From the sequence record NC_042013.1: a stretch of 64,000 nucleotides of DNA. One strand, 5' to 3'. The number at the start of each line of letters is the position of its first letter. Position 1 is the stretch's first letter. Under the pieces are notes generated by a model. That model saw only the letters and a list, made by a program, of their open reading frames with translations. It made no database searches and was not told the origin of the DNA. This document shows positions 1-64,000 of this stretch, piece by piece. The position numbers and the translations under genes are program-made.

Positions 1-412
1 GGTCTGAGTAACTTTCAACCATAGGATCAACCATCATTTCGTTATAAAAACGTTCGGCGTACCATACAGCGTCTGCTTTGCTTCCAGAATAATAATCGGT
101 TACATTTTCGTAACCGTACTTTTTACACATATCGAGTACGTAATCAACCCAATCATTTTTGGAACGATTTTTATCTTTTTTCGGTAAATCTTCCAATGGA
201 ATAATTACCAGACGATCACCAAAAACATTTCTAAACATTTCGGTTCTAATGACCTGTGTCCAAGGATTTGATTCGTCAATATCATTGCCAGTAGAACCAA
301 GTCCAAGAATAGCGGTATCACATTCGCGTGTAATACGTGTTAAGATATCAAGGTGGCCGATATGCGGGGGTTGACCTCGCATTACGGCAAAACCAATTCT
401 TTTACTTGCCAT
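1..412 (-). CDS. Nicotinamide/nicotinate mononucleotide adenylyltransferase (NadM/NadR-like), partial, runs off window start
   Basis: Not in ORF track. Manual translation from ATG 412: MASKRIGFAVMRGQPPHIGHLDIL...GLGS...SNPW, i.e. RxQPxHxGH nucleotidyltransferase motif; open to position 1. Confidence 0.85.
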   Translation of the reverse strand, partial: MASKRIGFAVMRGQPPHIGHLDILTRITRECDTAILGLGSTGNDIDESNPWTQVIRTEMFRNVFGDRLVIIPLEDLPKKDKNRSKNDWVDYVLDMCKKYGYENVTDYYSGSKADAVWYAERFYNEMMVDPMVESYSD

Positions 413-899
413 TAATAATCTCCCATACATCATCAACGATTTCATTGTGATTAAATGCGAGGGTCATATTGGAAATTTCGTGATGAGTAAAAGTTGACAA
501 CTCAGCAAGATCGTCACCGGCACGAGAATCGTCTTCCTCTTGTGCGGTAAGGCGAACATAATAACAAATATTAACCACGTGGCAGCGTGGGTCCGTTTTT
601 GGCTTGGATTTTACTTTTGCAAGCTGGAGGCGATCTTCGGTAATAACAATTCCGGTTTCTTCAAAAATCTCGCGGATTGCAGTTTCTTCGATGGTTTCGC
701 CTTCAGACAATAGGCTTTCATCAAATTCCACCATATCACCTTCTTCGACCAATGGGTCCATAAAACCACCCGGTATACAATAATAGCCGGAAAATGCACT
801 GTCCTTACGACCACGAAGCCCACATAGAAAATGATTGTCGTGGGTAACAAGTACAATCGTTGCCGTAACAGCCGGTCGTGGATGAGCATATTTGAACAT
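402..899 (-). CDS. Nudix hydrolase, ADP-ribose pyrophosphatase (NadM-Nudix/NrtR-like)
   Basis: Nudix box GETIEETAIREIFEETG; PGGF, DPR and LAFNH motifs; start moved to ATG 899 (AAGGAG upstream); adjacent to NMNAT. Confidence 0.85.
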   Translation of the reverse strand: MFKYAHPRPAVTATIVLVTHDNHFLCGLRGRKDSAFSGYYCIPGGFMDPLVEEGDMVEFDESLLSEGETIEETAIREIFEETGIVITEDRLQLAKVKSKPKTDPRCHVVNICYYVRLTAQEEDDSRAGDDLAELSTFTHHEISNMTLAFNHNEIVDDVWEIINGK

Positions 900-979
900 A
901 GTATCTCCTTTTAATTTGATTTGTAAAAAATATACCAGAAAAAGGCAAACGTGTAAATACATAAAAAGGAGTGTTTTTC

Positions 980-1411
980 ATGTTAAAACTTAAAGGGTTG
1001 GTAGGGAAAAGTTTTAAAATTTTTGGATTATTACCCCAAATAAGATGGGATACCCCATCAACATTACCACCACATTATTATAATTATAATTTCACACAAA
1101 ACATTTCTATTTCAAGTAAATATCCAATAACTAAGGTAGTTGTTACCAATGGTTCATTGCCAACTGGAGTATTTGTAACTCAAAGCGGTATGATATTTGG
1201 TAGATTAAATGGATCAGGCTCGCCAACTACGAGCACCTTTACTTTAACTGCAACAGATTCAACTGGTTTTAGTGATAGTAAAGAATATATACTTACTATA
1301 GAGGAATATATAACTGAAGTTGTATGGATAACCGATCCAATTATTACTGAAGAATATGGTATTGGTCAAGGTGTTTATAATAAAGTTATTGCGGAAAGTG
1401 AAATAAAATGA
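980..1411 (+). CDS. Putative Ig-like (He_PIG-type) virion protein
   Basis: GSLPTGV..SGMIFG..FTLTATDSTG pattern; AGGAG 8 nt before ATG 980; TAAATA at 954-959. Confidence 0.6.
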   Translation: MLKLKGLVGKSFKIFGLLPQIRWDTPSTLPPHYYNYNFTQNISISSKYPITKVVVTNGSLPTGVFVTQSGMIFGRLNGSGSPTTSTFTLTATDSTGFSDSKEYILTIEEYITEVVWITDPIITEEYGIGQGVYNKVIAESEIK

Positions 1412-2499
1412 CAACATTACCTTCACCATATCCTATAAAATATTCATTAATAAATGGAGAATTGCCGGAAGGTTTACATCTTATGCAAGATGGATCGATT
1501 CGTGGTATCGTTGCATATGGTAATTTTTATCCAGCACCAGAATGGCAAACTGCCGCAGGCCGTTTATTACTAACCAGTGAATTAGAAACAATAGAACCTA
1601 TTACGCTTGATTGCACACCATCGGTTGGAGCTACCAGCGTAGTATATTCACTGGTCCCGTCACCCATTTCTGGCGAAGTTTTGCCGTGGGGCATATCTCT
1701 AGATTGGGAAAATGGGATAATTTCTGGAACAGTAGCAGATTATTTACCACCAAATGAACCGAGTTGGCTACCAGAGGAAGAACCAGTATGGGTAACACCG
1801 CCCGGTTCAATTGGAACGTATAACGAACAACAAACAGTTTCATTTACATTTAATGCTACTCCATATGAGGATAATACCATAAAATATGCGATAGTTGAAG
1901 GTAATATACCATTTGGTATATCACTGAATACAGTAACCGGTTTATTGAGCGGTACGTTATCACGCTTGCCATTTAACGAGGATAATAATGATCCTTTGCC
2001 AGAGCCTATTTGGATTACCAACAATTCTCTTGGAAATTTTCAAACGTATGATAACGTTTCTATTTCATTTGAAGCAGTAAGCCTCGATTCAACTATTGAA
2101 ACTTACACTATTATATCAGGTATTATTCCATTTGGATTAACATTAAATCCGTTAACAGGTGAATTTTCAGGAACATTAGCGCGTTTCTATACTGATTTTG
2201 ATCCTATTATAAATACGATTACATTTGGATTTAACAACGGTTCTACTTTAATAAACACTACTGTTGGATCAACTATTAATTATACTATTCCTGCAACACC
2301 AAAATCTGGATCAACTATTGATCGTTATACTGCTATTGAAGGATTACCATTTGGTCTTAGTGTAAATGCTGCTAATGGCTCTATTACAGGAACTATTGAC
2401 CCGATAAATTTTGTTGGAGACCATATCGTTAGTGTTGTTGTTTCTGATACAAAAAATTATCTTTCAAAAACAACATTTAAAATAGTTATTGGAGCTTAA
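1408..2499 (+). CDS. Tandem putative Ig-domain (He_PIG-like) virion protein
   Basis: Four to five repeats of W.T..G.(L/I)G..Y.I..G.(L/I)PFG.SLN..TG..SGTL. Confidence 0.7.
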   Translation: MTTLPSPYPIKYSLINGELPEGLHLMQDGSIRGIVAYGNFYPAPEWQTAAGRLLLTSELETIEPITLDCTPSVGATSVVYSLVPSPISGEVLPWGISLDWENGIISGTVADYLPPNEPSWLPEEEPVWVTPPGSIGTYNEQQTVSFTFNATPYEDNTIKYAIVEGNIPFGISLNTVTGLLSGTLSRLPFNEDNNDPLPEPIWITNNSLGNFQTYDNVSISFEAVSLDSTIETYTIISGIIPFGLTLNPLTGEFSGTLARFYTDFDPIINTITFGFNNGSTLINTTVGSTINYTIPATPKSGSTIDRYTAIEGLPFGLSVNAANGSITGTIDPINFVGDHIVSVVVSDTKNYLSKTTFKIVIGA

Positions 2500-2501
2500 A
2501 A

Positions 2502-3707
2502 ATGACTGAATTTAATTTCACCGTCCGTGCAACGGATAACTTGGGAGCATTTGCTGATCGTGAATTCTCCATTAACGTTAGAAACACTATTGTTGATCGT
2601 TGGGTTGCGACGGTAACGGGTGGTTCCGTTATCACATCACCTGACGGAATTAATTGGACTTTGCAACAAAATATCATTACTGGTACTAACAACATATGGA
2701 ATAATACATCAAGCCAGACAACTGCACGTGGCTCTGTTGGTCATTTTAATGGTAAATGGTACATCAATGCTGGTGTCAACTATATAACATCTACTGACGC
2801 TAAAAATTGGAGTGTCATCCCATTTCCATCTGTAACATATGAGGGAAATCAGTATGTTGCAGGTTCGGCACAAACATCGTATGTAAATGGTGAATGGGCA
2901 AAAAGCCCCACGAATATTGGTATTATGGTTCCTATGTATTCAGCCAGCGCCGGGTATTATCGAAATATTTTGATGATGACATCTGACGGTATTAACTGGA
3001 CTCATAAATGGGTACAAACATTAAGTACGTCATCCGGTATTTCCCCACAAACAACAAAAGTAATATATGGTAATGGAAAATGGTTGATATCGGGAAATAG
3101 ACGTGACAATTTGCCAACCATTGGTTATGTTTCATCGGATGAAGGGGCAACATGGACAACCGTACCAAGCCCGGCTGGAGCATTTCTTGGTGGTGACATT
3201 TTTTTTGTTAATGGTAAATGGATTGCCACACGTGCTGACATTCAGGCAATGTACATTAGCGATGATCTTATTAACTGGTCATATCAAGCGTATTCAACAC
3301 CCGTAAATACTAATTTTAGATACTGGAATTGGAATTATGGCAACGGTGTGATTTCTGTTTTTCCTGAATTATCAACGAACGTTAGTGGCTCAAGTTGGAA
3401 TAGAGTTTATTCCACTGTTGACCTTGTAAACTGGACAGAAACGACACTTCCCGTATATCCGGTGGTTAATAACGGAGTCGGTACTATCGGCATTACATTT
3501 GTTAGGGGTAATGCGTCCGCATTTGCCCGAATTTCATCAGCATTTTATAATGGTCAATTTATTTTTGGAACATCATACACGTCCAACGCTGCAACAACAG
3601 GAGGTTTATTAAGTAGCACTGATGGTAAAACATATACTAAATTAAACTTACCTGCGGCAATTGGTAATGACGCATTGATTTTTGGTATTGCTTGCTCAAG
3701 CTATTAA
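2502..3707 (+). CDS. Beta-propeller / BNR-repeat protein, probable receptor-binding or virion protein
   Basis: Repeated S.DG..W motifs (TSPDGINW, SSDEGATW, SSTDGKTY); N-terminal FTVRATD linker. Confidence 0.65.
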   Translation: MTEFNFTVRATDNLGAFADREFSINVRNTIVDRWVATVTGGSVITSPDGINWTLQQNIITGTNNIWNNTSSQTTARGSVGHFNGKWYINAGVNYITSTDAKNWSVIPFPSVTYEGNQYVAGSAQTSYVNGEWAKSPTNIGIMVPMYSASAGYYRNILMMTSDGINWTHKWVQTLSTSSGISPQTTKVIYGNGKWLISGNRRDNLPTIGYVSSDEGATWTTVPSPAGAFLGGDIFFVNGKWIATRADIQAMYISDDLINWSYQAYSTPVNTNFRYWNWNYGNGVISVFPELSTNVSGSSWNRVYSTVDLVNWTETTLPVYPVVNNGVGTIGITFVRGNASAFARISSAFYNGQFIFGTSYTSNAATTGGLLSSTDGKTYTKLNLPAAIGNDALIFGIACSSY

Positions 3708-3709
3708 TT

Positions 3710-3767
3710 TACTCCTTGACAGTTTGGGGATTTGTGATAAACATTTCCCCAAACAACCAAAGGAGTA
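3710..3767 (+). promoter_or_regulatory. sigma70-like promoter nested in an RBS-occluding hairpin (pncB)
   Basis: TACTCCTT 3710-3717 / AAGGAGTA 3760-3767 plus GTTTGGGGA 3722-3730 / TCCCCAAAC 3746-3754; TTGACA 3716-3721; weak -10 (TAAACA) in loop. Confidence 0.75.
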
Positions 3768-3772
3768 TTGTA

Positions 3773-5071
3773 ATGATCGATATCGCAACACGCGTTCATA
3801 ATCACAATTATAAAATCGACCCTATCGTCCGTTCTTTGTTGGACACCGATTTTTATAAATTTTCAATGTTGCAACTTATCTGGATCAAATACCGTCATAT
3901 GCCGGTTACCTTCTTCCTTAATAACCGCACAAAATCTGTTCGACTTTCGGATAGTGTTGATATCCACGAACTGCGCGAACAACTAAAGTACGTACAAAAT
4001 CTATCTTTCACAAAATCAGAACTTATTTGGCTTCAGGGTAATACCTTTTATGGTCGAAAAGGAATGTTCGATTCGTCTTTCATTGAATTTCTTAGAACGT
4101 TTCGTCTTCCAGATTTTAATCTTGAAATGATTAATGATGAAATTGTTCTTGAATTTCACGGTTCGTGGGCTGACGTTACCCTATGGGAAATTTATGCTCT
4201 TTCTATCGTTAACGAACTTCGCGTTCGTCATACATTGAACCAGATGACACGTTCAGAACTCGATATCTTGTATGCACGGGCAAAAACTCGAATCTATGAT
4301 AACCTTGTAAGTCTTAATAAGCTTGATAATCTTAAAATCTCTGACTTTGGAACTCGTCGTCGGCACGGTTTTCTTTGGCAAGAATGGGTTGTTCAGGTTG
4401 CCAGAGACGTTCTTGGAAACAAGTTTGTCGGTACATCTAACGCGTTCCTTGCAATGAAACACGATTTGGAGGCGATTGGTACAAACGCACACGAGTTGCC
4501 AATGACTCTTGCAACAACCGCGAAAACGAATTCTGAACTTAAAGAATCGCAATACAAGGTTCTTATCGATTGGATGAATACTTATAATGGCAATATGCTC
4601 ATTGCATTGCCTGATACATTCGGCACAACTCAATTTTTGAACGATGCGCCAGACTTCCTTAATGATTGGAAAGGTTTTCGTGTTGACTCCAAAAATCCAA
4701 TTGAGGCTGGATACGAATATATTAAATGGTGGTCTTCGCGTGGTATTGATCCTATGACGAAACTTTGCATTTTCTCTGATGGTCTTGATACCAGAACCAT
4801 TCACGAACTTTATAATGAGTTTAATGGTAAAATGCAGATTAGTTTTGGTTGGGGTACAAACCTTACCAATGACTTTAAGGGTCTTCTTCCTGTTGGAAAC
4901 AATGGCCTTGATCCGATTTCCCTCGTTTGCAAGGTCAAAGAGGCGAATGGGCTATCGGCGGTAAAGCTAAGTGACAATTACGAAAAGGCGACAGGTAGCA
5001 ACGAACAAGTAACCCGCTATCGTAATGTTTTTGGTAACGATGGTGTATCTGGAGCACCTCTAATTGTCTAA
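3773..5071 (+). CDS. pncB: Nicotinate phosphoribosyltransferase
   Basis: SLLDTDFYK, DFGTRRR, GTNAHE (phospho-His), PDTFGT, RVDS, FSDGL, GWGTNLTND, KLSDN; true start ATG 3773. Confidence 0.95.
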   Translation: MIDIATRVHNHNYKIDPIVRSLLDTDFYKFSMLQLIWIKYRHMPVTFFLNNRTKSVRLSDSVDIHELREQLKYVQNLSFTKSELIWLQGNTFYGRKGMFDSSFIEFLRTFRLPDFNLEMINDEIVLEFHGSWADVTLWEIYALSIVNELRVRHTLNQMTRSELDILYARAKTRIYDNLVSLNKLDNLKISDFGTRRRHGFLWQEWVVQVARDVLGNKFVGTSNAFLAMKHDLEAIGTNAHELPMTLATTAKTNSELKESQYKVLIDWMNTYNGNMLIALPDTFGTTQFLNDAPDFLNDWKGFRVDSKNPIEAGYEYIKWWSSRGIDPMTKLCIFSDGLDTRTIHELYNEFNGKMQISFGWGTNLTNDFKGLLPVGNNGLDPISLVCKVKEANGLSAVKLSDNYEKATGSNEQVTRYRNVFGNDGVSGAPLIV

Positions 5072-5723
5072 CCTAAAGACATATACCGCACCAGATGGTA
5101 GCATTATTACAAAATTAGATAATAGAGCTACCACATATAGAAAATATGGAAGATATCATCGCGAAGATGGACCTGCATACTCTTCTAGTTGGGGTGAGGT
5201 ATGGTGGCTAAATGGTAATATACATCGAATAGATGGGCCTGCCAGAAAACTTAGAGGATCGGACCATGAATATTTTATAAAAGGAGTTAAGGTTCCTCCA
5301 TTTACCGATATATCTGATATTATCCCATTTAATACCGAAACAGCTATTTCTTTTTATCCAGTAGAAAGGATTGTAAATATGAAATATTATGTTATTTCCC
5401 TACAAGGGCAAGGAGACCATGAAATAAAGTTGGTAAGGCAAGATGGTTGGGATTCGTTGGAAAATCATTTGCTTACGGTTGAAATGAGAGAGGATTTCAA
5501 GGCTGCTTACAATGCACCAGACTCCAGCGAATTAGAAGATTTTTTCATTAGTCTAAGAAATAGCAACAGTAGTTCTATCATGAATGATATTGCACTTAAT
5601 ATCCCTCCTGCATCACACAATGGCGAAATGATGCATTTCTTTTCTATGAGTGAATATACCGACTTTTTACGTGCCAATCCAAAACTTATAATTGAGGATG
5701 AGTACACTGGTTATATCTACTAA
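5064..5723 (+). CDS. Hypothetical protein with N-terminal HREDGPA-type repeats; possible internal start at 5379
   Basis: YHREDGPA and HRIDGPA repeats; AAGGA-N8-ATG in frame at 5379. Confidence 0.55.
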   Translation: MSNLKTYTAPDGSIITKLDNRATTYRKYGRYHREDGPAYSSSWGEVWWLNGNIHRIDGPARKLRGSDHEYFIKGVKVPPFTDISDIIPFNTETAISFYPVERIVNMKYYVISLQGQGDHEIKLVRQDGWDSLENHLLTVEMREDFKAAYNAPDSSELEDFFISLRNSNSSSIMNDIALNIPPASHNGEMMHFFSMSEYTDFLRANPKLIIEDEYTGYIY

Positions 5724-5730
5724 AAAGTAG

Positions 5731-5784
5731 TTGACTTAAATTTTGAAAATGCTATAACTCCTGCATCGAAACGTTGTAGGAGTT
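5731..5784 (+). promoter_or_regulatory. sigma70-like early promoter with anti-SD in discriminator
   Basis: TTGACT-N16-TATAAC; AACTCCTGCA 5756-5765 pairs with TGTAGGAGTT 5775-5784. Confidence 0.75.
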
Positions 5785-5788
5785 TTAT

Positions 5789-6148
5789 ATGTCTATGATT
5801 TTTAATGACGTAATAGAGTCTTTTGAAAATGGCGGAACCGCTGTTTTGGAATACGATTCATTTTCTGATTATGACCTTACTATTGTTGGTCTTGCTGATT
5901 ACAAATTTGATCTTTATAAGCGTTTCAAAAACGAACCTATTGAAACGGTCGAAGATTTTAATGATTTTTTTGCGGAAAAAGACAATGAAAGTATCTTTTT
6001 CTTTGAAATCGAAACAACGTCATCTTCTGAATTGAAGAAAATAGAAGACGCATATAATTCACTTGAAAACAAAACTGGTGTTTATATTGTTATTCCAGAT
6101 ACTATCAATTTTGAAACGAATCAAAAACGGTTTCATTTCTTCCGATAA
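5789..6148 (+). CDS. Hypothetical acidic protein
   Basis: ORF with AGGAG RBS and own promoter. Confidence 0.7.
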   Translation: MSMIFNDVIESFENGGTAVLEYDSFSDYDLTIVGLADYKFDLYKRFKNEPIETVEDFNDFFAEKDNESIFFFEIETTSSSELKKIEDAYNSLENKTGVYIVIPDTINFETNQKRFHFFR

Positions 6149-6152
6149 TCTA

Positions 6153-6204
6153 TTGACATTATTTTTCGATGGTGTATAACTCCTGCATCGAAACATTGAA
6201 GGAG
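6153..6204 (+). promoter_or_regulatory. Duplicate sigma70-like early promoter
   Basis: TTGACA-N16-TATAAC; the 20-mer TATAACTCCTGCATCGAAAC is identical at 5753-5772 and 6175-6194. Confidence 0.75.
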
Positions 6205-6211
6205 AACTAAA

Positions 6212-6589
6212 ATGTCCATGAATTTTTATGTTGCTAACATTGTTAACGGCGAATGCAAAATTCCATATTCTATGGATGCCTTGCGCTCCTTCAATGAAAC
6301 TGAAACAGGGGCATATATCGGTCCAAATTACGCCTATTGCCGTGATTTGGATGTTGGTTTTTCTGATGGAAATGCAAAGTTCTTGATGAACCGACTTGGT
6401 ATTAAGATTGAAAATGGATGCACTGACGAAATCCCTCTTAATCAAGAATTGGTGGATAAAATTGATACTCAGCTTGATTCTTTCTTCCAAGACGGAGAAT
6501 GGGAGGATTATCGGAGAATGATGCGTATTAAAACTCTTGTTCTTCTTGGTATTCATCAATATAAGGCAGACGTCATTTACGGCGCATAA
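6212..6589 (+). CDS. Hypothetical protein
   Basis: ORF with AGGAG RBS and own promoter. Confidence 0.7.
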   Translation: MSMNFYVANIVNGECKIPYSMDALRSFNETETGAYIGPNYAYCRDLDVGFSDGNAKFLMNRLGIKIENGCTDEIPLNQELVDKIDTQLDSFFQDGEWEDYRRMMRIKTLVLLGIHQYKADVIYGA

Positions 6590-6592
6590 TAA

Positions 6593-6614
6593 AAAGCCCC
6601 TTTTCAGGGGCTTT
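6593..6614. terminator. Bidirectional intrinsic terminator
   Basis: AAAGCCCC-TTTTCA-GGGGCTTT with A/T flanks, between convergent genes. Confidence 0.85.
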
Positions 6615-6619
6615 ATTTT

Positions 6620-7570
6620 TTACAGTTTCCAAAGGGTCTTGAACTCGTCAAATTCTCTCTTAGATAATCTGAAATAATCCAAGAAATCTTTCTGAGTTTC
6701 ATAGCCATCAAAAATTTCTTCAAAACTTACTTTGAATGACTTTCCGTTGGTGTTGCTATGTGCAATAACAACATCAAGGAGATTCTTGTCAGTTGCTGAT
6801 ACGGTTTTCGCATTAGCAATATAATCTTCAAATGCCTCAATACAAATTGGGAAATGATCTTTAATCAGGTCATACATCGCATTTGCAAAAACACGAATTT
6901 CATACTGTGCGTGGCTATCCATCCGAAGCTTCAACAGGTGGAACAAATTATGCAAGTCTTGCTTCCATACAACTTCAGTGTAGATCGATACTGGAATTAC
7001 TGTTCTCGCCAATTCACGAGCGATACCTGTATAATTACCATCGAAACCATTAACATCATAATCGAACATATCTTCATTGCCCTCTTCAGGACCAAGAAGC
7101 TGTTTATATGCATTGAAACTTGTTTCATTCAACTCACGAATTACTTTTTGAACAGTACGTGCATTGTTGGTATCAACCGTATTACCACGACCCTGATTAT
7201 TAACAACAGACTGAGCAGCGATCTGTTCCAATTCTGGTACATAGAAATCATCGTCAATTACAGAATAACGAAAGCTCGTTTCATTCAAACTTGAAGTTCT
7301 GTGACGAACAAGCTGACGCATAACAAAAATCGGCAACTTAATATGAAACTTTATTTCTGCCATCTCGAGCGGAGACGTGTGCTTATGTTTAACAAGGTAT
7401 CGAATTAGACCCTTGTTGTTGTTAACCTTCTTTGTACCGGTTGCATAACTAATGCGCGCCGCCTCTGCCACCGCATCATCATCACCCATCTTGTCTACAA
7501 GACCGACAAACCCGTGGTCGAGAACTTTGATGTAATTTGTATTGTTTTGTACGTCAGTCCATTTTGTCAT
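6620..7570 (-). CDS. thyX: FAD-dependent thymidylate synthase
   Basis: AARISY, KHKHTSPLE, RQLVRHRTSSLNETSFRY, ELARTVIP, LRMDSHAQYEIR. Confidence 0.95.
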   Translation of the reverse strand: MTKWTDVQNNTNYIKVLDHGFVGLVDKMGDDDAVAEAARISYATGTKKVNNNKGLIRYLVKHKHTSPLEMAEIKFHIKLPIFVMRQLVRHRTSSLNETSFRYSVIDDDFYVPELEQIAAQSVVNNQGRGNTVDTNNARTVQKVIRELNETSFNAYKQLLGPEEGNEDMFDYDVNGFDGNYTGIARELARTVIPVSIYTEVVWKQDLHNLFHLLKLRMDSHAQYEIRVFANAMYDLIKDHFPICIEAFEDYIANAKTVSATDKNLLDVVIAHSNTNGKSFKVSFEEIFDGYETQKDFLDYFRLSKREFDEFKTLWKL

Positions 7571-7693
7571 TATTTGTAACCTTTAATTGTTCACTACGAT
7601 TGTCATTATAATTGTTTTAAGATAGGCAAAACAATATTAAAATTGATACAAAGGGTAAATATTAGTATGGAAAGTTAACTAAGGAGCCACCGA

Positions 7694-7966
7694 ATGAGCT
7701 ACGACCCGAATGAGAATGTTACTAAAATTCTTTCCACTCTAGACCCAAAGATAATCCCGCACAATTTTGTGTGCGCGGGACAAATTCTTGAGGCATCTGG
7801 TAATGAAGTGTACCTTGATGTTTTTGACGTTATTGAATTGGTCGAAAACCAAGATCAGTATTGTTATGAATATCAGATGTCATCATTAAAGCTTATCATT
7901 GATATGGACCTTGTTAAAGATACCATTTTATATCATTACCATAAAGTAATGTGTGCATTTAATTGA
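7694..7966 (+). CDS. Hypothetical protein
   Basis: AAGGAG RBS; TAAATA at 7656-7661. Confidence 0.65.
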   Translation: MSYDPNENVTKILSTLDPKIIPHNFVCAGQILEASGNEVYLDVFDVIELVENQDQYCYEYQMSSLKLIIDMDLVKDTILYHYHKVMCAFN

Positions 7967-8306
7967 GTTCGTTATCTGAAAGTTGAATCATAGCAAGGGT
8001 TGCCATAAAGGTTTCCCATTCATCTTTTAGAGTTTCGTTTTTATTAATATAATCAAGGAGCGTTGTAAAATGCGCTCCTTTGATATAAAAGTTTTCCATT
8101 TCAGATACTATCTTTTCTTCTGAAACATATGAACGGTCAATGATGAAACCATTGTTTCCAGTACGGTTCGAAAGATCGATTGAAATTCTATTATAGACAC
8201 GGTTTATAGGCTGTAGTCTATCTATTTCACGATATGCAACGTCAAGATGGGATAATAGGTCATTCTTACTCATAGTAAGAAATTCTTCATACGTAGGTCT
8301 TTTCAT
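7959..8306 (-). CDS. Hypothetical protein
   Basis: ORF fills the gap in a minus-strand operon. Confidence 0.65.
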   Translation of the reverse strand: MKRPTYEEFLTMSKNDLLSHLDVAYREIDRLQPINRVYNRISIDLSNRTGNNGFIIDRSYVSEEKIVSEMENFYIKGAHFTTLLDYINKNETLKDEWETFMATLAMIQLSDNELN

Positions 8307-8313
8307 ATTTCAC

Positions 8314-8580
8314 CTAAATTAGTTCTTTTCTATTTTCCATGATTTCGGTATGCTCCAAAGCAGCAACAATAACTGCTGCTGCTTTGATAAGGCTATCTTC
8401 GTAATTTTCTTTTGATGGATATACCCCATTACGGCGTACGTCCTTCATAAGATAATGACCTACCATCGACACCCAATCCCCCGGTGAATTCTTAGAATCC
8501 ATTTCACTTCCGTGAAGACTATTCTGTCTGTCACGTTCGTTTTTAATGCGATCAAGGATATCAGTTGTCTTGGTGCTCAT
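8314..8580 (-). CDS. Small all-alpha protein, possibly MazG-like nucleotide pyrophosphohydrolase fold
   Basis: ERDRQ...DW..MV..Y...EDSLIKAAAVIVAALE; start moved to ATG 8580. Confidence 0.4.
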   Translation of the reverse strand: MSTKTTDILDRIKNERDRQNSLHGSEMDSKNSPGDWVSMVGHYLMKDVRRNGVYPSKENYEDSLIKAAAVIVAALEHTEIMENRKELI

Positions 8581-8581
8581 T

Positions 8582-9289
8582 TTACTGTACCTTCTTAGGA
8601 CGACCGCGACCAGCCTTAGCAGGAACGGTTTCAGCAACCTTTGCACTTGGCTTTGTTACTTTCTTTGGCGCTGGCTTGACCTCAGGTTGCGTGTCCTTAA
8701 CCGTTGGTAATTCACGCACAACTGGTGCAGAACGCTGCTGTGGGCGAAGCTCAGGGCAAAGTGCATATGCCTTTTCACGGCGTGCATTCGCGTCATCATC
8801 AAGCATCTTGGCTTCGATAAGAAGATTCTTAGCGATATTAAGCTTTCCGGTGCTTTCAGATACTGCCGCATTCTCTGAATACACGGTATCTTTGTACTCA
8901 ACAAAATCTTCATCAACGCGCTTGTCGACTCGCGAGGTTGGTGTGGTCTTACCCATCAACTTAAGAAGTTCCGTTAGTTTGATACCCTGATTTGGTTCTG
9001 GATACATCATAACGTTAGTGATGGGTTCCCTACGCAAAGCACCAGCATAATGCAATACTTCCAATCCATTACGACCCATGTCACCAAATGAAATACGTCC
9101 GAGTGTGTCCGCAAGGCACAAATCGTGCTGGCCTTCATTCTCGATGATCTTCATAAGATGGTCGTGATATGCGTCTGGTAGAGAGTCCGTTTGAACGATC
9201 AACGCATAATCTTCAGCATTTGGAATTTGCATATATACCACCGCGATACGTGAATCGGTGTTAATAAGTTTACCAATATGTCTTTGCAT
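8582..9289 (-). CDS. Hypothetical protein with basic low-complexity C-terminal tail (AT-hook-like GRGRPKK)
   Basis: Start MQRHIGK at 9289 with AAGGA RBS. Confidence 0.7.
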   Translation of the reverse strand: MQRHIGKLINTDSRIAVVYMQIPNAEDYALIVQTDSLPDAYHDHLMKIIENEGQHDLCLADTLGRISFGDMGRNGLEVLHYAGALRREPITNVMMYPEPNQGIKLTELLKLMGKTTPTSRVDKRVDEDFVEYKDTVYSENAAVSESTGKLNIAKNLLIEAKMLDDDANARREKAYALCPELRPQQRSAPVVRELPTVKDTQPEVKPAPKKVTKPSAKVAETVPAKAGRGRPKKVQ

Positions 9290-9299
9290 TTTTTTATCC

Positions 9300-9521
9300 T
9301 TAGTTAGAAGGGGTTTCTTCAGCAGACGCATTTTCAGTCGCTGCGGTTGCGTCTTGAGCAGCCTTGACGAAGGAAGCAAACTTGTCGCGAATCGAGCCAA
9401 CGCTCGAAAGTTCTTCGCCCTTGAAAGCACCACGCTGCGCAGCAGTATCAATAATAACTACGATGCTGGTAAGATCGGTAAGCGTGATTTGTGCAATATC
9501 AGAATTAGTTTCGGTTGTCAT
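9300..9521 (-). CDS. Small hypothetical protein (late)
   Basis: MTTETNSD..., GAGG RBS; host-like codon use. Confidence 0.7.
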   Translation of the reverse strand: MTTETNSDIAQITLTDLTSIVVIIDTAAQRGAFKGEELSSVGSIRDKFASFVKAAQDATAATENASAEETPSN

Positions 9522-9575
9522 TTTGAACCTCATTGTTAGTAACATATTTACTATATATTATTGAGGTTCAAAATG
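9519..9575 (-). promoter_or_regulatory. TAAATA late promoter inside a 14-bp RBS/AUG-occluding hairpin
   Basis: CATTTTGAACCTCA 9519-9532 / TGAGGTTCAAAATG 9562-9575; TATTTA 9545-9550. Confidence 0.8.
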
Positions 9576-9586
9576 TCAAAATTTAA

Positions 9587-10144
9587 TTAATGTTTATTTG
9601 GCTTTGAAATGAAAATTTTATCTGATGGCCAGTCGATATAATCAATCCAGCTACGATCAGCAACGTAAATTGGGTATTTCTTACGATTTTTTACCAATTG
9701 AAAATACGTTGGACGATATGGCAAGACATTAGGCTTTTGGCCTACCTTGTGACCTTTTTTGACGTTACATTCAGTACACGCAATAGATATGTTGTCCCAT
9801 TTCGTTTCGCCACCGTGAAAACGAGGATCAACGTGGTCTTGAGTTAACAACTCTTGATTTTCATATCCGTAGAAACCACAATACTGACAAGTGTAGTTGT
9901 CACGTAATAATAAATTTTCACGACAGAACGAAACAGATTTAGACACGTTGAAAAATTCACGTGTCATGACAACGCTTGGTACTTTCATTGTTGTACTCGG
10001 GCTGCTAACAACCCAATCATCATAAAACTCGATAATATCGACTTTATCAAGATAGTACGATTTAATCGCTTCATTCCAACTAACAGTAGCTAATGGTAAT
10101 ACGCTTATTGGACTACCGTCAGCATTTAAAATCAATGTAGTCAT
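9587..10144 (-). CDS. HNH endonuclease (McrA-like)
   Basis: LRDNYTCQYCG...TQDHVDPRFHGG...WDNISIACTECNVKKG. Confidence 0.9.
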   Translation of the reverse strand: MTTLILNADGSPISVLPLATVSWNEAIKSYYLDKVDIIEFYDDWVVSSPSTTMKVPSVVMTREFFNVSKSVSFCRENLLLRDNYTCQYCGFYGYENQELLTQDHVDPRFHGGETKWDNISIACTECNVKKGHKVGQKPNVLPYRPTYFQLVKNRKKYPIYVADRSWIDYIDWPSDKIFISKPNKH

Positions 10145-10177
10145 TTTTTCACACTATATCTGTTTTTATAAACGTAT

Positions 10178-10405
10178 TTATGGCCGATTGCAGTACCTAA
10201 CGATACTATCCGGTAAATTATAAGATGCCTCTTCCTCAACACGAATGATAGTTTCTAATTTATTAAAAAGAGTACATAACTCTTCTTTGTCATTACTAAT
10301 ATGTGCACGTGGCACTTTTGAAAAGATATTTGTTTCAGGTTGTACATTAGAATAGATGAACAACCCAAAACCAAATAACATTAGAACTATACATACGTAT
10401 CTCAT
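10178..10405 (-). CDS. Small membrane-anchored protein
   Basis: N-terminal hydrophobic helix; start ATG 10405. Confidence 0.55.
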   Translation of the reverse strand: MRYVCIVLMLFGFGLFIYSNVQPETNIFSKVPRAHISNDKEELCTLFNKLETIIRVEEEASYNLPDSIVRYCNRP

Positions 10406-10415
10406 TTTAACACCT

Positions 10416-11672
10416 TTAATGGTTTGAATACGCTTTAATAACAAATTTTCCTTTTTCCTCAAACATATGTGCGGTTGTCAAGTGGCCTCCTTTTCCAGAA
10501 CCGGTGTCGAGAAACACCACGCTGGAACCATCATCGTGATTGACGATGAAAGGTGAAATGTCACTTCTGATATCGTGGCCTACAATTGCTGATTTGCCTT
10601 TAAGCTCATCAACCCAATTGTAAAGACGCGTGGGGTATGAACCCTGCTTGTCCTCTTTGTCGGTTTCACCATAAACAGCTAAACTTTCAAGAAATCCATT
10701 CAATCTCGAGGTTTCAAATTTGAACATATCAATATGAGCGGCACCGTGGGTTAAGATGGTATCGCCAATGATAATATGATTTCTTGCCAATTCAACAACA
10801 CACGAAAATCGCGTTTCGAATTTCTTACGTTCTTTGAACGACATCTTCTCTACATAGTCCGTAGTCATTCTATTGCCATCAGACAATTTAACGGTAACTG
10901 CACCGCGCTTAGCTTGGTCAATCCAACGATATATTTTTCGTTCGTGATTCCCCAAAATCGCCGTTGCTTTACCTCTGGTCATCAAGTCATAGACAATATC
11001 AACGCAATCAATAGAGTCAGGGCCATAATCGATAATGTCACCAAGAAAAATCATATACATATTTCTTGCATTTGCCATATCGATTGCGGACTTTAAGGAC
11101 TCGCGCATACCGTGAATATCCGCTACAACCATTATTCCATTGAATGAAGAATTTCTAACGAAATCAGAGATATCACCGTATGGTGGTTTCTTGATGACAT
11201 CAAAATCCTCTTTTCTAAAATCAATAACAGTTGCAACGTGATCACCACGGAGGATGTCTTTTTCATTGGAAATGAAAACTTCTTCCATTCGATCAATTAT
11301 ATTACTATTTGATCTCCAGTCAGTGATTTTCTTTTTTTCTTCCATCGGGCGATTAACCACGATGTAAAAAATTGGAACATTCAATGAACGACCCAAATCG
11401 GTAAACGCTTGACGATCTCTCTTTTTAAGAAAAGTTGCGTCAAGAACTACACGTTCACCCATAGACAGTTTCAATGCTGCCCTATGTTCCATTTCTTTGA
11501 AAACAGCCCTAGCGTTATCATATGTTCTTGAAATGTCGCCATTAAACTCATAGCGAATAGCGTCGGAGCTAATGATTTCATAATCATCAAACTTGTTTTT
11601 TCCGAGAGTTGATTTTCCAGCGCCAGAAGGACCAACCATCATTACTAATGAATGTAACGGAATATTTTTCAT
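10416..11672 (-). CDS. Polynucleotide kinase-phosphatase (AAA_33 kinase plus metallophosphoesterase)
   Basis: GPSGAGKST, ISSDAIR, VLDAT; DIHG, GDIIDYGPDS, GNHE, GH, DTG. Confidence 0.9.
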   Translation of the reverse strand: MKNIPLHSLVMMVGPSGAGKSTLGKNKFDDYEIISSDAIRYEFNGDISRTYDNARAVFKEMEHRAALKLSMGERVVLDATFLKKRDRQAFTDLGRSLNVPIFYIVVNRPMEEKKKITDWRSNSNIIDRMEEVFISNEKDILRGDHVATVIDFRKEDFDVIKKPPYGDISDFVRNSSFNGIMVVADIHGMRESLKSAIDMANARNMYMIFLGDIIDYGPDSIDCVDIVYDLMTRGKATAILGNHERKIYRWIDQAKRGAVTVKLSDGNRMTTDYVEKMSFKERKKFETRFSCVVELARNHIIIGDTILTHGAAHIDMFKFETSRLNGFLESLAVYGETDKEDKQGSYPTRLYNWVDELKGKSAIVGHDIRSDISPFIVNHDDGSSVVFLDTGSGKGGHLTTAHMFEEKGKFVIKAYSNH

Positions 11673-11704
11673 GATGGTTGGTCCTTTCTCATATAAATTA
11701 ACCC

Positions 11705-12226
11705 TTACTTTATAACAGCATTTCCATTTTTGTCAATTTCAATCGTACCTTTCTTGATGCGAATTGAACCTTTTGTTGACTGGTGTTCTGGTCGTTCACG
11801 CGTCGTCCAAGGTGTGGAACAATCGATATGATTGAGGTAATAAGTTGAACCCTTGGCTTTTAATATCCACATCGGGACAACGTCAGGATACTGTAAGTGT
11901 TTTTTATTAAAATGAAATTCAATATTCCTTGCATTGTCAATAGTTAACGGGAATGTTTGAAAATGTTCGGTGATTTCATTTTCAATAGTAAATCTATTTG
12001 AAAGCTGTAATTTAGCCTCGTCTAACAACATCATCATTTTTCTACCCATCGCACGTGATAAGTTGAGACTCGTGGAGTCGGGATTCGTGTTAGTTCTCTG
12101 TAGTTCTTTATATTTCAATTTCTCGCTTCTGATATTTTGAGAAATCTTTTTATAATTGCGTTTCCACTTAGAAACCCAAGCGCGGTAATCTTCTACAGAA
12201 TTGATTTTAGGTGCAAGATCGGTCAT
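11705..12226 (-). CDS. Hypothetical protein
   Basis: ORF in operon; N-terminal coiled coil. Confidence 0.7.
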   Translation of the reverse strand: MTDLAPKINSVEDYRAWVSKWKRNYKKISQNIRSEKLKYKELQRTNTNPDSTSLNLSRAMGRKMMMLLDEAKLQLSNRFTIENEITEHFQTFPLTIDNARNIEFHFNKKHLQYPDVVPMWILKAKGSTYYLNHIDCSTPWTTRERPEHQSTKGSIRIKKGTIEIDKNGNAVIK

Positions 12227-12555
12227 TTTGTTACTCCATTGAAAGTTATAGCGAAAGCAAGCGCAGATGATGATTCTTCGAAATAATAAGCATCCTGACC
12301 GGTATTATACCAATACCTACCGGTTGTTTCTGAAAGCCATTTTTTTATTTCTACCGATTTTTCATATGACGGCTTAACTGGAAGATATATGGTTTTATGA
12401 TCAGGCCAAGTTTCACGAAGGACTTTTGCCCAAGCTTTATCTCCCCACAAATTTGATATAGGCGGGGTGAATTGTGTAACGGGACCGAGAGTCTCGTCGT
12501 TCATAACTTCCATATATTTTTGAATTGCTAATTTCTTACGTTCTATGATGTTCAT
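12223..12555 (-). CDS. Small paralogue-family protein (FE...ALAF motif)
   Basis: Ends YYFEESSSALAFAITF; ATGA overlaps. Confidence 0.7.
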   Translation of the reverse strand: MNIIERKKLAIQKYMEVMNDETLGPVTQFTPPISNLWGDKAWAKVLRETWPDHKTIYLPVKPSYEKSVEIKKWLSETTGRYWYNTGQDAYYFEESSSALAFAITFNGVTK

Positions 12556-13001
12556 CGGACAACTCCAAATCGTTTGGTAATATTATGCGCCTGTTCTTTG
12601 GTGCACGGACCAATACCTACAGCCGTAATAATAGGATTACCATCAAAATGAGGGAGCATTACGTGTCCACTATCGATAACGAGATTCGCAATCAATCCTT
12701 GAGACAACGCCTCTTCGTATGCACGAAGAATTGCATTTTCATTTTTTGCTTTTAAAATGATTTGGGTTCCGATAAAATCTTTACCCTGATATGTAAGGGC
12801 TAGATTTCGATCTTGAGCATATGCCTTGAGGAGGCAATTCTTTGACGCGTGGCACGCTTGGCTTGCAAGCTTTCCTGCTGTCATTTCAAGATCATCGCGA
12901 ACGATGGAGTATATTCTTAATTTGTCGGATGCTTCGACAAATTGTTCTTCAGTTTCGTATCCAAGTTCTTCATAATTAATTCAAAAGTGTTCGCCAATCA
13001 T
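12552..13001 (-). CDS. Peptidyl-tRNA hydrolase, Pth2 family (in-frame UGA at codon 7 from the best start)
   Basis: IVRDDLEMTAGKLASQACHA...QIILKA...VIDSG...TAVGIGP; GAAAGG-N8-ATG at 13001; TGA at 12983-12981. Confidence 0.85.
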
Positions 13002-13031
13002 TGTATTACCTTTCTATGTTGGTTGTTGTTT

Positions 13032-13067
13032 ACGTATCCAATCTATTATACTAAATTGGATACGTCA
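13032..13067 (-). promoter_or_regulatory. Perfect 11-bp inverted repeat over the putative pth2 promoter
   Basis: ACGTATCCAAT 13032-13042 / ATTGGATACGT 13055-13065; TTGACG 13067-13062; no U-tract. Confidence 0.6.
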
Positions 13068-13072
13068 ATATA

Positions 13073-13519
13073 TTATTTTAGTTTATCTGCTAATTTTTGA
13101 ACGAAAATCTTATGCGATCTACGACAAATGTTAAGAGCAGTATCGATATCGTACCATTCAGGAATGCCCTCGAAGTCTGGACGTAATTTAGAACGATCAC
13201 GAGTTTCCATAGCAAAAACGTGCATTTCATATGTTCTGTCAAGGCCGGTAATTTTTTCAGTCATTAACTTATTAACTGATACAAATGACGTAATACCTGT
13301 TTCCTCAGAAACCTCTCTACGGGCGCAAGATTCAGGTGTATCGCCCGCATCTGGATTTCCCTTAGGAACAGACGGCTTGTCACCACCATATGCAGGATCA
13401 GTAGGAGTAACCAAACATACATATACGACATCGTCTTCGATACAATAAGGAATACCACCAGCTTTCCAACGCTCATCTTTTTTGATTCCAGCGAGCTTTT
13501 TAAGTTTGTCAATATTCAT
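13073..13519 (-). CDS. Nudix hydrolase (Ap4A-hydrolase-like)
   Basis: VPKGNPDAGDTPESCARREVSEETG. Confidence 0.85.
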   Translation of the reverse strand: MNIDKLKKLAGIKKDERWKAGGIPYCIEDDVVYVCLVTPTDPAYGGDKPSVPKGNPDAGDTPESCARREVSEETGITSFVSVNKLMTEKITGLDRTYEMHVFAMETRDRSKLRPDFEGIPEWYDIDTALNICRRSHKIFVQKLADKLK

Positions 13520-13521
13520 TT

Positions 13522-13830
13522 TTAATTTCTTTCTATATTACATTCATATCTAAGAACGAATTGTAAGGCATCATCCGAGTCTTCAAATGCTACACCAACA
13601 GAATATGCGCAATGTGAATACCACCCCACACGTTCATATTTATTCTCGCAGTATTCTTCAAGAAATGCCATCATTTCTTTCATGATATCCGCGTTATAGC
13701 GAGACATTTTTACAAGAGTGTAACCGGGGAATTTCTTTTTAATATGCTCTGGAAAGTTACTATCCTCCCAATCATATTCATCAATATCCCAAACGTCGTC
13801 TTCAATGTCATTATCTAAGTCTAAAGTCAT
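13522..13830 (-). CDS. Small paralogue-family protein
   Basis: Ends VGVAFEDSDDALQFVLRY. Confidence 0.7.
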   Translation of the reverse strand: MTLDLDNDIEDDVWDIDEYDWEDSNFPEHIKKKFPGYTLVKMSRYNADIMKEMMAFLEEYCENKYERVGWYSHCAYSVGVAFEDSDDALQFVLRYECNIERN

Positions 13831-13837
13831 AATTTAT

Positions 13838-13885
13838 CTCCATAAAAATTAGTTGCTATCTTGTGAATAACAATATTCTATGGAG
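13838..13885 (-). promoter_or_regulatory. RBS-occluding hairpin
   Basis: Minus strand CTCCATAGAA...TTTTATGGAG (10 bp with one GU) covers the GGAG RBS; TAGAAT -10-like box in the 5' arm. Confidence 0.55.
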
Positions 13886-13898
13886 GTTTAAAAACGAT

Positions 13899-14219
13899 TC
13901 ACTTCATCTTTTTTCCTTTCAATGATATTTCAACCCCTATGGACGGATCATTAAAATATAAAAATTTACCAAACAAGTACCATTCAGCATCATCATTCCA
14001 AATTTCGGTACTCTTCCATGTTCCAAACTTACCGTTAACGTCATTAACGACACGAACCATCGGTTCACCATATTTTTTACTCAGTATGATTCGTAAAATT
14101 TTTGTTGGAACTTCAACAATTTTTAAGTGCAAACAAGTATCAAATCTTTCTTCTGCGATATTAATATATTTGCCTTTTGGTTTCTGATATTTATCAGGCT
14201 TATAATACTTACAAGTCAT
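13899..14219 (-). CDS. Hypothetical protein (possible distant paralogue-family member)
   Basis: Ends FLYFNDPSIGVEISLK. Confidence 0.6.
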   Translation of the reverse strand: MTCKYYKPDKYQKPKGKYINIAEERFDTCLHLKIVEVPTKILRIILSKKYGEPMVRVVNDVNGKFGTWKSTEIWNDDAEWYLFGKFLYFNDPSIGVEISLKGKKMK

Positions 14220-14673
14220 CCTCTATAACCTCAACGTCAAATCCCATAAATTCTTCATAAGGCAATTCAAATATGCAACCGATCTCTTCTTTGTCGTTAG
14301 CTTCCATGATTTTAAAAATGAATTTACCAAATATTTTGCCTTTAATATTTGGAGAACATTTAACCAGTTTTAATACATAGCTTTCGTCAAAGTCCGCGAT
14401 TACAGGAGTCCACGTGGAATCGCTACGTTCATAAAGAGGATTAGGTACTGTTTTATTAAAATACTGTTCAGTAAAAACGGTTTCCCCATTTTCATCAGTC
14501 ACTATTTGTCCATTGTCATCTCTAACAACTTTTTTACCACGTGACACCTGAATCATACCGGCAACGCCCATTTCCCGAAGGAGGACAAGATTATTATCAC
14601 ACCATTCAAGAGGTACGCTAATTGGACTTTTTATTCTAAATTTACTGCCAACGTGAGGGATGAAAACTTTCAT
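14209..14673 (-). CDS. Hypothetical protein
   Basis: ORF overlapping both neighbours in operon. Confidence 0.65.
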   Translation of the reverse strand: MKVFIPHVGSKFRIKSPISVPLEWCDNNLVLLREMGVAGMIQVSRGKKVVRDDNGQIVTDENGETVFTEQYFNKTVPNPLYERSDSTWTPVIADFDESYVLKLVKCSPNIKGKIFGKFIFKIMEANDKEEIGCIFELPYEEFMGFDVEVIEDDL

Positions 14674-15863
14674 TCTTCATCCCCCATTCTAGCACCACCA
14701 ATCAAAAACCTATGATTTTCAACCTGCGTTTTAGAAAAAATGTATTTCAACATCATAGCCTTAATTTCGCCTATTACGGTATTGTAATCGCAATTATAAC
14801 GATACGTATTCATATAGAACGAACGAAATTGTGATTCATTGATCTCGTCAACAACAGAATTGAATTTTTTGGCATCAAACGGATGAGTAGCTTTGTACTT
14901 TTCAACAAAATCCACTATTTGCTTTGCCTTAGAGACAATGTTAGTATGGATTTCTTTTTCAAATTTCTCAATCGTTTCACGTAGTTCGCCCTTCAACACC
15001 GCTTTCACGTCATCAATGGTATCATTCAAAATCATTTCAATTACGTCTTTTTCGAAGATGCAATTTTCAATAGCTTTATGGATTCGGCAGTACCAATCAG
15101 TTTTTATCTTAACCATAAGGCCATTTTCAAAACGAATTACAACACCTTCGATGTCTTCCTCGTTTCTAAGAGTTTCGACAAAATCGTTAATGTTTTCGAA
15201 TTTATGTGTTACCTTTACCACGTCTGCAAGTTTGTGGTTAATAGCAAACCTCCACAGGTTATCATAATTGAAATATCTCCCGGTTTCATTATCTCTAATG
15301 GCCGTCAAAATCATACGTGGCTTTACATAATCAAGTACCACCCGATTTTCTAACGAGCAATATTCGAAAATAGGTGTCAGGTTTACCTTCTGACAATAGA
15401 ATGCGAAATTATGAATATCGCTACCTTCAGGAGCGAATTTCTCTACCAATGGAGAAATTTCAGTATATCCTGCCTTCGTACACCAGTACAAAACATCATT
15501 GACGACTACAGGATGGATCATGGACCCATCTACTTTTTCAAGAGCATGATTTGGAACCGTCCAATCAATTTTATCGACTTGTACGGTAGAATCCTCATTT
15601 AGATTCTTAAACTTATGATACGGCCTTGACAGAATTTTTCCGGTTTCAATATCGAATTTTAAACCACGACATTCTTGTATAAGAAGACGCCTTTCTCGTT
15701 CGGCAGGTTCTAAATCGTCCGTTATTGGAAGAAACGTTTCATTGGTTTTATATGTGTAGATAACCGTTCCAAAACCACGTTCTACGTCAAGATTGACAAC
15801 AAAGAACTCATTATCTTTGATGGCCTCGAGAATTGGTTCAACCGTGTTTAAAATAGCAAACAT
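14670..15863 (-). CDS. RNA ligase 1 (T4 Rnl1-like)
   Basis: ECRGLKF, SRPYHKFKN, EKVDGS, TPIFE, EGVVI, VKIKTDWY. Confidence 0.9.
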   Translation of the reverse strand: MFAILNTVEPILEAIKDNEFFVVNLDVERGFGTVIYTYKTNETFLPITDDLEPAERERRLLIQECRGLKFDIETGKILSRPYHKFKNLNEDSTVQVDKIDWTVPNHALEKVDGSMIHPVVVNDVLYWCTKAGYTEISPLVEKFAPEGSDIHNFAFYCQKVNLTPIFEYCSLENRVVLDYVKPRMILTAIRDNETGRYFNYDNLWRFAINHKLADVVKVTHKFENINDFVETLRNEEDIEGVVIRFENGLMVKIKTDWYCRIHKAIENCIFEKDVIEMILNDTIDDVKAVLKGELRETIEKFEKEIHTNIVSKAKQIVDFVEKYKATHPFDAKKFNSVVDEINESQFRSFYMNTYRYNCDYNTVIGEIKAMMLKYIFSKTQVENHRFLIGGARMGDEE

Positions 15864-15912
15864 ATAAAACTCCTTTGTTGAATTATTTTATAACCCATTA
15901 TCGGTTAAGAAG

Positions 15913-16197
15913 TCAAATATATTCGTCCATTAATAAAATAGAAAGCGCCTCGGCTTCGTCCTCGATATATATTACCGCTATTATATCATCTTCACCCATC
16001 GTCAATTCGAAATAATATTCGCATTCTAAGTAGTTGTCGAGATGTGATCTTACCAAACGATTTTTATATGCTTGTGTCGTTACGTTATCTGAAATTTTTT
16101 TGACAACACGAATCCAATTTTTATTGATATTAGAATCGATTGTTCCTTTGCGCATATATTTTAGTAATTGATGTTTTGGAAGCGAATTAAGAAACAT
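15913..16197 (-). CDS. Small paralogue-family protein
   Basis: Start MFLNSL at 16197; ends IYIEDEAEALSILLM. Confidence 0.6.
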   Translation of the reverse strand: MFLNSLPKHQLLKYMRKGTIDSNINKNWIRVVKKISDNVTTQAYKNRLVRSHLDNYLECEYYFELTMGEDDIIAVIYIEDEAEALSILLMDEYI

Positions 16198-16219
16198 AAT
16201 ATAAACCCTAGAAGTAATA

Positions 16220-16243
16220 AAGGGGCAGTATAACCTGCCCCTT
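16220..16243. terminator. Intrinsic terminator after the VWA gene
   Basis: AAGGGGCAG-TATAAC-CTGCCCCTT. Confidence 0.8.
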
Positions 16244-16252
16244 TGTCGTTCG

Positions 16253-17542
16253 TCAATATTTGTCGTAAAAAGCGGTTTCGCCAAAACCTGGGTCAAATGC
16301 GTCGTAGTTACTATGAATAACGAACAACGTCTTCGTCCATTCTTCGTGCGCAAGGCCGCAATCGCCGCCGTCATAACCGTCCGTGAACATAATGAAGCAC
16401 TTAGGTTCAATTGGCGAAAGATCATCAAAGCCGTGGCTAGATGGGTCTTTCATAAATTCCCAATTCGAGGTGAAGTACGTGCCGCCGCCGCCTTCTGGAA
16501 CATAATCCATAATTTCATCAAGGTTATGCGGAGTAAACAGCTTAGGCTGATATACTCGGGTATCGAACGTCCAAAGCCAAAGATTGAAATCTTCGAACTC
16601 GTCCATAATGCCCTTAACCTCAGAAAGGAAGTCCGTAAGCATTTCGTTAGTCATCGAACCGGAGGTATCGATAGACACCGCAACGTCAATGGTATCAACA
16701 TTGCGAACACCCGGCAGAATAACGCCAAGATGCCAAGAACGCTTAGATGGGTTAGAGAACGAATAGTCGCCCTTAACGGTGCTCTTGATATGAACACTCA
16801 AGAGTGCACGCCAATCCATCTTCGGAGTGTTAAGATCATCAAGGTAACGCTGCATAAAGCCCGGTACGTCACCAGCCGACATAGACTGTGCGGCAGTCAT
16901 CATCTGCTGCATAATGTCATTGCGAATCTGGTTAATATCCTCTTCAGTAAGCTTCGGAGGACCGTCAGGACCGCCAGCAATAGAAACCGTTACCGAATTA
17001 CTGCTCTTACCTTTACCATCCTTACCATCGTCACCTTCAGATGCGTCAAGATGGTCGTCCATTGGAATTTCAATCTTGATCTGGTTGTCGATAAGGTAAG
17101 CATAAATTTCATCGGCAGACATCTCGTCCGTAAAACGATCATCAAGAAGAATGTTTGCATTTGTTGGCGGAACACCAAATGCTTCCTTCTTAAGAATGTA
17201 ATTAACGAGATAGTCGGTTGCCATACCCCAAACCTGAATGTCGCGGGTTCCGCGTCGACCAAGGTGGTCAAGGCAAAGATGAAGAATCTGGTGACCGAAT
17301 ACGAATTTCAGGTTATCAAGTGTAAGCTGAGAAGCCCAATGGAAGTTGTAGTAAAACTTACGACCGTCCGTCGAGCAAGTACGGCACCAAGAAGATGCTT
17401 CGCACAGTTCAAGCTGTGCAATGATAGAGCCAAGGAATGGCTTCTTGAAAAGGAGGTGGAAACGTGCGCGAACCATTTGTTCTTCAAGCGCATCAATCGC
17501 TTCACGTGGAATTTTGGTAGGTGCTTTAACTTCTTCGGTCAC
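16253..17542 (-). CDS. DUF2201-type metallopeptidase-like plus VWA (MIDAS) protein
   Basis: STDG, GHQILH...H (HExxH variant), DTSGS...GGGT...TDG. Confidence 0.85.
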   Translation of the reverse strand: MTEEVKAPTKIPREAIDALEEQMVRARFHLLFKKPFLGSIIAQLELCEASSWCRTCSTDGRKFYYNFHWASQLTLDNLKFVFGHQILHLCLDHLGRRGTRDIQVWGMATDYLVNYILKKEAFGVPPTNANILLDDRFTDEMSADEIYAYLIDNQIKIEIPMDDHLDASEGDDGKDGKGKSSNSVTVSIAGGPDGPPKLTEEDINQIRNDIMQQMMTAAQSMSAGDVPGFMQRYLDDLNTPKMDWRALLSVHIKSTVKGDYSFSNPSKRSWHLGVILPGVRNVDTIDVAVSIDTSGSMTNEMLTDFLSEVKGIMDEFEDFNLWLWTFDTRVYQPKLFTPHNLDEIMDYVPEGGGGTYFTSNWEFMKDPSSHGFDDLSPIEPKCFIMFTDGYDGGDCGLAHEEWTKTLFVIHSNYDAFDPGFGETAFYDKY

Positions 17543-17570
17543 TTCATATTCCTTTCGTTATTAACAAAAT

Positions 17571-17608
17571 AAAGTAGGGCCAGCAACTACTCTAACTGGC
17601 CCTACTTT
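17571..17608 (-). terminator. Intrinsic terminator between AAA and VWA genes
   Basis: 13-bp stem AAAGTAGGGCCAG / CTGGCCCTACTTT, followed by TTTATTTTGTT on the minus strand. Confidence 0.75.
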
Positions 17609-17615
17609 TATCGGA

Positions 17616-18869
17616 TTACTGCTGGATTGCGTCGAAAAGCATATCCTTGTAATCGCGAGTGAAACGTTCCCGGTACTGTGGAACCTTCTTCGGGCTAAGG
17701 TTGATAGCATAGTTGCTAAAGAAAATCTTGGCGGAAAGACCAATCAATTCCTTTGCAAAGTTATCCTGAATGAAACCAAAGAAATTGTCAACCTTTTTGA
17801 AGAACTCATCTTCAACAGCTTCAATTTTCTTGTCGCCGTTCTTCTTGGTTTCGAGCTTCTTAGCGTCTTCCAGTTCCTTAAGCTGGTAGCAAAGGCTAAT
17901 TGCCAGTGCGCGCTGAAGGGATGCGTCAAGCTTCTGGTCGAGGCGCTTGATTTCTCCGTTCAAGATACCGGTAGGATTAGGCAGCTTGATCGAATTACGG
18001 AAGTGGGTGAGGAAGGTATTACCAACCGTATCACCAACCGTGCCGCAAATGATGGCCGTAAGAACCGAATCAGGAACCGCAACGTCGTCGTTAAGAACGT
18101 TAGATGCTGCCTCCCAAGAACGCGGCGATGCGAACGCATAGCTTGAAGACTTGCTGTCGAAGTTGTTCAGGTCAGCGCGGTGCGTATCAAGGTAAGAAAC
18201 AACCGCAGGGTGGAACTTCTTATCAATCGCGTGGTTGAAGAAATCTTCCCACTTTACCTTGAGTTCAAGGTGATAGAAACGGTTCTTCAACGGTCCAAGC
18301 ATCTCGAAGGTGCCACCCTTATCTTCGCGGCGGTTACCAGCCGCAATAACGAAAACGTTGTCAGGGAGGCGATAGCTACCGAGTTCGCCGTCGAGAACAA
18401 GCTGATATGCCGCGTTCTGAACCATCGGAGGAGCGTTGGAAAGTTCGTCAAGGAACACGATTGCGCCGTCAAAATATTCGCTTTCGCCTTCTTCACCGGT
18501 CAATTCAAAAACGTTCTTCTTGATCTTTGCCGTACGAACGCCAGCATCTGCTCGTGGGAAAATTTCAGGAGTTGCCCACTGTACGACCATTTCATCGAGG
18601 TCTTCCTTCTTATAAGGAACCGGAATACCGCGAAGGTCGGTAGGATCAGTCTGTGGAAGGCGAAGGTCGATAAGCTTGTAATTCTTCGAACGTGCAAGCT
18701 CGGCAACAATAGCAGACTTACCCGCGCCCGCACCGCCCCAAACGTAAATACCAAAGCGCTTCTTGCCAAGGCGAATGTTGGTAGCAACCGTGCTAAGAAG
18801 CTTGTTGAGAGAAACAACGAGTTCCGATGGGGTTACCTGTGCGAGATTCTGAGTAGTTGTTTTAGACAT
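17616..18869 (-). CDS. MoxR-like AAA+ ATPase (AAA_5)
   Basis: GGAGAGKS, DLRGIP, FLDELS, AAGNR, LKNRF, SPRSWE; start ATG 18869. Confidence 0.9.
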   Translation of the reverse strand: MSKTTTQNLAQVTPSELVVSLNKLLSTVATNIRLGKKRFGIYVWGGAGAGKSAIVAELARSKNYKLIDLRLPQTDPTDLRGIPVPYKKEDLDEMVVQWATPEIFPRADAGVRTAKIKKNVFELTGEEGESEYFDGAIVFLDELSNAPPMVQNAAYQLVLDGELGSYRLPDNVFVIAAGNRREDKGGTFEMLGPLKNRFYHLELKVKWEDFFNHAIDKKFHPAVVSYLDTHRADLNNFDSKSSSYAFASPRSWEAASNVLNDDVAVPDSVLTAIICGTVGDTVGNTFLTHFRNSIKLPNPTGILNGEIKRLDQKLDASLQRALAISLCYQLKELEDAKKLETKKNGDKKIEAVEDEFFKKVDNFFGFIQDNFAKELIGLSAKIFFSNYAINLSPKKVPQYRERFTRDYKDMLFDAIQQ

Positions 18870-18967
18870 GCAAAATTCCTTTTCTGTTTGCATTACAAAT
18901 TATAAATCGAAAAACCTTTCCTCGATTTCGTTTACAAGGACATATCTACCCAATTATTAATGAGGAG

Positions 18968-19360
18968 TCAAACGCTATTTTTATACATTTCGGAAAAAAA
19001 TTTAAAATCTCCCGATAATGTCCAGTCAAACGCCAAGTCACTATCAAACAGTATGCATTTCTTCCGGTCGATAAACCAAGGAGCATTAGATTCTTTAGAT
19101 AAGATTTTTATAAAGGAATAATTGTAATCAAAGTCCTCAAACTGCCATCTTTCAAAATAAGATGTTAATATAACCATCCCGGTATATGTCAGTCGTAGGG
19201 AATTCACATTTTCTCGTACATCATAAAATATAAGAGATTTCAATTCTGACGTTTCAAAATTCGCAATCATAGCCGTATGATCAGATGACAACGTTTCTGG
19301 AACGTTGCTGTTTTTCAAATAATCAATAATTTTAGCTATGATTGCGTTGTAATCTTTCAT
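18968..19360 (-). CDS. Hypothetical protein
   Basis: ORF in operon. Confidence 0.65.
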   Translation of the reverse strand: MKDYNAIIAKIIDYLKNSNVPETLSSDHTAMIANFETSELKSLIFYDVRENVNSLRLTYTGMVILTSYFERWQFEDFDYNYSFIKILSKESNAPWFIDRKKCILFDSDLAFDWTLSGDFKFFSEMYKNSV

Positions 19361-19650
19361 TTCTTTTCTATAATTCGTTCACCGGCAACAAGACGGTGAA
19401 CTGTAAATTTGTCGGTTCCAAACTCTTCATTGAGTTTATCCGCAAGATTATATGCGTGACCCGAACTTGAAAAAGAGCATTTTTTATATTTCGCAGGAGG
19501 CCATTTTACAAATGTACTAATGGTACGAATGTTAATAGGCTTTCCATCATAATAGACCGCGTAAATGGCATCTGCTTCAAGAATCTGGTCTATTTTATGC
19601 GTTTTGGTATCAGTCTTTTCAATAATAACTTTTGGTTTAGGTCTTGGCAT
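19357..19650 (-). CDS. Hypothetical protein (MPRPKP N-terminus)
   Basis: MPRPKPKVII...KYKKCSFSSSGHAYNLA. Confidence 0.75.
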   Translation of the reverse strand: MPRPKPKVIIEKTDTKTHKIDQILEADAIYAVYYDGKPINIRTISTFVKWPPAKYKKCSFSSSGHAYNLADKLNEEFGTDKFTVHRLVAGERIIEKK

Positions 19651-19680
19651 AACATATTCTCAACAAATAAACTTATGCTT

Positions 19681-19938
19681 TTATTTATCGAAAGTAATCT
19701 CGCCAGAAATGACTTTTTTAGCAAAATCGCTAACAACTAAATCAGAAAAGCCGCCAATTCTAAAATCATCTACAAAAATTTGCGGCACTGTTGATACGCC
19801 ATGCTTTTCATAAAAAGGGAGACGTTCGCGGTAATCATTCATAATAGTTTTAGTATGTGGCACATTATGTGTATCAAGCCACTTTACGGCATTGATGCAA
19901 TATGGGCAGCTTGATGACATTACGATTTCTACTTTCAT
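19681..19938 (-). CDS. Glutaredoxin
   Basis: CPYC, TVPQIF, IGGFSDL. Confidence 0.92.
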   Translation of the reverse strand: MKVEIVMSSSCPYCINAVKWLDTHNVPHTKTIMNDYRERLPFYEKHGVSTVPQIFVDDFRIGGFSDLVVSDFAKKVISGEITFDK

Positions 19939-19939
19939 T

Positions 19940-20830
19940 TTATTCTCCAATGGTTATCTGTTTCATTTTCCATCCACGCTTTTTAAATTCGTGTGGATAT
20001 CCATATGCATTATTTACAAATCGCGTATTGCTTAGAACTAAATCTTTATGATCGTGCGTATGTCCATAAAGACAAGTTTTCACATTTTCGTCTAGCACAT
20101 CCGCTAATTTTGAATTGATGAAAGAAGACGTCAATGCATTATAGTCAAAATTCTCAGGTATAATCGAGTGTAACAAAACCAACGGCGACGTGTGAGTAAC
20201 CAGCACGATCTCGTTTGTATTTGTTTTTAGAAATTTTTCCACATCACGCACAAACTCATTCGCCAAAACTTCAGGATTAACATATTTGAAATCAATTCGT
20301 TTAGCGTCTTTCATATGTGTTTGCCATGCTTTATAGTTATCCTCGTAAGAATAACCATATGGTATTAATGCAGACCAGTCATACCAAGAATTACCACCTA
20401 GAAACGTAATATTATCCAACGTAAAATGTAAATTCTCAACACCGTCTAGATAGATTAGTTTTGGGTTGCTCTTTATGAATTCCTTGATTATGTCAATATT
20501 ATCAAAAACATTATTAGTTGTTTCAATGTCAACGCACGGCATATACGTAATAGACAAATTATAATGTTCGTGATTTCCATCTGTAAATATAACAAAATCA
20601 TAATGTTCAGATGCTTGTTCTAACACTTTACAGCTAACGGCGATATTATTACTAATATCACCTGCTATAACCAACACACTACTGTCAGGAGTCTTAAACC
20701 ACTCAAAATCAAAATATTGAAACTCACCACGCGAATTAAAATGTTGCGGGCCTTTTCCTTTTTCATATAAGAGTGTTGTTTCGTGGAAATGCGAATCAAC
20801 ATGCAAATCAGAAATAAAATCTATTTTCAT
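19940..20830 (-). CDS. Calcineurin-like metallophosphoesterase
   Basis: SDLH, AGDIS, GNHE, VTH, GHTH. Confidence 0.88.
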   Translation of the reverse strand: MKIDFISDLHVDSHFHETTLLYEKGKGPQHFNSRGEFQYFDFEWFKTPDSSVLVIAGDISNNIAVSCKVLEQASEHYDFVIFTDGNHEHYNLSITYMPCVDIETTNNVFDNIDIIKEFIKSNPKLIYLDGVENLHFTLDNITFLGGNSWYDWSALIPYGYSYEDNYKAWQTHMKDAKRIDFKYVNPEVLANEFVRDVEKFLKTNTNEIVLVTHTSPLVLLHSIIPENFDYNALTSSFINSKLADVLDENVKTCLYGHTHDHKDLVLSNTRFVNNAYGYPHEFKKRGWKMKQITIGE

Positions 20831-21048
20831 TTGAAACTTCCGCCCTTAACAACAACCTCTGTAATAGTATTAGATTGTTCTTGAAGTTTTCGTATCTCCT
20901 CCAACAACACTACACGATCCGTTAGCAATTCAGTAATAGTAGTGTTTAATTCTGAAGCCTCCGAGGCACTAAGAATCAAATCTTTTCCATTACGAGAAAT
21001 CATTCCTTGAACTTTAGTAGAAAATTTTGATAACACATTAAGTTTCAT
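20827..21048 (-). CDS. Small coiled-coil hypothetical protein
   Basis: ORF in operon. Confidence 0.6.
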   Translation of the reverse strand: MKLNVLSKFSTKVQGMISRNGKDLILSASEASELNTTITELLTDRVVLLEEIRKLQEQSNTITEVVVKGGSFK

Positions 21049-21508
21049 TAGTAACATTCCTTAGGTTAATAGTGTTATTCAAACTAGATAATCTATTAAG
21101 CATTTCAAGACGTGTTTTGAATGGTCCAACCAATTCATTTTCCTGTAGTGTGGATAGCTTAGGACAAAACGATTGAACCCATTTGTTGTTTTGCAAAAAT
21201 CCCCAATATCCCGCAACAAATTCAATAGAACTGTTACGCCTTACATAAATCGGAGGAGTAGTCGATACTACTTGAATATCATCGTGTTTTACTGGATATC
21301 CATCAATGGTTGATGTCTTAGTTACAACCTTAGAGGTTGCCATATTCAAAGAACCATAGCGGTCTTTCAATTCATCCATTGTTGTTTTCGTTTTTTCAGT
21401 TGGGGATAGAAATAACACATGATCAGGATATTCCACCACCAAACCTTGTATTGAACCTGAATCTTTCAATAACCAAGCAGATTCATTCAACGGGGTTAAG
21501 GTTGCCAT
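21038..21508 (-). CDS. Hypothetical protein
   Basis: AGYW...FCPKLSTL...GPFKT. Confidence 0.7.
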   Translation of the reverse strand: MATLTPLNESAWLLKDSGSIQGLVVEYPDHVLFLSPTEKTKTTMDELKDRYGSLNMATSKVVTKTSTIDGYPVKHDDIQVVSTTPPIYVRRNSSIEFVAGYWGFLQNNKWVQSFCPKLSTLQENELVGPFKTRLEMLNRLSSLNNTINLRNVTNET

Positions 21509-21886
21509 TTAAATCTCCAAACATTTAACGTAGCTGGTTGATCGTTTATTAAGGGTAGGGACGTCATCTTTATTATTTGCCCAACACGTAACTATCATAC
21601 CATCTTTGGTAATCACATAGGTATAATCAAATTCATTATTTAGAGTTTTAACGCGAATTAAAAATTTTTCTATTTCTCCATCGTCTATATAAACTTCCAT
21701 AAGGCTGTTTTCTGGCTCTAACAGAACGTCTACATTAGGGACCGGAACAATTGATTTCTTGTCACCTAACATAGACACTATTGAATGAACTGAAAGACGC
21801 AACTCTTTGATATTGTTTACTACATCGTGTAAGGCGTCAAGTACGCCATTAGGAAATCCAAAACTGGTATGATATCGTTCGATCAT
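21509..21886 (-). CDS. Hypothetical protein
   Basis: ORF in operon. Confidence 0.65.
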   Translation of the reverse strand: MIERYHTSFGFPNGVLDALHDVVNNIKELRLSVHSIVSMLGDKKSIVPVPNVDVLLEPENSLMEVYIDDGEIEKFLIRVKTLNNEFDYTYVITKDGMIVTCWANNKDDVPTLNKRSTSYVKCLEI

Positions 21887-22944
21887 TTTCCGTATCTCTT
21901 CGCAAACATGTTGGCATAGTCCTCTGGATTTTTTGCAATATTGACCAGATTCATGTTAGACGCAAACTTGATAAAATCAAAACCAATTCTACTAGCTGGA
22001 ACAGATTTAGATGTCGCTGCCAAAATGGTTTCATCCATTTCTTTTTTTACTTCATCCGGCTGGCGAGTAAGATCGATAAGCTCAAGGTTTGTGTTGTATT
22101 CATCTATAACACGAACTCGCTGAATTTCTCTTGATCCATCATCCTTAATAGAAATAAGTTTATCCCATTCCTGAAGCATGAAATTATTCCAATCATAACC
22201 TCGATTATGGCGATCATTAAACGCTTCTTTAATACCGGGTTTTTTTGATGACCCATTTTCACGAACGCCGGGATATGCACTCATAATGTTATCCGACGAA
22301 TCGCCACGAACCGTTTTAAAAAACAATTCATATTCTGGATCGGGAGTTTCGTGTTCGAATGTTTTAGTAACTTTTTTCTTTTTACCGTTGTCTAATGTTT
22401 CCGTAATGATTTTATCAAAAGTTGCGGGTTGCTCTTTTTCATTGAAAACGCCTTTATTAGTAATCAGCAAACTCTTAATACCGTCATAAATTTTGACGTT
22501 ATCAGAAAGCAATTGGTAAAAATCGTGGTCGCTTGATAAAATATAATTCATATCGTGTGGATGTAATTGAGTCCACCTTGCAATCATATCGTCCGCTTCC
22601 GCATTTGGTGATTGCAAGATAGTAGCGTTTGTTTTTTCCCGCAAAAATCCAATAAAAGAATCGAATACCTCTTGAACATATTCTAAATCTCTAATTTCTT
22701 TTGCGGACATAAGAGCACGAGTTTCAGCACGATTAGCCTTATATGCTTTATATACGCTTTTTCTCCAAGAGTGACCCTCGAGACAGATGACAACGTGATC
22801 TATTTTAAATCGACGCCACGATTGGCGCATAGCATTTAGAGCAATATGCAATGCCATAGACGAAGTTGTAGAAATATCACCAGTATGGACGTGGCGTGCA
22901 CGATGAAGTAGATTATTAAGGTCGACTAATAGATAATTTCTCAC
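21883..22944 (-). CDS. rnh: T4 RNase H-like 5'-3' exonuclease / flap endonuclease
   Basis: LLVD, WRK..Y..YKANR, EADD, SSDHDF.QL, GDSSDNI. Confidence 0.9.
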   Translation of the reverse strand: MRNYLLVDLNNLLHRARHVHTGDISTTSSMALHIALNAMRQSWRRFKIDHVVICLEGHSWRKSVYKAYKANRAETRALMSAKEIRDLEYVQEVFDSFIGFLREKTNATILQSPNAEADDMIARWTQLHPHDMNYILSSDHDFYQLLSDNVKIYDGIKSLLITNKGVFNEKEQPATFDKIITETLDNGKKKKVTKTFEHETPDPEYELFFKTVRGDSSDNIMSAYPGVRENGSSKKPGIKEAFNDRHNRGYDWNNFMLQEWDKLISIKDDGSREIQRVRVIDEYNTNLELIDLTRQPDEVKKEMDETILAATSKSVPASRIGFDFIKFASNMNLVNIAKNPEDYANMFAKRYGK

Positions 22945-23738
22945 GATATTTCTGCCTTTCCATCACCCAACTTAGTAATAGAGGTTCTCATACCGATTGC
23001 CTCTTTCTTTGCCATTGGTGATGTTTGTTCGTGTTCTGCTAACTGTTCATTGAATACTTCTGCGCCTAGTGCAGTAAACCAATCATTAACAATTTCTTCT
23101 TCATTTGTACCAACAAAGCCATTATCAATTAAATGATCAACGAAAGGCTTATTCCAATCCAATTCGATCATCATTCCTGAACCAACACTAGGTTTGTTTA
23201 AGAAATCTGCATCCAGAATAGTAACCCACGGTTCGTTTTTGAGCGTAGCTATTTCCTTTTCGGATTCGGTTTTTGTTATATCCCCGTATTTCTCTTTAAT
23301 TTCAATTTGACGAATTTTATATTCGATACTATCAACGTCATCGATTTCGAGTGTTGTTAGTAGTTCATCATATTCGCGCTCAGTAATTTTTCCATGCTTA
23401 AGATCAATATCGATCCTGTCATAATCAAATTTGCTACCAAGAGATAATAGCGAATCAATGATTCCGCCTTTTTTATATGAAAAGCCGTGTTCCAACGCTA
23501 AGTTAGCGACCTCCGCTTGATATTCATCAATTTTGCCATATTCTAAATCAAGCTCAATGTAACGCTTATCAAACTTCTTTTCATCGCCAAAAAATTCGAA
23601 ATCAATTTCGGCCAGCTTATATTTCAAATCTTTGCCTTCGAGATTATATTCAGCTTTCGCTTGTTCTTTTCTCGCACCGGTAAGCCCCCAATTTGCTGGC
23701 CAAACACAATACGGAATTATCTTTTTAACATAACTCAT
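22941..23738 (-). CDS. Hypothetical protein
   Basis: Start MSYVKK at 23738; ELDWN..F...L...G..G..EEEIV.DWF. Confidence 0.7.
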   Translation of the reverse strand: MSYVKKIIPYCVWPANWGLTGARKEQAKAEYNLEGKDLKYKLAEIDFEFFGDEKKFDKRYIELDLEYGKIDEYQAEVANLALEHGFSYKKGGIIDSLLSLGSKFDYDRIDIDLKHGKITEREYDELLTTLEIDDVDSIEYKIRQIEIKEKYGDITKTESEKEIATLKNEPWVTILDADFLNKPSVGSGMMIELDWNKPFVDHLIDNGFVGTNEEEIVNDWFTALGAEVFNEQLAEHEQTSPMAKKEAIGMRTSITKLGDGKAEIS

Positions 23739-23739
23739 A

Positions 23740-24174
23740 TTACTTTCCTTCTGATAAAATAAACTGGACAAAGAATTCTTCAAATAGACTATAAGATTGC
23801 TCTTCCTCAAACAATAACCATAGTTCAAAACTACCATTCAACCCGTCACGCTCAACCCATCCATTATGATAAAATGAGTTCTGGTCGTCGTGATGGTGGC
23901 AAAAATTTGAATTTACGTGATCAAAGATTTTATATGTCCAATTATAGGAATGATCTTGTTCGTGTAAATATCGACGTAATTTTTCAACTACAACATATAC
24001 AATTGAATAAATTTCGTATGAATTGATAGTGCTTTTGCTTGTAACATCAATCTTTGATGACATCATATACTTAAATTTTTTGACGAGTTCTTGGTCATAC
24101 GGAGAAAGACTTGGTAGGTATAAAGTCTCTCTTTGAATGCGCAACACTCGCAAATCGTGGTTTGTTAGGTCCAT
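23740..24174 (-). CDS. Paralogue-family protein
   Basis: Start MDLTNH (GAGGA RBS); ends LLFEEEQSYSLF. Confidence 0.65.
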   Translation of the reverse strand: MDLTNHDLRVLRIQRETLYLPSLSPYDQELVKKFKYMMSSKIDVTSKSTINSYEIYSIVYVVVEKLRRYLHEQDHSYNWTYKIFDHVNSNFCHHHDDQNSFYHNGWVERDGLNGSFELWLLFEEEQSYSLFEEFFVQFILSEGK

Positions 24175-24218
24175 ATGTTTATTCCTCAATCAATTTATGG
24201 ATAGTACCATATTTGATT

Positions 24219-24569
24219 TCAACCTTGCAAATTAAATCGCAGGAGAAAAGGAATAGCGTCCTCGTCCGTCATTTCAAGATAAATTGAGTATACGGTATGA
24301 GAATACCCTTCAAAACAAATGTCGTCATAAATTTCCAAAGGTTCTGGATAAACAACCATACGCGGGGATAAACTGATTTCATTTAGATATGATATTACGG
24401 ATGGAAGCAAACTATACGTTATGAAATGTATTGATCCAGAATCGGTTGTCACCAATTCGGTTACTTCAAATTCATGTACATTTTCCAATGGCGAGTTCAA
24501 CATTTTGATAGTCCAATTCTGTACGTATACGTTTTGGACACCAATAACCGTTTTCTCGTACTTTTTCAA
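24219..24569 (-). CDS. Paralogue-family protein
   Basis: Ends YLEMTDEDAIPFLLRF; start uncertain. Confidence 0.6.
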   Translation of the reverse strand: MKKYEKTVIGVQNVYVQNWTIKMLNSPLENVHEFEVTELVTTDSGSIHFITYSLLPSVISYLNEISLSPRMVVYPEPLEIYDDICFEGYSHTVYSIYLEMTDEDAIPFLLRFNLQG

Positions 24570-24996
24570 TCAAAAAGTCAGTTATGATTGGATAATGACA
24601 ATGCCCTCTGGTAAAATTCATAAACATCCTAATAGACGGGCTTACGTATGATGAGAAATAAGATAAAATAGAATTCAAATCCCCACTTTGAAGAACTATA
24701 GCAGGAATAGTGCTTGCTTCAACCATTCTATCTGAAGAACGATATGTGAATGGTATTTTATTGACTTTCAAACGCCAATTTAAATCAGAACCCCACAATC
24801 GCAATATGCAATCAAACGGGAGTCTGCTGTCGGATGCCCCTAAAGTATACAAAAAAAGATCAATTTTATCTGCGTGATTTTGCATCATTTGAACATTGGT
24901 ATATGACGGGGTAGTTACGCAAAACAAGAGTAACTCTTGTAATTCGTAAATGGAACGGTCAAATTTGTGCAATTGATCAACGTATATCATGCACAT
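24472..24996 (-). CDS. Hypothetical protein (low confidence)
   Basis: Only long ORF filling the ~500 bp gap after the clamp gene; overlaps the next gene. Confidence 0.4.
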   Translation of the reverse strand: MCMIYVDQLHKFDRSIYELQELLLFCVTTPSYTNVQMMQNHADKIDLFLYTLGASDSRLPFDCILRLWGSDLNWRLKVNKIPFTYRSSDRMVEASTIPAIVLQSGDLNSILSYFSSYVSPSIRMFMNFTRGHCHYPIITDFLIEKVRENGYWCPKRIRTELDYQNVELAIGKCT

Positions 24997-25064
24997 ATTT
25001 AACAAAAATGCCTTTAGCTTATTTCTAAACCAAAGGCATCCTTCCTCGCTCCGATAACCGGATA

Positions 25065-25811
25065 TTAACGCTTGCGTGGCGGGAAAATAAAGCGCCAATC
25101 TACAAGCGCCGAGCTAAATGAAAGCTCGATTGCGCCGCGTGCGGAAAGCTTGAGAATTGGATTATGATCCTGACCAAGCTTCATAGCGGACAAGATAGGC
25201 GTGATATTCCAATTAATCTCATTGGAAAATTCAACAGACTTGTCAAGGTCTGATGCCATAACTACCTGCGCGCTGTGCAATGCATTTGAGTCGTCACCGA
25301 TAGAGAAGATAACTTCAGATGCACTCGTCTTAACACTAAAGAACTTTTCAAATGCAGAATACAAATCAGCAAGAGAAGCAAATTCATTAATAGTACTCTT
25401 GTCAAGTTCAATTTCATAATCCCAAACAGGGGTTCTGAAAACACCCATTTCATTAACGTAGTCTTTGTTAATGAAGCGGAACTTAGCAGGGTTCTTACCC
25501 TTGTCATTCTTAAAGAGCATCTCAACAGGGGTTTCTACACCACCGCGATCTTGACGAATGATTTCAATAGAAGCATTGTCAGAAAGATATGTCTTGTGAT
25601 TCAAAAGACCTGTAAGGAGAGGGAAAAATCCAATACCGTATTCGCCACGAAGCTGTTCGGATGGATCGCGAAGAGTTCCGTTAACGATAACGGTCTTGTC
25701 CTTATCAATTGCCTCTACACGGGTTTCTTCAGCACTGCCGGTGATTTTAGTCTGTTCAATACCGCCAACGACTGAAACGTGCTTTACAATATCAAGTAGA
25801 ATTTTACGCAT
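25065..25811 (-). CDS. DNA polymerase sliding clamp (gp45/PCNA-like)
   Basis: ~250 aa two-domain beta/alpha pattern, directly downstream of PolB; YILPA-like end FIFPP. Confidence 0.7.
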   Translation of the reverse strand: MRKILLDIVKHVSVVGGIEQTKITGSAEETRVEAIDKDKTVIVNGTLRDPSEQLRGEYGIGFFPLLTGLLNHKTYLSDNASIEIIRQDRGGVETPVEMLFKNDKGKNPAKFRFINKDYVNEMGVFRTPVWDYEIELDKSTINEFASLADLYSAFEKFFSVKTSASEVIFSIGDDSNALHSAQVVMASDLDKSVEFSNEINWNITPILSAMKLGQDHNPILKLSARGAIELSFSSALVDWRFIFPPRKR

Positions 25812-25876
25812 TTAGTTGTTTCCTTGTTTTTCAATTCATAATGAAATATATCAAATGGTGACTTCGTTTTGCAAAA

Positions 25877-27130
25877 TTAAAATCCAAATAAATCAGCAAA
25901 ATCGTCTGAAATTTTTGTTTTTGACAAATCCCATTTCAGAACGCCTAGAAGATTGCCCATTTTTTTATCAATGATGATCTCTTCCATCGCAGCTTCATCA
26001 AATGGTAATGTCTTGAACCATTCAGGTAAGGTGATATCGTCATATGGAAATGCGATAGACGTCATACCCATAACATTTTGTTTTAATTTACACACAACTA
26101 CGTTAGCACCATCAGTTAGCTCGGTTGCATATTTGTCTGCATTAAGCTTTCTAAGTTTGTTCCAGTTAATTGCCGCCTGAACGTGGCCGGGGACCATTAC
26201 TTTCTTTTTAGATGCAAATGTAGAAGGTTGATTTCCATTTAAACCCAATTTCCCCATATATGAGGTTAGACCATTAACTTTTTTAGGAGAACCCTTGTCC
26301 CAAGGTGATCGTTTTCTAAAAACATTAAAACGAAAATCTCGTATTTTGTTAATGGTTTCTTCTTCGCCAGCACCTTGAAGAACATCCATTAGGGTGCTTT
26401 CCATAAACTCTTGCATGTACTTTGGTGTATCGGAGCGTTTAATTTCAAGGCCAACCGCTTTAATTTTACCCGGCTTCCCATCAATATCAAGACGACCGTT
26501 ATCTTCATCCCAAAACTTCAATACCGCATATCTCTTCTTTTTCATAAAGATTGCATTTTCAGCCACAAGCTCAAGTCCTGCTGCGATAATAGAACCGTTT
26601 TCGATACCCGTGTTAAACGCCCTATTCATAAATGGAGGGAATGATTGATTAACAAGGTCGCCAACCGTTTTATACAATTCAAGAACGGTGTCCTTATCAT
26701 CAGCAAGCGAGGCTGTTTCTGGATTGCTTTTCAAAATATTATATGCGGTGAAGTACGCTGAGTCTGTATCATTATATGCAATAGCACCACCCTTATACGT
26801 ATATTCTCCCATAATATTTTCATTCAGTGCTGATGACATATGCTTAGTAACACTACGTCCTGTCAAGGTAACCGACTGGCCGAGGCGCTTATCGAAGAAC
26901 AAACACCCTTCATTTAGCAACGCACCATAAAGAGAGTTCAAAAGAATCTTAACAGCTTGTTGGCGCTGGTTCCAATAATCCGACTGTGCTTTTAATTGCT
27001 TTGCTACATCTTTTCTTGGAACAATTACACGCCCGTCCAGCACTAAATCGTGTTCTTCCATAAACGCTTTGATTGCCTTTACGTCACGATTTTTTACTAG
27101 TTCATTCAAATGATTTACATCATATTCCAC
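25877..27130 (-). CDS. Family B DNA polymerase, C-terminal subunit (fingers, palm, thumb)
   Basis: KILLNSLYG (motif B), YNDTDS (motif C), KKRY, GLEIKRSDTP; GTG start with AGGTG RBS. Confidence 0.92.
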   Translation of the reverse strand: MEYDVNHLNELVKNRDVKAIKAFMEEHDLVLDGRVIVPRKDVAKQLKAQSDYWNQRQQAVKILLNSLYGALLNEGCLFFDKRLGQSVTLTGRSVTKHMSSALNENIMGEYTYKGGAIAYNDTDSAYFTAYNILKSNPETASLADDKDTVLELYKTVGDLVNQSFPPFMNRAFNTGIENGSIIAAGLELVAENAIFMKKKRYAVLKFWDEDNGRLDIDGKPGKIKAVGLEIKRSDTPKYMQEFMESTLMDVLQGAGEEETINKIRDFRFNVFRKRSPWDKGSPKKVNGLTSYMGKLGLNGNQPSTFASKKKVMVPGHVQAAINWNKLRKLNADKYATELTDGANVVVCKLKQNVMGMTSIAFPYDDITLPEWFKTLPFDEAAMEEIIIDKKMGNLLGVLKWDLSKTKISDDFADLFGF

Positions 27131-27148
27131 ATTTCACCTACCGATTTC

Positions 27149-28846
27149 TTATTTCAATTGATTCAAAAGGTCGTCATCAATTTCAACGCCTTTGGACATC
27201 ATATTAAGATTGTATGATTTCGCCCTCATATCTTTACGGCCTGCATACCATTCCGCTAGAAGTTCTGCGATAATAGAGGGAACGTCTTTTCTAAAGATTG
27301 TACCGTTTGCTGAAATTATGTATTTGGAATCTTCGCCAAATACGAAATCATAAAATTGTTCACCAGACGTTGTGATTGATGTACCGTCTTCAAAATCAAC
27401 AACTATTTCGGTTTCTTCTTTATTATAAACGGCGTCATATTCTAATGCTGCAAACACTTCATGCCACGCGTCAACCGGAGTATATCCATTTTTGATACGA
27501 TCTGCGATAAACGCGTCAGTGTATGATGGTCGTATTTGACCGACGATTGTTTCTGGTCCCATGTTAAGTGATCGAAGAACCGATGGATAAAGAGAATTGA
27601 TATCCACGCAACCAATCATTTTATAATAACCGGGGTCAGGGTCTGCAACGTATGCGCCTACTGCTGCTTTTTCGCCGTCATCATCATCATCGTCAATATT
27701 ATCAACTGGCTGATCATCATCAGAAGGTTCGTCTGTTTTCTTCGCAGGAACTTGCATTCCTTTTTCCCAAACGCTATTCGTTATCGCCTGATCGATCATC
27801 GCAACTGAACCCTGCGTTGTCTTAAGAATAACACTATTGGAATGAGCAAGCTGATTATGAAGTTCGATATACCGTCTCTTAAGGTCGATCTTATAAATGA
27901 GATACGTATCCTGACGGTTGTATGCGATGAATTTTTCAAAATCACGTTTATACAGATTATCGAGGGTTCCTTCGTACGGAACCTTGTTTTCACCAACTTC
28001 GATTTGACCAATATAATCAAGCTTATAGGTGTGCATTTTTTGAGGATTGTGCTTCTGGTATAATTCCAGATAATCCATATGTACACGCCCTACGTAGTCA
28101 AACGTTTCATTCTCTTTACCAAAACGAAGGTACTTGCGTTTTTTTGGTTGGAGTCCCCAAAGGCACATTTTAGAGGCATACGATTTTCCTAAAACCCTAA
28201 GGATTCTATTAGTAGTATACGGGACGTCGTATCCAGTTGAATTCCATCCAGTCAAAACGTCCACATCATCAATAACATCAAGGAAATTTTGCAATAGTTC
28301 TTTTTCTGAAAGACACAGATACGTGTTCTCAAATTTATCACAAATCGCTTTTGCTTCCTCGTCAGTAAGATAGTCTGGATCATCTTCTGGCAAATCAGGC
28401 TTGAGGACAAACGTGATCAAACTACTAATACTGGTTAGATAGATTGATATAGCGGTGATACGAGAAAATGGATCGGTTGTCGGAGCGAACCCACGTTCAG
28501 GGTCAAAGTCCGTCTCAATATCGAAAAACCCTAAATTAAATTCTGGCGATGGCTTATTCTTATAATTGTCATACAGACATCTAAAAATAGGATTTACACT
28601 ATTTTCGTGAATCTTTTTCCCGACTTGGATATCAGCATTCATTTCACTCATGAATTTCTGACGATTATTAAACATACGTTTTGTGCAACGGTTTCCCCAC
28701 ATTGTACGGCTGCTGCCATTTGGGTCTTCATAGTAATAAACATATTCCGCATTGAATTCACGAAATACTCTCTCGCCCTTTTCATTGCGCTCAACCACTT
28801 TGATTTTGTTCTTGACTGTATCGTTATATGCATCTACAAAAGGCAT
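27149..28846 (-). CDS. Family B DNA polymerase, N-terminal subunit (3'-5' exonuclease plus motif A)
   Basis: FDIET, GWNSTGYD, YKLD, YNRQD, DINSLYPS. Confidence 0.92.
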   Translation of the reverse strand: MPFVDAYNDTVKNKIKVVERNEKGERVFREFNAEYVYYYEDPNGSSRTMWGNRCTKRMFNNRQKFMSEMNADIQVGKKIHENSVNPIFRCLYDNYKNKPSPEFNLGFFDIETDFDPERGFAPTTDPFSRITAISIYLTSISSLITFVLKPDLPEDDPDYLTDEEAKAICDKFENTYLCLSEKELLQNFLDVIDDVDVLTGWNSTGYDVPYTTNRILRVLGKSYASKMCLWGLQPKKRKYLRFGKENETFDYVGRVHMDYLELYQKHNPQKMHTYKLDYIGQIEVGENKVPYEGTLDNLYKRDFEKFIAYNRQDTYLIYKIDLKRRYIELHNQLAHSNSVILKTTQGSVAMIDQAITNSVWEKGMQVPAKKTDEPSDDDQPVDNIDDDDDDGEKAAVGAYVADPDPGYYKMIGCVDINSLYPSVLRSLNMGPETIVGQIRPSYTDAFIADRIKNGYTPVDAWHEVFAALEYDAVYNKEETEIVVDFEDGTSITTSGEQFYDFVFGEDSKYIISANGTIFRKDVPSIIAELLAEWYAGRKDMRAKSYNLNMMSKGVEIDDDLLNQLK

Positions 28847-28889
28847 GTAAAATCTCCTGTTTACATATTCATAATACGGGAGGCGTCAT

Positions 28890-29387
28890 TTGGAATTCAA
28901 TATTAAAGGGACTACCATCGTGAAATATTCGGAGCTTTTTGAAAAGAGATATGGATGGTTGACACCATCAAAAGCCGTAGTAACTTGTAAATGGTTTGGT
29001 CATCTTGAAGAGCTTGGTAAATTTCCAGACGTGTCAGAAGCTTACACAATTTATGAAAATACGATTGAGAATAATCGTGAATTTGTTAATGATTGTTTAA
29101 GTGATCTAGGTCCAGATGAACACCCTGAGATGCATCGTTTCGATGGAATTGATGACGACGCCAGAGATTTGTTAATTAAAACCGTTTATGAACTAGGATA
29201 TATTCGTTTGGGTATATACCGTGACTATGCAATTGAAGCAGAGGGTTCTCCAGAGGGTATCCGATCATCTTTGACTAAGCTAAATGCTATTTCAAAAGAC
29301 ATTTCTCTGCCGTTGCATACCCGTGCATTGCGATATGTTCCATATAAAGGCGGTTCTGGATATACCGTAGAACTCGTGGATATTTAA
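28890..29387 (+). CDS. Hypothetical protein, lone plus-strand gene
   Basis: GGAGG-N6-TTG. Confidence 0.65.
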   Translation: MEFNIKGTTIVKYSELFEKRYGWLTPSKAVVTCKWFGHLEELGKFPDVSEAYTIYENTIENNREFVNDCLSDLGPDEHPEMHRFDGIDDDARDLLIKTVYELGYIRLGIYRDYAIEAEGSPEGIRSSLTKLNAISKDISLPLHTRALRYVPYKGGSGYTVELVDI

Positions 29388-29632
29388 GAATTAGCTTTAA
29401 TGATAATCGAATCGCAATGACAACGTTTCGGTTTACAAAAACAAATCAAATCTTTACCACGAAGTGCTGAAACGTCCAATGTAGGCAAAATATTTTGTTC
29501 GAATTTATCGCAAACGTCGTCTCGGTCGCCATCTTTTCCAATAACATATGGGTTACCATATGGTGATCCTCTACCACAATAAATGGCGTCTGAAGGTGCG
29601 GTATTGTGATATTTGTTATGAACTTTAGGCAT
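29384..29632 (-). CDS. DUF4326 family protein
   Basis: YCGRGSPYGNPY...LRGKDLICFCKPKRCHCD. Confidence 0.85.
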   Translation of the reverse strand: MPKVHNKYHNTAPSDAIYCGRGSPYGNPYVIGKDGDRDDVCDKFEQNILPTLDVSALRGKDLICFCKPKRCHCDSIIIKANS

Positions 29633-30029
29633 TTAACACCAGTGCAGCAGTTAGCATATCTTCTTCATTTTCGAATACTAATTCAAAAAATGTCTCAAAG
29701 TACCATTCAACAATTACGTGATAACATACGATATTGAATTGCATATATTGTGAAAGTTTATTGTAAATTTCATCACAAGCAGTTAGAGATTCTATATTTT
29801 CATTAAAACCTTTAATTTTACCAACATATGTCATTGGAAGATTATCAAATTCAAATGTTATAGTTGAAATCTCAACTGTGTACGTTTTAAACGTATCCAA
29901 ATCAATAACACGCTCGTTTGGAAAAAATGACAGACGTTTTCCATCATAAATGAATTCGTCATAATCTTTGCATAATCGTAAATATGGGGCAATTCCTGCC
30001 CCATATCGTTCAATCAACTTCGTTGACAT
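29625..30029 (-). CDS. Paralogue-family protein
   Basis: Ends ELVFENEEDMLTAAL. Confidence 0.65.
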   Translation of the reverse strand: MSTKLIERYGAGIAPYLRLCKDYDEFIYDGKRLSFFPNERVIDLDTFKTYTVEISTITFEFDNLPMTYVGKIKGFNENIESLTACDEIYNKLSQYMQFNIVCYHVIVEWYFETFFELVFENEEDMLTAALVLNA

Positions 30030-30286
30030 TAAAGACGACCACCTGCGTGGAGAATAACTTCAACGTCATCAATAATTTCGCGGGCATCAGCAAGGTTGTT
30101 CTTGAAAGATGCATTAAGCGCCTTAGTGAGAACCGTAGGCTTGATGTCGAGTTCTTCGGCAAGCGCCTTAGTCGCTTCCTTAAGACCTTCCTTAAGGTCT
30201 TCGATACGCTGAAGAATATCAACGCCTTCATCGAGGAACGTGCGAATCTTAACCTTGTCGTTACCGGAGATGTTTGTTAGTGACAT
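30029..30286 (-). CDS. Small dsDNA-binding protein (T4 DsbA / GapR-like)
   Basis: 85 aa helical; IEDLKEGLKE..K...EELDIKP..L.K. Confidence 0.6.
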   Translation of the reverse strand: MSLTNISGNDKVKIRTFLDEGVDILQRIEDLKEGLKEATKALAEELDIKPTVLTKALNASFKNNLADAREIIDDVEVILHAGGRL

Positions 30287-30350
30287 TTTATTTTCCTTTG
30301 TGTTTACTTAACGATTGGAATATAGCAGTTATTGTACGCGGAAGTCAAAA

Positions 30351-32345
30351 TTAAAATTCGGAAAAAGCACTATATGCTTCTTCAGGAGTCATTTTAAGAA
30401 TACCGAGTTCGTTAGCTTTGGTAATCTTGCTACCACCATCATTAACATTAGCGCATACCAAAACGGTCGTTGATTTTGAAACGGAGGAACCAATCTTACC
30501 TCCTTTAGATACCACCAGCTTTTCGAGTTCTTTATCTCTAAATCCGGTCAATACAACAGTCATTCCTTCCATACCATTAGATACTTTAATATCGTCAGTG
30601 TTAAGGATGGTGTAATATCCGTCAATCTGTTCAAGAAATTTTTCAAACTTAGGAAAATTACTAATATATAAACTTGCAGTTTTATCCTCCCAACCTTCAA
30701 CTTCTAAAAGTTCAAGTATGGTTACATCTAATTTTCCATAACGATCAATGATACGTTGTAGTTTCCTTGATCCTAGACCACGACCTAGAGTTTGACTACT
30801 TGCCGCAATAGTTGCCAACGAAACCGGATTCAATTTCTCCTTAATACCTTCATAAACCGAATTTCCGGCTGATTTTCCAATAACAGATTGTAATTCTTCT
30901 CGAGACATTTTAATAATTGACGATATATCATCAATACCTGCTTCGACTAATTTCGAGATACTGGCTTCTTTTAGCTTAGGAACATCTATTCCTGTAAAAA
31001 ATCCAAGTAGTTTCTTTTTTGTTACATCGGTGCTACTTGACGGATCAAGTAATACAAGATCAACTTCACCTTCTGTCCAATAGTAATCTTCTAAATTGTC
31101 TGGTAGATCGGCAATTGTACCCTGAACAACTTTTTCAATGTAAGGGATAACATCACCTGATCGTGTAATATCTACAATTGTACCGGGGCCTATATTGTTT
31201 TTCTTGATATATCCAGCATTAAAACCGGTTGTGAAGGTGATAGTAACTCCACCGAGTTCAACAGGATCAATTTCGATTCGAGGTTTCGCATACCCGTCTT
31301 TGGAAAGATCATAATGAACTCGGATAACCGTTGTTTGTGCTTTATTTTCGGGCGAGCCAAATTTAATCTTAACGGAATGTGCGGCGTTCAATGTTGATGT
31401 TGTCTTAGGTATTGAATTTCGAACGCTTGCGTTATTTGGCGTTAGAACTACACCATCAATTTCATAAATGCTTTCTTTTCTACGGTTAAACAGAATTTCA
31501 GTCAGGACCATATCGTTGATATCTTTTCCATTAATGACAACATACTCAACGACGAGGAATTTCAATGTTCTAACAAATTCCAGATTTTTAATAACGTCAT
31601 GATCATCCCTGTTATTCAAACTTGTTATCACAACATTCACAACATCATAAAAAGATTGGTCAGCCGTTTTAGAATTCATTTTCCCGGCCACATAATTACG
31701 AGGATTTTTATAAAATTTTCCTGTTCGTTTTTCGACTTGTGCCTGATGCTCTTTCCATAATTTAACTGGAATAATTACCTCGGCACGCAATTCAAGACGT
31801 TCTTTTGTTTTGATGGTTTTAGGAACGGATGGGATGTTTCGAAGGTGCCTTGAAATGTCTGCACCATATGTACCGTTTCCACGAGAATATCCTGATACAA
31901 AAACACCATTTTCGTATATCAAACTGGCTGAAATACCGTCGAGCTTATCCTCAATTAGAAACTCTTCATTTACCAATTGATGTTTGAAAATCCATTGTTC
32001 AGTTTCGTTCTCGTATAATTCGGTCAATCCACCCATAATAAATGGTAATTTCTCTTTACCGGTTCTAACGTCTGATCCTGTTTCCATTTTAAATGTTGGA
32101 CAGCGTTCTCTAAAAAATCGTTCCAGAGAATTGTAAACCTCGTCGTCCATAATTGGCTCAGCGCGAGAATATGGAACACTAATAGTATTACCATTAATCA
32201 TTATTGAAAAAAGGTCGGTGGTTTCGGAATCATCTATATTGAAATAAATGTCCGATGCCAAATCAATAAGGCGTTGGACATCGGTATCATTAACATCATG
32301 ATCGCCAGAAATAATATGTAGAGCTATTTCTTGTAGGTTGAACAT
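30351..32345 (-). CDS. ligA: NAD+-dependent DNA ligase
   Basis: EDKLDG, SRGNG, RAEV, NPRN, DGVV, KIKF, RSGDVIP, HhH repeats, C-terminal BRCT. Confidence 0.95.
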   Translation of the reverse strand: MFNLQEIALHIISGDHDVNDTDVQRLIDLASDIYFNIDDSETTDLFSIMINGNTISVPYSRAEPIMDDEVYNSLERFFRERCPTFKMETGSDVRTGKEKLPFIMGGLTELYENETEQWIFKHQLVNEEFLIEDKLDGISASLIYENGVFVSGYSRGNGTYGADISRHLRNIPSVPKTIKTKERLELRAEVIIPVKLWKEHQAQVEKRTGKFYKNPRNYVAGKMNSKTADQSFYDVVNVVITSLNNRDDHDVIKNLEFVRTLKFLVVEYVVINGKDINDMVLTEILFNRRKESIYEIDGVVLTPNNASVRNSIPKTTSTLNAAHSVKIKFGSPENKAQTTVIRVHYDLSKDGYAKPRIEIDPVELGGVTITFTTGFNAGYIKKNNIGPGTIVDITRSGDVIPYIEKVVQGTIADLPDNLEDYYWTEGEVDLVLLDPSSSTDVTKKKLLGFFTGIDVPKLKEASISKLVEAGIDDISSIIKMSREELQSVIGKSAGNSVYEGIKEKLNPVSLATIAASSQTLGRGLGSRKLQRIIDRYGKLDVTILELLEVEGWEDKTASLYISNFPKFEKFLEQIDGYYTILNTDDIKVSNGMEGMTVVLTGFRDKELEKLVVSKGGKIGSSVSKSTTVLVCANVNDGGSKITKANELGILKMTPEEAYSAFSEF

Positions 32346-32403
32346 AATACGGTTTCCAGTTATGCAAAACCGTATTATAACATTAGAACCCGTGGCCGGT
32401 CAA
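32346..32403 (-). promoter_or_regulatory. sigma70-like promoter with an RBS-region hairpin (ligA)
   Basis: TTGACC-N18-TATAAT; AATACGGTTT 32346-32355 / AAACCGTATT 32367-32376 directly before ATG. Confidence 0.75.
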
Positions 32404-32796
32404 TTTTTTAAGAACGCTTGTAATAACATCCATTGGTACTTCTTCGTGTAATTTCTTCTGAAGAATTTTTCTATAAAACAAATTCCAATCTTCGTCAGGC
32501 GCTTGCATTGCCGCTTCACGTACCAATGTTTTTGCCTCATCCTCTTCAATGTCAATCTGCGTTACCGTATCAAACAATGTTAAGAAATCATCAAAATCCC
32601 ATTCGGTAGGATCGGAACCGTCAGGGGTGATAGCAGGAATTTTACTTACCTTTGGAATAGCATCATTAGAACTCAAGTCGAGTCCAACAAAGAAAATAGA
32701 ACATTTAGTCCAAGCGTCATTAACGATTTGTTCTTGAAGAGTTCGGTCTTTCGTGTTGGTCAGATACTTCACAATTCTACCCGGTCTCATGATCAA
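32383..32796 (-). CDS. Hypothetical protein
   Basis: ORF; WNLFYRKILQK. Confidence 0.65.
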   Translation of the reverse strand: MIMRPGRIVKYLTNTKDRTLQEQIVNDAWTKCSIFFVGLDLSSNDAIPKVSKIPAITPDGSDPTEWDFDDFLTLFDTVTQIDIEEDEAKTLVREAAMQAPDEDWNLFYRKILQKKLHEEVPMDVITSVLKKLTGHGF

Positions 32797-33446
32797 TCCT
32801 TGAAATTTTTAAAAGTTTTTCTATTATCATATTTGGTCAATATAACATCGAGTGTTTCATTAGGAATGATGCTATATCCATACGATTCTATAATAGATAA
32901 TATTTCTTTTGGAAGCCTATAGTCAATATATTTTGAATTTGTTGGCAACTCTTTCCAATCTTTAATCATTGGTGATTGTTTTTCAAACGGATTATATGTA
33001 ACACCATATTGCCATCCATTATTAGATTTTTCATCTTTCCAATTATTATGTTGTATCTTGGCGATTTCTTCTGCAAATTTAGAATTTTGTTCGTCAGTAA
33101 TTAGCTGTGAAAAACGGGGTAATTGGCGTGATGACTGTGACCCAACCTCGCTTGTATTAATTTCGAAATGCTCACCATCAGGAGATACAACATATTTGGT
33201 TATGGTGTTAAATTCATCGTCAGTTAGATTTCTAATTAATGGAATTATATATTTGTGCTTTCCAGCAGTTGTTTTTCGATGAATTAGTTTTGTATTTTTA
33301 ACACCAACACTCTGGCGAATGCTCCCAATAGACGACGTTAAACCTTCAGGCAAAAGGTTGGTTACGGTTTCCAACCATCCTTTGATATCCTCTCTTGATA
33401 AAGGGGTGTCTGTTACAAGCTCAACGTAATGTGCTAATTCGGTCAT
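32793..33446 (-). CDS. RyR-domain-containing protein
   Basis: AEEIAKIQHNNWKDEK...GWQYG..Y....KQSPMIKDWKELP. Confidence 0.75.
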   Translation of the reverse strand: MTELAHYVELVTDTPLSREDIKGWLETVTNLLPEGLTSSIGSIRQSVGVKNTKLIHRKTTAGKHKYIIPLIRNLTDDEFNTITKYVVSPDGEHFEINTSEVGSQSSRQLPRFSQLITDEQNSKFAEEIAKIQHNNWKDEKSNNGWQYGVTYNPFEKQSPMIKDWKELPTNSKYIDYRLPKEILSIIESYGYSIIPNETLDVILTKYDNRKTFKNFKD

Positions 33447-33830
33447 TCATCGTCTCCTTGAATCGATGTCGCCTTCTGGCGTGTCATATTCCTCATATTT
33501 ATTATAAGCTTCGAAACGGTCACGGCTCAAGCCACGCCACGCCGTTGCACCAAGAATTGCACCAAATGCAAGATGAAACATTCCAGAACCCTTAAGTGTT
33601 AACGGTTCCCAAGCAGCCAACGAAAGATTCAAAACTACTATTTGGCTATCTGCTGGCAAATCTTTAATGGACATAACGATGTCGCTTAATGTTGGTGCAG
33701 AAGACGTATAATACAATGGTAGGAGAATAAAATCAAAAATACAAATAGCAAGATAAACTATCGCCGCAGCGGGACGCCAGTAAATACCAAGCCATGAATC
33801 TTCTTTTTTGGATTCAGGAATAGGACTCAT
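33447..33830 (-). CDS. Putative holin / small multi-TM protein
   Basis: WRPAAAIVYLAICIFDFILLP and FHLAFGAILGATAW helices; charged C-terminal tail. Confidence 0.55.
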   Translation of the reverse strand: MSPIPESKKEDSWLGIYWRPAAAIVYLAICIFDFILLPLYYTSSAPTLSDIVMSIKDLPADSQIVVLNLSLAAWEPLTLKGSGMFHLAFGAILGATAWRGLSRDRFEAYNKYEEYDTPEGDIDSRRR

Positions 33831-33833
33831 TAT

Positions 33834-33878
33834 AAAACCTCGGAAAAAACACTATATACGTATTTATTCCGAGGTTTT
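33834..33878 (-). promoter_or_regulatory. TAAATA late promoter inside a 12-bp RBS-occluding hairpin (holin candidate)
   Basis: AAAACCTCGGAA 33834-33845 / TTCCGAGGTTTT 33867-33878; TATTTA 33861-33866. Confidence 0.8.
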
Positions 33879-33884
33879 TATTTA

Positions 33885-34988
33885 TTAAATAATATTCCAA
33901 GTAGTTCCATCAAAGATGATGGTAACGCTTGCGTAATTTTCCTGAATTACTAAGTTTGACTGACCATCGATCAAGTCTACTGAGCTAATTGTTAAAGAAA
34001 AGTCTTCACTTATACCTTTACCATCTTTAACAATAATACGGCGTCCGTTAAGTTGGCCAGTAGGAATTGTTACGGATACAGGCTGATCGATTGTTGGTCT
34101 TGAAATAATAATAGAATCATCTTCACCAACTGTTGCGTTATCAGTAATAACGGTTACAGTTTCATTTGTACCAATTGCAGAATCTACATAAATTTTTGTT
34201 ACAAGAGCAAAATCATCAACTGGCGTATAATCGGTCGTTGCCAAGATTTGGCCGGTCGTGTCATCTGCGGTGTTCTTACCAACCTCGAGAACAATGTCAC
34301 CCGGTAATGCAGCAGCAACGTCAGAGTCACTTCCTGAAATAACGAGATTTACAGGATCGGTTGTCGACGTATTATTACCTACTTTAATCGTTAGTGATTC
34401 GTTTTCTGGCGTTTCAATAATAGAATCGCCCTCACCCATAATTGAAACTTTACCGCCTTCGCGGGGGGAAAGAAGGATGCTATCACCAACAAGATTAAAT
34501 GGACTACCTACATCGGCTTCAATAGTAGGAACGCCATCCGTATCTATTAAGACAGAACCGTCACCTTTAGGTTTCAAGATAAGATCGGCATTAGCGTTTT
34601 CACTTTCAGCCGCAATGATTGGTGTTTTATCGATGTCTCTCGGATAGATAACAATTACACTTTCGCCGCCTGTGGCAAATGTTATTTTATCTGGATTAAT
34701 CTGCGTATCAACCCACGTTTCGCCATCCTCGCTTACGATTCGATAACTGTCAGAACCGACTTTTTTCCAATCAGTTCCATCAAACACAACCAATGATAAT
34801 TCGTCGGTTTCGAAACGAATCATTCCCTCTACAGGAGAATTTGGTCTATCTGCTACCGTACCACTTGGGATACCTACACCGCCATTGTATTCGTTGGACC
34901 AGACGATATCTGTTCCATTGAAAACAACTAAATCGCCTGCACTTCCGCCAGTGGGTTTAGTAATCTGTTTAAGCTTTAGCAAAGCCAT
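33885..34988 (-). CDS. Virion structural / tail-fibre-associated protein
   Basis: IPSGTVADRP..P.EGMIRF fibre motif; C-terminal IIVKDG..G...N...S.T..FDG..W. Confidence 0.65.
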   Translation of the reverse strand: MALLKLKQITKPTGGSAGDLVVFNGTDIVWSNEYNGGVGIPSGTVADRPNSPVEGMIRFETDELSLVVFDGTDWKKVGSDSYRIVSEDGETWVDTQINPDKITFATGGESVIVIYPRDIDKTPIIAAESENANADLILKPKGDGSVLIDTDGVPTIEADVGSPFNLVGDSILLSPREGGKVSIMGEGDSIIETPENESLTIKVGNNTSTTDPVNLVISGSDSDVAAALPGDIVLEVGKNTADDTTGQILATTDYTPVDDFALVTKIYVDSAIGTNETVTVITDNATVGEDDSIIISRPTIDQPVSVTIPTGQLNGRRIIVKDGKGISEDFSLTISSVDLIDGQSNLVIQENYASVTIIFDGTTWNII

Positions 34989-34999
34989 CTATATTCCCC

Positions 35000-36043
35000 T
35001 TATCGATTTACGAAAACTACCACTTCATCTTCTGAGTCAACCGAATAACCGAGACTTGGAAGAATTGTGAACACGCCGGTCGTTTTATCATATGTAAATT
35101 CATCTGCTGAGATACCATTAACAGTATAATTTGAAACGTTTTTGAAAGATGTTCCAATATTATATTCAGTTGTACCGTTAACAATAGTAAGTTCGATTGA
35201 ATCAATTTCACTGTGTTCATCATTTATTGTATTTAAAACAAATGCTGTATGGTCATTTCCAAGACGAATATAGACTGGATATGCATTATATTCTGGTGCA
35301 ATTTTAGTAACTTTACCGGGATTTTCATTATCCAAATAAAATACGTCTCCATATTCACCTTCTAATGTATGATGAACAGTATCAGAATATGAACCAAACG
35401 GTTTAATAGAAAACCAGCCGCCACCGGGAACATTAATGCTATTAACAATACCAACTGTAAAACGCGTATTAGCCGATTTTACAAATTTACCGTCTTCGAT
35501 TGCAACAAGATCGCCAATCTCAAATGTATTTTCGTCATCCTTGAATGTAATAACATCAAGTATGTAGTTGATTGCAGCAAGTCTACTTTTAATTTTATCG
35601 ATTGCGGTGTATGAAACTTCACCATCTGGTATTGCGTTGAACAACGGTAAACCATTCATATTCGATACCTCAAATATAAATATAGTTGATGACGTTAACC
35701 CGCCAAACCCACTAATGTTTGGATCACTAAAGGTGTTGTATCTGTCCACATCTTCTACAATAAATTCTATTTCTGAATCAGTAGATGATATTATTTCTTT
35801 TATTTGTAAAGCATTACCAGAAATATCAGTTATCCAAAACCCAACGGTTATTGAAGTTGCGTCGTATGTAAATGGGATAGGGGTCTCATCCGAACTATGA
35901 AGCATCGGCTGAACGGTAGCAATTATTTTCCATTGATAAGGCATACCCTCCCAAATACCGGGCATAATTGGATCAGTCCAAAACCCATATTCCTCAACGG
36001 AGGTTGTAACTGCTTTTAACATAACTGACGGTTTATATGACAT
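35000..36043 (-). CDS. Putative virion structural protein
   Basis: Located in fibre cluster; beta-rich. Confidence 0.6.
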   Translation of the reverse strand: MSYKPSVMLKAVTTSVEEYGFWTDPIMPGIWEGMPYQWKIIATVQPMLHSSDETPIPFTYDATSITVGFWITDISGNALQIKEIISSTDSEIEFIVEDVDRYNTFSDPNISGFGGLTSSTIFIFEVSNMNGLPLFNAIPDGEVSYTAIDKIKSRLAAINYILDVITFKDDENTFEIGDLVAIEDGKFVKSANTRFTVGIVNSINVPGGGWFSIKPFGSYSDTVHHTLEGEYGDVFYLDNENPGKVTKIAPEYNAYPVYIRLGNDHTAFVLNTINDEHSEIDSIELTIVNGTTEYNIGTSFKNVSNYTVNGISADEFTYDKTTGVFTILPSLGYSVDSEDEVVVFVNR

Positions 36044-36066
36044 GGTAATTTCCTATTGACGAGAAG

Positions 36067-36098
36067 ATTACCGGGGATAGAACATTATCCCCGGTAAT
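36067..36098. terminator. 13-bp GC-rich hairpin (terminator or RNA stability element)
   Basis: ATTACCGGGGATA / TATCCCCGGTAAT; no U-tract in the minus (coding) sense. Confidence 0.55.
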
Positions 36099-36104
36099 TT
36101 TGTA

Positions 36105-37937
36105 TTAGAACGTAATATAAACGTACATATGAGAACCACCTGCTATACCAGCAGAAGAAGTTCCAATAGTTGAAATTTCAATGGTACTTGTATCCGGCTG
36201 ATTCATAGGAGCCACCGCGCCAGTAACACGAGAAACATATTTGTTATTCGCTGTCCAACCGAGAGTAAAGAAGTATTGACCAAAACGTCCAACATCGTGC
36301 GTGATGCTCAATGCGTTGTTCCCCGTTTTAGTAATAGTCCAACCTGTAGGAATTTCTTCAAATGAACCAATTTCTGTACCAGAAAGATTCAAACGGAAAC
36401 GGTAAGAAAGAGGAATCCACGCATCTGGAGGAACAACCGGCCCGCTTGATGGAGTCTGCCAAGTTGCAGCACCATCAGCATTAGATGTTTTAGTCAATAC
36501 CTGACCTGTTGTACCACCGGGAGGAACACCATCACCACCAGATTGATCAACCCATTCGACATCACCATCAGTATCCGATGATTTAGCAAGAACCTGACCG
36601 GTCGTACCACCGGGAGGAACACCCTCGCCGTCTGCACCCGCTGGACCTACTGGACCTTGGATACCTTGCTCGCCTTGTGGGCCGATAGGGCCTTGTTCAC
36701 CATCAACACCGTCACGACCATCAGCACCTGCTGGACCAACTGGACCTTGTGGACCGGTCAAACGACCACCAAATACGAACTCCGTTCCATTCCATACGTA
36801 AAGGTCACCGTTAACTGAATATGCATCGCCTTCAACATTTCCCGTTGTAGGCAAATCTGCAACATCATCAACTGCGCCCTTTAACAGAATACCGTCGCCC
36901 TTGTCACCTTTGTCGCCCTTGTCGCCTTTTTCGCCCTGAATACCCTGTACGCCCTGAATACCTTGTGGGCCTTCTGCGCCTTGTGGGCCTTCTGCGCCAT
37001 CTGCACCATTTGCGCCTGCTGGTCCTTGTGGACCAATTGGGCCAGCAACACCAACAACAGGACCGATATCATCCCAAACACCAGTTGCAGCATCATAATG
37101 AATAAGGTGACCGCCCATATCACCCGCAATACCAGCCGGTTGCTGATTATCTGTTCTATCATCACCACCAGCGATAACCAAGAAATTCCAATCAACGTTT
37201 GCTGCTTCAATTGCAGTAATAACGCTTTCATCAAAAATACCATATTGATCAGGAACCATACCTGCACCGGGAGCGCCTTGTGGTCCGGTTGATCCCTGAA
37301 CACCTGCTACACCTTGTGGACCGGCAGGACCAACATCACCCTGTGGGCCAGCAGGACCAATAGAACCCTGAACGCCTTGGATACCCTGTGGTCCAACATC
37401 ACCGGTGTCGCCCTTAATGCCTTGTGGACCAATCGGGCCAGCAACACCCTGTGGGCCGGTAGGGCCGGGTGCGCCAGCAACACCTTGTTCACCTTGAATA
37501 CCCTGAATACCTTGGATACCCTGTGGGCCTTGGATGCCTTGTGGACCTTGTTCGCCAACTTCACCCTTAATGTTTAATTTAAACAGCCAAGTGCCATTTT
37601 CTTTACGGTAAATGTCTGCGGTTTCTTGATCAATGTACATGTCACCATTGACACCGAGTGTTGCAGAAGGTACGCCATTTCCAGCAAACCATTTTGCTCC
37701 GTCGCCGCCACCTGCGCCGCCCTCGACGGAAATTTCAATAACTTCGCCGGGTGTTACAGGAGAACGATCAGCATCAACTAATGTAAATTTAATACCCTCG
37801 CCTGCAACAAGACCACGAAGTACCATAATACCGCGCTGAACGTCTACTGAGTCAATAAGCGTAACGGAATCTGGTCCGTCCGCGATAGTTGTACCGAATT
37901 TTTGCATTCCTTCGGGACGTGAAGTTTTATAAGCCAT
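36105..37937 (-). CDS. Collagen-like (Gly-X-Y) tail-fibre protein
   Basis: Three GXY runs ([12 protein letters not shown]); duplicated [12 protein letters not shown] module; start ATG 37937. Confidence 0.85.
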
Positions 37938-38058
37938 TATGCTAAATCTCCTGTTATACATGAGTATTTATTAAAAATACATACTAATTAGGTTATCATT
38001 CACTACAGCGAATGATTCTTCTATTGTTAGTATTTAGGGAAAAAACCAAATTAGAAAA

Positions 38059-38084
38059 AAGGGTCTGAACAATTTCAGACCCTT
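38059..38084 (-). terminator. Intrinsic terminator
   Basis: AAGGGTCTGAA / TTCAGACCCTT followed by T-run on the minus strand. Confidence 0.8.
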
Positions 38085-38089
38085 ATTTA

Positions 38090-38422
38090 TTATACAATTC
38101 TATCTTCAAAACCGTATGCCATTGCCGACACCCCCGGTAAATTAGATTTAATAAAAATTGAATATGTGCTTTCAACAGCAAGTCCCGGTACGTAAAATAC
38201 GTCATCAGGCCATAATTGAAGATCATAGAAAAAATAATCATTTGTATTCGCGTCAGCAACAACCGGGCTATGAGTATACAACATCGATATAAAACGTATT
38301 TCGTCCGTTCTATTTACGAATGAAATTGTCGCACACGTATCAAAATCAAGCTTTGCGGTAAATAAGTGTTTCCATTCATCAGCAACATCAAGCGATATTG
38401 CACCAAAACGTTTAGCAGCCAT
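38090..38422 (-). CDS. Hypothetical (probable structural) protein
   Basis: ORF; beta-rich, AYGFE end. Confidence 0.65.
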   Translation of the reverse strand: MAAKRFGAISLDVADEWKHLFTAKLDFDTCATISFVNRTDEIRFISMLYTHSPVVADANTNDYFFYDLQLWPDDVFYVPGLAVESTYSIFIKSNLPGVSAMAYGFEDRIV

Positions 38423-38597
38423 TTGTAAGTCCCCTATTATTTCTTCTCATTTCTTTGTCTGCACCATTCATTAACTTGAAATATCTAAATGCAGAATTGT
38501 CTGGTTTTCTAATTACAACAGGAGGAAAACAACTGTCATCAGGCGGGTTTACCGGATTAGGTCCAGTGGTATCTATATTGTCAGCGTAAATTGCCAT
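38412..38597 (-). CDS. Small hypothetical protein
   Basis: GGGAG RBS; coupled ORF. Confidence 0.5.
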   Translation of the reverse strand: MAIYADNIDTTGPNPVNPPDDSCFPPVVIRKPDNSAFRYFKLMNGADKEMRRNNRGLTNGC

Positions 38598-38599
38598 TG

Positions 38600-39016
38600 T
38601 TATCTCCCAAGAATGATTTTACGAACGCTGCCATACTGCCCATCGTAAATTCCGCTATATTCATCTGTATTTGGTAGATAACTTCTATCAACAACCGCAC
38701 GAATCCAAAGAGCGTTTACTTTGAATGATACACCCATAACACGGGTGTCACCGCCCATATAACCGGTTGGGTCGCTTGGGAACAATGGAAATTGTATATA
38801 TTTCGTATCGTGACGAAGGTTTACCTTAACCCAATCTTCTTCCGTTGGTGAATCAGCAAGGCTCACCTCAATATAAACTCTACCGGAAAAATTTTGAACG
38901 TGAATACTAATCGTATGTAGGCCGTCAGAATATCCATACCAACCATCTGCCTGAAATGCTTCTCCGGTCACGTTGAGGCGGTCATTGGTATCATCTAATA
39001 TGGTGACAGAAGGCAT
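38600..39016 (-). CDS. Hypothetical protein (late)
   Basis: ADGWYGYSDGLHT...F.G...IE.SL. Confidence 0.75.
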   Translation of the reverse strand: MPSVTILDDTNDRLNVTGEAFQADGWYGYSDGLHTISIHVQNFSGRVYIEVSLADSPTEEDWVKVNLRHDTKYIQFPLFPSDPTGYMGGDTRVMGVSFKVNALWIRAVVDRSYLPNTDEYSGIYDGQYGSVRKIILGR

Positions 39017-39017
39017 A

Positions 39018-39075
39018 AAAAATCTCCAAGTACAAGTAAGGCTATATACCTATTTACTTATACAAGGAGATTTTT
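39018..39075 (-). promoter_or_regulatory. TAAATA late promoter inside an RBS-occluding hairpin
   Basis: AAAAATCTCC 39018-39027 / GGAGATTTTT 39066-39075; inner AAGTAA / TTACTT; TATTTA 39051-39056. Confidence 0.75.
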
Positions 39076-39077
39076 GA

Positions 39078-39437
39078 TTAGCCATTCAATAGAGCTAATT
39101 CGGCCTTTGATTTTCTTCCACGCTTTTTTGTGGTGTATACGATTGGCTCGCCATTTGCATCAATATCATACGATGCTGCAAATCTAATAGGACACATCCC
39201 GTCAATTTCTATAACTGTGTCTGACCTAAGCCCCATACGTTGACCGTCTTCTGTTGAAATAAGATCAAAATAATATGAACCATTTCGCATTAAAAATCCA
39301 TTTAGTGTAAAGATTTCTCGTGCATATGAAGTTGGCATACCGTCAATACCCGGTGTTTTAAACTTCGCAGTTATTTCCATTCCTTCGGTAATTAATCCTT
39401 TTTCGATCAATACTTTAGCTAGTTTTTTGTTCATCAT
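39078..39437 (-). CDS. Hypothetical protein
   Basis: Start MMNKK; IDGM.P.R; basic tail KKRGRK. Confidence 0.7.
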   Translation of the reverse strand: MMNKKLAKVLIEKGLITEGMEITAKFKTPGIDGMPTSYAREIFTLNGFLMRNGSYYFDLISTEDGQRMGLRSDTVIEIDGMCPIRFAASYDIDANGEPIVYTTKKRGRKSKAELALLNG

Positions 39438-39521
39438 AATTGAGGACTCCGTTAAGTACGATCTAACGTCCGTCAATTATAAGTGTCTTTTTATAACTCG
39501 CTGAATTTCAAAGGCAAACGG

Positions 39522-39544
39522 TAAGGGGGATATTCTCCCCCTTA
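39522..39544. terminator. Terminator-like hairpin after clpA
   Basis: TAAGGGGGA-TATTC-TCCCCCTTA. Confidence 0.7.
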
Positions 39545-39553
39545 TTTCTGTAA

Positions 39554-41851
39554 TTAGGCAGTTTCGGTTTCGGTTGCTGCCATTACAAACTTTTCGCTAA
39601 AGGTGATGTTAATTTCACCTTCATTTGCATCGATGTAAGCGGTTCCGCCATTCTTCAATGCTCCAAAGAGCATTTCCTTAGAAAGCTTCTTCGTAACAAG
39701 CTCCTTGATAGTTTTGCGCATTGGCCGCGCACCCATCTTAGGATCATAACCCTTTACGGAGAGGAACTCAACCGCTTCTGGCGTAATCTCGATACGAACA
39801 CCCTTTGCCGATGCCATATCAGAAATTTCCTTAATGAACTTGTTAACAATGTTGCCCATAAGATCAGGCGTAAGGCCCTTGAATGGTACAACCGCGTCAA
39901 GTCGATTGCGGAATTCTGGTGCGAACAACCGGTTTACTTCCTTTTCGATGCTGTCGGAATTCGTACCGCCACCAAAACCAATGGTGTTACGTTCCGCGTC
40001 AGCCGCGCCAGCATTAGAAGTCAGGATCAACAGAACGTTGTTGAAATTGACGGTCTTACCAGATGCAGATGAAAGCTTGCCATCATCCATAACCTGAAGG
40101 AACATATTGAACACCATCGGATGTGCCTTTTCGATTTCGTCAAGGAGAAGAACCGAATAAGGATTGGTTTCGATATCGGAAACAAGCTTACCAGAGCCTG
40201 CCGCACCATCACCATAACCAACGTAACCGGGAGGGGAACCGATCAGCTTTGCAACCGAATGTGCTTCCATATATTCTGACATGTCATACTTAAGAAGCTT
40301 CATACCAAGGGTGTCCGCAATCTGGCGAGCCATTTCCGTCTTACCAACACCAGTCGGGCCTACAAAGAGGAACGAACCGAGTGTCTTGTTAGATGGGCGA
40401 AGTCCTGCGCGGCTTTCATAAACGCTTTCCGTAAGAACTTCAATAGCCTTTTCCTGACCGAAAACATTATTGCGAAGATCGTCTTCCAAATGTTCAAGCT
40501 TGTCAACCTCAGATGACTGAACGGTGTTTGTCGGAATCTTTGCAATCTTGCTTACTTCAAGCTCAACCTCATTGACGCCGATAATGGTCTTACGTTCACC
40601 TTCTGGTGCAATACGCTGTGTTGCGCCTGCCGCATCAATAATGTCAAATGCCTTGTCAGGGAAATAACGATTTGTGATGTAACGCGCCGCAAGATCAACA
40701 ACCGTATCAATCGCCTCATTGGTATACGTGACCTGATGGAAGTCTTCATAAACCCGCTTTGCGCCATTGAGAATACGCTTAGTATCTTCAACCGAAGGTT
40801 CGTTTACGTCGATCCGGTTGAACCGGCGAGCAAAAGCCTTGTCCTTTTCAAAATACTTGCGATACTCATCAAAGGTCGTGGAACCAATGCAACGAAGGCC
40901 ACCGCGTGCAAGCGCAGGCTTAAGAATGTTTGCAATATCCATACCAGAACCAGAACCGGAACCAGTTTCCATAATCATATGAATTTCGTCAATGAAAAGG
41001 ATAACCTTCTGCTTTTCTTCTTCCGTAAGGAATTCGATAGCCTTGATAACCATCTGAACACGCTCTTCCATATCACCCCGGAAACGTGCGCCAGCCATAA
41101 TAGCGGTTACGTTAAGGGAGTAAATGGTAGCGCCCTGAATTACTTCAGGAACTTCATTATCATTGATAAGCTTTGCAAGACCTTCAACGATTGCGGTTTT
41201 ACCAACGCCCTCGGGGCCAGAGAGAACTGTGTTGTTCTTCGTACGGCGTGCCGTGGTCTTGACGAGTTCGTGGATTTCCGTTTCGCGGCCAATCAGAGGA
41301 TCGATTTTTGCGGCCTTTGCACGTTCATTCAGGTTAGTGGTATATTCAGCAAGAACCTTGAGAACCTGATCAAGCTGACCCTTCTTGGATTGTGCAGATG
41401 GACCCTTACGAGTCGAAGGCGCGGCTTCTTCCGGTCCCATATATGTACGGATTGCCTGCTGAGTGATGCCTCGCTCGTTCATAAACTTTACAACGTAAAC
41501 ATCACGAACGCTGAGAATATTGTAAAGAAGTTCAATACCGCCAAAGGTGGTAACGCCGCTGAACATAGAATTTGCAAGCGTTGCCTGAATGACTTCATCA
41601 ATCGCTTTAGTAGGGCGAGGATTGTCAGTTGCGCGGATCGAAAGGTGACCAGATTGGAAGAAAAGTTTGATGTCAGCAAATACTGCATTTACATCAACCC
41701 GCGAAGCCTTAAGGAAATCGTTTACATCTTCTTCCTGAAGGCAAACCGCCGCAAGGTGCTCAACCGTTACAAACTCGTGCTTGTTTTGGATAGCGAGCTT
41801 TTTTGCCTGTTCGGCAATAGCTGTGAGGCGGTCAGCGTTATAATCACTCAT
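39554..41851 (-). CDS. clpA: ClpA-type AAA+ unfoldase
   Basis: N-domain HEFVTVEHL, DPLIGR, GPEGVGKT, FIDEIH, GPTGVGKT, LLDEIEKAH, IGF loop, no ClpB M-domain; start ATG 41851. Confidence 0.92.
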   Translation of the reverse strand: MSDYNADRLTAIAEQAKKLAIQNKHEFVTVEHLAAVCLQEEDVNDFLKASRVDVNAVFADIKLFFQSGHLSIRATDNPRPTKAIDEVIQATLANSMFSGVTTFGGIELLYNILSVRDVYVVKFMNERGITQQAIRTYMGPEEAAPSTRKGPSAQSKKGQLDQVLKVLAEYTTNLNERAKAAKIDPLIGRETEIHELVKTTARRTKNNTVLSGPEGVGKTAIVEGLAKLINDNEVPEVIQGATIYSLNVTAIMAGARFRGDMEERVQMVIKAIEFLTEEEKQKVILFIDEIHMIMETGSGSGSGMDIANILKPALARGGLRCIGSTTFDEYRKYFEKDKAFARRFNRIDVNEPSVEDTKRILNGAKRVYEDFHQVTYTNEAIDTVVDLAARYITNRYFPDKAFDIIDAAGATQRIAPEGERKTIIGVNEVELEVSKIAKIPTNTVQSSEVDKLEHLEDDLRNNVFGQEKAIEVLTESVYESRAGLRPSNKTLGSFLFVGPTGVGKTEMARQIADTLGMKLLKYDMSEYMEAHSVAKLIGSPPGYVGYGDGAAGSGKLVSDIETNPYSVLLLDEIEKAHPMVFNMFLQVMDDGKLSSASGKTVNFNNVLLILTSNAGAADAERNTIGFGGGTNSDSIEKEVNRLFAPEFRNRLDAVVPFKGLTPDLMGNIVNKFIKEISDMASAKGVRIEITPEAVEFLSVKGYDPKMGARPMRKTIKELVTKKLSKEMLFGALKNGGTAYIDANEGEINITFSEKFVMAATETETA

Positions 41852-41862
41852 TAATGTTTCCT

Positions 41863-41916
41863 TTCGTTTATGATGAATTACGATCATCAAAATATACGAT
41901 TAGAAACGAATGTCAA
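41863..41916 (-). promoter_or_regulatory. sigma70-like promoter in a hairpin abutting the clpA RBS
   Basis: TTGACA-N16-TATTTT; TTCGTTT / AAACGAA (7 bp) plus inner TGATGA / TCATCA. Confidence 0.55.
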
Positions 41917-41924
41917 CCAAAAAA

Positions 41925-42731
41925 TTATGCCTTAATCTTTTTTATTGCATCAAGCTGACGTTCATTAAGCTGAGGAGGAATAAGATGTACTTGAATATAA
42001 AGATCGCCATACGAATTGCCATATGGCATACCCTTACCAGAAAGGCGAAGCGTTTTACCGTGTTCCACATTAGGAGGAATTTTTACAGCTACTTTGGTTT
42101 CATCGATTAATTCTAAGTCCACCGTTGTGCCTAATATCGCATCGATGTAATCAATATAAATGGTAGTGATTAAATTCACTCCATCAACAAAAAATTGCAT
42201 ATCTTGCAAAACACGAATCGTAATTACCAAGTCACCGGGAGGGACGTCTTTAAATGTATCGTTTCCTTTTCCAGTAAAAAAGATCGACTGACCATCCATA
42301 ATACCGGGAGGGATTGTTATTGTAACAACGTTCGATTCTTTTCCTGATACAGAATAACTAATATCTGCCGTTTTGCCGTGATATGCTTCTTTCAATGAAA
42401 TGGCATATGTAAGACTAATATTTTTATTTGTTCTATGCGTGTAAAACGGGTTGGCGCGATTTCCTCGACGTTGCCCGAAAATATGACTGAAAATATCATC
42501 TACGTTTTCCGAATACGAAAATCCTCCATGATTAAAAGGATTCGGGTTATCATACTCGTGGCGTTTAGCTGCATCTTTCAAAATATCATATGCATTACCA
42601 AGTTCTTTAAACTTGGTATCGTCGCCGCCATTTTTATCTGGATGATATAATTTTGCTTTGTTTTTATACGCTGCTTTTATTTCTTCAGATGTCGCGGTTT
42701 TTGACACGCCTAAAATGTCATACGGATTCAT
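41925..42731 (-). CDS. dnaJ: DnaJ/CbpA-like co-chaperone (no Zn finger)
   Basis: J domain with HPD, G/F region, C-terminal DnaJ repeats. Confidence 0.92.
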   Translation of the reverse strand: MNPYDILGVSKTATSEEIKAAYKNKAKLYHPDKNGGDDTKFKELGNAYDILKDAAKRHEYDNPNPFNHGGFSYSENVDDIFSHIFGQRRGNRANPFYTHRTNKNISLTYAISLKEAYHGKTADISYSVSGKESNVVTITIPPGIMDGQSIFFTGKGNDTFKDVPPGDLVITIRVLQDMQFFVDGVNLITTIYIDYIDAILGTTVDLELIDETKVAVKIPPNVEHGKTLRLSGKGMPYGNSYGDLYIQVHLIPPQLNERQLDAIKKIKA

Positions 42732-42740
42732 ATAGATGCC

Positions 42741-43070
42741 TTACTTTGTAACTTCTTGATAAAACACTATAACACGTTTCTGTTCTTTAATAAAGCGTCT
42801 TGTTTCATTCAAGTTATGAGAAAGATTGGCATATCCTGTTGGTGTTAACACGAAAATCGTATAATTCGGATCAGGATTAGCTTGTAATTCTGCTGCCTTT
42901 TCAATAACCTCTTTCGAAGTCAATACCTGCCATTGAACTGGACGAGTTTTTACGGGATTTGTCTGCGGTGCAATGATTGGCGTTTTGATCGCAGGTACAG
43001 GAACTACGTTAGTCGTAGTTTTAGTACAAGCTGCCAGAAATAATAATGGTAAAATGTATAATAATTTCAT
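42741..43070 (-). CDS. Outer-membrane lipoprotein, o-spanin (Rz1-like)
   Basis: Lipobox LAAC; Pro-rich; ATGA overlap with i-spanin. Confidence 0.7.
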   Translation of the reverse strand: MKLLYILPLLFLAACTKTTTNVVPVPAIKTPIIAPQTNPVKTRPVQWQVLTSKEVIEKAAELQANPDPNYTIFVLTPTGYANLSHNLNETRRFIKEQKRVIVFYQEVTK

Positions 43071-43450
43071 TTGCTTGTCTCCCTGATATCATCAAATACT
43101 TTTTTCATATTTTCATTAATAGAGCGTTCAAGTGCTTCACGGTCAGTGTTAGCCTCTTTTTCCCATTCAGTATTGTTGATGCGTTCTTCTTCATCGTCTG
43201 ATTCTTTACGGATATCTTGAATAGATTTCAAATATTCCTCATGAAGACGAGCTTGCTTTTCGGCATCTTTTTTGAGTTGATCTAATTGCTTTGTTTGTAA
43301 GTCGATGGTCATTTGCTGCTTTGCGTTTTCAGCCTCAAGTGTTTTGATATCTGAACGCAAAGAATCAATGTAAAAATATGCGATTACACCTACTACAGAT
43401 GCGATCAATCCAATGATTAAATAAACCTTTATGCTTGACAAAAATTTCAT
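43067..43450 (-). CDS. i-spanin (Rz-like)
   Basis: N-terminal TM helix plus long coiled coil; start ATG 43450. Confidence 0.7.
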   Translation of the reverse strand: MKFLSSIKVYLIIGLIASVVGVIAYFYIDSLRSDIKTLEAENAKQQMTIDLQTKQLDQLKKDAEKQARLHEEYLKSIQDIRKESDDEEERINNTEWEKEANTDREALERSINENMKKVFDDIRETSK

Positions 43451-43495
43451 TGTAATATACTCCAATATACAACGTATTTAGCTATAGGAGATTCC

Positions 43496-43867
43496 ATGCC
43501 GTCGATGACAACTGTTTCTTGTAAATGTTGCAAGGCAAATTTCCAAGCGAGAACTGCTGATGTAAAACGGGGTTGGGGAAAATTCTGTTCCAAATCTTGC
43601 AAGGCAAAAACTCAAGAAAAACGCACAGGTCAATATGCAAATTTGATCCACGGAAAACGAAAGAGTTCTAAAAATACAAAAAAGAATTATAAACGCCACG
43701 ATGGCGTTTCACCCATGAAATTTAAAAAATGTTGCCAATGTGGGAACGCGGCAGTTAACGGATATCACACCACAACCGGTATTGATTGGTTGTGCGCATA
43801 TCATTTTGATAGATATGATAATTCTCACCCGTTCAGTTCAGACGCGCTTGGACAATGGGATGATTAA
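43496..43867 (+). CDS. Zn-binding hypothetical protein
   Basis: CKCC...FCSKSC and CCQC...LCAYH. Confidence 0.65.
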   Translation: MPSMTTVSCKCCKANFQARTADVKRGWGKFCSKSCKAKTQEKRTGQYANLIHGKRKSSKNTKKNYKRHDGVSPMKFKKCCQCGNAAVNGYHTTTGIDWLCAYHFDRYDNSHPFSSDALGQWDD

Positions 43868-44073
43868 TGGCCCTTTTTAATTATCAAATAGAGGCTATTA
43901 TTGTTGCCCTTGGGGATGTGATCTTTTATTCAAATTCACAATACAGCCACGGCGATGCTGTGGCTGCTGCTATTGTTAAATTTCATAAACTATATCCCAA
44001 TTACGATATACCAAGCGATTTTGATTTCGCAAATGTAATTAAAAAATTGAAATTGAGATGTCCCAATAGATAA
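43867..44073 (+). CDS. Small hypothetical protein
   Basis: Coupled ORF. Confidence 0.5.
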   Translation: MALFNYQIEAIIVALGDVIFYSNSQYSHGDAVAAAIVKFHKLYPNYDIPSDFDFANVIKKLKLRCPNR

Positions 44074-44105
44074 AATGGTCTTCAGTTGATAATACGGAGG
44101 CTAAA

Positions 44106-44492
44106 ATGAGTTCTTATAAAATTCGTAAAACGAATAGGAAAAAATTAGAAAACGCATTTATTAAAATCTATCGCGAGGAATCTCTAGTCAAAAACGATAG
44201 TAAATGCGTATATTGCCGGGAACCATTAACCTATAGATGCGTCACTGCCGATCACGTTACTCCAAAATCGGAAGGTGGTTTGAACCAAAAAGAAAACATA
44301 GTGGCATCTTGCCGAGATTGCAATCAAGCAAAAGCATCTATGCCAAAAGGAAAATTCACCAAGCTATTGAATTCAACTTTTCCAAGCGGTCAACCAATTA
44401 ACATACTCATGGCTTGGTCCAGAAGACGTTTAAACTTACAAACTGAACGTTCTTGTAAAAAAATTCTTGCATCTGTTGGAAGAAAAGAGTAA
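44106..44492 (+). CDS. HNH endonuclease
   Basis: CVYC...TADHVTPKSEGG...NIVASCRDCNQAKA. Confidence 0.88.
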   Translation: MSSYKIRKTNRKKLENAFIKIYREESLVKNDSKCVYCREPLTYRCVTADHVTPKSEGGLNQKENIVASCRDCNQAKASMPKGKFTKLLNSTFPSGQPINILMAWSRRRLNLQTERSCKKILASVGRKE

Positions 44493-44505
44493 ATATAAAT
44501 AACAA

Positions 44506-44598
44506 GGAACGTTGGCCGAGTCAGGTTTAAGGCAGCACATTGCTAACGTGTCGTGCGTTAATAGCGTACCAGAAGTTCGAATCTTCTACGTTCCGCCA
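44506..44598 (+). tRNA. tRNA-Ser (anticodon GCU)
   Basis: GGAACGT / ACGTTCC acceptor stem, loop TTGCTAA, long variable arm, TTCGAAT T-loop, G73 discriminator, encoded CCA; TATAAATA at 44494-44501. Confidence 0.93.
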
Positions 44599-44608
44599 CT
44601 ATTTTCTC

Positions 44609-44660
44609 TTGACATTTAATTTCATTAATATACTATGTTAGTATCGAAACGACATAGGAG
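44609..44660 (+). promoter_or_regulatory. sigma70-like early promoter with ATCGAAAC start element
   Basis: TTGACA-N16-TACTAT; ATCGAAAC at the same offset (34) as at 5731 and 6153; CTATGT / ACATAG pairing over the RBS. Confidence 0.7.
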
Positions 44661-44666
44661 ATATTA

Positions 44667-44894
44667 ATGCTTCGTCATAGTAGCGCCTTTAAAACGGATG
44701 TATCCTATTTTAACACTCTTAAGAACCAAAATAAAAAGAGAATTTTGGTTCTTACAAAAGATGATAAGATAAGATATGTCGTCCTTTCCAATAAACAACA
44801 TTACAACAGTGTTATTAAATCGTTTGATTCAAAATGGTTTAAAACTCTTATTGTTGTTCATTCCAAGATAAACGAAAAGGCAAAAATCAAATGA
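44667..44894 (+). CDS. Hypothetical basic protein
   Basis: AGGAG RBS. Confidence 0.6.
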   Translation: MLRHSSAFKTDVSYFNTLKNQNKKRILVLTKDDKIRYVVLSNKQHYNSVIKSFDSKWFKTLIVVHSKINEKAKIK

Positions 44895-45223
44895 ATACCG
44901 ATAACGCCTCACCTGAAACAGTTCTAATGGAACTTCTTATTTGTGCAACTTCTTGGCAAGGCGAGGCACGAATAATCGGCAATATTCGAGCAATGGACAT
45001 TGCCCGTGCTATCACTCACGTATTTGAGAATAAAATAACGGTTGATGTTAGTAAGATGGTCGCCGCAGATGGCGTTACGTATTACGTTATAGCACATTGT
45101 AATGGCCGAGATTTTACTCTGTCGTCATACACGCAAAGAAATCGTGCAGAATATGATGCTGCTTGTTTTGATTATCTCGTGAATGGTGGTGAGGAACCTG
45201 ATATTATGGAGTATCCAGATTGA
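44891..45223 (+). CDS. Hypothetical protein
   Basis: Coupled ORF. Confidence 0.65.
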   Translation: MNTDNASPETVLMELLICATSWQGEARIIGNIRAMDIARAITHVFENKITVDVSKMVAADGVTYYVIAHCNGRDFTLSSYTQRNRAEYDAACFDYLVNGGEEPDIMEYPD

Positions 45224-45507
45224 AATTGTACTTGTGGGATTCTGTTGCCCTGAAGCAATATAGAAATGGTGACATTATCGTTGTTGCTAATAACGAAATT
45301 GAAGCAAGGGAGAAAGCCCTTGAATACGTTCACGAATACGTAAGATCGTCAAAATCAAATTATAGCTATTGGTTTTTTTCTGATGGGTCTGTTGATGAAA
45401 TGTTTGTAGAAGATTATTTGGATTTCATAAATAAATTGGAACTTGATCTATCTAGAAAATGCTTGATCATTGATAACGGCGTTATTTTCATTAATGGTTC
45501 AGAATAA
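45220..45507 (+). CDS. Hypothetical protein
   Basis: GDIIVVANNEIEAREKA. Confidence 0.65.
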   Translation: MKLYLWDSVALKQYRNGDIIVVANNEIEAREKALEYVHEYVRSSKSNYSYWFFSDGSVDEMFVEDYLDFINKLELDLSRKCLIIDNGVIFINGSE

Positions 45508-45511
45508 AGAC

Positions 45512-45565
45512 TTGACTTTATGTAGAGATATTATATTATACCTTTAATGTAAAACAAGGAGGTGT
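45512..45565 (+). promoter_or_regulatory. sigma70-like promoter with anti-SD discriminator
   Basis: TTGACT-N16-TATTAT; ATACCTT pairs with GAGGTGT. Confidence 0.55.
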
Positions 45566-45568
45566 TAT

Positions 45569-46459
45569 ATGCCGGTTATCGCTACATCACTGATCGTTCT
45601 TTTTATCAACATCATTTTGGTATGGTGGAACGGCCATCCTGTTTTTACGTCTGATTCAACTCCATTCTTTTTTTCATTCGTTGGATGGATTTTTCTGGTA
45701 ATTTTTCTTTTCATTCTGCGTGGATGGTATGTCACGACCGGTCTTCTTATCTTTCCGTTGATTGCTATTGGCCTGTCTATTGTTTCTATTTTTACTACAG
45801 GTAGCTTCTCCTCTTGGGCAGATAACGCAGTTATTCGCCCTGAAAAGACAGTAAGAGAAACTTCAAATTTTTCCGCCGACATGTCAATCTTTACATACGG
45901 CGGTGATAATAATGGATTGTATGTTGAGATTACAAATAACTCTAACAATTTGCTTGATTATGTTAGAATAAGTTGTGATTTTATGTACAATTCTACGGAC
46001 GTTGCCACCACAAAAACTGCATTGGTATATACCGTTAACAACATCCATAGTAAGTATCTTACACCGGGACTTCGCTATCAGAAACAACTGTTTTCTTCTG
46101 CGGAAATGACGCGGTTTCGTGTTAATGCAAGTGACTCTAAATGCCGTATGATCGATGCTACGTTTGTCAAGGTTGACCGATTTGATATTGACATTAAAGT
46201 TTATATGGATCGGAAATTTGATTTGCCGCGCTTTGACATTACTAACAATAGCGATTTTGCTATTTCTAACATCATTCTTCTTTGCACGTATTCGAATGGT
46301 AAAAATAAGCAAATGCCTGCAAAAGAATGGAATGTACCAACGGATTCGAGGAAAACGCCTTTGCAGCCGGGTGAAACTAGGCTATACTATTCGGCAGATA
46401 AAAACGTGTTTGATGTAATTAGCTGTTCATTGGTTACGGCTAAAAAAATTGAAAGGTAA
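45569..46459 (+). CDS. Membrane protein with duplicated periplasmic Ig-like domains
   Basis: Three N-terminal TM helices; two (V/F)(E/D)ITNNS...C repeats. Confidence 0.7.
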   Translation: MPVIATSLIVLFINIILVWWNGHPVFTSDSTPFFFSFVGWIFLVIFLFILRGWYVTTGLLIFPLIAIGLSIVSIFTTGSFSSWADNAVIRPEKTVRETSNFSADMSIFTYGGDNNGLYVEITNNSNNLLDYVRISCDFMYNSTDVATTKTALVYTVNNIHSKYLTPGLRYQKQLFSSAEMTRFRVNASDSKCRMIDATFVKVDRFDIDIKVYMDRKFDLPRFDITNNSDFAISNIILLCTYSNGKNKQMPAKEWNVPTDSRKTPLQPGETRLYYSADKNVFDVISCSLVTAKKIER

Positions 46460-46467
46460 CAGAATTA

Positions 46468-46932
46468 ATGAATACCCTATTTTGTGATTTGGACGGAGTT
46501 CTCGTAAATTTTGAGGCAGGTTTTTATGATAACTTCAACGTCCCCCATAGTTCTGTACCGGAAGATGAAGCATGGGATATGATCGAAAATCATCATATGC
46601 ATTGGGATAATCTCCCACCAATGGATGATTGGAATATGCTGTGGTCATACATCAAGAAATATAAGCCTATCATCCTAACTGGTTGTCCTCGTATTGGTCA
46701 TGATATTGCGGCTGCTGGAAAGCGCGAGTGGGTAAAAAAGCACCTTGGTAGTGACGTCCCTGTAATTACTTGTTTCTCAAAAGACAAGCAGCTACACATG
46801 AAAAACAAAGGTGACGTATTAATCGATGATCTCGTGAAAAACATCAAGAGGTGGAAAGAGGCGGGCGGTAATGGTCTACTGCACGTAGATTCGTTGTCAA
46901 CGATTGGCAAACTCAAGGAACTTGGATGGTAA
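46468..46932 (+). CDS. HAD-family 5'(3')-deoxyribonucleotidase (NT5C-like)
   Basis: DLDGVL, ILTG, GKREW, LIDD. Confidence 0.88.
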   Translation: MNTLFCDLDGVLVNFEAGFYDNFNVPHSSVPEDEAWDMIENHHMHWDNLPPMDDWNMLWSYIKKYKPIILTGCPRIGHDIAAAGKREWVKKHLGSDVPVITCFSKDKQLHMKNKGDVLIDDLVKNIKRWKEAGGNGLLHVDSLSTIGKLKELGW

Positions 46933-47291
46933 ATAACGAGTCCCACTTGCTGTTTGATATAGTGGTTGGAGAGGTGTTTTTTATAAAAATAGCTCTCGCC
47001 ACCTCTTTCTTATCATTGGTTATTATAATGATTAGTGGATTGTATTGGATGGTAGCAGTGGATATTGTTATCTTCTCGTTGTTTTTTGCCGCAATACAAC
47101 AACGTTCCATTTCTAAATATTGGTGCTTATATTCTTTTCACAAATTCATTATCCGTAATGATAGGCAGCGCGCATATATGGATAATATCGATATTAGTGA
47201 TAAAATATGTTGCCCATCGTATCTATATGACCAAGACGCGGTAGTTTTGAGATACGAACACGACACGTTGGCGTTAAGATTAATGGAATAA
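46926..47291 (+). CDS. Membrane-anchored hypothetical protein (possible paralogue-family member)
   Basis: Two TM helices; ends VVLRYEHDTLALRLM. Confidence 0.5.
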   Translation: MVNNESHLLFDIVVGEVFFIKIALATSFLSLVIIMISGLYWMVAVDIVIFSLFFAAIQQRSISKYWCLYSFHKFIIRNDRQRAYMDNIDISDKICCPSYLYDQDAVVLRYEHDTLALRLME

Positions 47292-47294
47292 AAA

Positions 47295-47618
47295 ATGACA
47301 GAAACACTTGCAAATTATATTACCGAATATCTAAACGAAATGAAACAGGAAAACGAAAAGTTTCTAATTGAATTTCCGTTTTTCTGGTTGCCCCCGTTTC
47401 AGGAAAAATACACCAATGCGAATCACCTTACCTATAAAGATTTCGGTGATATCATTGATAAAAGTAATGAATTAACAGAAAAAATAAAACAATATGTCTC
47501 GGTTGAGGACTTCCTCGCATTTGATACGCGATTCGGCGGCGAATACAAGGAATATTCTCTTGGCATTCTTTTCAGAAATGAAGACGATAAATTAACTGCT
47601 ATGCTCGCGTGCGGATAG
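47295..47618 (+). CDS. Paralogue-family protein
   Basis: Ends GILFRNEDDKLTAML. Confidence 0.65.
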   Translation: MTETLANYITEYLNEMKQENEKFLIEFPFFWLPPFQEKYTNANHLTYKDFGDIIDKSNELTEKIKQYVSVEDFLAFDTRFGGEYKEYSLGILFRNEDDKLTAMLACG

Positions 47619-47991
47619 CCTTAATCGCTCGCTTGATATATTCATCTGTTTGATGAACCAAATTATGGGGGAGATTTTCCAGATGAAAAATCTCAACATT
47701 TTCGTCTGTTGTTGTCATCACAAAATCAATATCTTCTGACGAAATTGCAAAAACGTCTATTGTGAAATCCGGTCCTTTTGATGTTACTACTGGTATCCAA
47801 TCTTCTGGTGAGGTTTCAACCGACGTCTCCTCGAGGAATTCTCTTGCCATAGCTTGATTGCCGGTCTCGCCATCTTCTATTTTTCCACCAACCAAGTTAT
47901 ACTGGCCTGCTTGCCAAGTGGGAGTTTTTTTCAAAATCAAACACAACCTTGTTAATTCAAGATCGAACATTGCACCAAGAACATATTTCAT
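47599..47991 (-). CDS. Nudix hydrolase (MutT-like)
   Basis: GGKIEDGETGNQAMAREFLEET. Confidence 0.85.
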   Translation of the reverse strand: MKYVLGAMFDLELTRLCLILKKTPTWQAGQYNLVGGKIEDGETGNQAMAREFLEETSVETSPEDWIPVVTSKGPDFTIDVFAISSEDIDFVMTTTDENVEIFHLENLPHNLVHQTDEYIKRAIKAIRTRA

Positions 47992-48038
47992 ATTACACCT
48001 AAATACAATAAACAGTTAATTATGAAGGATATCACGTT

Positions 48039-48245
48039 ATGGGAGATAAAGTCAAATTTATTGATATTGGAAGCAAATCTATTAATGCATACGACATCGT
48101 CGCCCATTACATTGTAGACCAATCATATGTGATCGACTTGGTTTCAGACCGCCATATATTTAATAGCCCTGTTGACATCGCTGACCCTGAAGCTACTAAA
48201 CAAGAGGTATCTGATATAATAACTCAAATTGAAAATGATCAATAA
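48039..48245 (+). CDS. Small hypothetical protein
   Basis: GAAGGA RBS; TAAATA at 48000-48005. Confidence 0.55.
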   Translation: MGDKVKFIDIGSKSINAYDIVAHYIVDQSYVIDLVSDRHIFNSPVDIADPEATKQEVSDIITQIENDQ

Positions 48246-48968
48246 TCAAAGAACGAAATGGGCGGTCTTTCCAGTTTCGGATACTACAGCATATCCCTCT
48301 TCTGCTTTATAGACAGCATAGTCGTGACCAAAAATTCTTTGTAAATTTTCAACCATAAAATCAAAATCTTTTCTAAAATTCATGTTAGAAACGTGTTGAT
48401 AATGTTTACTAAATTCGTCAAAACTTTCATATAACGTTGTTTTAAAACGATGAGTTGAACGGCCATCGCCAATTATGACATTGCCTTCGTTAAGAGATAA
48501 CGTTCTAACGTTACTATTTGATACAAAATTTTTCAACGATTCCGCCAAATCCTCTTCAGCATTTGGCTTAGGATCGGTTCTTAATAACACGTGCAAAATA
48601 GTTTTATCAAGTTTGAAAACTTTTTCATGTTTGTAATACGTAAATTGCCAATCTTCGATGTTCGTTAACGCAGTCACATCTGCAATGATTGAAAGTATTT
48701 TGTTCTCGGTTTCAGTATTTCTTAGAATTTCAACAAAAACCATAAAGTAACCGTTTTCGTTGGCAGCAACTGATACCTCTGTATCAAGAATAGCCATCGC
48801 ACTTTTTTGAATAAAGCGATTGAGGTCTTTTGCTGCGAGTTCGTGTTTTACATAAAACCCAACCACTACCGCGTCATCATCGATTTTTGATTCAAATTCG
48901 TCTATTGATACAACAGGGAGAACTAGGTCAGCTAGATCGCCTGCTGCCAAACCTTCAACTATTTTCAT
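48246..48968 (-). CDS. Hypothetical protein
   Basis: L.EGL..GDL..LV...SIDEFESKI...VVVGF. Confidence 0.75.
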   Translation of the reverse strand: MKIVEGLAAGDLADLVLPVVSIDEFESKIDDDAVVVGFYVKHELAAKDLNRFIQKSAMAILDTEVSVAANENGYFMVFVEILRNTETENKILSIIADVTALTNIEDWQFTYYKHEKVFKLDKTILHVLLRTDPKPNAEEDLAESLKNFVSNSNVRTLSLNEGNVIIGDGRSTHRFKTTLYESFDEFSKHYQHVSNMNFRKDFDFMVENLQRIFGHDYAVYKAEEGYAVVSETGKTAHFVL

Positions 48969-49483
48969 TGTTCTTCCTCGTTTTGTTCTGTATCTTCGCC
49001 GCCGTCTTCTGCTGCGAATTGTGTATTTGTATCAATGTTTTCATCACGTGCGTCTGAAATATCTTCGATATCGATCATAGAGTCATACAATTCAAGATCG
49101 TCATCATCAAGCTCTTCAATAAACTGACGTGGAATTTTAATTGTAACAAGCCAAATTTCTTTTTCAACAAAAGCAGGACGACCATTTGCGGTGCTTGAAG
49201 GAGGAACAGTGTCGTCCTTCATTTTACGAAATGCTTTTGCGTATTTTACCTTTGCGCCGTGCTTTATAATTCTAACAGCGCCCTGTGGGTCTGGCATTTC
49301 ATCAATAGGAAACGCCAGAGTGATGGTAACCCAATATCGTTCGATATTAGGTCCATCAACTACTTCAGCATCAAACCAGTTGTCAAAAACGTAGACATCC
49401 AAATTATCAAGGAAGTCCTCAATTTGAATTAGAACTGAAATGAGCGTTGCATTTTTTTGTAATCTCGTTAAGAAATTTGACAT
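48965..49483 (-). CDS. Hypothetical protein
   Basis: L...EDFLD.LD.YV..NW...EVV.GP...RYWV...MPDP.G; start ATG 49483. Confidence 0.75.
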   Translation of the reverse strand: MSNFLTRLQKNATLISVLIQIEDFLDNLDVYVFDNWFDAEVVDGPNIERYWVTITLAFPIDEMPDPQGAVRIIKHGAKVKYAKAFRKMKDDTVPPSSTANGRPAFVEKEIWLVTIKIPRQFIEELDDDDLELYDSMIDIEDISDARDENIDTNTQFAAEDGGEDTEQNEEEQ

Positions 49484-49526
49484 CGCATAATATACCAAGT
49501 TTTTCCTTCTTAGGTATTTATGCGAT
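49482..49526 (-). promoter_or_regulatory. TAAATA late promoter in a hairpin covering the start codon
   Basis: ATCGCATAA / TTATGCGAT (9 bp) plus inner ATACC / GGTAT; TAAATA overlaps the 5' arm. Confidence 0.7.
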
Positions 49527-49531
49527 TTGTA

Positions 49532-50302
49532 TTAACTTAATTTGATATCCAAAAGTTGATAAAATAGATGCAATTTATTACCGGTCAAGCGATTAACTTC
49601 TCTGATATTGTCAACGTTTCCATCTTTAACGGCTTTGATAAGCATCGTATATTTTTTAGTAATATCATTTATATGTGACCCTTTGAATTTTTTCATTTGT
49701 TCAAAGTCACACGTCACTGATCCAGAGCTAAAAATTTCAAAATACCGGCTTGACAAGCAAAGGATAACAAAAAACACCTTGTCCTCAAAGGACATGTTAT
49801 CAATTTTATATGCGGCATTGTTATATGATTGTGCAGCACGATCACAAATGTTATTCCACTGTGGATCAATTTTGTCATACGGTGCTGGTTTTCCATTAGG
49901 AAACTTTTTCAAAAGCGTTTCTCGTGCTGCATTAATTTTTTCCTGACGCCTTTTAACTTCATTGTCAACGCGTTCATTAATAGCGGCGATTGATTGGATT
50001 GATTCATATCCACGCAATGAAACTGCTAAGATCAGTTCCTCAAACAAGCTAACAATAGTTTCGTCCTCGGTGTGCTTAGCCGCATCAAGAATCATCAATT
50101 CAAATGCAAATGGCATTAGGTCAAGACGTTCTGCCATACCCATACGTCCGATATTACTTGCACTTGGATAGTTGATTTGTGGTTTTGATTTAGCGGTATT
50201 AGTAAGCGTCTCAAACAGTTTGGATTCTGCCGCCGCCTCTCGTTCTTTTTCCATCAGTTCAATCATTTCACCACTAATAATAAAATTTTCATCCATAATC
50301 AT
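49532..50302 (-). CDS. Hypothetical helical protein
   Basis: ORF in operon. Confidence 0.65.
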   Translation of the reverse strand: MIMDENFIISGEMIELMEKEREAAAESKLFETLTNTAKSKPQINYPSASNIGRMGMAERLDLMPFAFELMILDAAKHTEDETIVSLFEELILAVSLRGYESIQSIAAINERVDNEVKRRQEKINAARETLLKKFPNGKPAPYDKIDPQWNNICDRAAQSYNNAAYKIDNMSFEDKVFFVILCLSSRYFEIFSSGSVTCDFEQMKKFKGSHINDITKKYTMLIKAVKDGNVDNIREVNRLTGNKLHLFYQLLDIKLS

Positions 50303-50970
50303 GATACAACTCCTGCCTTTTTCAAAAGATTAATAACGGTTTCATATGAAAATTTACGTTCTTTGATATATTCTATGTCAAATTCAACGATATTATATCC
50401 ATCCATGTTAACTTTTTTAATACATTCATTCATTCCACGAACAATTTTTTGTTCGAATGGTGTGAGATTGAAAATAGAAAATGGAAGAGAAACAATCTTA
50501 GTTTCGATATGTTCACACATAAGAGCGTACTGTTCTTTGACAGCCTCCGCTCTGTCATCAAGAGTTTTTGACGTCTCGAGACTCCGTTTATGATTGTTAA
50601 TACTATCATAGTATTGCTTCATTCTCATGTCATTTTGAAGTTTTACAGAATTATATTTTTTTGAAATTTGTTCACCGATTTCTGGAATCGTCAAAACTGC
50701 TCGCGTGATGAGACTTTCTATTTCGTTTGAAAGGAGAGAAAGTTTTTCATTATTTTTTGTGGACGTCAAAAATTGCAAAACCGTATCAACCAGAACAGGT
50801 TCGCATCCTATCATTTCGGATATTTCATTAGATGGGGGGAAAATAATACGAGGAGCAGATTCCAACTCAGGTCTTATTGGTTCAGAACTATAATAGCGAC
50901 TCGTTTGCCTAAGAGACGAAATTGATCGTCCCTCGTCAAAAATAGCCTGAGCATTTTCCTGCGTTATCAT
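50299..50970 (-). CDS. Hypothetical helical protein
   Basis: Start MITQEN at 50970 with AAGGAG RBS. Confidence 0.7.
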   Translation of the reverse strand: MITQENAQAIFDEGRSISSLRQTSRYYSSEPIRPELESAPRIIFPPSNEISEMIGCEPVLVDTVLQFLTSTKNNEKLSLLSNEIESLITRAVLTIPEIGEQISKKYNSVKLQNDMRMKQYYDSINNHKRSLETSKTLDDRAEAVKEQYALMCEHIETKIVSLPFSIFNLTPFEQKIVRGMNECIKKVNMDGYNIVEFDIEYIKERKFSYETVINLLKKAGVVS

Positions 50971-50977
50971 CAAAATA

Positions 50978-51026
50978 TCTCCTTTCATTGAGTTTTTACA
51001 CTACAATGAAAGGAGAGTATTGTCAA
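50978..51026 (-). promoter_or_regulatory. sigma70-like promoter whose spacer is a perfect 13-nt anti-RBS
   Basis: TTGACA-N17-TAGTGT; TCTCCTTTCATTG 50978-50990 / CAATGAAAGGAGA 51004-51016. Confidence 0.85.
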
Positions 51027-51791
51027 TCAAACATCTACATCTTTGTAGAGTTCAAGAATTTCTTTAATAACAGGATGGCGTTCAACATTTTTATAGCTGA
51101 ACTTAACCACATCGATCATACGGCTGTTTTCAAATCTCGTCAAGAAATCTGAAAGACCGTTGTCTTTGCCTCTATCGCCCTGTCTTTCGTCACCAGTAAT
51201 GATAAGTTTAGAGCCTTCACCAATACGAGTTAGTACTGATAGCATAGAACGTACTGTTGAGTTCTGTGCTTCGTCAAAAATCACCCACGCTTTCTTAAAT
51301 GTTCGACCACGGATATATGCAATTGGAACTAGTTCAATAATGCCTTCTTCAAGCATTTTTTCAATTTCCATTTTACTAAAGTATTCATTGAATACGTCAA
51401 GCACCGGTTGACACCAAGGGGCTAATTTAGCGATAATATCACCGGGAAGGAAACCAATGTCTTTATCATCAACTGCGATGTTTGGACGTGTTACGACAAT
51501 CTTTTCTATCTCACCTGCCTTTAATGCTTTGATTGCCATAGTTGTTGCTACGTGGGTTTTACCCGTACCTGCTGGACCAACAGCAAAAACGATATGTTTG
51601 CGCTTATCAGACAAACTTTCGATTAATGCCTCTTGTTCAACATTTTTTGGAAGAATGTTTACTTCTTTTGATCTTTTTTTGGTAGGGATGTCAAGTTCAA
51701 TCACGTTGTCTTTGCGTGAACGGTGATTGGAACGCGGGGCGCGTTCTTGACGAGAGGAACGATTATTACGGGTTGCTGCTCTTTTAGCCAA
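51027..51791 (-). CDS. phoH: PhoH-family ATPase
   Basis: GPAGTGKT, TRP, IGFLPG, YIRGRT, DEAQN, TRIGEGS, GD..Q.D, RH; probable TTG start 51791. Confidence 0.93.
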   Translation of the reverse strand: MAKRAATRNNRSSRQERAPRSNHRSRKDNVIELDIPTKKRSKEVNILPKNVEQEALIESLSDKRKHIVFAVGPAGTGKTHVATTMAIKALKAGEIEKIVVTRPNIAVDDKDIGFLPGDIIAKLAPWCQPVLDVFNEYFSKMEIEKMLEEGIIELVPIAYIRGRTFKKAWVIFDEAQNSTVRSMLSVLTRIGEGSKLIITGDERQGDRGKDNGLSDFLTRFENSRMIDVVKFSYKNVERHPVIKEILELYKDVDV

Positions 51792-51870
51792 AGTCATCTC
51801 CTGACAATTTAGGCTTCTCACATAAGTATTTATCTTTTAAAAAAGCAGATAATGTGACAGTTATATGAAA

Positions 51871-51888
51871 ATGGCCCTTGCGGGCCAT
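51871..51888. terminator. Intrinsic terminator
   Basis: ATGGCCC-TTGC-GGGCCAT flanked by A/T runs. Confidence 0.8.
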
Positions 51889-51893
51889 ATTTT

Positions 51894-52514
51894 TTAAGCT
51901 ATCCAACCGGGGTGCGTACACCCATCATTTGTGATACAATCGTAAATTTCTTTCCAAGACCAAACTCGCTTTGCGCCAGTTTCTTTGAAGTGACGATTGT
52001 ATGTTCGTGTAATCAAAAATGACATATGACCAAGGCGAGCACCGTCCTCCGCGTGTTTCGGATGATCCTCAATCCAATATGTAGGTCTATAACGGCTAAG
52101 ATATTTTTCTTTACTTGCTCCAACAGGAACAAGATGAACCGTATCAAACGTGTCTGGAAAATATTTTTCAAGATTTCCCCTACGCGCTTCTTTATGCCAT
52201 TCGTCGTCGTTACAAGCGGATATCGCAACGAATTTGTATCCCTCTCGTTTCAACCACGAAACGGTGTCAACAGCATCTTCCATAGGTTCCAAATAAGGAA
52301 ACCAATCTGGATCATTATTGAAATCACGAACAATTGGTCGGGTATCCTCATATGACATACCTAGCCAATCCTCAACGTTCATTGAATCGCGCAAGCCGAC
52401 TAGTGGAACAGCTACACCATATTTCAAATGATTAGCCCTGAACCACTTTTCAAATCCGTTTCCCCAATTAAGAAGAACACCGTCAACATCTGTTAAAATG
52501 AATTTATTCGTCAT
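51894..52514 (-). CDS. HAD-family nucleotidase (T4 gp30.2-like)
   Basis: TDVDGVLLNW, AISA, WIEDH; start ATG 52514. Confidence 0.8.
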   Translation of the reverse strand: MTNKFILTDVDGVLLNWGNGFEKWFRANHLKYGVAVPLVGLRDSMNVEDWLGMSYEDTRPIVRDFNNDPDWFPYLEPMEDAVDTVSWLKREGYKFVAISACNDDEWHKEARRGNLEKYFPDTFDTVHLVPVGASKEKYLSRYRPTYWIEDHPKHAEDGARLGHMSFLITRTYNRHFKETGAKRVWSWKEIYDCITNDGCTHPGWIA

Positions 52515-52818
52515 TATTACCACCTCCAAACATAGCTTTAGCTGCCGCCATATTTTCAGGTGACGCCTGCGCCCAAGCCGCAATAAATTTACCAATTTCT
52601 TCACGATAACGGCTTACGTAATCAATAAACGGGTTGTCGTTTTCTTCCTCAAAACGGTTCTTTATGACCTTTCCATTAAACAAATCAAAAATCAAGGACG
52701 CGCTTGTTAAAATATTTGCTTTTGGAAGAGTATCATACAATCTCATATTTTCAACGACCTTACCCTCGAGATTGGTATCTTTATGAATATGAGTAATTAC
52801 CATATAGATTGTTTTCAT
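52504..52818 (-). CDS. Hypothetical protein
   Basis: ORF in operon. Confidence 0.65.
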   Translation of the reverse strand: MKTIYMVITHIHKDTNLEGKVVENMRLYDTLPKANILTSASLIFDLFNGKVIKNRFEEENDNPFIDYVSRYREEIGKFIAAWAQASPENMAAAKAMFGGGNNDE

Positions 52819-52819
52819 A

Positions 52820-53767
52820 TTAAGTTTCCTTTACGCGCTGTAGATTGACTAAGCATGCAGCGAGATTAATTTCAGGATCAAAAATTGTAGTGTGAATGTT
52901 TGCAGCCTCGGCAATAGTAATCAGAGCCATATTATGATGCTCCTCGGTATCACCAAACAGTTCAAGATTTTTAGAGAAATAACGATAGACATCCTCATAC
53001 GTACCGTCGCCCATTTGTGCGCAAAGATATTTACGAGCCTCCGTATATTTTCCTGCCAGAAACATTTCGCAAAAAGTTACGATATAATCTAGACTTGCGT
53101 CGGTTCCGGCTTCCATCTTGTTAAGAGTGCCGTTGATAGTATTCTGCTCAAGAAGATTGATACATTTACGCATATCTGGAAATGTCTTTTCAACATAATC
53201 CAAAATATGCTCTGGTTCGAACGTTACGTCTTCGGAAACAAGAATGTCAAAAACACGCGTTACAAATCCCTCTTTATCCAGACCGTCAAGATGAAACCCT
53301 TGAACACGACTATGAAGAGCGGGGATGATTTTTGATGCGGTGTTAGCGGTAAGAATGAAACGCGCTGTATCTGAATGCAATTCCATTTCCGCACGCAACG
53401 CCTTTTGAGCGGCAGGAGTGAAACCGTCGACCTCGTCAAGAATTACAATTTTGAAATCGCCCATAGGCCAAGTAGAACAGAAATTAGAAATATTCTGACG
53501 AACCTCGTCAATACCGTTATTTCTGGATGCATTGATATAAAGCAAATCAGCTTTTTCAACTTTCATTTCATTACAAAGAATGAAAGCAAGTGTAGTCTTG
53601 CCAGTACCCTGTACACCACTCAATAAAAGATGTGGAATAGGAATGTTCTTTTTTTCAGGATTGGCAAGCCAACCAAGAACGGTTTCTTTCATACGTTCGT
53701 CTTTAAAGACATATCCTTCGATACCAGAAGGACGATATTTTTCTACCCAAAGTTCTTTAATAGCCAT
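52820..53767 (-). CDS. Clamp loader AAA+ subunit (gp44/RFC-like)
   Basis: LWVEKYRP, GVQGTGKT, INAS, ILDEVD, LHSR, PDMR. Confidence 0.92.
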   Translation of the reverse strand: MAIKELWVEKYRPSGIEGYVFKDERMKETVLGWLANPEKKNIPIPHLLLSGVQGTGKTTLAFILCNEMKVEKADLLYINASRNNGIDEVRQNISNFCSTWPMGDFKIVILDEVDGFTPAAQKALRAEMELHSDTARFILTANTASKIIPALHSRVQGFHLDGLDKEGFVTRVFDILVSEDVTFEPEHILDYVEKTFPDMRKCINLLEQNTINGTLNKMEAGTDASLDYIVTFCEMFLAGKYTEARKYLCAQMGDGTYEDVYRYFSKNLELFGDTEEHHNMALITIAEAANIHTTIFDPEINLAACLVNLQRVKET

Positions 53768-53769
53768 TT

Positions 53770-53821
53770 GTTATAGTCCGTTATTTTGTTTATTTCTAAC
53801 TGTAACAAACCGGCCTATAAC
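53770..53821 (-). promoter_or_regulatory. Long imperfect hairpin over the clamp-loader RBS
   Basis: GTTATAG / CTATAAC, CCG / CGG and TTTGTT / AACAAA stems; TAAATA lies upstream (53829-53838). Confidence 0.5.
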
Positions 53822-53835
53822 GTTTCAATATTTAT

Positions 53836-54018
53836 TTAATGAAATCTCAATATAAACGCAGAAGCATCTTCACCACGTTTGAAGCTTACATTTGATGGAG
53901 ACCAAACGTAATGAACAATTTCCATGTCCGCGCACCATTCATCGATTTCTTCTTTAGTCACACCCTCAGGGATTTCGATATTATGTAGGCCAACAGTTAA
54001 TAGATTTTTTACGACCAT
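53836..54018 (-). CDS. Minimal paralogue-family protein (60 aa)
   Basis: EEIDEWC...VSFKRGEDASAFILRF; AGGAG RBS. Confidence 0.7.
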   Translation of the reverse strand: MVVKNLLTVGLHNIEIPEGVTKEEIDEWCADMEIVHYVWSPSNVSFKRGEDASAFILRFH

Positions 54019-54025
54019 GAAAAAA

Positions 54026-54079
54026 GGCTCCTGATTTATAACAAAAAGTTATAATATCAAGAGCCAAATAAAATGTCAA
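54026..54079 (-). promoter_or_regulatory. sigma70-like promoter inside a 17-bp RBS-occluding hairpin
   Basis: TTGACA-N17-TATTAT; GGCTCTTGAT / ATCAGGAGCC plus TTATAAC / GTTATAA. Confidence 0.85.
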
Positions 54080-54083
54080 ATAG

Positions 54084-54419
54084 TTATTGTACTTCTAATG
54101 GTTTGGTTTCGGATACAAGAAGAATTGCGTCATTGTCAATTCTCTGTACATAATAGTCGCCGGATTCAATTGACACGTTAAATCCCATTGTCCAACGACC
54201 GTGTTCAACAAGAAGCCATTCACCCGGTTTAACATAGTCGATCTTTGATCCAACCTTATAAACCTTGCACCAACGTGGTTTGATGCCTTCTTGCGTACCA
54301 TTGTCATCACGGAGAATAATCCCCCCTCTGGTCAACTTTTCACCCTGTTCCATTTCATATACTAAGATATGATCGGAAACCGGTTTAACATCGCGTCCTT
54401 TAGTGTCTCTAAACTGCAT
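54084..54419 (-). CDS. groES: GroES-like co-chaperonin
   Basis: KPVSDHILV...TRGGIIL...VYKVG...VKPGE. Confidence 0.88.
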   Translation of the reverse strand: MQFRDTKGRDVKPVSDHILVYEMEQGEKLTRGGIILRDDNGTQEGIKPRWCKVYKVGSKIDYVKPGEWLLVEHGRWTMGFNVSIESGDYYVQRIDNDAILLVSETKPLEVQ

Positions 54420-54426
54420 TTATTTC

Positions 54427-54837
54427 TCACTCTTCATCATCATCAACAAGGGTTCGTGGCTTTACCGGAGTTCTAATCGGAGAAGGTTTCTTCACGATTG
54501 CTGCTGGTTGTTCGGCACTTGTTGCCTTTTCAGCTTGTGCTGCCTTCTTCGCTTCCGCAGCAAGACGAATAGCTTCAGCAGGTGTCACAAACACATCTGG
54601 CTGAATTGTTTCTGGCTTGTGCACGTCACCTTCGATTTCGGTATTGTAATTCGTTTCAAGTTCTTCACGGGTGTACTTTACCTTACCATTACGGTCTAGT
54701 GCGTCACCACGTGCATTCATACGAATGGTTGAACTTCTACCCGTAACAGCTACGGTCTCTTGATTATTTGAAAGGATTGCTTCAACGTCGACGGGAACGC
54801 CTCTCATTGAAACATATTTACCAACTGTCATTATCAT
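54427..54837 (-). CDS. Hypothetical protein
   Basis: SMRGVPVD...MNARGD.LD..G. Confidence 0.75.
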   Translation of the reverse strand: MIMTVGKYVSMRGVPVDVEAILSNNQETVAVTGRSSTIRMNARGDALDRNGKVKYTREELETNYNTEIEGDVHKPETIQPDVFVTPAEAIRLAAEAKKAAQAEKATSAEQPAAIVKKPSPIRTPVKPRTLVDDDEE

Positions 54838-54846
54838 TCTCCTAAT

Positions 54847-55380
54847 TTATTCAAGGAATTCCGAAAAGTCTAGATCATATTTTATACTATTTACTTTATG
54901 AACGCCTATGATATACAAAATATAACTACTTACACAACTCCCACGACCAACGCCTTTGACAACGTTATGCTCTCTAAAAGTATCCGTAAGGAACAAAAGA
55001 GCTTTGAGAACCATTTCAAGGTCATATTCTTTGTATTTCTCATATTCGAAATCTACACGACTTCTTTCTTCTTCGGTATTTACTCTGGTTATTATATACG
55101 AGTATATATCCATATTTCTATATTTTTCAGGAATATTCCAAATATTTTGACGTTCTTTGTCATATTCCTCTACCGAAATACTTGGTTTGTTATATGGATG
55201 TAATACTTTATGAGCCTCGTCGGTTGTTCTCACGCTTGTATTATAAACGTCAAGTGCATCTGACTGTATTACTTTAAAGTCGCTGATATCACCGCCTTGA
55301 ATAAGAACGTCATATAGTTGTTCAACTGTTGAATATACTATACCATAATCGTCAACTGTTCTATTTTTAAGTTCTATCAT
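54847..55380 (-). CDS. Truncated DNA polymerase III alpha (DnaE) palm-like protein
   Basis: GVGRGSCVSSYILYIIG...IKYDLDFSEFL; stops before the PDxD catalytic motif. Confidence 0.8.
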   Translation of the reverse strand: MIELKNRTVDDYGIVYSTVEQLYDVLIQGGDISDFKVIQSDALDVYNTSVRTTDEAHKVLHPYNKPSISVEEYDKERQNIWNIPEKYRNMDIYSYIITRVNTEEERSRVDFEYEKYKEYDLEMVLKALLFLTDTFREHNVVKGVGRGSCVSSYILYIIGVHKVNSIKYDLDFSEFLE

Positions 55381-56021
55381 TTTCCACCGTCAAATACCGT
55401 TGGTACAAAACCTGTTCTTTTTTCAACCAATTCTTCAGGGACGTATGATGGCTCAACATTGATATAATCAGACTCGGTTGGAACTAAGTCAACGGTTGAA
55501 TAATCCGTTCTATCAAACCAAGGTTTTTTGTGAAACGAAGTTGGCCCAATCCATTCAAGCATTGATACCGGTTCAAGATCATTCTTGGTAGGATTTTTTT
55601 GAATACCAAATTCGTCGCCACCACCTGACTGAACTACAGAAATCGTGTCGTAAATAACTCTACCTTCACCAAGAGCATGGAGCTTTCTAAAAATAGTTGA
55701 GGCAATTGCAGCATCCGAGAGATTGCTAGGTATCAATACAACATTATTATCTACAATAGATTTATAATTTTTAAGGAAAATTTCTTTTGCAATTGCATTT
55801 TCTGAATCGATAAAAACGGATCGATTTAGATATTTTAAAATGAACCTATTTTTTCGATGGAGTAATTCGTTCACTTCATCCGTACTAAAATAGTCATCGG
55901 CAGAAAATCCGAATAAACCAGAAATAGTCATCTTTGATGGTATCAAAGTTTTGTGCATGTAGAGAGTTGCATTAATTGTATGGGAAAAAGAGTTTTTTGC
56001 GTTTTGAGCAATATTGAACAT
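55377..56021 (-). CDS. Hypothetical protein
   Basis: ORF; WFDR.D.ST.D. Confidence 0.7.
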   Translation of the reverse strand: MFNIAQNAKNSFSHTINATLYMHKTLIPSKMTISGLFGFSADDYFSTDEVNELLHRKNRFILKYLNRSVFIDSENAIAKEIFLKNYKSIVDNNVVLIPSNLSDAAIASTIFRKLHALGEGRVIYDTISVVQSGGGDEFGIQKNPTKNDLEPVSMLEWIGPTSFHKKPWFDRTDYSTVDLVPTESDYINVEPSYVPEELVEKRTGFVPTVFDGGK

Positions 56022-56180
56022 ATTCCAACCAACCGTTTAATTGTCTATATGACGAATATACGGTATCGTTTAGGTATCAGCAATATAAATTTCAAATTCT
56101 GGCCAGAATTTTCTACCTAGACCTTATGTGAGAAGCAATGTTAAGGTTTTGGTATCTTTCAAATATATTTATCAGTTTAA

Positions 56181-56525
56181 TTATGCTGATGGCTTATTTT
56201 TAAAAGTTTTTTGAAAAATTTTAGGTGTCCCTGCTTTGTTTTCTGTTTTAGGCGTGTTTGAAAATTTTGACACTTTTTCAACCTTGACACCCCATCCTTT
56301 ATCGGCTGGAATAACGTCATCCATTTTTTCTGAAAATTCTTTAATCATAGCCTCGTTTGATCGAACCTCTATTTCAAGTTGGACCATATCACGTAGATTA
56401 TAGAGCGTATCAATTAGGTTCTGACTCGCATTAATATATCTAGTCGAGTAAATTTTTTTATTAATTTCCATAAGGCGTTCCATCAAGTCTTCTTCACTTA
56501 ATGTATCAAGATCATATATATTCAA
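56181..56525 (-). CDS. Hypothetical protein
   Basis: N-terminal coiled coil, basic tail. Confidence 0.65.
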   Translation of the reverse strand: MNIYDLDTLSEEDLMERLMEINKKIYSTRYINASQNLIDTLYNLRDMVQLEIEVRSNEAMIKEFSEKMDDVIPADKGWGVKVEKVSKFSNTPKTENKAGTPKIFQKTFKNKPSA

Positions 56526-56542
56526 TGGAACGCCCCTATTTT

Positions 56543-56950
56543 TTAAATGTCGCCTTCTTTACGAACTTCACTATTATTTACATCAAATTTACCACCGGGA
56601 TAACGTGATTCGAGCTTGCGCACATTTTCTTCAATAATAGCATATGGATCAACATTCAGTGCAGCCGCTGCCGTCACAAAATAAAATGCAATGTCGCCAA
56701 GTTCGCGAAAAAGATGAAACTTGTTATCTTCATTCCAAGGCTTTCCCTGAAACATAATTTTCTTAACAATTTCCATGAATTCACCGCCTTCTGCGGTAAT
56801 ACCAACTGCACCAGTCAATAGGCGTGCAATGTTACAATCTTGTGATTGAAGTTCACGAAGACGTTTAATGAACGTTTCAGTATCCATAGATGGTTCACTT
56901 GTAACCGCCGTCACAAAATCAGTGTAATTATTTAGAACTTTTTCTGACAT
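56543..56950 (-). CDS. MazG-like nucleotide pyrophosphohydrolase
   Basis: AEGGEFMEIVKK, ELGDI, NVRKLESRYP; start ATG 56950. Confidence 0.88.
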   Translation of the reverse strand: MSEKVLNNYTDFVTAVTSEPSMDTETFIKRLRELQSQDCNIARLLTGAVGITAEGGEFMEIVKKIMFQGKPWNEDNKFHLFRELGDIAFYFVTAAAALNVDPYAIIEENVRKLESRYPGGKFDVNNSEVRKEGDI

Positions 56951-57014
56951 ATTGATTTCTTTCATTAATTTGAATTAATGATTCAATATATCATTCGTTA
57001 CCATGCTGTTTCAA
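56949..57014 (-). promoter_or_regulatory. sigma70-like promoter with a nested hairpin reaching the AUG
   Basis: TTGAAA-N18-TATATT; ATATTGA / TCAATAT plus TCATTAAT / ATTAATGA. Confidence 0.55.
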
Positions 57015-57017
57015 TTT

Positions 57018-58199
57018 TTATTTGAACATAAAAACAGATGTTATGCCAAATGCACCAACAATAAGAGTTTTGTCACCTGTAAATGCAACCGATGATCCAA
57101 AACGAGAATTGTTAGTCGTTCCAGAACCGGTTAACATACCACCAATACCAGAGGGGGTTCCTGACCAAACGTTGTTAATTTGTTCAAACGTATATACAGC
57201 ACCCGTATTAGATTGACGAGCTTGCGCACCGGCAGCGATTACGTTGCCGCTGTCATTGATAGATACCGATTGCCCTAAACGATCACTCGTAGCAGACTGT
57301 GGATCAATAATCGTTCCGTTTGAGTTAGAAACCGTTAGTATTTGTAAAAGGTTCATTGAATTGTCAAATAAGCGAATGTTTCCATTAACATTACCAACAG
57401 TAAATGCTGGAGCAGATGCTACAATTCTCGTCCCATTAGTATGAACAGAAAAACCAAAACCGCTTGTTGTTGTTTCAGAAATAGTAGTTATTGTTGGTGT
57501 TGACCATACCCCATTACTTCTTTTACTAAACATTACAACGCCGTTACCATTACCAGTAAGATCGCCGGGACCACCGGCCACCAATAGATCGCCTTTAATA
57601 CTAACACTAAAACCAATGTTTTGATTTGTTGTTGCTGGTGTAGATGATGATGGTACAGTTAACGTTGTGGTATATACCCAACTGGTTCCATTGTAATCAT
57701 ATATATGAACCGCACCGCAAGTATTTGCTTTAATATGTCCAACAGCTAAGGTTGTTCCATCAATAGCAGCGCCATATGAAAACCCGCTTTCAGTATATGC
57801 GGGAGGCGCTGTTATGATTTGTGCTGGAGTTGTCATATTCCATGAGCCTGCGGTTTTTGAAAACATATAGATTTCACCATTACCGGAGGCTGGCGACGTA
57901 GCCGCCATCAACCAATTACCAGATGCAGATAGACGATAGCCTAGACGACCGCTATTACTGAAAACTGCGGTAGAGAATAAAGACGTAAGAGTGTCACCAG
58001 TTATTGAATATCCTGTCAATGATCCTGAATTTGGCGCACCAACAAATACCTCATTACCTTCGGCTTCTACCGTAAAACCGAAATTGGTTTTTGAAACGGT
58101 TTGTTTATTTTTTTCAGACACTTCAAAATGGTCAACTGGTGGCGGTGACCACTTATTAAAGGTTCCACTTAAATTTACGCCTCTTAACGAAATATGCAC
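57018..58199 (-). CDS. FG-GAP-repeat beta-propeller (probable virion adhesin)
   Basis: Repeats FG.SV...G..LVVGAP...G.VY. Confidence 0.8.
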   Translation of the reverse strand: MHISLRGVNLSGTFNKWSPPPVDHFEVSEKNKQTVSKTNFGFTVEAEGNEVFVGAPNSGSLTGYSITGDTLTSLFSTAVFSNSGRLGYRLSASGNWLMAATSPASGNGEIYMFSKTAGSWNMTTPAQIITAPPAYTESGFSYGAAIDGTTLAVGHIKANTCGAVHIYDYNGTSWVYTTTLTVPSSSTPATTNQNIGFSVSIKGDLLVAGGPGDLTGNGNGVVMFSKRSNGVWSTPTITTISETTTSGFGFSVHTNGTRIVASAPAFTVGNVNGNIRLFDNSMNLLQILTVSNSNGTIIDPQSATSDRLGQSVSINDSGNVIAAGAQARQSNTGAVYTFEQINNVWSGTPSGIGGMLTGSGTTNNSRFGSSVAFTGDKTLIVGAFGITSVFMFK

Positions 58200-58204
58200 A
58201 ATTA

Positions 58205-59194
58205 TTATCCTACAGCCAATATACCGATGCGAGCGCCAGAAATGATATTAGGAACTGTTGTTGATACTGAGTCACCAATAGAACCATAACGCATAGAACC
58301 CCACGCCGAAACATACTTTCTTGCAGTTGATTCTCCGTACATAGTAATGTTAATATCCTGACCTACTGAGAATGAAGCGGATGATGCAAGGCACATCAAA
58401 TCCATTTCTTCCATATACAAACTTCTTGATGTTGCAAAGCCGAATGGGAATTTAACAACGTGAGAATTGTTGTCAAAAAGATTTGGCTGAGGCCATTCCA
58501 TTGAAATCTTTCCAAAAAGATATGCATTAGTATCTGTGAGGTTTGTAGTACCCATTGAGTTAGTGTTGTTTCGATCTGTTTCGCGAACAATACCCCAATC
58601 AAAATATGCTGTAAGATTGGTTACCTGATGAACGAGATAAAAAATTGGTGCTTTACCATTGATTTTAGGCTCTCCATTTGTAGGATTAACCGGACGTTGG
58701 ATAACCAAGAAAAAGTTATTAGCAAGAATATTAGCAGATGCATTTTTCCACAAACCCAACGCGAATCCTCTTGACGTTAACGACAATCTATAAGTGAACT
58801 CGTCAGCCGTAGTTGGACGGTTGGTGTTATTAAACACGGTGTAAACAGGAGCGCTTGCAGAAACAGTAACAGCCGTTGAGGATGCGGTGAATTGTTCATT
58901 TGTACAAATAGCGACCGTAAGGGTGCTAAATGGAACGCCTGTTAAAGTAGGATCAGGTATTGCCTTAGTTCCTCTGAAAATCAAGTAATATTTTTGTGTA
59001 GGATCAGTAGTCAAAAGCAAGTCAACCGCTGATTGCGATTCTAAAACAACGATAGTTTCACTCGATGTATTAACGTCACCCTGAAATCTAGTAAACCAGT
59101 GCACGCCATTACCATTTGTCAATTCACTCATCAGAGTATTGAAAAATGTTAGGGTATTATTCAATGTTCCGCTTGTTACCGTATAAACAGCCAT
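58205..59194 (-). CDS. Virion structural protein, paralogue of 60152-61330
   Basis: RG..L..W, IQR.V, FPFG.....Y..E.DL, GQD motifs shared. Confidence 0.65.
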   Translation of the reverse strand: MAVYTVTSGTLNNTLTFFNTLMSELTNGNGVHWFTRFQGDVNTSSETIVVLESQSAVDLLLTTDPTQKYYLIFRGTKAIPDPTLTGVPFSTLTVAICTNEQFTASSTAVTVSASAPVYTVFNNTNRPTTADEFTYRLSLTSRGFALGLWKNASANILANNFFLVIQRPVNPTNGEPKINGKAPIFYLVHQVTNLTAYFDWGIVRETDRNNTNSMGTTNLTDTNAYLFGKISMEWPQPNLFDNNSHVVKFPFGFATSRSLYMEEMDLMCLASSASFSVGQDINITMYGESTARKYVSAWGSMRYGSIGDSVSTTVPNIISGARIGILAVG

Positions 59195-59229
59195 TTTAAA
59201 ATTCTCCGAAATATAAATCTTTTATGTAT

Positions 59230-60135
59230 TTATTGCGCAGGGCGCATTTTAGGATTCATTCTACCACTTAAAATAGGCCCAATATGGAAAGGTCTACCCT
59301 TACCAACTCGACCAAACATGATAGGCGTCAAAATAACCCCGGTTATAATATGACATCTTGCACTTCGTCCAATGTAGCTAATAGTTGTTGGTAACAACTT
59401 ACAAGAAAATCTTCCAATGAAAACAGAGGCGGTAAATTCAGAATTTGAGATACCCTTAACATTGCAAACTTTATTACCAATTCTATCAGTATCACTACCA
59501 AATATGTCAGTTGTATAACAACTATATCTAATATATCCCGGTATAGCCGAAATATTAATTGGGTATTGTGTTATAGCAGGAATTCTACACGCTCTTGAAC
59601 TTACATCGCTACGTATCATAGGATCAGTAACCATACATAGCCAATTAAGACTTGCGTGTAAAACTGCTAAATCTTCTATAATGATATCCTTACGACATAC
59701 CGCCTGACCATCATTAGTTACTTCTTTTTCTTCAGAAATGTAGCAATATCTATTATCAAGAGAAATATCAATTTCTTCAGTTTTAATAGGTAACGTATGA
59801 CAGATTCGTGATCCTTCATTACCTTTATCAAGTATGGCACTTGGTAATGGCTTACAAAATGATTTATAATTATCAATTGTAAAATGAACAGACGAAATAC
59901 CACATCTCGCTTTTTCGGATTCGGTGTCTGTTGGAAGCATTGGATATGTATTGCAATTAACGGATGGTTTGAATCCATAAAATGTGGTAATGTCAGCCGT
60001 TTTTAATTTTCGGCATAAACGCATAGCTGTCCTGACTTGAAAAACATTACGCATATTCAAGCCGGGACATCTAGGTCTGACCGCTGTATTAAAATCAGGA
60101 TCAAATGGTATTGTTATTAATGGTTCATCGGCCAT
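59230..60135 (-). CDS. Cys-rich repetitive protein in structural cluster
   Basis: Recurrent (G/D)x(R/K)xC-like motifs. Confidence 0.55.
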   Translation of the reverse strand: MADEPLITIPFDPDFNTAVRPRCPGLNMRNVFQVRTAMRLCRKLKTADITTFYGFKPSVNCNTYPMLPTDTESEKARCGISSVHFTIDNYKSFCKPLPSAILDKGNEGSRICHTLPIKTEEIDISLDNRYCYISEEKEVTNDGQAVCRKDIIIEDLAVLHASLNWLCMVTDPMIRSDVSSRACRIPAITQYPINISAIPGYIRYSCYTTDIFGSDTDRIGNKVCNVKGISNSEFTASVFIGRFSCKLLPTTISYIGRSARCHIITGVILTPIMFGRVGKGRPFHIGPILSGRMNPKMRPAQ

Positions 60136-60151
60136 TTATAACCCCTTTGTA

Positions 60152-61330
60152 TTAAACGCCGGGACCACCGGTTAGCATAAAGACGCGAATACCGCCATTA
60201 TTAGCAACGCGCTGGTTGTTTGATGACAATGCAGTATATGTACGATTCTGGTTATACACGTTAATTGGAACGTCCTGACCGGAACCATAAGCGTCTGCTT
60301 TTGAAACTGCAATCAAATCGATTTCATCAGAATACGAGAAACGATCTGACGTAAGACCAAATGGGAAAACAAGAATATAATCACCGAGATCGTTAGTAAC
60401 AGGTGTAGACCAACGAACCGGGAAATAGTTCAATGATGAACCACCTAATTCTCGGATGTCAGAAATAACGTTAGCCGCGTAACCAGAACCATTCGGATTT
60501 CCAATAGACGCATTAGCATTTTCCCAATTAGGATAAGGCAAGTCGACTCCAGTAGCGCGAATAATTTGATAGTACCATTGGTTTTTTGTTGGTGTCGGAT
60601 ATGCGTCAGTACCAAGCTCGACGTTAGTCGGGTTAGAATTCATAACCATGTACAATGGCTTTGTATTAGAAATATTTGGATCACCTGCACAGTTAACGCC
60701 ACGTTGAATACATACAATACCCATCATACGCGTATCTTCTGTTAATACGGTAGGCCACGCTGCAAGAACAATACCACGATTAACAATAGTCATACGGAAT
60801 GACATTGGAAATGCAGTGCTAATACGTGCAAATTCAGGGCGCGCATAAATTCCAAGAACAGCAGCCTGACCGGGTGCTATAGAGCCATAAAGAGCAGGAA
60901 CAAGAGCATATTCACGAAGGGATGCACCCGTCAGATTATCACCCATCAAACGGGATGATGGTCCAACACGATAATACAAGCCAACATTAGAAACGTTTAT
61001 TTGTACGTTGGTTCCATTCGAATCCTTGCCCCATGTAGAACCATTACCTTTAACTTCAAGTCTAATCATCCACGGATCGGTTTCAACAATTGGGTCAACT
61101 GCGGCAGTCGGTACAAGAGTAATTTTTGTCCAAATAGTAGTTTGCGCACGAGAGTTAAGAGCGGTTCCAGCAGTGGCCGCTTCATCATCGATAGCATATA
61201 CATTAAATCCTCCTGCAATCATATCTTTGACGATTTGGAAAGCAAGACACTTTGCTTCTTCCGCAGGATTACCAAGCTGACCAACGGTTGGAATCTGCTG
61301 TGAAAAATTTGATCTAAAATAACTTGGCAT
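60152..61330 (-). CDS. Virion structural protein, paralogue of 58205-59194
   Basis: Shared motifs as above; TAAATA at 61363-61368. Confidence 0.65.
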   Translation of the reverse strand: MPSYFRSNFSQQIPTVGQLGNPAEEAKCLAFQIVKDMIAGGFNVYAIDDEAATAGTALNSRAQTTIWTKITLVPTAAVDPIVETDPWMIRLEVKGNGSTWGKDSNGTNVQINVSNVGLYYRVGPSSRLMGDNLTGASLREYALVPALYGSIAPGQAAVLGIYARPEFARISTAFPMSFRMTIVNRGIVLAAWPTVLTEDTRMMGIVCIQRGVNCAGDPNISNTKPLYMVMNSNPTNVELGTDAYPTPTKNQWYYQIIRATGVDLPYPNWENANASIGNPNGSGYAANVISDIRELGGSSLNYFPVRWSTPVTNDLGDYILVFPFGLTSDRFSYSDEIDLIAVSKADAYGSGQDVPINVYNQNRTYTALSSNNQRVANNGGIRVFMLTGGPGV

Positions 61331-61376
61331 TTTTTCGTGTTCCTTATACTATCTGTTTTTAGTATTTACCAAAATA

Positions 61377-62309
61377 TCAAGAAAGAACTTGAACATTAAT
61401 AGTAATCACTTGACCGGCAACACCGGTATTTGTTATTTTCCAATATGTATGATCAGCCGAAGGATCAGTTAAATTAACTAAATTAATAAAACGTTCACCA
61501 TAATATCGTTGACCGCCGATAACATAACTACCATCATCAAACAGTTGCGATTCTACTGCGACAAATCTATACGGATTAGTATCATCGTAAGATTCAAATG
61601 CACTACATTCAACCGCACAAGGGGCATTGACGAGCGTTTCTATCAGTATGCAAGAACCACCCGTAGCCAATGTAAATTCGTATGACTCGTCAACGTCGAG
61701 CGCTGGTGTTGAATATGACAAGGTTATCTTTTGTTGTGATGATCCAGTTCCAGACCCACCACCAAACGAACCTGTATATTGCCAACCCTCAATGTATAAA
61801 ACATCAGAATCTAACGATGGTGTTTGGTTGGGGAAATATAAAATACCGGAACCATAATCGAATTCCCATTCGTAATTTTGCTCATATGGTAATAATTGTT
61901 CAATATCAATAGTTGAAATAGTTGGATTAGCCGTCCATACTTTTACCGTATAACTTCTATGCAGTGTTTCAGGAATCCAATTTGTGATTCGGTTGTTATC
62001 CGTAATTCCGATATTTGGTTCTCTTAGAGCAATCCAAGCATTAGGACTGTTAGGATCACGCACCAATACACCGGCATTTTCCCCTTTAAAGGGAAACATG
62101 ATTCTAGACCAATACGCATTAGGATTTGGAAATTCGTCACTCGGTGCAACTAGAGGAATATTGTCGCTATTACTCCAAATTTGACGTTGCATAATAGGAG
62201 AATTGGACGCATATCGTTCATTATACGATTGTTTACTTGTGCCGGTAGATGTTACATTTTTTGACTTTTTCCAAAGGATGTCAATTTTTTGTTCGTTATT
62301 TAACGCCAT
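61377..62309 (-). CDS. Putative virion structural protein
   Basis: KIDILWKK...W.FDY.SGIL.F...LYIEGWQY.G. Confidence 0.65.
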   Translation of the reverse strand: MALNNEQKIDILWKKSKNVTSTGTSKQSYNERYASNSPIMQRQIWSNSDNIPLVAPSDEFPNPNAYWSRIMFPFKGENAGVLVRDPNSPNAWIALREPNIGITDNNRITNWIPETLHRSYTVKVWTANPTISTIDIEQLLPYEQNYEWEFDYGSGILYFPNQTPSLDSDVLYIEGWQYTGSFGGGSGTGSSQQKITLSYSTPALDVDESYEFTLATGGSCILIETLVNAPCAVECSAFESYDDTNPYRFVAVESQLFDDGSYVIGGQRYYGERFINLVNLTDPSADHTYWKITNTGVAGQVITINVQVLS

Positions 62310-62310
62310 A

Positions 62311-64000
62311 TTATACTCCTAAAAATCTCAATCCAGTAATAGCATTCCCTTGAGACATTTCAAATCTAACTAATATGATGTTATTTAAATTTGCCGAGCT
62401 ACTTGTTTCACCGAATGTTACTCTAATAGTTTGTGTTCCACCAAACGCTGGTTTACCAATTGCACACCCACCGGGTACATCTTTACCGGGTGTTCCATAT
62501 CCAGCATATGGTTCTCTTGCGGAAATCCAACCATTAACAGCATACGGATACGCTCCTGTTTCCGGTAATGAAATATAAAGATTTGTATAAGTACCCTCAA
62601 CGTCAATAATAAAATCATTTACGGCAGCACGTCTAATCGCAAATGTAATGAATTGCGAATCATCTTTATTAGAATAATTTGGTCCAGTAGGAAGTGCATC
62701 GGTATAATCAGTTTTATCAAAACGAATTGCACCACCAACTATCGAGGCATCCCCTGTTTCAGTTTCTGCAAGAGAATCCCATGTTGTAGGAAGATCATTC
62801 CCATATGTCCATACAGGGAAACGTTCGTTTTCCATCGGAATGCGTGTGGCAAATAAATTACCACCTTCAACCAATTCACCCATGTTTATAACTGGAATTC
62901 CAGATTCCATAACCGGACTCATATCAAGAGTTTGTTCAACACCGTTCATAATATTAACAAGTTGCGGTATAACAAATTCGTTCGATCCATTTGCATTACG
63001 TGCAGATGCCTCAAAATTAATACTACCGTGAGCATTACGTCCATCGGCCATTTCAGTTTCGAAAATGACACCATTCACATCATAACCAGAACCTTTTTCA
63101 AGAACATCTGGTAATCCAAAATTACCGGGAACGGCATAAGCCGGTTCACCAACCTTAGTAGGAACAGTACGATATTCTATATTTTTAGTAGAAAGCGTCA
63201 AATTAGTTGCAAGATCGGCAACAGATGTTTCAAATACAAAATTTGTTCCCTGACCATAGTGTGGGATTCCAGATGACATAACGATTGTTTCAGTACCTTC
63301 AACAACCGCAACAGTTGCGTCATTAATGGTCGGAATAGTAAGATCGGTTTCTCTATAAAAATACAATTCGCTGGTTTCGCCAGTCTGACTATGTTTCATA
63401 GAAATTGAATTAAGGTTGTCTGTTGCCGTAAGATCAATTACTCGAGCAACGATACCTTGACGAAAACCGGGGAAATCTGCGGGCATAGAAACATCAGACA
63501 TAATCTGCAAATTACCATAGGTGCCAACGTTAGAACTTCCAGTTAACGTGACATCAGCAATTGTAGAGTTATTATGATCTAACGTCAAAATACCGGAATT
63601 ACCATTACCAAAAGGCCCAATAGGCAATGTTTCTACTTTTGTTCCAATAAGTTTATCAATCGCAAAACCAGCTTCTGGTAGATTTAGAGTCACATCCCCT
63701 GCATCATATCCATCCGCGAGAACAATTCTTGCATCCATAAAAGTAGTTGATACGGCAGGAATAGTCAATGAAAATTCACTGATAGGGTCTGGACCTTTAG
63801 GGATGAATTGGTTTAATGCACGGTTAAGACCGTCAACCGCATCTGCAATAGTTGTCTCATTCGAAACAAAATAATCAAGGTAGCCGCCTACGTATGATCC
63901 ACTCGTTGGCTCGCGAATAACATCAACTGTATCACCTGTAAAAATAGGTCCAACACCTTTTTTACCAATATAACGATATCCTGAAACATAAAGAGTTGTA
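62311..64000 (-). CDS. Large virion structural protein, partial (N-terminus beyond window)
   Basis: Frame stays open from TTG 63768 to the window end (TLYVSGYRYIGKKG...); YVSGYRYIG echoes YIEGWQYTG of the next gene. Confidence 0.7.
   Translation of the reverse strand, partial: TTLYVSGYRYIGKKGVGPIFTGDTVDVIREPTSGSYVGGYLDYFVSNETTIADAVDGLNRALNQFIPKGPDPISEFSLTIPAVSTTFMDARIVLADGYDAGDVTLNLPEAGFAIDKLIGTKVETLPIGPFGNGNSGILTLDHNNSTIADVTLTGSSNVGTYGNLQIMSDVSMPADFPGFRQGIVARVIDLTATDNLNSISMKHSQTGETSELYFYRETDLTIPTINDATVAVVEGTETIVMSSGIPHYGQGTNFVFETSVADLATNLTLSTKNIEYRTVPTKVGEPAYAVPGNFGLPDVLEKGSGYDVNGVIFETEMADGRNAHGSINFEASARNANGSNEFVIPQLVNIMNGVEQTLDMSPVMESGIPVINMGELVEGGNLFATRIPMENERFPVWTYGNDLPTTWDSLAETETGDASIVGGAIRFDKTDYTDALPTGPNYSNKDDSQFITFAIRRAAVNDFIIDVEGTYTNLYISLPETGAYPYAVNGWISAREPYAGYGTPGKDVPGGCAIGKPAFGGTQTIRVTFGETSSSANLNNIILVRFEMSQGNAITGLRFLGV

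Follow-up and report, generated by a model that had tools for sequence, protein, structure and literature searches.

Hairpins in the sense-strand RNA of Agrobacterium phage Atu_ph07 reach across a gene's own promoter and enclose its RBS, and at slightly better than even confidence we read them as a T4-type gate, in which translation is set by which promoter made the RNA. The same trick is known from phage T4, so the phenomenon is real but represents no new kind of control. Atu_ph07 is a jumbo phage of 490 kb with an alphaproteobacterial host, and the window analyzed here, 64,000 nt in length, corresponds to bases 186001–250000 of its genome (MF403008.1). The minus strand carries most genes at 6620–43450 and 47599–64000 of the window, and sites located there are therefore read as reverse complements.

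A preliminary description had listed 15 sites, named here by window coordinate, at which inverted repeats were said to pair the RBS/AUG region with sequence at or upstream of a −10 or TAAATA box. The stems are real, and their 5′ arms are located at the predicted +1 or upstream of it, for sigma70-type and TAAATAC-type promoters alike. Folding of −100 to +6 for every downstream gene reproduced the stems, and at 12 of the 15 sites verified that the downstream SD/AUG pairs with a stretch lying within or upstream of a promoter of the form TTGACA-N16-18-TAnnnT or TAAATAC. At the strong sites (3710, 5756, 9519, 13838, 32346, 33834, 39018, 41863, 44633, 50978, 54026, and 56949), 11–16 of the 17 positions from −14 to +2 are paired upstream (7/17 at 54026). 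Sites 6180 and 45538 are weak, and 49482 pairs codons 2–6 rather than the RBS. One further strong site, absent from the preliminary description, lies upstream of the clamp-loader gene (53757–53820, minus strand). Arm sequences vary between sites, except for CTCC/GGAG, and the arms are 9–42 nt apart in the window fold at 13 of the 15 sites (3 nt at 45538, 5 nt at 5756).

Each site was scored by a shuffle test, in which RNAduplex pairing of −18 to +6 with −90 to −19 was compared with dinucleotide shuffles, yielding p≤0.05 at nine sites, p between 0.065 and 0.09 at three, and no significance at the remaining three. The preliminary description had also proposed folding with and without the sequence upstream of +1. 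The predicted cost of opening −15 to +3 is higher in read-through RNA than in local-promoter RNA by a mean of 8.9 kcal/mol at the 15 sites, and by 7–18 kcal/mol at nine of them, compared with 1.8 kcal/mol for 23 further sites that have a promoter motif (p=2.5e-5). According to these predictions, accessibility of the RBS must, physically, be far lower in RNA from upstream than in RNA started locally. In the following site descriptions, p values refer to the shuffle test and energies, unless noted otherwise, to the difference in opening cost.

Among sites with sigma70-type promoters, the hairpin preceding the nicotinate phosphoribosyltransferase gene (3710; 3702–3775, plus strand) has a fold of −35 kcal/mol. 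Its 5′ arm (3702–3717) overlaps the upstream gene's stop and, through ACTCCTT, the −35 TTGACA (3716–3721); an inner stem TTTGGGGA/TCCCCAAA is nested within, and the 3′ arm AAGGAGTATTGTAATG (3760–3775) holds the SD and the ATG at 3773 (opening cost 11.7 kcal/mol in read-through versus 2.9 kcal/mol in local RNA; p=0.06–0.08). Site 5756 (5731–5805, plus strand) is a copy of an early-promoter cassette with −35 TTGACT (5731–5736) and −10 TATAAC (5753–5758), whose core stem joins AACTCCTGCA (5756–5765) to TGTAGGAGTT (5775–5784), followed by TTTATATG (start 5789), with a T-run of 4 beyond the stem (p=0.02; 7.0 kcal/mol). Site 44633 (44609–44685, plus strand) has a cassette-like promoter directly after tRNA-Ser (TTGACA 44609–44614, TACTAT 44631–44636) and pairs CTATGT(T) (44633–44639) with (G)ACATAG (44651–44657), which precedes GAGATATTAATG (p=0.065; 5.5 kcal/mol). 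The ATG at 44667 is a longer, unannotated start.

On the minus strand, 5′ arms frequently occupy the promoter spacer. Site 9519 (9515–9579) has −35 TTGACA (9579–9574) and forms a 14–17 bp stem between TTTTGAACCTCA, within the promoter spacer (9562–9579), and TGAGGTTCAAAATG (9515–9532; start 9521). Its loop contains TATATAGTAAATA, which carries the −10 as well as a TAAATA box (p=0.01; own promoter region the best of 37 partners; 12.8 kcal/mol). At the ClpA-like ATPase gene (41863; 41849–41916), the −35 is TTGACA (41916–41911), and the spacer arm (CA)TTCGTTTCT...CGT (41896–41912) pairs with ACGAAAGGAAAC...ATG (41849–41867; p=0.09; 6.8 kcal/mol). Site 50978 (50969–51027) has −35 TTGACA (51026–51021) and a 13–18 bp stem of TCTCCTTTCATTG in the spacer with CAATGAAAGGAGA, followed by TATTTTGATG (start 50970), and its −10 TAGTGT lies in the loop (p=0.02; 15.0 kcal/mol). 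At site 54026 (54013–54079; −35 TTGACA 54079–54074, −10 TATTAT), the 5′ arm GGCTCTTGATATTATAAC extends across spacer and −10 and pairs with GTTATAAATCAGGAGCC, which is followed by TTTTTTCATG (start 54018; p=0.01; best own partner; 12.2 kcal/mol); its U6 tail makes it terminator-like. The DNA ligase site (32346; 32328–32414; TTGACC-N18-TATAAT) has a 5′ arm, ATAATACGGTTT (32366–32378), that begins inside the −10 and a 3′ arm, AAACCGTATTATG (32344–32356), over the start codon (p=0.04; best own partner; 10.3 kcal/mol). At the MazG gene (56949; 56933–57014; TTGAAA 57014–57009, N18, TATATT), the −10 region itself, ATGATATATTGA(A)TCATT, pairs with AATGA...ATCAATATG over the start at 56950 (p=0.01; best own partner; 5.5 kcal/mol). 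The clamp-loader (RFC small subunit) site (53757–53828; TTGAAA-N18-TACAGT) joins TTATAGGCCGGTTTGTTACAGTT (53798–53820) to GACTATAACAAATGGCT (53757–53778; p=0.01; best own partner; 6.9 kcal/mol). Upstream of gene 13522–13830, site 13838 (13817–13904, minus strand) forms a stem CTCCATAGAA/TTTTTATGGAG with a loop of 27–30 nt (p=0.01) and has no clear promoter motif, the only candidate being a weak TAGAAT in the 5′ arm.

The late-type sites, also on the minus strand, use a different box. Site 33834 (33817–33898) carries TAAATAC (33866–33860) in the loop between AAAACCTCGGAA (33867–33878) and TTCCGAGGTTTT (33834–33845), the latter followed by ATAATG (start 33830; T-run of 4; p=0.02; 15.9 kcal/mol). 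In site 39018 (39009–39087; fold −34 kcal/mol), TAAATAG (39056–39050) lies in the inner 5′ arm; an outer stem AAAAATCTCC/GGAGATTTTT and an inner stem GTATAAGTAA/TTACTTGTAC lead into a terminator-like tail of U6 and then ATG, the start being 39016 (p=0.01; 18.0 kcal/mol). Site 49482 (49482–49526) is a different case with a real 12-bp stem, in which ATCGCATAAATA (49515–49526), containing the late box TAAATAC (49520–49514), pairs with TATATTATGCGAT (49482–49494), the sequence of codons 2–6, and the loop contains the RBS together with the TTG annotated as start (49498); the RBS-window test misses it (p=0.66; 3.8 kcal/mol). Of the two weak plus-strand sites, 6180 (6153–6211) is a cassette copy with only CTCCT(GCA) (6180–6187) opposite (TGA)AGGAG (6197–6204) and additional pairing of spacer TTTCGATG with CATCGAAA at +1 (p=0.22; 0.2 kcal/mol), and 45538 (45512–45587; TTGACT 45512–45517, TATTAT 45534–45539) has a short pairing of ACCTT with AAGGAGGT (ACCTT/AAGGAGG; p=0.29; 2.9 kcal/mol).

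Comparison with controls, likewise proposed in the preliminary description, revealed an excess far beyond chance. Of 30 window genes preceded by a co-directional gap of 30–125 nt, 13 passed the shuffle test, compared with 2 of 37 genes with a gap <20 nt. Across the genome, co-directional gaps of 40–90 nt passed in 41 of 137 cases (binomial P=6e-21), against 21/438 gapless junctions (gap <20 nt) and 7/60 divergent gaps (Fisher 0.006), the control classes being at the expected 5%. This confinement of the enrichment to co-directional gaps indicates that the structure matters only where RNA can come from upstream. When an RBS is matched against 37 promoter regions, each comprising the 45 nt before a predicted +1, its own region is the best partner in seven cases, compared with one expected (permutation p≤1e-4). 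The pairing excess of the 3′ arm is highest at −15 to −6, the SD (+0.16 and +0.24), and that of the 5′ arm lies at −55 to −26; gapless junctions show no pairing excess.

The promoter motifs are positioned elements: 53 of 69 TTGAC[AT] occurrences lie 50–64 nt from starts, and 10 of 17 window copies of TAAATAC fall in non-coding DNA, which makes up 9.6% of the window, with 11 copies 22–41 nt from a start. Atu_ph07 encodes a gp55-like late sigma factor (PMC6102473). The preliminary description had seen a general design in the hairpins, which the counts contradict: genome-wide, only 24/109 sigma70-type (about 22%) and 12/56 late-type sites (about 21%) pass, and about 78% of promoter sites are without a hairpin. 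Similarly, 10 of 58 TTGAC[AT] sites pass in the first 250 kb, and RBS pairing is mostly absent from the 38 copies of the early-promoter cassette, some of which have a palindrome centered on the −10. Presence of a recognizable promoter motif is not associated with presence of a hairpin (17/27 versus 38/61). Predicted leaders are very short (about 22–28 nt), which largely forces the 5′ arm to lie upstream of +1; its placement is therefore no independent evidence of design.

From this arrangement, we infer start sites, read-through RNA, and an effect on translation as follows. Polymerase arriving from an upstream co-directional gene would transcribe both arms, and the 5′ arm (−35/−10 spacer, −10 box, or TAAATAC box) would pair with the 3′ arm carrying the SD and often the AUG, so that 30S subunits would bind poorly. 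RNA from the embedded promoter would begin downstream of the 5′ arm, form no stem, and be translated. About 30% of co-directional 40–90 nt junctions are predicted to use the gate, at sigma70-type and late-type promoters alike.

An unlikely competitor is that the hairpins are mainly terminators, attenuators, or 3′-end stabilizers of the upstream mRNA, pressed against the next RBS in gaps of only about 55–70 nt, with SD overlap as a by-product of compaction. A T-run of at least 4 follows the SD arm at 9 of 27 hairpin sites and 5 of 48 others (Fisher 0.028), and the T fraction between SD and ATG is 0.41 compared with 0.27 (p=0.003). Besides 39018 and 54026 with their U6 ends, the sites upstream of record positions 104252 and 81739 look terminator-like, and both the rarity in divergent gaps and the lack of a link to recognizable promoter motifs fit termination too. 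Moreover, a canonical intrinsic terminator, AAAGGGGCAGGTTATACTGCCCCTTT (16219–16244, minus strand), likewise straddles a promoter (TTGACG-N18-TATACT). However, a strict rule (stem, loop 3–8, U-tract), which picks up about eight canonical terminator-like hairpins in intergenic DNA at other places in the window (others at 6593–6614, 38059–38084, 43691–43709, and 51871–51888), identifies none of the 15 sites. The long distance between arms, the absence of a U-run from two thirds of hairpin sites, and the 3′-arm peak precisely on the SD also argue against termination as the main role, and at locus L007 23412 of Sinorhizobium phage Phosso a canonical terminator and a separate promoter-to-SD pairing follow each other in one gap. 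Five of the 15 sites (5756, 33834, 39018, 50978, and 54026) carry four or more consecutive T's between SD and ATG. The suggestion in the preliminary description that the hairpins replace terminators fails, as 16219–16244 shows that ordinary terminators coexist with them. Given the T-run enrichment, roughly a third of the hairpins look like combined terminators, and read-through is probably also terminated or attenuated at these U-run-bearing hairpins.

The other explanations are considerably less probable. Under translational coupling, which we regard as improbable, the RBS would stay closed until a ribosome at the end of the upstream gene unwinds the 5′ arm, and read-through RNA would be translated in step with that gene rather than muted. 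Proximity of the 5′ arm to the upstream stop is consistent with this at 3710 (overlap), 39018 (2 nt), and 32346 and 33834 (3–6 nt), but across the genome the arm starts 10–72 nt past the stop in about 15 of 25 sites (as at 5756, 54026, 56949, and 41863), where a terminating ribosome cannot open the stem. Slightly more doubtful still is cleavage of the stems by an enzyme of RNase III or RNase E type, breaking polycistronic RNA up into units whose ends are defined: the long, interrupted structures at 39018 and 3710 and the restriction to co-directional gaps would suit it, but most stems, at 10–17 bp with large loops, fall short of the usual length of RNase III substrates, a conserved cleavage motif and an Rfam family match are both lacking, and the centering of the 3′ arm on the SD is left unexplained. 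DNA-level palindromes, acting as operators of dimeric regulators or as cruciforms tuning promoter activity, are very improbable. The repeats do overlap the −35/−10 region, and the −10-centered palindrome of some cassette copies points the same way; against this, arms differ between sites apart from CTCC/GGAG, divergent promoters are poor in hairpins compared with co-directional ones, the sense fold is more stable than the antisense fold at 20 of 27 hairpin sites, and strand-neutral seeds contain G-U at 23 and A-C at 10 positions (p=0.035). Chance complementarity in AT-rich intergenic DNA, to which the three individually non-significant sites might be assigned, is rejected for the sites taken together by the genome-wide binomial and own-versus-other permutation results and by controls at the expected 5%.

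The gate reading is closest to phage T4. Transcripts that reach T4 e, soc, 49, or I-TevI from an upstream start sequester the SD and/or AUG in a helix. The DNA encoding the 5′ strand of this helix contains the gene's own promoter, so RNA made from that promoter is missing the 5′ strand and can be translated (PMC3014915). The preliminary description had drawn this parallel, and the documented logic matches. mobE of phage Aeh1 also belongs to this group. Sites 33834, 39018, 49482, and the one upstream of record position 81739 use the TAAATAC late-type box at the same position as in T4, and the box (TAAATACC) can double as the anti-RBS (GGTATTTA), just as it does in T4 e. Unlike T4, the late box is TAAATAC instead of TATAAATA, and Atu_ph07, with its jumbo genome and alphaproteobacterial host, is distant T4 kin. 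T4 offers four textbook cases; in Atu_ph07, roughly 30% of co-directional junctions are predicted from sequence to be involved.

Our test detected e and 49 as positive controls, and a scan of T4 bases 1–100,000 revealed spacer-to-SD pairing at the early promoters of regB, denV, nrdC.8, motB.2, and modB, where GTTTAC (−35) and the −10 flank the 5′ arm and GAGG/GGAG is covered by the 3′ arm. The sigma70-type sites of Atu_ph07 show exactly this pattern, and the extension to such promoters is thus shared with T4 rather than new. The reviews consulted on T4 gating name late-promoter cases only; an older T4 promoter survey may mention an early-promoter version of the spacer-to-SD dyad. Hairpins occur in 22% of co-directional 40–90 nt gaps in T4 and 30–33% in Atu_ph07, which is not significantly different, but the average 3′-arm excess peaks upstream of the SD (−25 to −21) in T4 and on the SD in Atu_ph07.

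No close relatives were found for nucleotide-level covariation. In Phosso, the MazG orthologue also has its RBS paired to its own promoter spacer, and the clamp-loader orthologue has the same architecture; amino-acid identity is about 48–63%, and the arm sequences are unrelated. In PA5oct, a related phage, gaps of this kind contain classical terminators and almost no occluders (1/16). Compared with intrinsic terminators over a next promoter, the Atu_ph07 hairpins share the location in co-directional gaps and, in about one third, a following U-run, but most are AT-rich and widely spaced, lack a U-tract, and have the RBS as 3′ arm. Finally, translational coupling in RNA coliphages and operons likewise closes a downstream RBS by long-range upstream pairing, but in Atu_ph07 the 5′ arm is mostly beyond the terminating ribosome's reach, and a promoter lies between the arms.

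The window matches Agrobacterium phage Atu_ph07 (MF403008.1, 490,380 bp, genus Polybotosvirus) at 100% identity over bases 186001-250000. In the record annotation, the minus strand carries most genes at 6620-43450 and 47599-64000, which is why 10 of the 15 hairpin sites listed in the preliminary description, named here by their start coordinates, read as reverse complements. A late sigma factor resembling T4 gp55 is reported in the paper on this phage, which describes no promoters, terminators or hairpins (PMC6102473). Folding of positions -100 to +6 of every downstream gene, in the gene's own orientation, confirmed the proposed inverted repeats on the downstream ribosome-binding site (RBS) and AUG as stems at 12 of the 15 sites, where the 3' arm is the Shine-Dalgarno (SD) sequence with or without the AUG and the 5' arm lies 20-60 nt upstream of it. 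In these in silico folds, 11-16 of the 17 positions from -14 to +2 are paired at 11 of the 15 sites, and 7 of 17 at 54026.

At 9519-9575 (-), TTGACA is followed by TTTTGAACCTCAAT, a loop with TATATAGTAAATA, and then ATTGAGGTTCAAAATG, while 50978-51016 (-) reads TTGACA-ATAC-TCTCCTTTCATTG, with TAGTGT in the loop, and then CAATGAAAGGAGA. Site 54026-54065 (-) contains TTGACA-N17-TATTAT, and GGCTCTTGATATTATAAC pairs with GTTATAAATCAGGAGCC; at 33834-33878 (-), AAAACCTCGGAA precedes a loop with TAAATAC and then TTCCGAGGTTTT-ATAATG. The stems at 6180-6204 (5 bp) and 45538-45565 (5-6 bp) are weak, and at 49482-49526 a good 12-bp stem joins the TAAATAC region to codons 2-6 and places the RBS in the loop. 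An equally good site, absent from the preliminary description, is found upstream of the clamp-loader gene at 53757-53820 (-). Comparison of the window with Rfam 15 at the gathering score returned no curated cis-regulatory RNA family, the sole match being tRNA-Ser at 44506-44595.

RBS pairing is well above chance, and three kinds of test agree on this. In the shuffle test, the RNAduplex energy between the RBS window (-18 to +6) and positions -90 to -19 was compared with that obtained after dinucleotide shuffling of the upstream part, and p<=0.05 counted as a pass. Among annotated genes of the window, 13 of 30 co-directional gaps of 30-125 nt passed, and 2 of 37 gaps under 20 nt. Genome-wide, using our own gene caller, the enrichment over shuffled controls that the preliminary description anticipated was recovered, with 41/137 co-directional gaps of 40-90 nt passing (6.9 expected, binomial 6e-21), against 21/438 gaps under 20 nt and 7/60 divergent gaps of 40-90 nt (Fisher 0.006 versus co-directional). 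The own-versus-other test, which holds motif content constant, took from each of 37 promoter regions the 45 nt that precede the predicted +1; the best partner of an RBS was its own promoter region in 7 cases (1 expected) and ranked among the top two in 11 (permutation p<=1e-4). Finally, when co-directional gaps of 40-90 nt are profiled by position, the excess probability of a 3' arm is maximal at -15 to -6 (+0.16, +0.24) and that of a 5' arm lies at -55 to -26, and gapless junctions show no arm excess.

Within the window, the gene caller agrees with the record annotation for 85/89 stops and 76/89 starts; it over-calls in the 250-490 kb region (521 calls), so that counts there are approximate. 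Several annotation features were seen along the way. Directly after tRNA-Ser(GCT) (44506-44598), an ATG ORF of 75 aa at 44667-44894 (+) has its own TTGACA-N16-TACTAT promoter and an AGGAG RBS, and the recorded start of the gene within it (TTG, 44745) is probably too far downstream. ATG ORFs of 60-145 aa, several with an SD, occupy unannotated stretches at 44106-44492(+), 46926-47291(+), 23740-24174(-), 18968-19360(-), 10178-10405(-) and 38412-38597(-), and may be missed genes. Two adjoining minus-strand ORFs at 25877-27130 and 27149-28846, 18 nt apart and both annotated 'DNA polymerase', suggest a split polymerase gene.

A generic sigma70 scan was uninformative in this AT-rich DNA (65 found versus 65.5 expected), so we relied on where motifs stand with respect to start codons. 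In the first 250 kb, 69 TTGAC[AT] copies lie within 90 nt of a start codon, 53 of them 50-64 nt upstream of it. TAAATAC occurs 17 times in the window, 10 times within its 9.6% non-coding part, and 11 copies stand 22-41 nt upstream of a same-strand start; orthologous genes of Sinorhizobium phage Phosso are preceded by the same TAAATAC/TAAATAG boxes. Both motifs are thus positioned elements, and we read TTGAC[AT] as a sigma70-type -35 box and TAAATAC as a T4-like late box. With the +1 predicted 7 nt downstream of the -10, or 6 nt downstream of TAAATA, TTGAC[AT]-N16-18-TAnnnT and TAAATA[CGT] promoters would start at -17 to -31 and give leaders of only about 17-31 nt. By motif position, the 5' arm sits on or upstream of this point in 15 of the 16 motif-bearing genome sites and in 13 of the listed 15; site 13838 has no clear promoter. 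Because the leaders are so short, this geometry is almost forced and therefore provides no separate evidence for design. Its consequence for the RNA still holds, namely that local transcripts, begun at the promoter inside the hairpin, would lack the 5' strand. As had been proposed, sigma70-type and late promoters occur alike: late-type boxes are present at 33834, 39018, 49482 and partly 9519, and sigma70-type motifs at the other 10-11 sites. The presence of a recognisable promoter motif showed no association with that of a hairpin (Fisher p=1.0).

The predicted cost of opening the RBS was calculated as the free energy to unpair -15 to +3 in read-through RNA, which arrives from the upstream gene (-120 to +35), and in RNA from the predicted +1. 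This opening energy replaced a pair-probability occlusion score, whose noise exceeded that of duplex energy since the RBS is also paired in shuffled AT-rich RNA. In line with the preliminary description, opening is predicted to be dearer in read-through RNA, by a mean of 8.9 kcal/mol at the listed sites versus 1.8 at 23 other promoter-motif sites of the window (Mann-Whitney 2.5e-5). The rise amounts to 5.5-18 kcal/mol at 11 sites: 18.0 at 39018, 15.9 at 33834, 15.0 at 50978, 12.8 at 9519, 12.2 at 54026, 10.3 at 32346, 8.8 at 3710, 7.0 at 5756, 6.8 at 41863, and 5.5 at both 44633 and 56949. It is 3.8 at 49482, 2.9 at 45538 and 0.2 kcal/mol at 6180. In silico, the SD, the start codon or both are paired in RNA from upstream, and motif position places the gene's own promoter within or just after the 5' strand. 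Indirectly, read-through into these genes would fit with the finding that none of the 15 gaps contains a canonical terminator and with the restriction of the hairpins to co-directional gaps. On balance, we lean towards the proposed translational gate, in which the SD and AUG are paired in read-through RNA and free in local RNA, as the best-supported mechanism for most sites, with start sites, read-through and translation being those we infer from the sequence.

The strongest competitor, termination or attenuation by the same hairpins as a partial or rival role, appears less likely. Under the terminator rule used here, a G+C-rich stem of 5 bp or more encloses a 3-8 nt loop and runs straight into a U-tract; none of the 15 sites has this form, and 13 of the 15 have 9-42 nt between the arms, beyond that loop size and in keeping with the long loops first noted. 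The earlier statement that these are not ordinary terminators stands under this strict rule, but is weakened by T-runs (4 or longer) that separate SD from ATG, found at 9/27 hairpin sites versus 5/48 non-hairpin sites (Fisher 0.028), and by a T fraction of 0.41 versus 0.27 (p=0.003). Five window sites (5756, 33834, 39018, 50978 and 54026) combine such a T-run with a long loop, and the enrichment makes about one third of hairpins look like a combined attenuator and occluder. The idea that the hairpins replace terminators is contradicted by about 8 canonical terminator-like hairpins in the intergenic regions of the window, including those at 6593-6614 (bidirectional), 38059-38084, 43691-43709 (-), 51871-51888 and 16219-16244 (-; GGGGCAG...CTGCCCC-TTTATT). 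The last forms a fully overlapped terminator-promoter module extending to 16256, in which the spacer of a TTGACG-N18-TATACT promoter contains the 5' arm and the loop contains the -10.

Translational coupling, in which a terminating upstream ribosome opens the stem, could act at a few sites (3710, 39018), but the 5' arm begins at least 10 nt past the upstream stop codon in about 15/25 sites, so coupling is not the general explanation. The evidence argues against a DNA-level operator or cruciform: when stems are extended from strand-neutral seeds (7 or more perfect Watson-Crick pairs), the extensions hold 23 G-U versus 10 A-C positions (p=0.035), the arms have only CTCC/GGAG in common, and the repeats are missing from divergent promoters, which together favour a sense-RNA structure, and the sense fold is stabler than the antisense at 20/27 hairpin sites, a comparison biased by the choice of sites on the sense strand.

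The gate reading does not extend to the general design first envisaged. Genome-wide, just 24/109 sigma70-type and 12/56 late-type sites pass the shuffle test, and among TTGAC[AT] sites of the first 250 kb, 10/58 reach p<=0.05 and 17/58 p<=0.1. An early-promoter cassette, TTGACWTTATTTTT..GTGTATAACT..ATCATCGAAACG..AGGAG, has about 38 genome copies, mostly without RBS pairing; those in the window are at 5731-5788, 6153-6211 and 44609-44666. The cassette has a conserved ATCGAAAC at the predicted +1. Some copies pair the spacer (TTTCGATGGTGTA) and the +1 region (TACATCATCGAAA) around a 4-nt loop that contains the -10, and the RBS is not part of this pairing. An 18-copy sample gave weak covariation (p=0.025) that came from a single copy and was discarded as evidence.

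Boxes of the early and late types are intermingled along the same strand of Atu_ph07. Hairpins occur at 5/12 sigma70-type sites downstream of a late-type site versus 6/36 downstream of a sigma70-type site (p=0.11), or 8/12 versus 8/36 with a looser, post hoc cut-off of 0.1 (p=0.011), and at 9/23 promoter class switches versus 10/50 same-class junctions (p=0.09; suggestive only). These counts hint at temporal insulation in both directions and do not establish it. Pairing of the RBS with the gene's own sigma70 promoter spacer would mute early genes in late read-through RNA, and pairing with the gene's own TAAATAC box would mute late genes in early read-through RNA, so that translation timing would be set at each promoter individually, without terminators. 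That the hairpins form such a two-way insulation layer, and that this is a general rule, overlooked so far, in the genome design of T4-like and jumbo phages, is conceivable but doubtful; it would reach beyond Atu_ph07 to T4-like phages because T4 early promoters show the pairing too.

If the gate is confirmed, a supposed curiosity of four T4 genes would become a common layout element, present at about 30% of the junctions between same-direction genes in a 490-kb alphaproteobacterial phage very distant from T4, and with sigma70-type as well as late promoters. Start codons and promoters could then be called jointly, translatable RNA would not equal RNA abundance in transcriptomes, and compact promoter-plus-RBS insulators would become available as engineering parts.

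Comparison with other phages was made at the level of architecture. Searches for closer relatives of Atu_ph07 matched only the phage itself in IMG/VR and nothing in a metagenome scan, and a phage collection held no nucleotide-level relative of Atu_ph07 or Phosso. In 41 kb of Phosso, 0/12 co-directional 40-90 nt gaps passed the shuffle test (clamp loader p=0.065). Its orthologues of MazG (63% amino-acid identity) and of the clamp loader (48%) keep a predicted RBS-to-spacer pairing with unrelated arm sequences, which is the sole comparative support, and one gap contains a canonical terminator and, after it, a distinct pairing of promoter and SD. The related Pseudomonas jumbo phage PA5oct (168721-209632, 41 kb) has almost gapless orthologous genes; 1/16 of its co-directional gaps of 30-130 nt passed, and its gaps hold classical G+C-rich terminators, not RBS-occluding stems. 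The architecture is thus lineage-specific and not common to all jumbo-phage relatives.

In T4 (NC_000866, bases 1-100,000), 8/37 co-directional 40-90 nt gaps passed (22%), as did 4/12 gaps of 20-39 nt; this does not differ (p=0.26) from Atu_ph07 (30% genome-wide; 22/66, 33%, in the first 250 kb). The reviews consulted list only e, soc, 49 and I-TevI as T4 gate cases, all with late promoters (PMC3014915; PMC2988021). Of these, our pipeline recovered e at p=0.03 and 49 at p=0.01, and it missed soc, at p=0.15. Since (G)GTATTTA is the complement of the late box TAAATAC(C), the box can itself serve as the anti-RBS arm, as in T4 e; in Atu_ph07, this arrangement (TAAATACCTACATA...TATGTAGGTATTT) is found at about 81740-81800 of the record, upstream of the small terminase ORF (81368-81739), and at 49482-49526 of the window. 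T4 early promoters resemble the sigma70-type sites of Atu_ph07, with the 5' arm in the stretch that separates GTTTAC (-35) from the -10, and the 3' arm on the SD. Such spacer-to-SD pairing is predicted upstream of regB (62740; GTTTAC-TTTTCCTCTTGACTG-TGGTATAAT...CAGTTAAGAGGAGAA), denV (65355), nrdC.8 (53885), motB.2 (8161) and modB (13130). Since T4 early promoters pair likewise, the sigma70-type extension is not special to Atu_ph07, and promoter type may not define the gate family. Judged by predicted pairing and promoter position, the Atu_ph07 hairpins belong to the T4-type promoter-in-hairpin translational gate and involve no new principle, and the comparison suggests that this gate is commoner than the textbook cases imply.

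Follow-up and report, generated by a model that had tools for sequence, protein, structure and literature searches.

The stretch of DNA analysed here, hereafter the window, comprises 64,000 nucleotides of sequence record NC_042013.1 and corresponds to bases 186001-250000 of the Agrobacterium jumbo phage Atu_ph07. An earlier note had singled out ten small genes by their similar C-terminal endings, and all ten open reading frames were found in place with these endings. On the minus strand they are gp255 (12223..12555, 110 aa), gp258 (13522..13830, 102 aa), gp259 (13899..14219; annotated as 53 aa, conserved ORF of 106 aa), gp262 (15913..16197, 94 aa), an unannotated gene of 149 aa (23740..24189), gp273 (24219..24503; 94 aa as annotated, with an ORF extendable to 24569), gp280 (29625..30029, 134 aa) and gp313 (53836..54018, 60 aa). 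On the plus strand are an unannotated gene of 121 aa with a hydrophobic N-terminal half (46926..47291) and gp302 (47295..47618, 107 aa). The two genes missing from the RefSeq annotation are called orf23740 and orf46926 below.

Comparison with relatives indicates that all ten ORFs are real genes on which purifying selection acts. When they were compared with close metagenomic relatives, eight of the ten genes had a dN/dS of 0.04-0.19, including values of 0.04 for gp258, 0.06 for gp255, 0.08 for orf23740 (called as a gene in two relatives), 0.13 across the long ORF of gp259, 0.15 for gp262, 0.16 for orf46926 (called in one relative) and 0.19 for gp273. For gp302, dS was saturated against its relative, with an amino-acid identity of 66%, and the orthologues of gp280 and gp313 are near-identical. 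The family had been described as diversifying; however, each copy shows purifying selection in comparison with its close relatives, and two copies retain syntenic orthologues in Sinorhizobium phage Phosso, a distant relative of Atu_ph07 whose RNA ligase is just 36% identical. The copies have thus diverged from one another yet are conserved, so that diversification on that scale is not observed. Metagenome sequencing runs containing Atu_ph07 or close kin were found, with no infection transcriptome among them.

The common ending had been written as F(E/K/R)xxxD(A)xxFxL, a pattern that in its literal form is found in only two proteins of the genome, gp258 and gp313. In a leave-one-out test with a 16-residue weight matrix, seven members scored 12-20 bits, including gp280 with 17.7 and gp262 with 14.0, whereas gp259, orf23740 and orf46926 scored -3.4, 4.7 and 6.4 bits, respectively; the scores of the chosen members are inflated, because they had been selected for the motif. 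The motif nevertheless exceeds chance: among the 742 ORFs that lie beyond the window and had played no part in that selection, ten matches of at least 10 bits lie no more than 30 residues from the C-terminus, compared with 1.25 +/- 1.1 (maximum 5 in 200) in shuffles of the same test, an approximately eightfold enrichment. No matches of this strength were found near the N-termini of these ORFs, and 100 kb of T4 phage sequence contained no motif match. Each of the seven stronger members has 0-7 residues between the end of the motif and its stop codon.

Beyond this genome, the Atu_ph07 domain belongs to a wider, undescribed and almost exclusively viral family, the canonical form of which ends in DAxLFKLRW, preceded by EWCxEN in the alpha-1 helix. 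A DNA pattern for the DAxLFKLRW ending gave 54 matches in viral contigs, of which 53 are in frame and end a small ORF, and the canonical motif is separated from the stop by 0-14 residues in 53 of the 54. Many of these contigs are 330-608 kb long and several carry two to four copies; many uncultured phages hold between one and four. Across 596 Gb of prokaryote genomes the pattern matched 48 times, and approximately seven of these matches look real. Phosso gave 42 pattern matches and contains about 40-50 or more copies in total (about 50 ORFs), many of them arrayed in tandem with no enzyme gene close by. In comparison, the copies in Atu_ph07 are fewer (roughly 12-20) and much more diverged, and most have lost the Lys and Trp with which canonical endings are furnished, which is why searches with single sequences or family libraries miss them.

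The databases yielded little. Pfam, PHROGs and NCBIfam yielded nothing at E <0.01 for the window, Phosso or the canonical viral members, profile searches of PDB sequences yielded nothing significant, and the literature searched contained no description of the domain. A canonical viral member used as the tblastn query had no match among 50,697 phage records, searches of Phosso with the single proteins gp280, gp302 and gp313 gave nothing useful, and both a word-based protein search with three queries and a profile search of 1.84 billion proteins returned just the seeds and orthologues from near relatives. An 847-aa tandem-repeat protein from these protein searches was discarded as a false positive. 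Kinship with the RaK2-type EExxFQxS(T/L) family was also rejected, as its motif is missing from Atu_ph07.

A profile built exclusively from Phosso and IMG/VR sequences, and therefore free of Atu_ph07 proteins, retrieved three of the ten genes, gp258 (E 1.1e-7), gp313 (E 1.4e-4) and gp255 (E 1e-3), along with six further Atu_ph07 ORFs at E <0.1; 14 real ORFs outranked the first reversed decoy. These three are the secure members. In hhalign comparisons gp258 reached 85.6% and gp313 85.4%, while gp255 scored 22.9 against 15.3 for the best decoy. Two of them are also tied by orthology to canonical Phosso members: gp258 is a reciprocal orthologue (phmmer 9e-20, tblastn 2e-8), and gp255 has a syntenic orthologue (4.9e-14) within a conserved block of PTH2, the member itself, gp254 and a kinase-phosphatase. 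The three proteins differ in what precedes the domain, which follows a poly-acidic N-terminal tail in gp258 (net charge -15), occupies approximately residues 52-110 of gp255 and stands bare in gp313. In alignments, an aromatic-Cys/Leu-x-Glu-Asn signature at the end of alpha-1 and an aromatic residue in beta-2 are seen in gp255, gp258 and gp313 and partly in gp262; the signature is degenerate in gp273, gp280 and gp302.

The estimate of about ten paralogues can thus be divided into these three secure members, five probable or possible ones and two, gp259 and orf46926, whose membership is unsupported. By the non-Atu profile alone, only three of the eight proposed members reach significance; gp280, gp302 and orf23740 appeared at E 1.5-6.9, and gp262, gp273, gp259 and orf46926 were absent from the output. 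The five weaker members rest on the short motif and weak hhalign scores, and gp262 also on synteny. gp273 is a probable member, with 8.7 bits in a verified-only matrix (p ~7e-4 per ORF), a local C-terminal match to gp258 (44% over 25 aa) and, together with its orthologue, an hhalign score of 15.1 over 54 columns that exceeds all 32 controls. Also probable are gp280 (5.8 bits in the verified-only matrix; hhalign 16.5-16.6, slightly above decoys; hmmsearch E 1.5, not significant) and gp302 (6.3 bits, p ~2e-3), which has local matches to gp280 and gp258 and, with its orthologue, an hhalign score of 13.6 that exceeds 32 controls and falls within the larger decoy range. A possible member is gp262, the matrix score of which drops to 1.8 bits when only verified members are used; with its orthologues it reached 14.5 in hhalign, and it lies in front of the RNA ligase, where Phosso has family members. 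Another is orf23740 (4.5 bits; hhalign 15.3 with its orthologue). The remaining two gave verified-only scores of -5.4 (gp259) and -1.7 bits (orf46926) and hhalign scores of 9.2, within controls, and 8.8, respectively.

A confident structural model was available for one member, gp313, and it suggests that what the proteins share forms the core of a fold of about 50 aa and is not a tag or appended motif. The AF2 model (pLDDT 85.2) has the order beta-alpha-beta-beta-alpha, with b1 at residues 12-15, a1 at 22-31, b2 at 37-39, b3 at 43-46 and a2 at 49-59. A separate BFVD model of the same protein agrees with it (TM 0.86), the BFVD model of gp258 is similar (TM 0.57), and the Atlas model of gp255 and gp313 both match one viral structural cluster of 606 members; an AF2 model of gp302 from a two-sequence alignment (pLDDT 46) was too poor to judge the fold. 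Several features that had been read from the sequence alone find their place in this model. The helix noticed before the motif is real and corresponds to alpha-1, the motif itself would form the final strand and, behind an acidic cap, the amphipathic final helix, and gp313 does represent the bare or minimal domain. The picture of a dispersed family, in which a common C-terminal module with a helix before it is joined to unrelated N-terminal parts, is upheld.

As modelled, the fold is a ferredoxin-like arrangement minus the last strand. It has the beta-alpha-beta-beta-alpha order and the packing of ferredoxin-like domains (RRM, ACT, HMA, MzrA and pterin dehydratase/DCoH), but shares with them neither sequence similarity nor RNP, metal-binding or ligand motifs. 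Most members have no fourth strand, because the chain stops 1-3 residues past the second helix. Foldseek found no PDB match at E <=0.001, and the best structural match in the PDB was Pes4 RRM4 (Z 6.0, rmsd 1.4 A over 51 residues). Z values of up to 6 against ferredoxin-like domains are within the range for a common arrangement; these best matches are generic and uninformative on function. Taken together, six to eight of the ten genes are very probably diverged copies of one alpha+beta domain of about 50 aa.

It could be argued that the ending is a generic combination of strand, acidic cap and amphipathic helix that arose independently, and that ten unrelated ORFans were assembled by eye into an artefactual family. 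Consistent with this, jackhmmer and phmmer, run within the member set and on every ORF of the genome, found no cross matches (the sole cross pair, 347322 with 430807, lies outside the window), and a similar strand-helix pattern occurs in RRM and other ferredoxin-like domains, while two of the ten genes look like chance inclusions. Moreover, a leave-one-out HMM of the domain, 55 aa long, retrieved gp258 only. Profile-profile comparison, however, did recover the relationship: seven window members matched 30 canonical viral proteins, which had been collected independently, at 90.8% and E 1.2e-6 in hhalign, over 42 columns from a1 to a2. The eightfold C-terminal enrichment in the unseen part of the genome, the lack of the motif near N-termini and in the T4 sequence, and the canonical motif borne by the Phosso orthologues also contradict independent origins. 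We therefore consider this explanation quite improbable, and for gp255, gp258 and gp313 it is largely refuted.

The two other alternatives accept the domain and concern its role. The domain might be a small RRM-like nucleic-acid-binding module, in which case the copies would bind RNA or DNA and regulate tRNA, intermediates of replication or the transcripts of phage or host. An RRM is the best structural match, almost all members of the canonical family carry a Lys and an Arg on the final helix, and the members neighbour genes for a peptidyl-tRNA hydrolase, RNA ligase, polymerase, ligase and clamp-loader, with tRNA synthetases adjoining those of Phosso. But RNP1/RNP2 and the four-stranded sheet of an RRM are both missing, the gp313 model being three-stranded and terminating with helix 2, no member has a Pfam match to RRM or anything else, and most Atu_ph07 copies no longer have the Lys. 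Most members are, in addition, acidic, with a family median pI of 5.5 in viral contigs and a net charge of -5 to -15 for several in the window. This role is accordingly unlikely. We give about the same low weight to the proposal that the copies are not host-directed but are accessory subunits or regulators of adjacent phage enzymes, as gp255 could be for the PTH and kinase-phosphatase of a putative RNA-repair block. The PTH2, member, gp254 and kinase-phosphatase genes, joined by 4-nt start-stop overlaps, have indeed been kept together in Atu_ph07 and Phosso despite the divergence of their RNA ligases. This is, however, a single conserved neighbourhood; the neighbour of gp258 differs between the two phages, and many Phosso copies lie in tandem arrays away from enzymes. 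When gp255 was tested for complex formation with the peptidyl-tRNA hydrolase encoded beside it, the outcome was 'no answer' (score 0.00), which speaks neither for nor against binding.

The best explanation as a whole, a viral domain family with a binder or regulator role, is on balance probable. The members are small and mostly acidic, lie amid replication and nucleotide-metabolism genes and carry no virion annotation, though the record marks MS-detected proteins; this suggests that they may act inside the cell as binders or regulators, produced early or in the middle of infection, with each copy retained for a partner of its own. A point against this reading is that their isoelectric points do not differ from those of other small ORFs of the phage. 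The fold would serve as a scaffold, since the conserved residues are mostly core-forming, and each copy could owe its own target to an N-terminal extension unrelated to the others, to the variable hairpin and to the exposed face of the sheet. This binder mechanism is put forward tentatively. Somewhat more doubtful is the extension that a phage-specific miniature domain forms the scaffold of a host-directed binder library for takeover or counter-defence, present in dozens of copies in Rhizobiales jumbo phages, in which copies such as gp258 with its poly-acidic tail might each neutralise a different host protein.

With respect to expression, two members had been credited with gated promoters of their own. 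Candidate sites do exist at gp313 and gp262, both as consensus matches only. The 65-bp gap upstream of gp313 contains a sigma-70-type promoter-like site (54051..54079, minus strand) that matches 11 of 12 consensus positions with a 17-nt spacer and an extended -10 TG, the best in 44-56 kb; at gp262, the promoter-like site overlaps a terminator hairpin.

Small ORFans of jumbo phages are left blank by standard annotation, and one set of them can now be assigned to a single compact domain; widespread among uncultured phages, it is nonetheless missing from Pfam, PHROGs, NCBIfam, the PDB and the literature searched. A family model would annotate approximately 2-3% of the Atu_ph07 genes and 6-10% of those in its Sinorhizobium relatives, and would allow testing of whether such expansions are anti-host binder libraries; with 50-60 aa, the family also offers a tiny target for structure determination and interaction screens. 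The comparison with Phosso further illustrates that very diverged paralogues can be anchored via a more conservative sister genome.

All ten ORFs, named here by their start positions in the window, are present in the genome of the Agrobacterium jumbo phage Atu_ph07 (490,380 bp; the window covers bases 186001-250000) as the earlier note described them, and eight are annotated as hypothetical proteins. Orthologues of all ten are carried by metagenomic contigs of close relatives, and eight of the genes have a Nei-Gojobori dN/dS of 0.04-0.19 (dS about 0.7-1.4); thus, all ten are genuine, constrained protein-coding genes, and their best-preserved positions include C-terminal residues. The suggestion that the family is diversifying is not supported by these eight ratios, as the copies have diverged yet are individually conserved on the measurable timescale. 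Two of the genes, 23740-24189 (minus strand, 149 aa) and 46926-47291 (plus strand, 121 aa), are conserved but not annotated in RefSeq; relatives have gene calls at both places (dN/dS 0.08 and 0.16, respectively), and the N-terminal half of the 46926 product is hydrophobic and probably membrane-spanning. The annotated gp259 (13899-14219, minus strand; 53 aa) is half of a conserved 106-aa ORF, called as 107 aa in a relative (dN/dS 0.13), and its start is therefore probably mis-set. Relatives include contigs of 492-498 kb, and near-identical sequence to region 12000-16500 occurs in sequencing runs from 14 studies, with source metagenomes including biofilm, honey, marine sediment, wastewater, compost and tobacco.

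By ordinary sequence criteria, the ten would not be regarded as paralogues. They have no match in Pfam or PHROGs, their pairwise BLAST similarity is confined to 16-25 C-terminal residues, and the literal form of the proposed shared ending, F(E/K/R)xxxD(A)xxFxL, matches two proteins genome-wide. With a 16-residue weight matrix in leave-one-out mode, seven members scored 12-20 bits, and 13899, 23740 and 46926 scored low. The fair test of the motif is provided by the 742 ORFs outside the window, which played no part in its recognition: matches of at least 10 bits within 30 residues of the C-terminus numbered 10, compared with 1.25 ± 1.1 in shuffles, and there were none near the N-terminus. The matrix had no match in 100 kb of the T4 early region. 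The dispersed paralogue family claimed earlier is upheld in part: its motif is enriched near unseen C-termini, but jackhmmer gave no cross matches among the ten.

The decisive step in placing the family is the comparison with Phosso, a Sinorhizobium phage distantly related to Atu_ph07 (RNA ligases 36% identical), whose syntenic region contains small ORFs with a much cleaner motif ending and a clear alpha-1 signature. Phosso orthologues were found for two window members, 13522 (9e-20) and 12223 (4.9e-14); the Phosso partner of 13522 matches it alone among 50,697 phage records, and 12223 also follows the peptidyl-tRNA hydrolase gene in both phages. The canonical nine-residue ending (DAxLFKLRW), written as a degenerate DNA pattern, matched IMG/VR at least 54 times, in at least 48 stretches. 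Among the matches listed, 53 of 54 lay in the reading frame of a 41-194-aa ORF, at a distance of 0-14 codons from its stop, and the upstream helix and aromatic residues were there as well; two to four copies occurred on several contigs, and many contigs were 330-608 kb long. In 596 Gb of prokaryote genomes, where it matched at least 48 stretches, the matches listed were mostly out-of-frame chance occurrences, with about seven (Microvirga, Sphingobium and perhaps Methylobacterium) that look real. Canonical members had no match in Pfam, PHROGs or NCBIfam and no PDB relative in profile searches; the motif string was absent from the relevant papers searched, and those covered on the phages themselves make no reference to a family of this kind. 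The RaK2-type EExxFQxS family was rejected as the same family, being only a parallel case whose motif was not found in Atu_ph07, and the 11 short-profile matches (E 1.8e-9) to P0005, an 847-aa tandem-repeat protein, were a repeat-amplified false positive.

All Atu_ph07 ORFs, together with reversed decoys, were scanned with an independent profile made from 83 sequences of Phosso and IMG/VR and none of Atu_ph07. This profile recovered 13522 (E 1.1e-7), 53836 (1.4e-4) and 12223 (1e-3), with the first decoy at 0.63, and six more ORFs outside the window at E < 0.1; a leave-one-out 55-aa HMM recovered 13522 only. With single sequences, hhalign scored these three and five outside ORFs at 21-32, 29625 at 16.5, and 23740, 24219, 15913 and 47295 at 11.6-13.9 (best decoy 15.3, n=110). 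When orthologues were included, 29625 and these four reached 13.6-16.6, each at the correct profile columns, and 13899 and 46926 about 9, against a control maximum of 12.9 (n=32). A matrix built from verified members only, in which 6 bits or more arises by chance at about 0.002 per shuffled ORF, gave 8.7 bits for 24219, 6.3 for 47295, 5.8 for 29625, 4.5 for 23740, 1.8 for 15913 and negative scores for 13899 and 46926; genome-wide, 14 ORFs reached 6 bits versus 1.7 expected. Aligned and taken jointly, the seven window members matched a group of canonical viral proteins (n=30) at 90.8% (E 1.2e-6). Taken together, the four tests and the set-level match indicate that, of the ten members claimed, three are secure (13522, 53836 and 12223), another five probable or possible, and the remaining two (13899 and 46926) unsupported; the genes had been chosen for the motif, so selection has raised the weak scores to some extent.

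The AlphaFold2 model of the 60-aa 53836, from an alignment of seven members (pLDDT 85), comprises strand 12-15, helix 22-31, strands 37-39 and 43-46, and helix 49-59; from this order, the motif represents the last strand, helix cap and last helix, and the helix noted earlier before the motif proved to be alpha-1. The independent BFVD model agrees (TM 0.86), the BFVD model of 13522 is among the structural matches, and for 12223 and 53836 alike the ESM Atlas model matches one common 606-member viral cluster.

Phosso gave 42 six-frame matches to a mixed profile, and about 50 ORFs matching an IMG/VR-only profile within the approximately 150 kb covered. In Atu_ph07, the mixed profile found 11 seeds and 4 weak matches, and the other tests put the copy number at roughly 12-20; among these copies is a protein of 335 aa that carries the domain close to its end and has a strong Phosso orthologue (2.7e-62). 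Outside the window, the sole copy pair detectable by plain phmmer (2e-4) is at genome positions 347322-347489 and 430807-431346, and two pairs of adjoining motif-bearing ORFs (449023-450074 and 346751-347489) suggest local duplication.

Across the family, conservation falls mostly on core hydrophobic residues, and variation on the hairpin and the N-terminal parts; our best guess is therefore that the domain may be a scaffold displaying diverse binding surfaces. In 13522 (13522-13830, minus strand; net charge -15), the first 30 residues form a poly-acidic and probably disordered tail, and the Phosso orthologue has kept a tail of the same kind. Against solved structures, an RRM leads the matches to the 53836 model (Z 6.0), but these are generic ferredoxin-like domains only (MoaD-like, MzrA, ACT and HMA follow), and a small RRM-like nucleic-acid-binding module seems unlikely. 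Members are small, with isoelectric points similar to those of the remaining small ORFs in the phage, and the Atu_ph07 record, which flags MS-detected proteins, does not mark any of them as a virion protein. They are situated among replication, nucleotide and RNA-repair genes, and 12223 lies in a four-gene block with 4-nt overlaps (10416-12884, minus strand; peptidyl-tRNA hydrolase, 12223, gp254 and kinase-metallophosphatase). This block, common to Phosso (L019 33653-36178) and near a T4-type RNA ligase, may be an RNA-repair module. Such neighbours would suit accessory subunits or regulators of adjoining phage enzymes, a role we consider equally improbable for the copies; the scaffold reading is preferred.

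A near-consensus sigma-70-type site lies upstream of 53836 by sequence match. Upstream of 15913, a GC-rich terminator hairpin of 10 bp (16219-16256, minus strand) overlaps a promoter-like site (10/12), which is probably the 'gated promoter' described previously. The family-B DNA polymerase is encoded by two adjoining ORFs (25877-27130 and 27149-28846, minus strand; 417 and 565 aa) with 18 bases between them; in Phosso, the polymerase is encoded by one gene of 3 kb.

Follow-up and report, generated by a model that had tools for sequence, protein, structure and literature searches.

Promoter spacers complementary to downstream Shine-Dalgarno sequences in jumbo phage Atu_ph07: candidate self-insulating cassettes

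In Agrobacterium phage Atu_ph07, two sigma70-type promoters, one behind phoH and one behind a GroES-like gene, carry in their spacer or -10 region a sequence that pairs with the Shine-Dalgarno sequence (SD) of the next gene. The resulting hairpins exceed chance expectation and are conserved in relatives. We think it fairly probable that each site is a self-insulating cassette, in which RNA entering from upstream would have its SD masked and would probably be terminated in part, and the downstream gene would be expressed from its own promoter. The window, i.e. the whole stretch of 64,000 nucleotides that was analysed, is identical (100% match) to bases 186001–250000 of this T4-related jumbo phage, whose genome comprises 490,380 bp. 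A search of the literature found no published treatment of Atu_ph07 promoters, terminators or transcription. Genome-wide counts refer to the first 250 kb of the 490-kb genome and its 322 annotated starts; an SD-aware ORF caller of our own reproduced only about 60% of those annotated starts that were checked, and was dropped in favour of the annotation.

Two hairpins that join a promoter to the next Shine-Dalgarno sequence

The initial annotation had described the spacer of a TTGACA-N17-TAGTGT promoter as encoding a perfect 13-nt anti-RBS. This is what the sequence holds at site 1: TCTCCTTTCATTG (51016–51004) is the exact reverse complement of CAATGAAAGGAGA (50990–50978), which gives a perfect 13-bp stem around a 13-nt loop (50991–51003) that contains the putative -10. 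The SD, AAAGGAGA, ends 7 nt ahead of the annotated gp308 ATG (50970). The TTGACA lies 56 nt upstream of this ATG, within the 50–69 nt band common to 75 cassettes, and the predicted +1 falls at about 50993–50989. The putative -10 matches TATAAT at three of six positions, keeping T-12, A-11 and T-7. Site 1 is without the A-rich upstream region found in most cassettes, and its promoter is absent from the listing of a generic promoter scan.

The same layout had been claimed, with 17 bp of pairing, for the region behind groES, and it was found there, provided that one wobble pair is counted and a bulge allowed for. The hairpin of site 2 (54065–54026) consists of 10 + 7 = 17 bp with one bulged A (54055) and one G.U, and its loop (54043–54047) contains the predicted +1 (about 54044; range 54046–54042). 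Both upstream gene names hold as well. In addition to the Pfam matches of PhoH (4e-66) and Cpn10 (1.8e-5), gp314 matches the PHROG category ‘head morphogenesis’ (1e-18). No function was obtained from Pfam or PHROGs for gp308, gp313 or gp307. The phoH gene is preceded by a late-type ATAAATA (51827–51833, minus strand), a motif often followed by nnnATATA at such genes, and this upstream element predicts that phoH is a late gene in Atu_ph07. A canonical terminator is located at 51871–51888, upstream of the phoH promoter.

Table 1 Features of the two focal sites and of further hairpins over translation starts (positions are those of the window)
Feature	Coordinates	Strand	Remarks
phoH (gp309)	51027..51791	-	PhoH family; putative source of read-through into site 1
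Site 1, -35 TTGACA	51021..51026	-	from sequence; directly after phoH stop TGA (51029-51027)
Site 1, spacer	51020-51004	-	17 nt; from sequence
Site 1, 5' arm (anti-SD) TCTCCTTTCATTG	51004..51016	-	within the 17-nt promoter spacer
Site 1, putative -10 TAGTGT	50998..51003	-	weak 3/6 match; tentative -10 assignment
Site 1, 3' arm CAATGAAAGGAGA	50978..50990	-	contains SD AAAGGAGA (50985-50978)
Site 1, U-rich tail UAUUUUG	50971..50977	-	is the SD-AUG spacer; from terminator tail score
gp308	50299..50970	-	gene predicted to be insulated; 223 aa; fast-evolving
gp314	54084..54419	-	Cpn10/GroES-like, T4 gp31-type; upstream of site 2
Site 2, -35 TTGACA	54074..54079	-	N17 with TATTAT; 11/12 promoter match
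Site 2, -10 TATTAT	54051-54056	-	near-consensus promoter, 11/12
Site 2, 5' arm GGCTCTTGAT-A-TTATAAC	54048..54065	-	overlaps -10 TATTAT
Site 2, 3' arm GTTATAAATCAGGAGCC	54026..54042	-	holds SD AGGAG (54028-54032)
Site 2, U6 tract	54020..54025	-	abuts GC-rich stem base; doubles as SD-AUG spacer
gp313	53836..54018	-	gene predicted to be insulated; 60 aa, ATG at 54018; without known family
Third case, gp251	9519..9579	-	TTGACA 9574-9579; spacer pairs over 14 perfect bp with SD GAGG and AUG
Fourth case, gp242	3710..3767	+	UACUCCUU, overlapping -35 TTGACA (3716-3721), pairs with AAGGAGUA
T4-style hairpin, gp285	33834..33878	-	12-bp stem buries SD; ATAAATA at junction of 5' arm and loop
SD-burying hairpin, gp290	39018..39075	-	-25.7 kcal/mol; late-like GTAAATA in loop region

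Promoter classes, chance expectation and conservation

The two promoters belong to a larger set. In the first 250 kb, TTGAC occurs 50–69 nt upstream of the start at 75 of the 322 genes; the reverse complement is found there at 4. When the cassettes are aligned on the -35, the sequence is seen to be A-rich upstream of it and T-rich in the spacer, with TATAAC or TATTAT as the -10 after 16–17 nt; the cassettes precede enzymes and small hypothetical ORFs and not a single annotated virion gene. TTGAC is thus a genuine positioned promoter class, and both focal sites share its geometry. The phage also encodes a gp55-like late sigma factor. ATAAATA, which resembles the T4 late promoter TATAAATA, peaks 30–49 nt ahead of the start, at 23 genes within the first 250 kb (one for the reverse complement), among them tail tube, tail sheath, tail fibre, prohead core, the virion protein gp306 and phoH. 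It is absent from both focal sites, where the promoters are of the TTGACA-N17 sigma70 type. These counts amount to a first working map of the promoters of Atu_ph07, with an early class (TTGAC, 75 of 322 genes) and a late one (ATAAATA).

One unit of about 75 nt accounts, in near-identical copies, for about 26–30 of the cassettes in the first 250 kb; the focal sites are not among these copies. The repeated unit, TTGACW-TTATTTTT..GTGTATAACT-..CATCGAAACG..AGGAG..ATG, stands before small ORFs at 5731–5791 (+) and 6153–6214 (+) of the window and resembles the promoter-early stem-loops (PeSLs) discussed below. Its leader motif CATCGAAAC is kept even in copies that are unable to pair with the spacer, and only the ‘CGATGGTGT’ spacer subtype forms a 12-bp helix around the -10. 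Two nominal cassettes, at window positions 34988 and 32790, are probably false positives, as they lie in coding DNA and the TTGAC is lost in a relative. Two others bear on the annotation: a TTGACA cassette with a good SD at 43435–43867 (+) points to an ATG at 43496 (123-aa ORF), and one at 44609–44894 (+) to an ATG at 44667 (75-aa ORF). Of these two ORFs the annotation in the record covers only the 3' parts, as gp296 (from 43715) and gp297 (from 44745). The ORFs 43867–44073 and 44106–44492, in the gap with gp296 and gp297, are unannotated.

Folding of the long RNA, which includes the 5' arm, gave minimum free energies of -23.8 kcal/mol at site 1 and -24.4 kcal/mol at site 2, with every SD base paired. 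The corresponding z-scores were -5.4 and -6.6, none of 200 shuffles being equally stable, and RNAs that begin at the predicted +1 were nearly unfolded (-0.7 and -1.8 kcal/mol). Perfect stems of at least 13 bp occur six times in the window, where Markov-shuffled sequence leads one to expect 0.0; for stems of at least 11 bp the count is 11 against 0.9, and at least 5 of the 11 overlap a translation start. The arm sequences of both sites are unique in 250 kb, the two sites have no motif in common, and a search with the Rfam 15 covariance models returned no match at E ≤ 1 within 48000–56000.

A stricter null was built from chimeras, in which the promoter part of one gene is joined to the leader of another (n=1892, from 44 unique cassettes). 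The statistic ‘SD touches spacer in the MFE fold’ was rejected as compositional, since native cassettes (0.64) scored much as chimeras did (0.55 ± 0.06), and was replaced by interaction energy and counts of strong hairpins. The promoter/leader interaction energy was -20.4 kcal/mol at site 1 and -22.1 kcal/mol at site 2, compared with -16.0 kcal/mol for the best of the 1892 chimeras; sites 2 and 1 are the strongest two among the 44 unique cassettes. Native promoter/leader pairs are on the whole more complementary than chimeras (mean ddG -6.95 vs -4.74 ± 0.35), and strong SD-sequestering hairpins are three-fold more frequent (23% vs 7.6% ± 3.6%). An SD within a hairpin of dG ≤ -12 was found at 15 of 65 cassette genes and at 8 of 166 other genes. 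Only four native cassettes surpass all chimeras, all of them in the window: sites 2 and 1, the gp251 cassette at 9519–9579 (ddG -20.3, without a U tail, tail score -1.50) and the gp242 cassette at 3710–3767 (-29.0 kcal/mol, ddG -16.2, with an extra inner 9-bp helix between spacer and leader and without a U tract). A strong anti-SD hairpin is therefore not a universal rule of this genome, about 4 of 44 unique cassettes lying clearly beyond the chimera null.

Other translation starts in the phage are buried in different ways. A late ATAAATA motif is found in the loop of hairpins that are not part of TTGAC cassettes, namely at gp127 (tail tube, outside the window), 33834–33878 and 39018–39075. 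At 39438–39490 (-), upstream of gp291, TTGAC stands about 41 nt from the ATG inside a hairpin that buries the SD GGAG and the AUG; this region shows 99% identity with the relative L017. At 11627–11686 (-), the gene for gp253 (NinI-like phosphatase) has its SD and AUG paired with its own codons ~10–15 in a perfect hairpin of 16 bp. The anti-SD there lies downstream and hence in every transcript, so that this masking is of a different, constitutive kind.

Conservation was examined in collinear syntenic blocks. Homologues of gp308 at 65–68% amino-acid identity led to seven syntenic contigs (L010–L016), and nucleotide identity is 78.5% across a 10.7-kb block, gp308 alone having 69%; an IMG/VR scan with gp308 returned only Atu_ph07 itself and a weak 33% match (L009). 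Across the seven relatives, nothing has changed in the 26 arm bases, the TTGACA or the TAGnGT frame of site 1. Changes are confined to three of the five other spacer bases, position 4 of the hexamer (T, C or A, giving TAGCGT or TAGAGT as the -10 in relatives) and the SD-AUG spacer; among these close relatives the site thus displays conservation without covariation. Among the variants listed for four metagenomic DNA runs, one was usable, in the metagenomic relative of run X3: a 1-nt insertion at 50971 that lengthens the U run in the gp308 SD-AUG gap, outside the stem.

Site 2 evolves in another manner. Each haplotype carries 2–4 substitutions in the stem and all keep 17–19 bp: an A>G change yields a G.U pair, a coupled AU>UA with A>C opposite moves the bulge, and a change in the loop adds a pair. 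Folded one by one, as the bulge shifts the register between haplotypes, they range from -23.3 to -27.5 kcal/mol, with the -35 TTGACA and the U6 tract invariant. In the hairpin-free gp281 cassette, used as a control in a relative of similar distance, the -35, -10 and SD are kept and 7 of 17 spacer bases have changed. The stems of the gp285, gp290 and gp291 hairpins are invariant in that same relative, L017. These comparisons support purifying or structure-preserving selection on the stems. The terminator after the tail-fibre gene gp288 (36067–36098) compares with L017:4327–4358 (approximate) as having identical stems and a reverse-complemented 6-nt loop, which indicates, from sequence, a palindromic element inverted between relatives.

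A more distant comparison is offered by Sinorhizobium phage Phosso, which has 48% GC and is syntenic with Atu_ph07. In its promoter downstream of phoH the spacer, GGUUCCUGUGU, pairs with the SD AGGAGCC (-18.3 kcal/mol, z -3.2). This helix differs in sequence from that of Atu_ph07; the structure has thus been kept while the sequence was replaced. Both SD and AUG are buried in the Phosso clamp-loader cassette (-22.9 kcal/mol, z -6.3), and dedicated canonical terminators stand at the positions of both focal sites. Downstream of the Phosso GroES gene (L002:1453–1491) a TTGACT promoter was noticed whose putative -10 is followed, 7 nt further on, by an in-frame ATG; the small gene at this place may have a leaderless mRNA and may start 57 nt upstream of the annotated GTG. 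In the deep relative L019, whose ligase is 45% identical, the intergenic gap before the ligase gene is only 26 nt, which allows no comparison of cassettes.

Proposed mechanism and competing explanations

From the sequences, folds, statistical excess, conservation and positional promoter class we infer promoter activity, +1 positions, read-through, termination and an effect on translation, which combine into the following model. Each site would be a self-insulating promoter-leader cassette. Polymerase arriving from the upstream gene would transcribe the promoter DNA, coming at site 1 from phoH, probably from its late ATAAATA promoter, and at site 2 from the GroES-like operon. The transcribed spacer or -10 region would then supply the 5' arm of a stable hairpin (-21 kcal/mol), with the SD of the next gene as the 3' arm, and the hairpin would hide this SD from 30S subunits. 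At the U-rich tract behind it, part of the upstream transcription would probably be terminated just before the AUG; such termination is likely to be strong at site 2 and weaker or partial at site 1, SD masking serving for the remaining read-through. Host sigma70 polymerase at the embedded TTGACA would start between the arms and make an RNA without the 5' arm. This short RNA would neither terminate nor hide its SD and would be translated, so that the downstream gene would be expressed only from its own promoter.

No start from these promoters would include the 5' arms (51016–51004 and 54065–54048), which are placed inside the -10 hexamers or upstream of them; only read-through RNA can therefore form the hairpin. 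Opening the SD-AUG region costs 18.6 kcal/mol (site 1) and 14.5 kcal/mol (site 2) in read-through RNA and 2.5–4.8 kcal/mol in RNA from the predicted +1, a gap of 10–15 kcal/mol between the long and short forms. The relation between the stability of the initiation region and translation is well established, and by it the long form would be silenced. Across the cassettes sense RNA folds better than antisense (-12.8 vs -9.8, p = 1e-8), a difference to which composition may contribute; site 2 folds 5 kcal/mol better as sense than as antisense RNA.

Features of intrinsic terminators accompany the hairpins. With a TransTermHP-type formula, site 1 obtains a tail score of -3.76, the same as the canonical terminator ahead of the phoH promoter and within the top 5.5% of tails that follow an SD; site 2 obtains -5.19 (top 0.5%). 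Site 2 has a stem base of G-C, G-C and C-G followed by UUUUUU; site 1 shows these features in part, with UAUUUUG and a 13-nt loop. A generic terminator scan missed site 2 for its bulge and site 1 for the length of its loop. SD-AUG spacers contain more U at genes with an SD hairpin (4.2 vs 2.6 of 8, p = 2e-7), and tails with at least 5 U of 8 occur in 7 of 20 cassette hairpins, compared with 6% in the background. The original proposal that one sequence acts both as promoter and as translational silencer was strengthened by the positioned TTGAC class, the arm upstream of +1, the SD opening cost and the signs of selection. Its stress on translation is less secure, as the terminator-grade U tails and the Phosso terminators mean that the hairpins may stop upstream RNA instead or too. 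Taken together, these tails and terminators point to insulators with two probable outputs on upstream RNA. If the RNA entering site 1 is late, gp308 would be restricted to the period in which its own sigma70-type promoter is active.

The U tails are also the main argument for a competing reading, rather unlikely in our estimate, in which the sites are purely PeSL-like composite terminator-promoters for the phoH and GroES units and masking is an irrelevant side effect, since few transcripts would pass the terminator; the SD would sit in the 3' arm only through the compactness of the genome, a purine-rich SD being the handiest GC-containing partner. The two tail scores, the invariant U6 behind a GC-rich stem base, the U-rich tails of the cassette hairpins and the Phosso terminators at exactly both positions all agree with it. 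So does the own late promoter of the downstream gene gp306, which makes late read-through across gp308 unneeded, and PeSL stem-loops over the -35/-10 have been shown to terminate (PMC2839356, PMC4122927). What it fails to account for is that comparable hairpins at 9519–9575 and 3710–3767 lack a U tract, that Phosso retains a spacer:SD helix besides a good terminator, and that site 1 has a long loop (13 nt) and, in relatives, invariant arms beside a tail that has decayed to UUUAAUG. The presence of T4-type late-promoter hairpins in the same genome also speaks against it. A role in RNA processing or stability, as an RNase III/E-type site or a protective stem at the 3' end of the upstream mRNA and with no regulation of the gene downstream, seems improbable. 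Stable, conserved, intergenic hairpins would suit it, and T4-type phages rely heavily on mRNA processing near SDs, for instance by RegB (PMC3014915); yet stems of 13–17 bp are short for RNase III, the sites share no sequence motif and have no Rfam match, and the precise placement of the 5' arm upstream of the +1 of a positioned promoter would be left unexplained.

An element acting as DNA, i.e. an operator for a dimeric regulator over the promoter or a recombination or cruciform site as in PeSL shuffling, we regard as more improbable still. The palindromes do overlap promoters, PeSLs are substrates of recombination (PMC2839356, PMC4122927), and the inverted terminator loop at 36067–36098 demonstrates that hairpin DNA can flip. 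However, the arm sequence differs at every site and none recurs in 250 kb; site 2 tolerates and gains G.U, a mismatch in DNA and in antisense RNA; its bulge moves while the number of RNA pairs stays; and the sense strand folds better. That a T/C-rich spacer and a purine-rich SD should be complementary by chance has next to no probability left. Contact of SD and spacer is indeed common even in chimeras, but the fold z-scores, the failure of all 1892 chimeras to reach the strength of the sites, the six stems of at least 13 bp where none is expected and arms that are invariant or compensated across 78%-identical relatives effectively refute it. The self-insulating cassette, with masking and probable termination, is the reading that we retain.

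Relation to known systems

Hairpins that sequester the RBS and contain an internal promoter have been described for T4 e (lysozyme), soc, 49 and I-TevI and for Aeh1 mobE; transcripts from the internal promoter lack the 5' arm and are translated, and the hairpin of gene e represses about 100-fold (PMC3014915). The sites in Atu_ph07 resemble the T4 set (e, soc, 49, I-TevI) in that the SD and/or AUG is buried, by computation, in a local helix on RNA initiated upstream, and in that the +1 falls between the arms and promoter DNA encodes the 5' arm, here judged from motif, geometry and conservation. They differ in the promoter, which is a late gp55-type TATAAATA in the T4 set and a sigma70-type -35/N17/-10 at the focal sites, and in their anti-SD, which resides in the promoter spacer or -10; they also have terminator-like U tails. 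The temporal logic is predicted to be reversed, with an early-type gene shielded from upstream RNA that is probably late at site 1. The late promoter of the T4 set has its counterpart in the hairpins at 33834–33878, 39018–39075 and gp127.

PeSLs (promoter-early stem-loops) are known from the T4-type phages RB49/phi1, PST and nt-1, and their stem-loop, which often overlaps the -35/-10 boxes or is placed between them, terminates or attenuates upstream transcription (PMC2839356, PMC4122927). Shared with them is the compact intergenic cassette, in which a stop codon and an AT-rich region are followed by a sigma70-like promoter, a stem-loop and then the SD and ATG. PeSL cassettes recur many times beside small ORFans; Atu_ph07 has about 26–30 near-identical cassettes in 250 kb, and the focal sites are unique sequences. 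The stem-loop of a PeSL is a small unit apart from the SD, and both its arms precede the +1; at the focal sites, in contrast, the SD itself forms the 3' arm, beyond the predicted +1. The sites in Atu_ph07 are thus PeSL-like early cassettes whose 3' arm has moved past the +1 onto the SD, a combination of the two layouts.

As in intrinsic terminators, a stable stem is directly followed by a U tract, with a GC-rich base and U6 at site 2; unlike them, the stem holds the promoter -10 and the SD (site 2) and the U tract is the SD-AUG spacer, and at site 1 the loop is long and the U tract interrupted. The T4 endonuclease RegB inactivates early mRNAs at GGAG (PMC3014915). The outcome, early-gene SDs that become unusable after the early period, would be the same, but RegB reaches it by enzymatic cleavage and not by cis RNA structure.

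The focal elements introduce no new principle of gene regulation, as the self-masking arrangement is already seen in T4 e, soc, 49 and I-TevI and in PeSL cassettes. What the sites add is the use of a sigma70-type spacer as anti-SD, the merger of two known layouts and the probable late-into-early logic. More tentatively, it is possible, if doubtful, that some of the genes of Atu_ph07 and its relatives form fully self-insulated modules, with an element of about 60 nt that merges sigma70 promoter, terminator and anti-SD. If so, transcription and translation from outside would be blocked and the gene's own transcripts exempt, early genes could lie inside late units and be off late without a RegB-like nuclease, and accessory ORFs could be shuffled independently of context; compact natural insulator parts of about 60 nt may also be of use in synthetic biology. 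If confirmed, the sites would extend the T4 principle of a promoter within an RBS hairpin from late to host-type early promoters, carry it to a distant jumbo-phage lineage of an alphaproteobacterial host, and add to it a merged terminator/anti-SD/promoter element.
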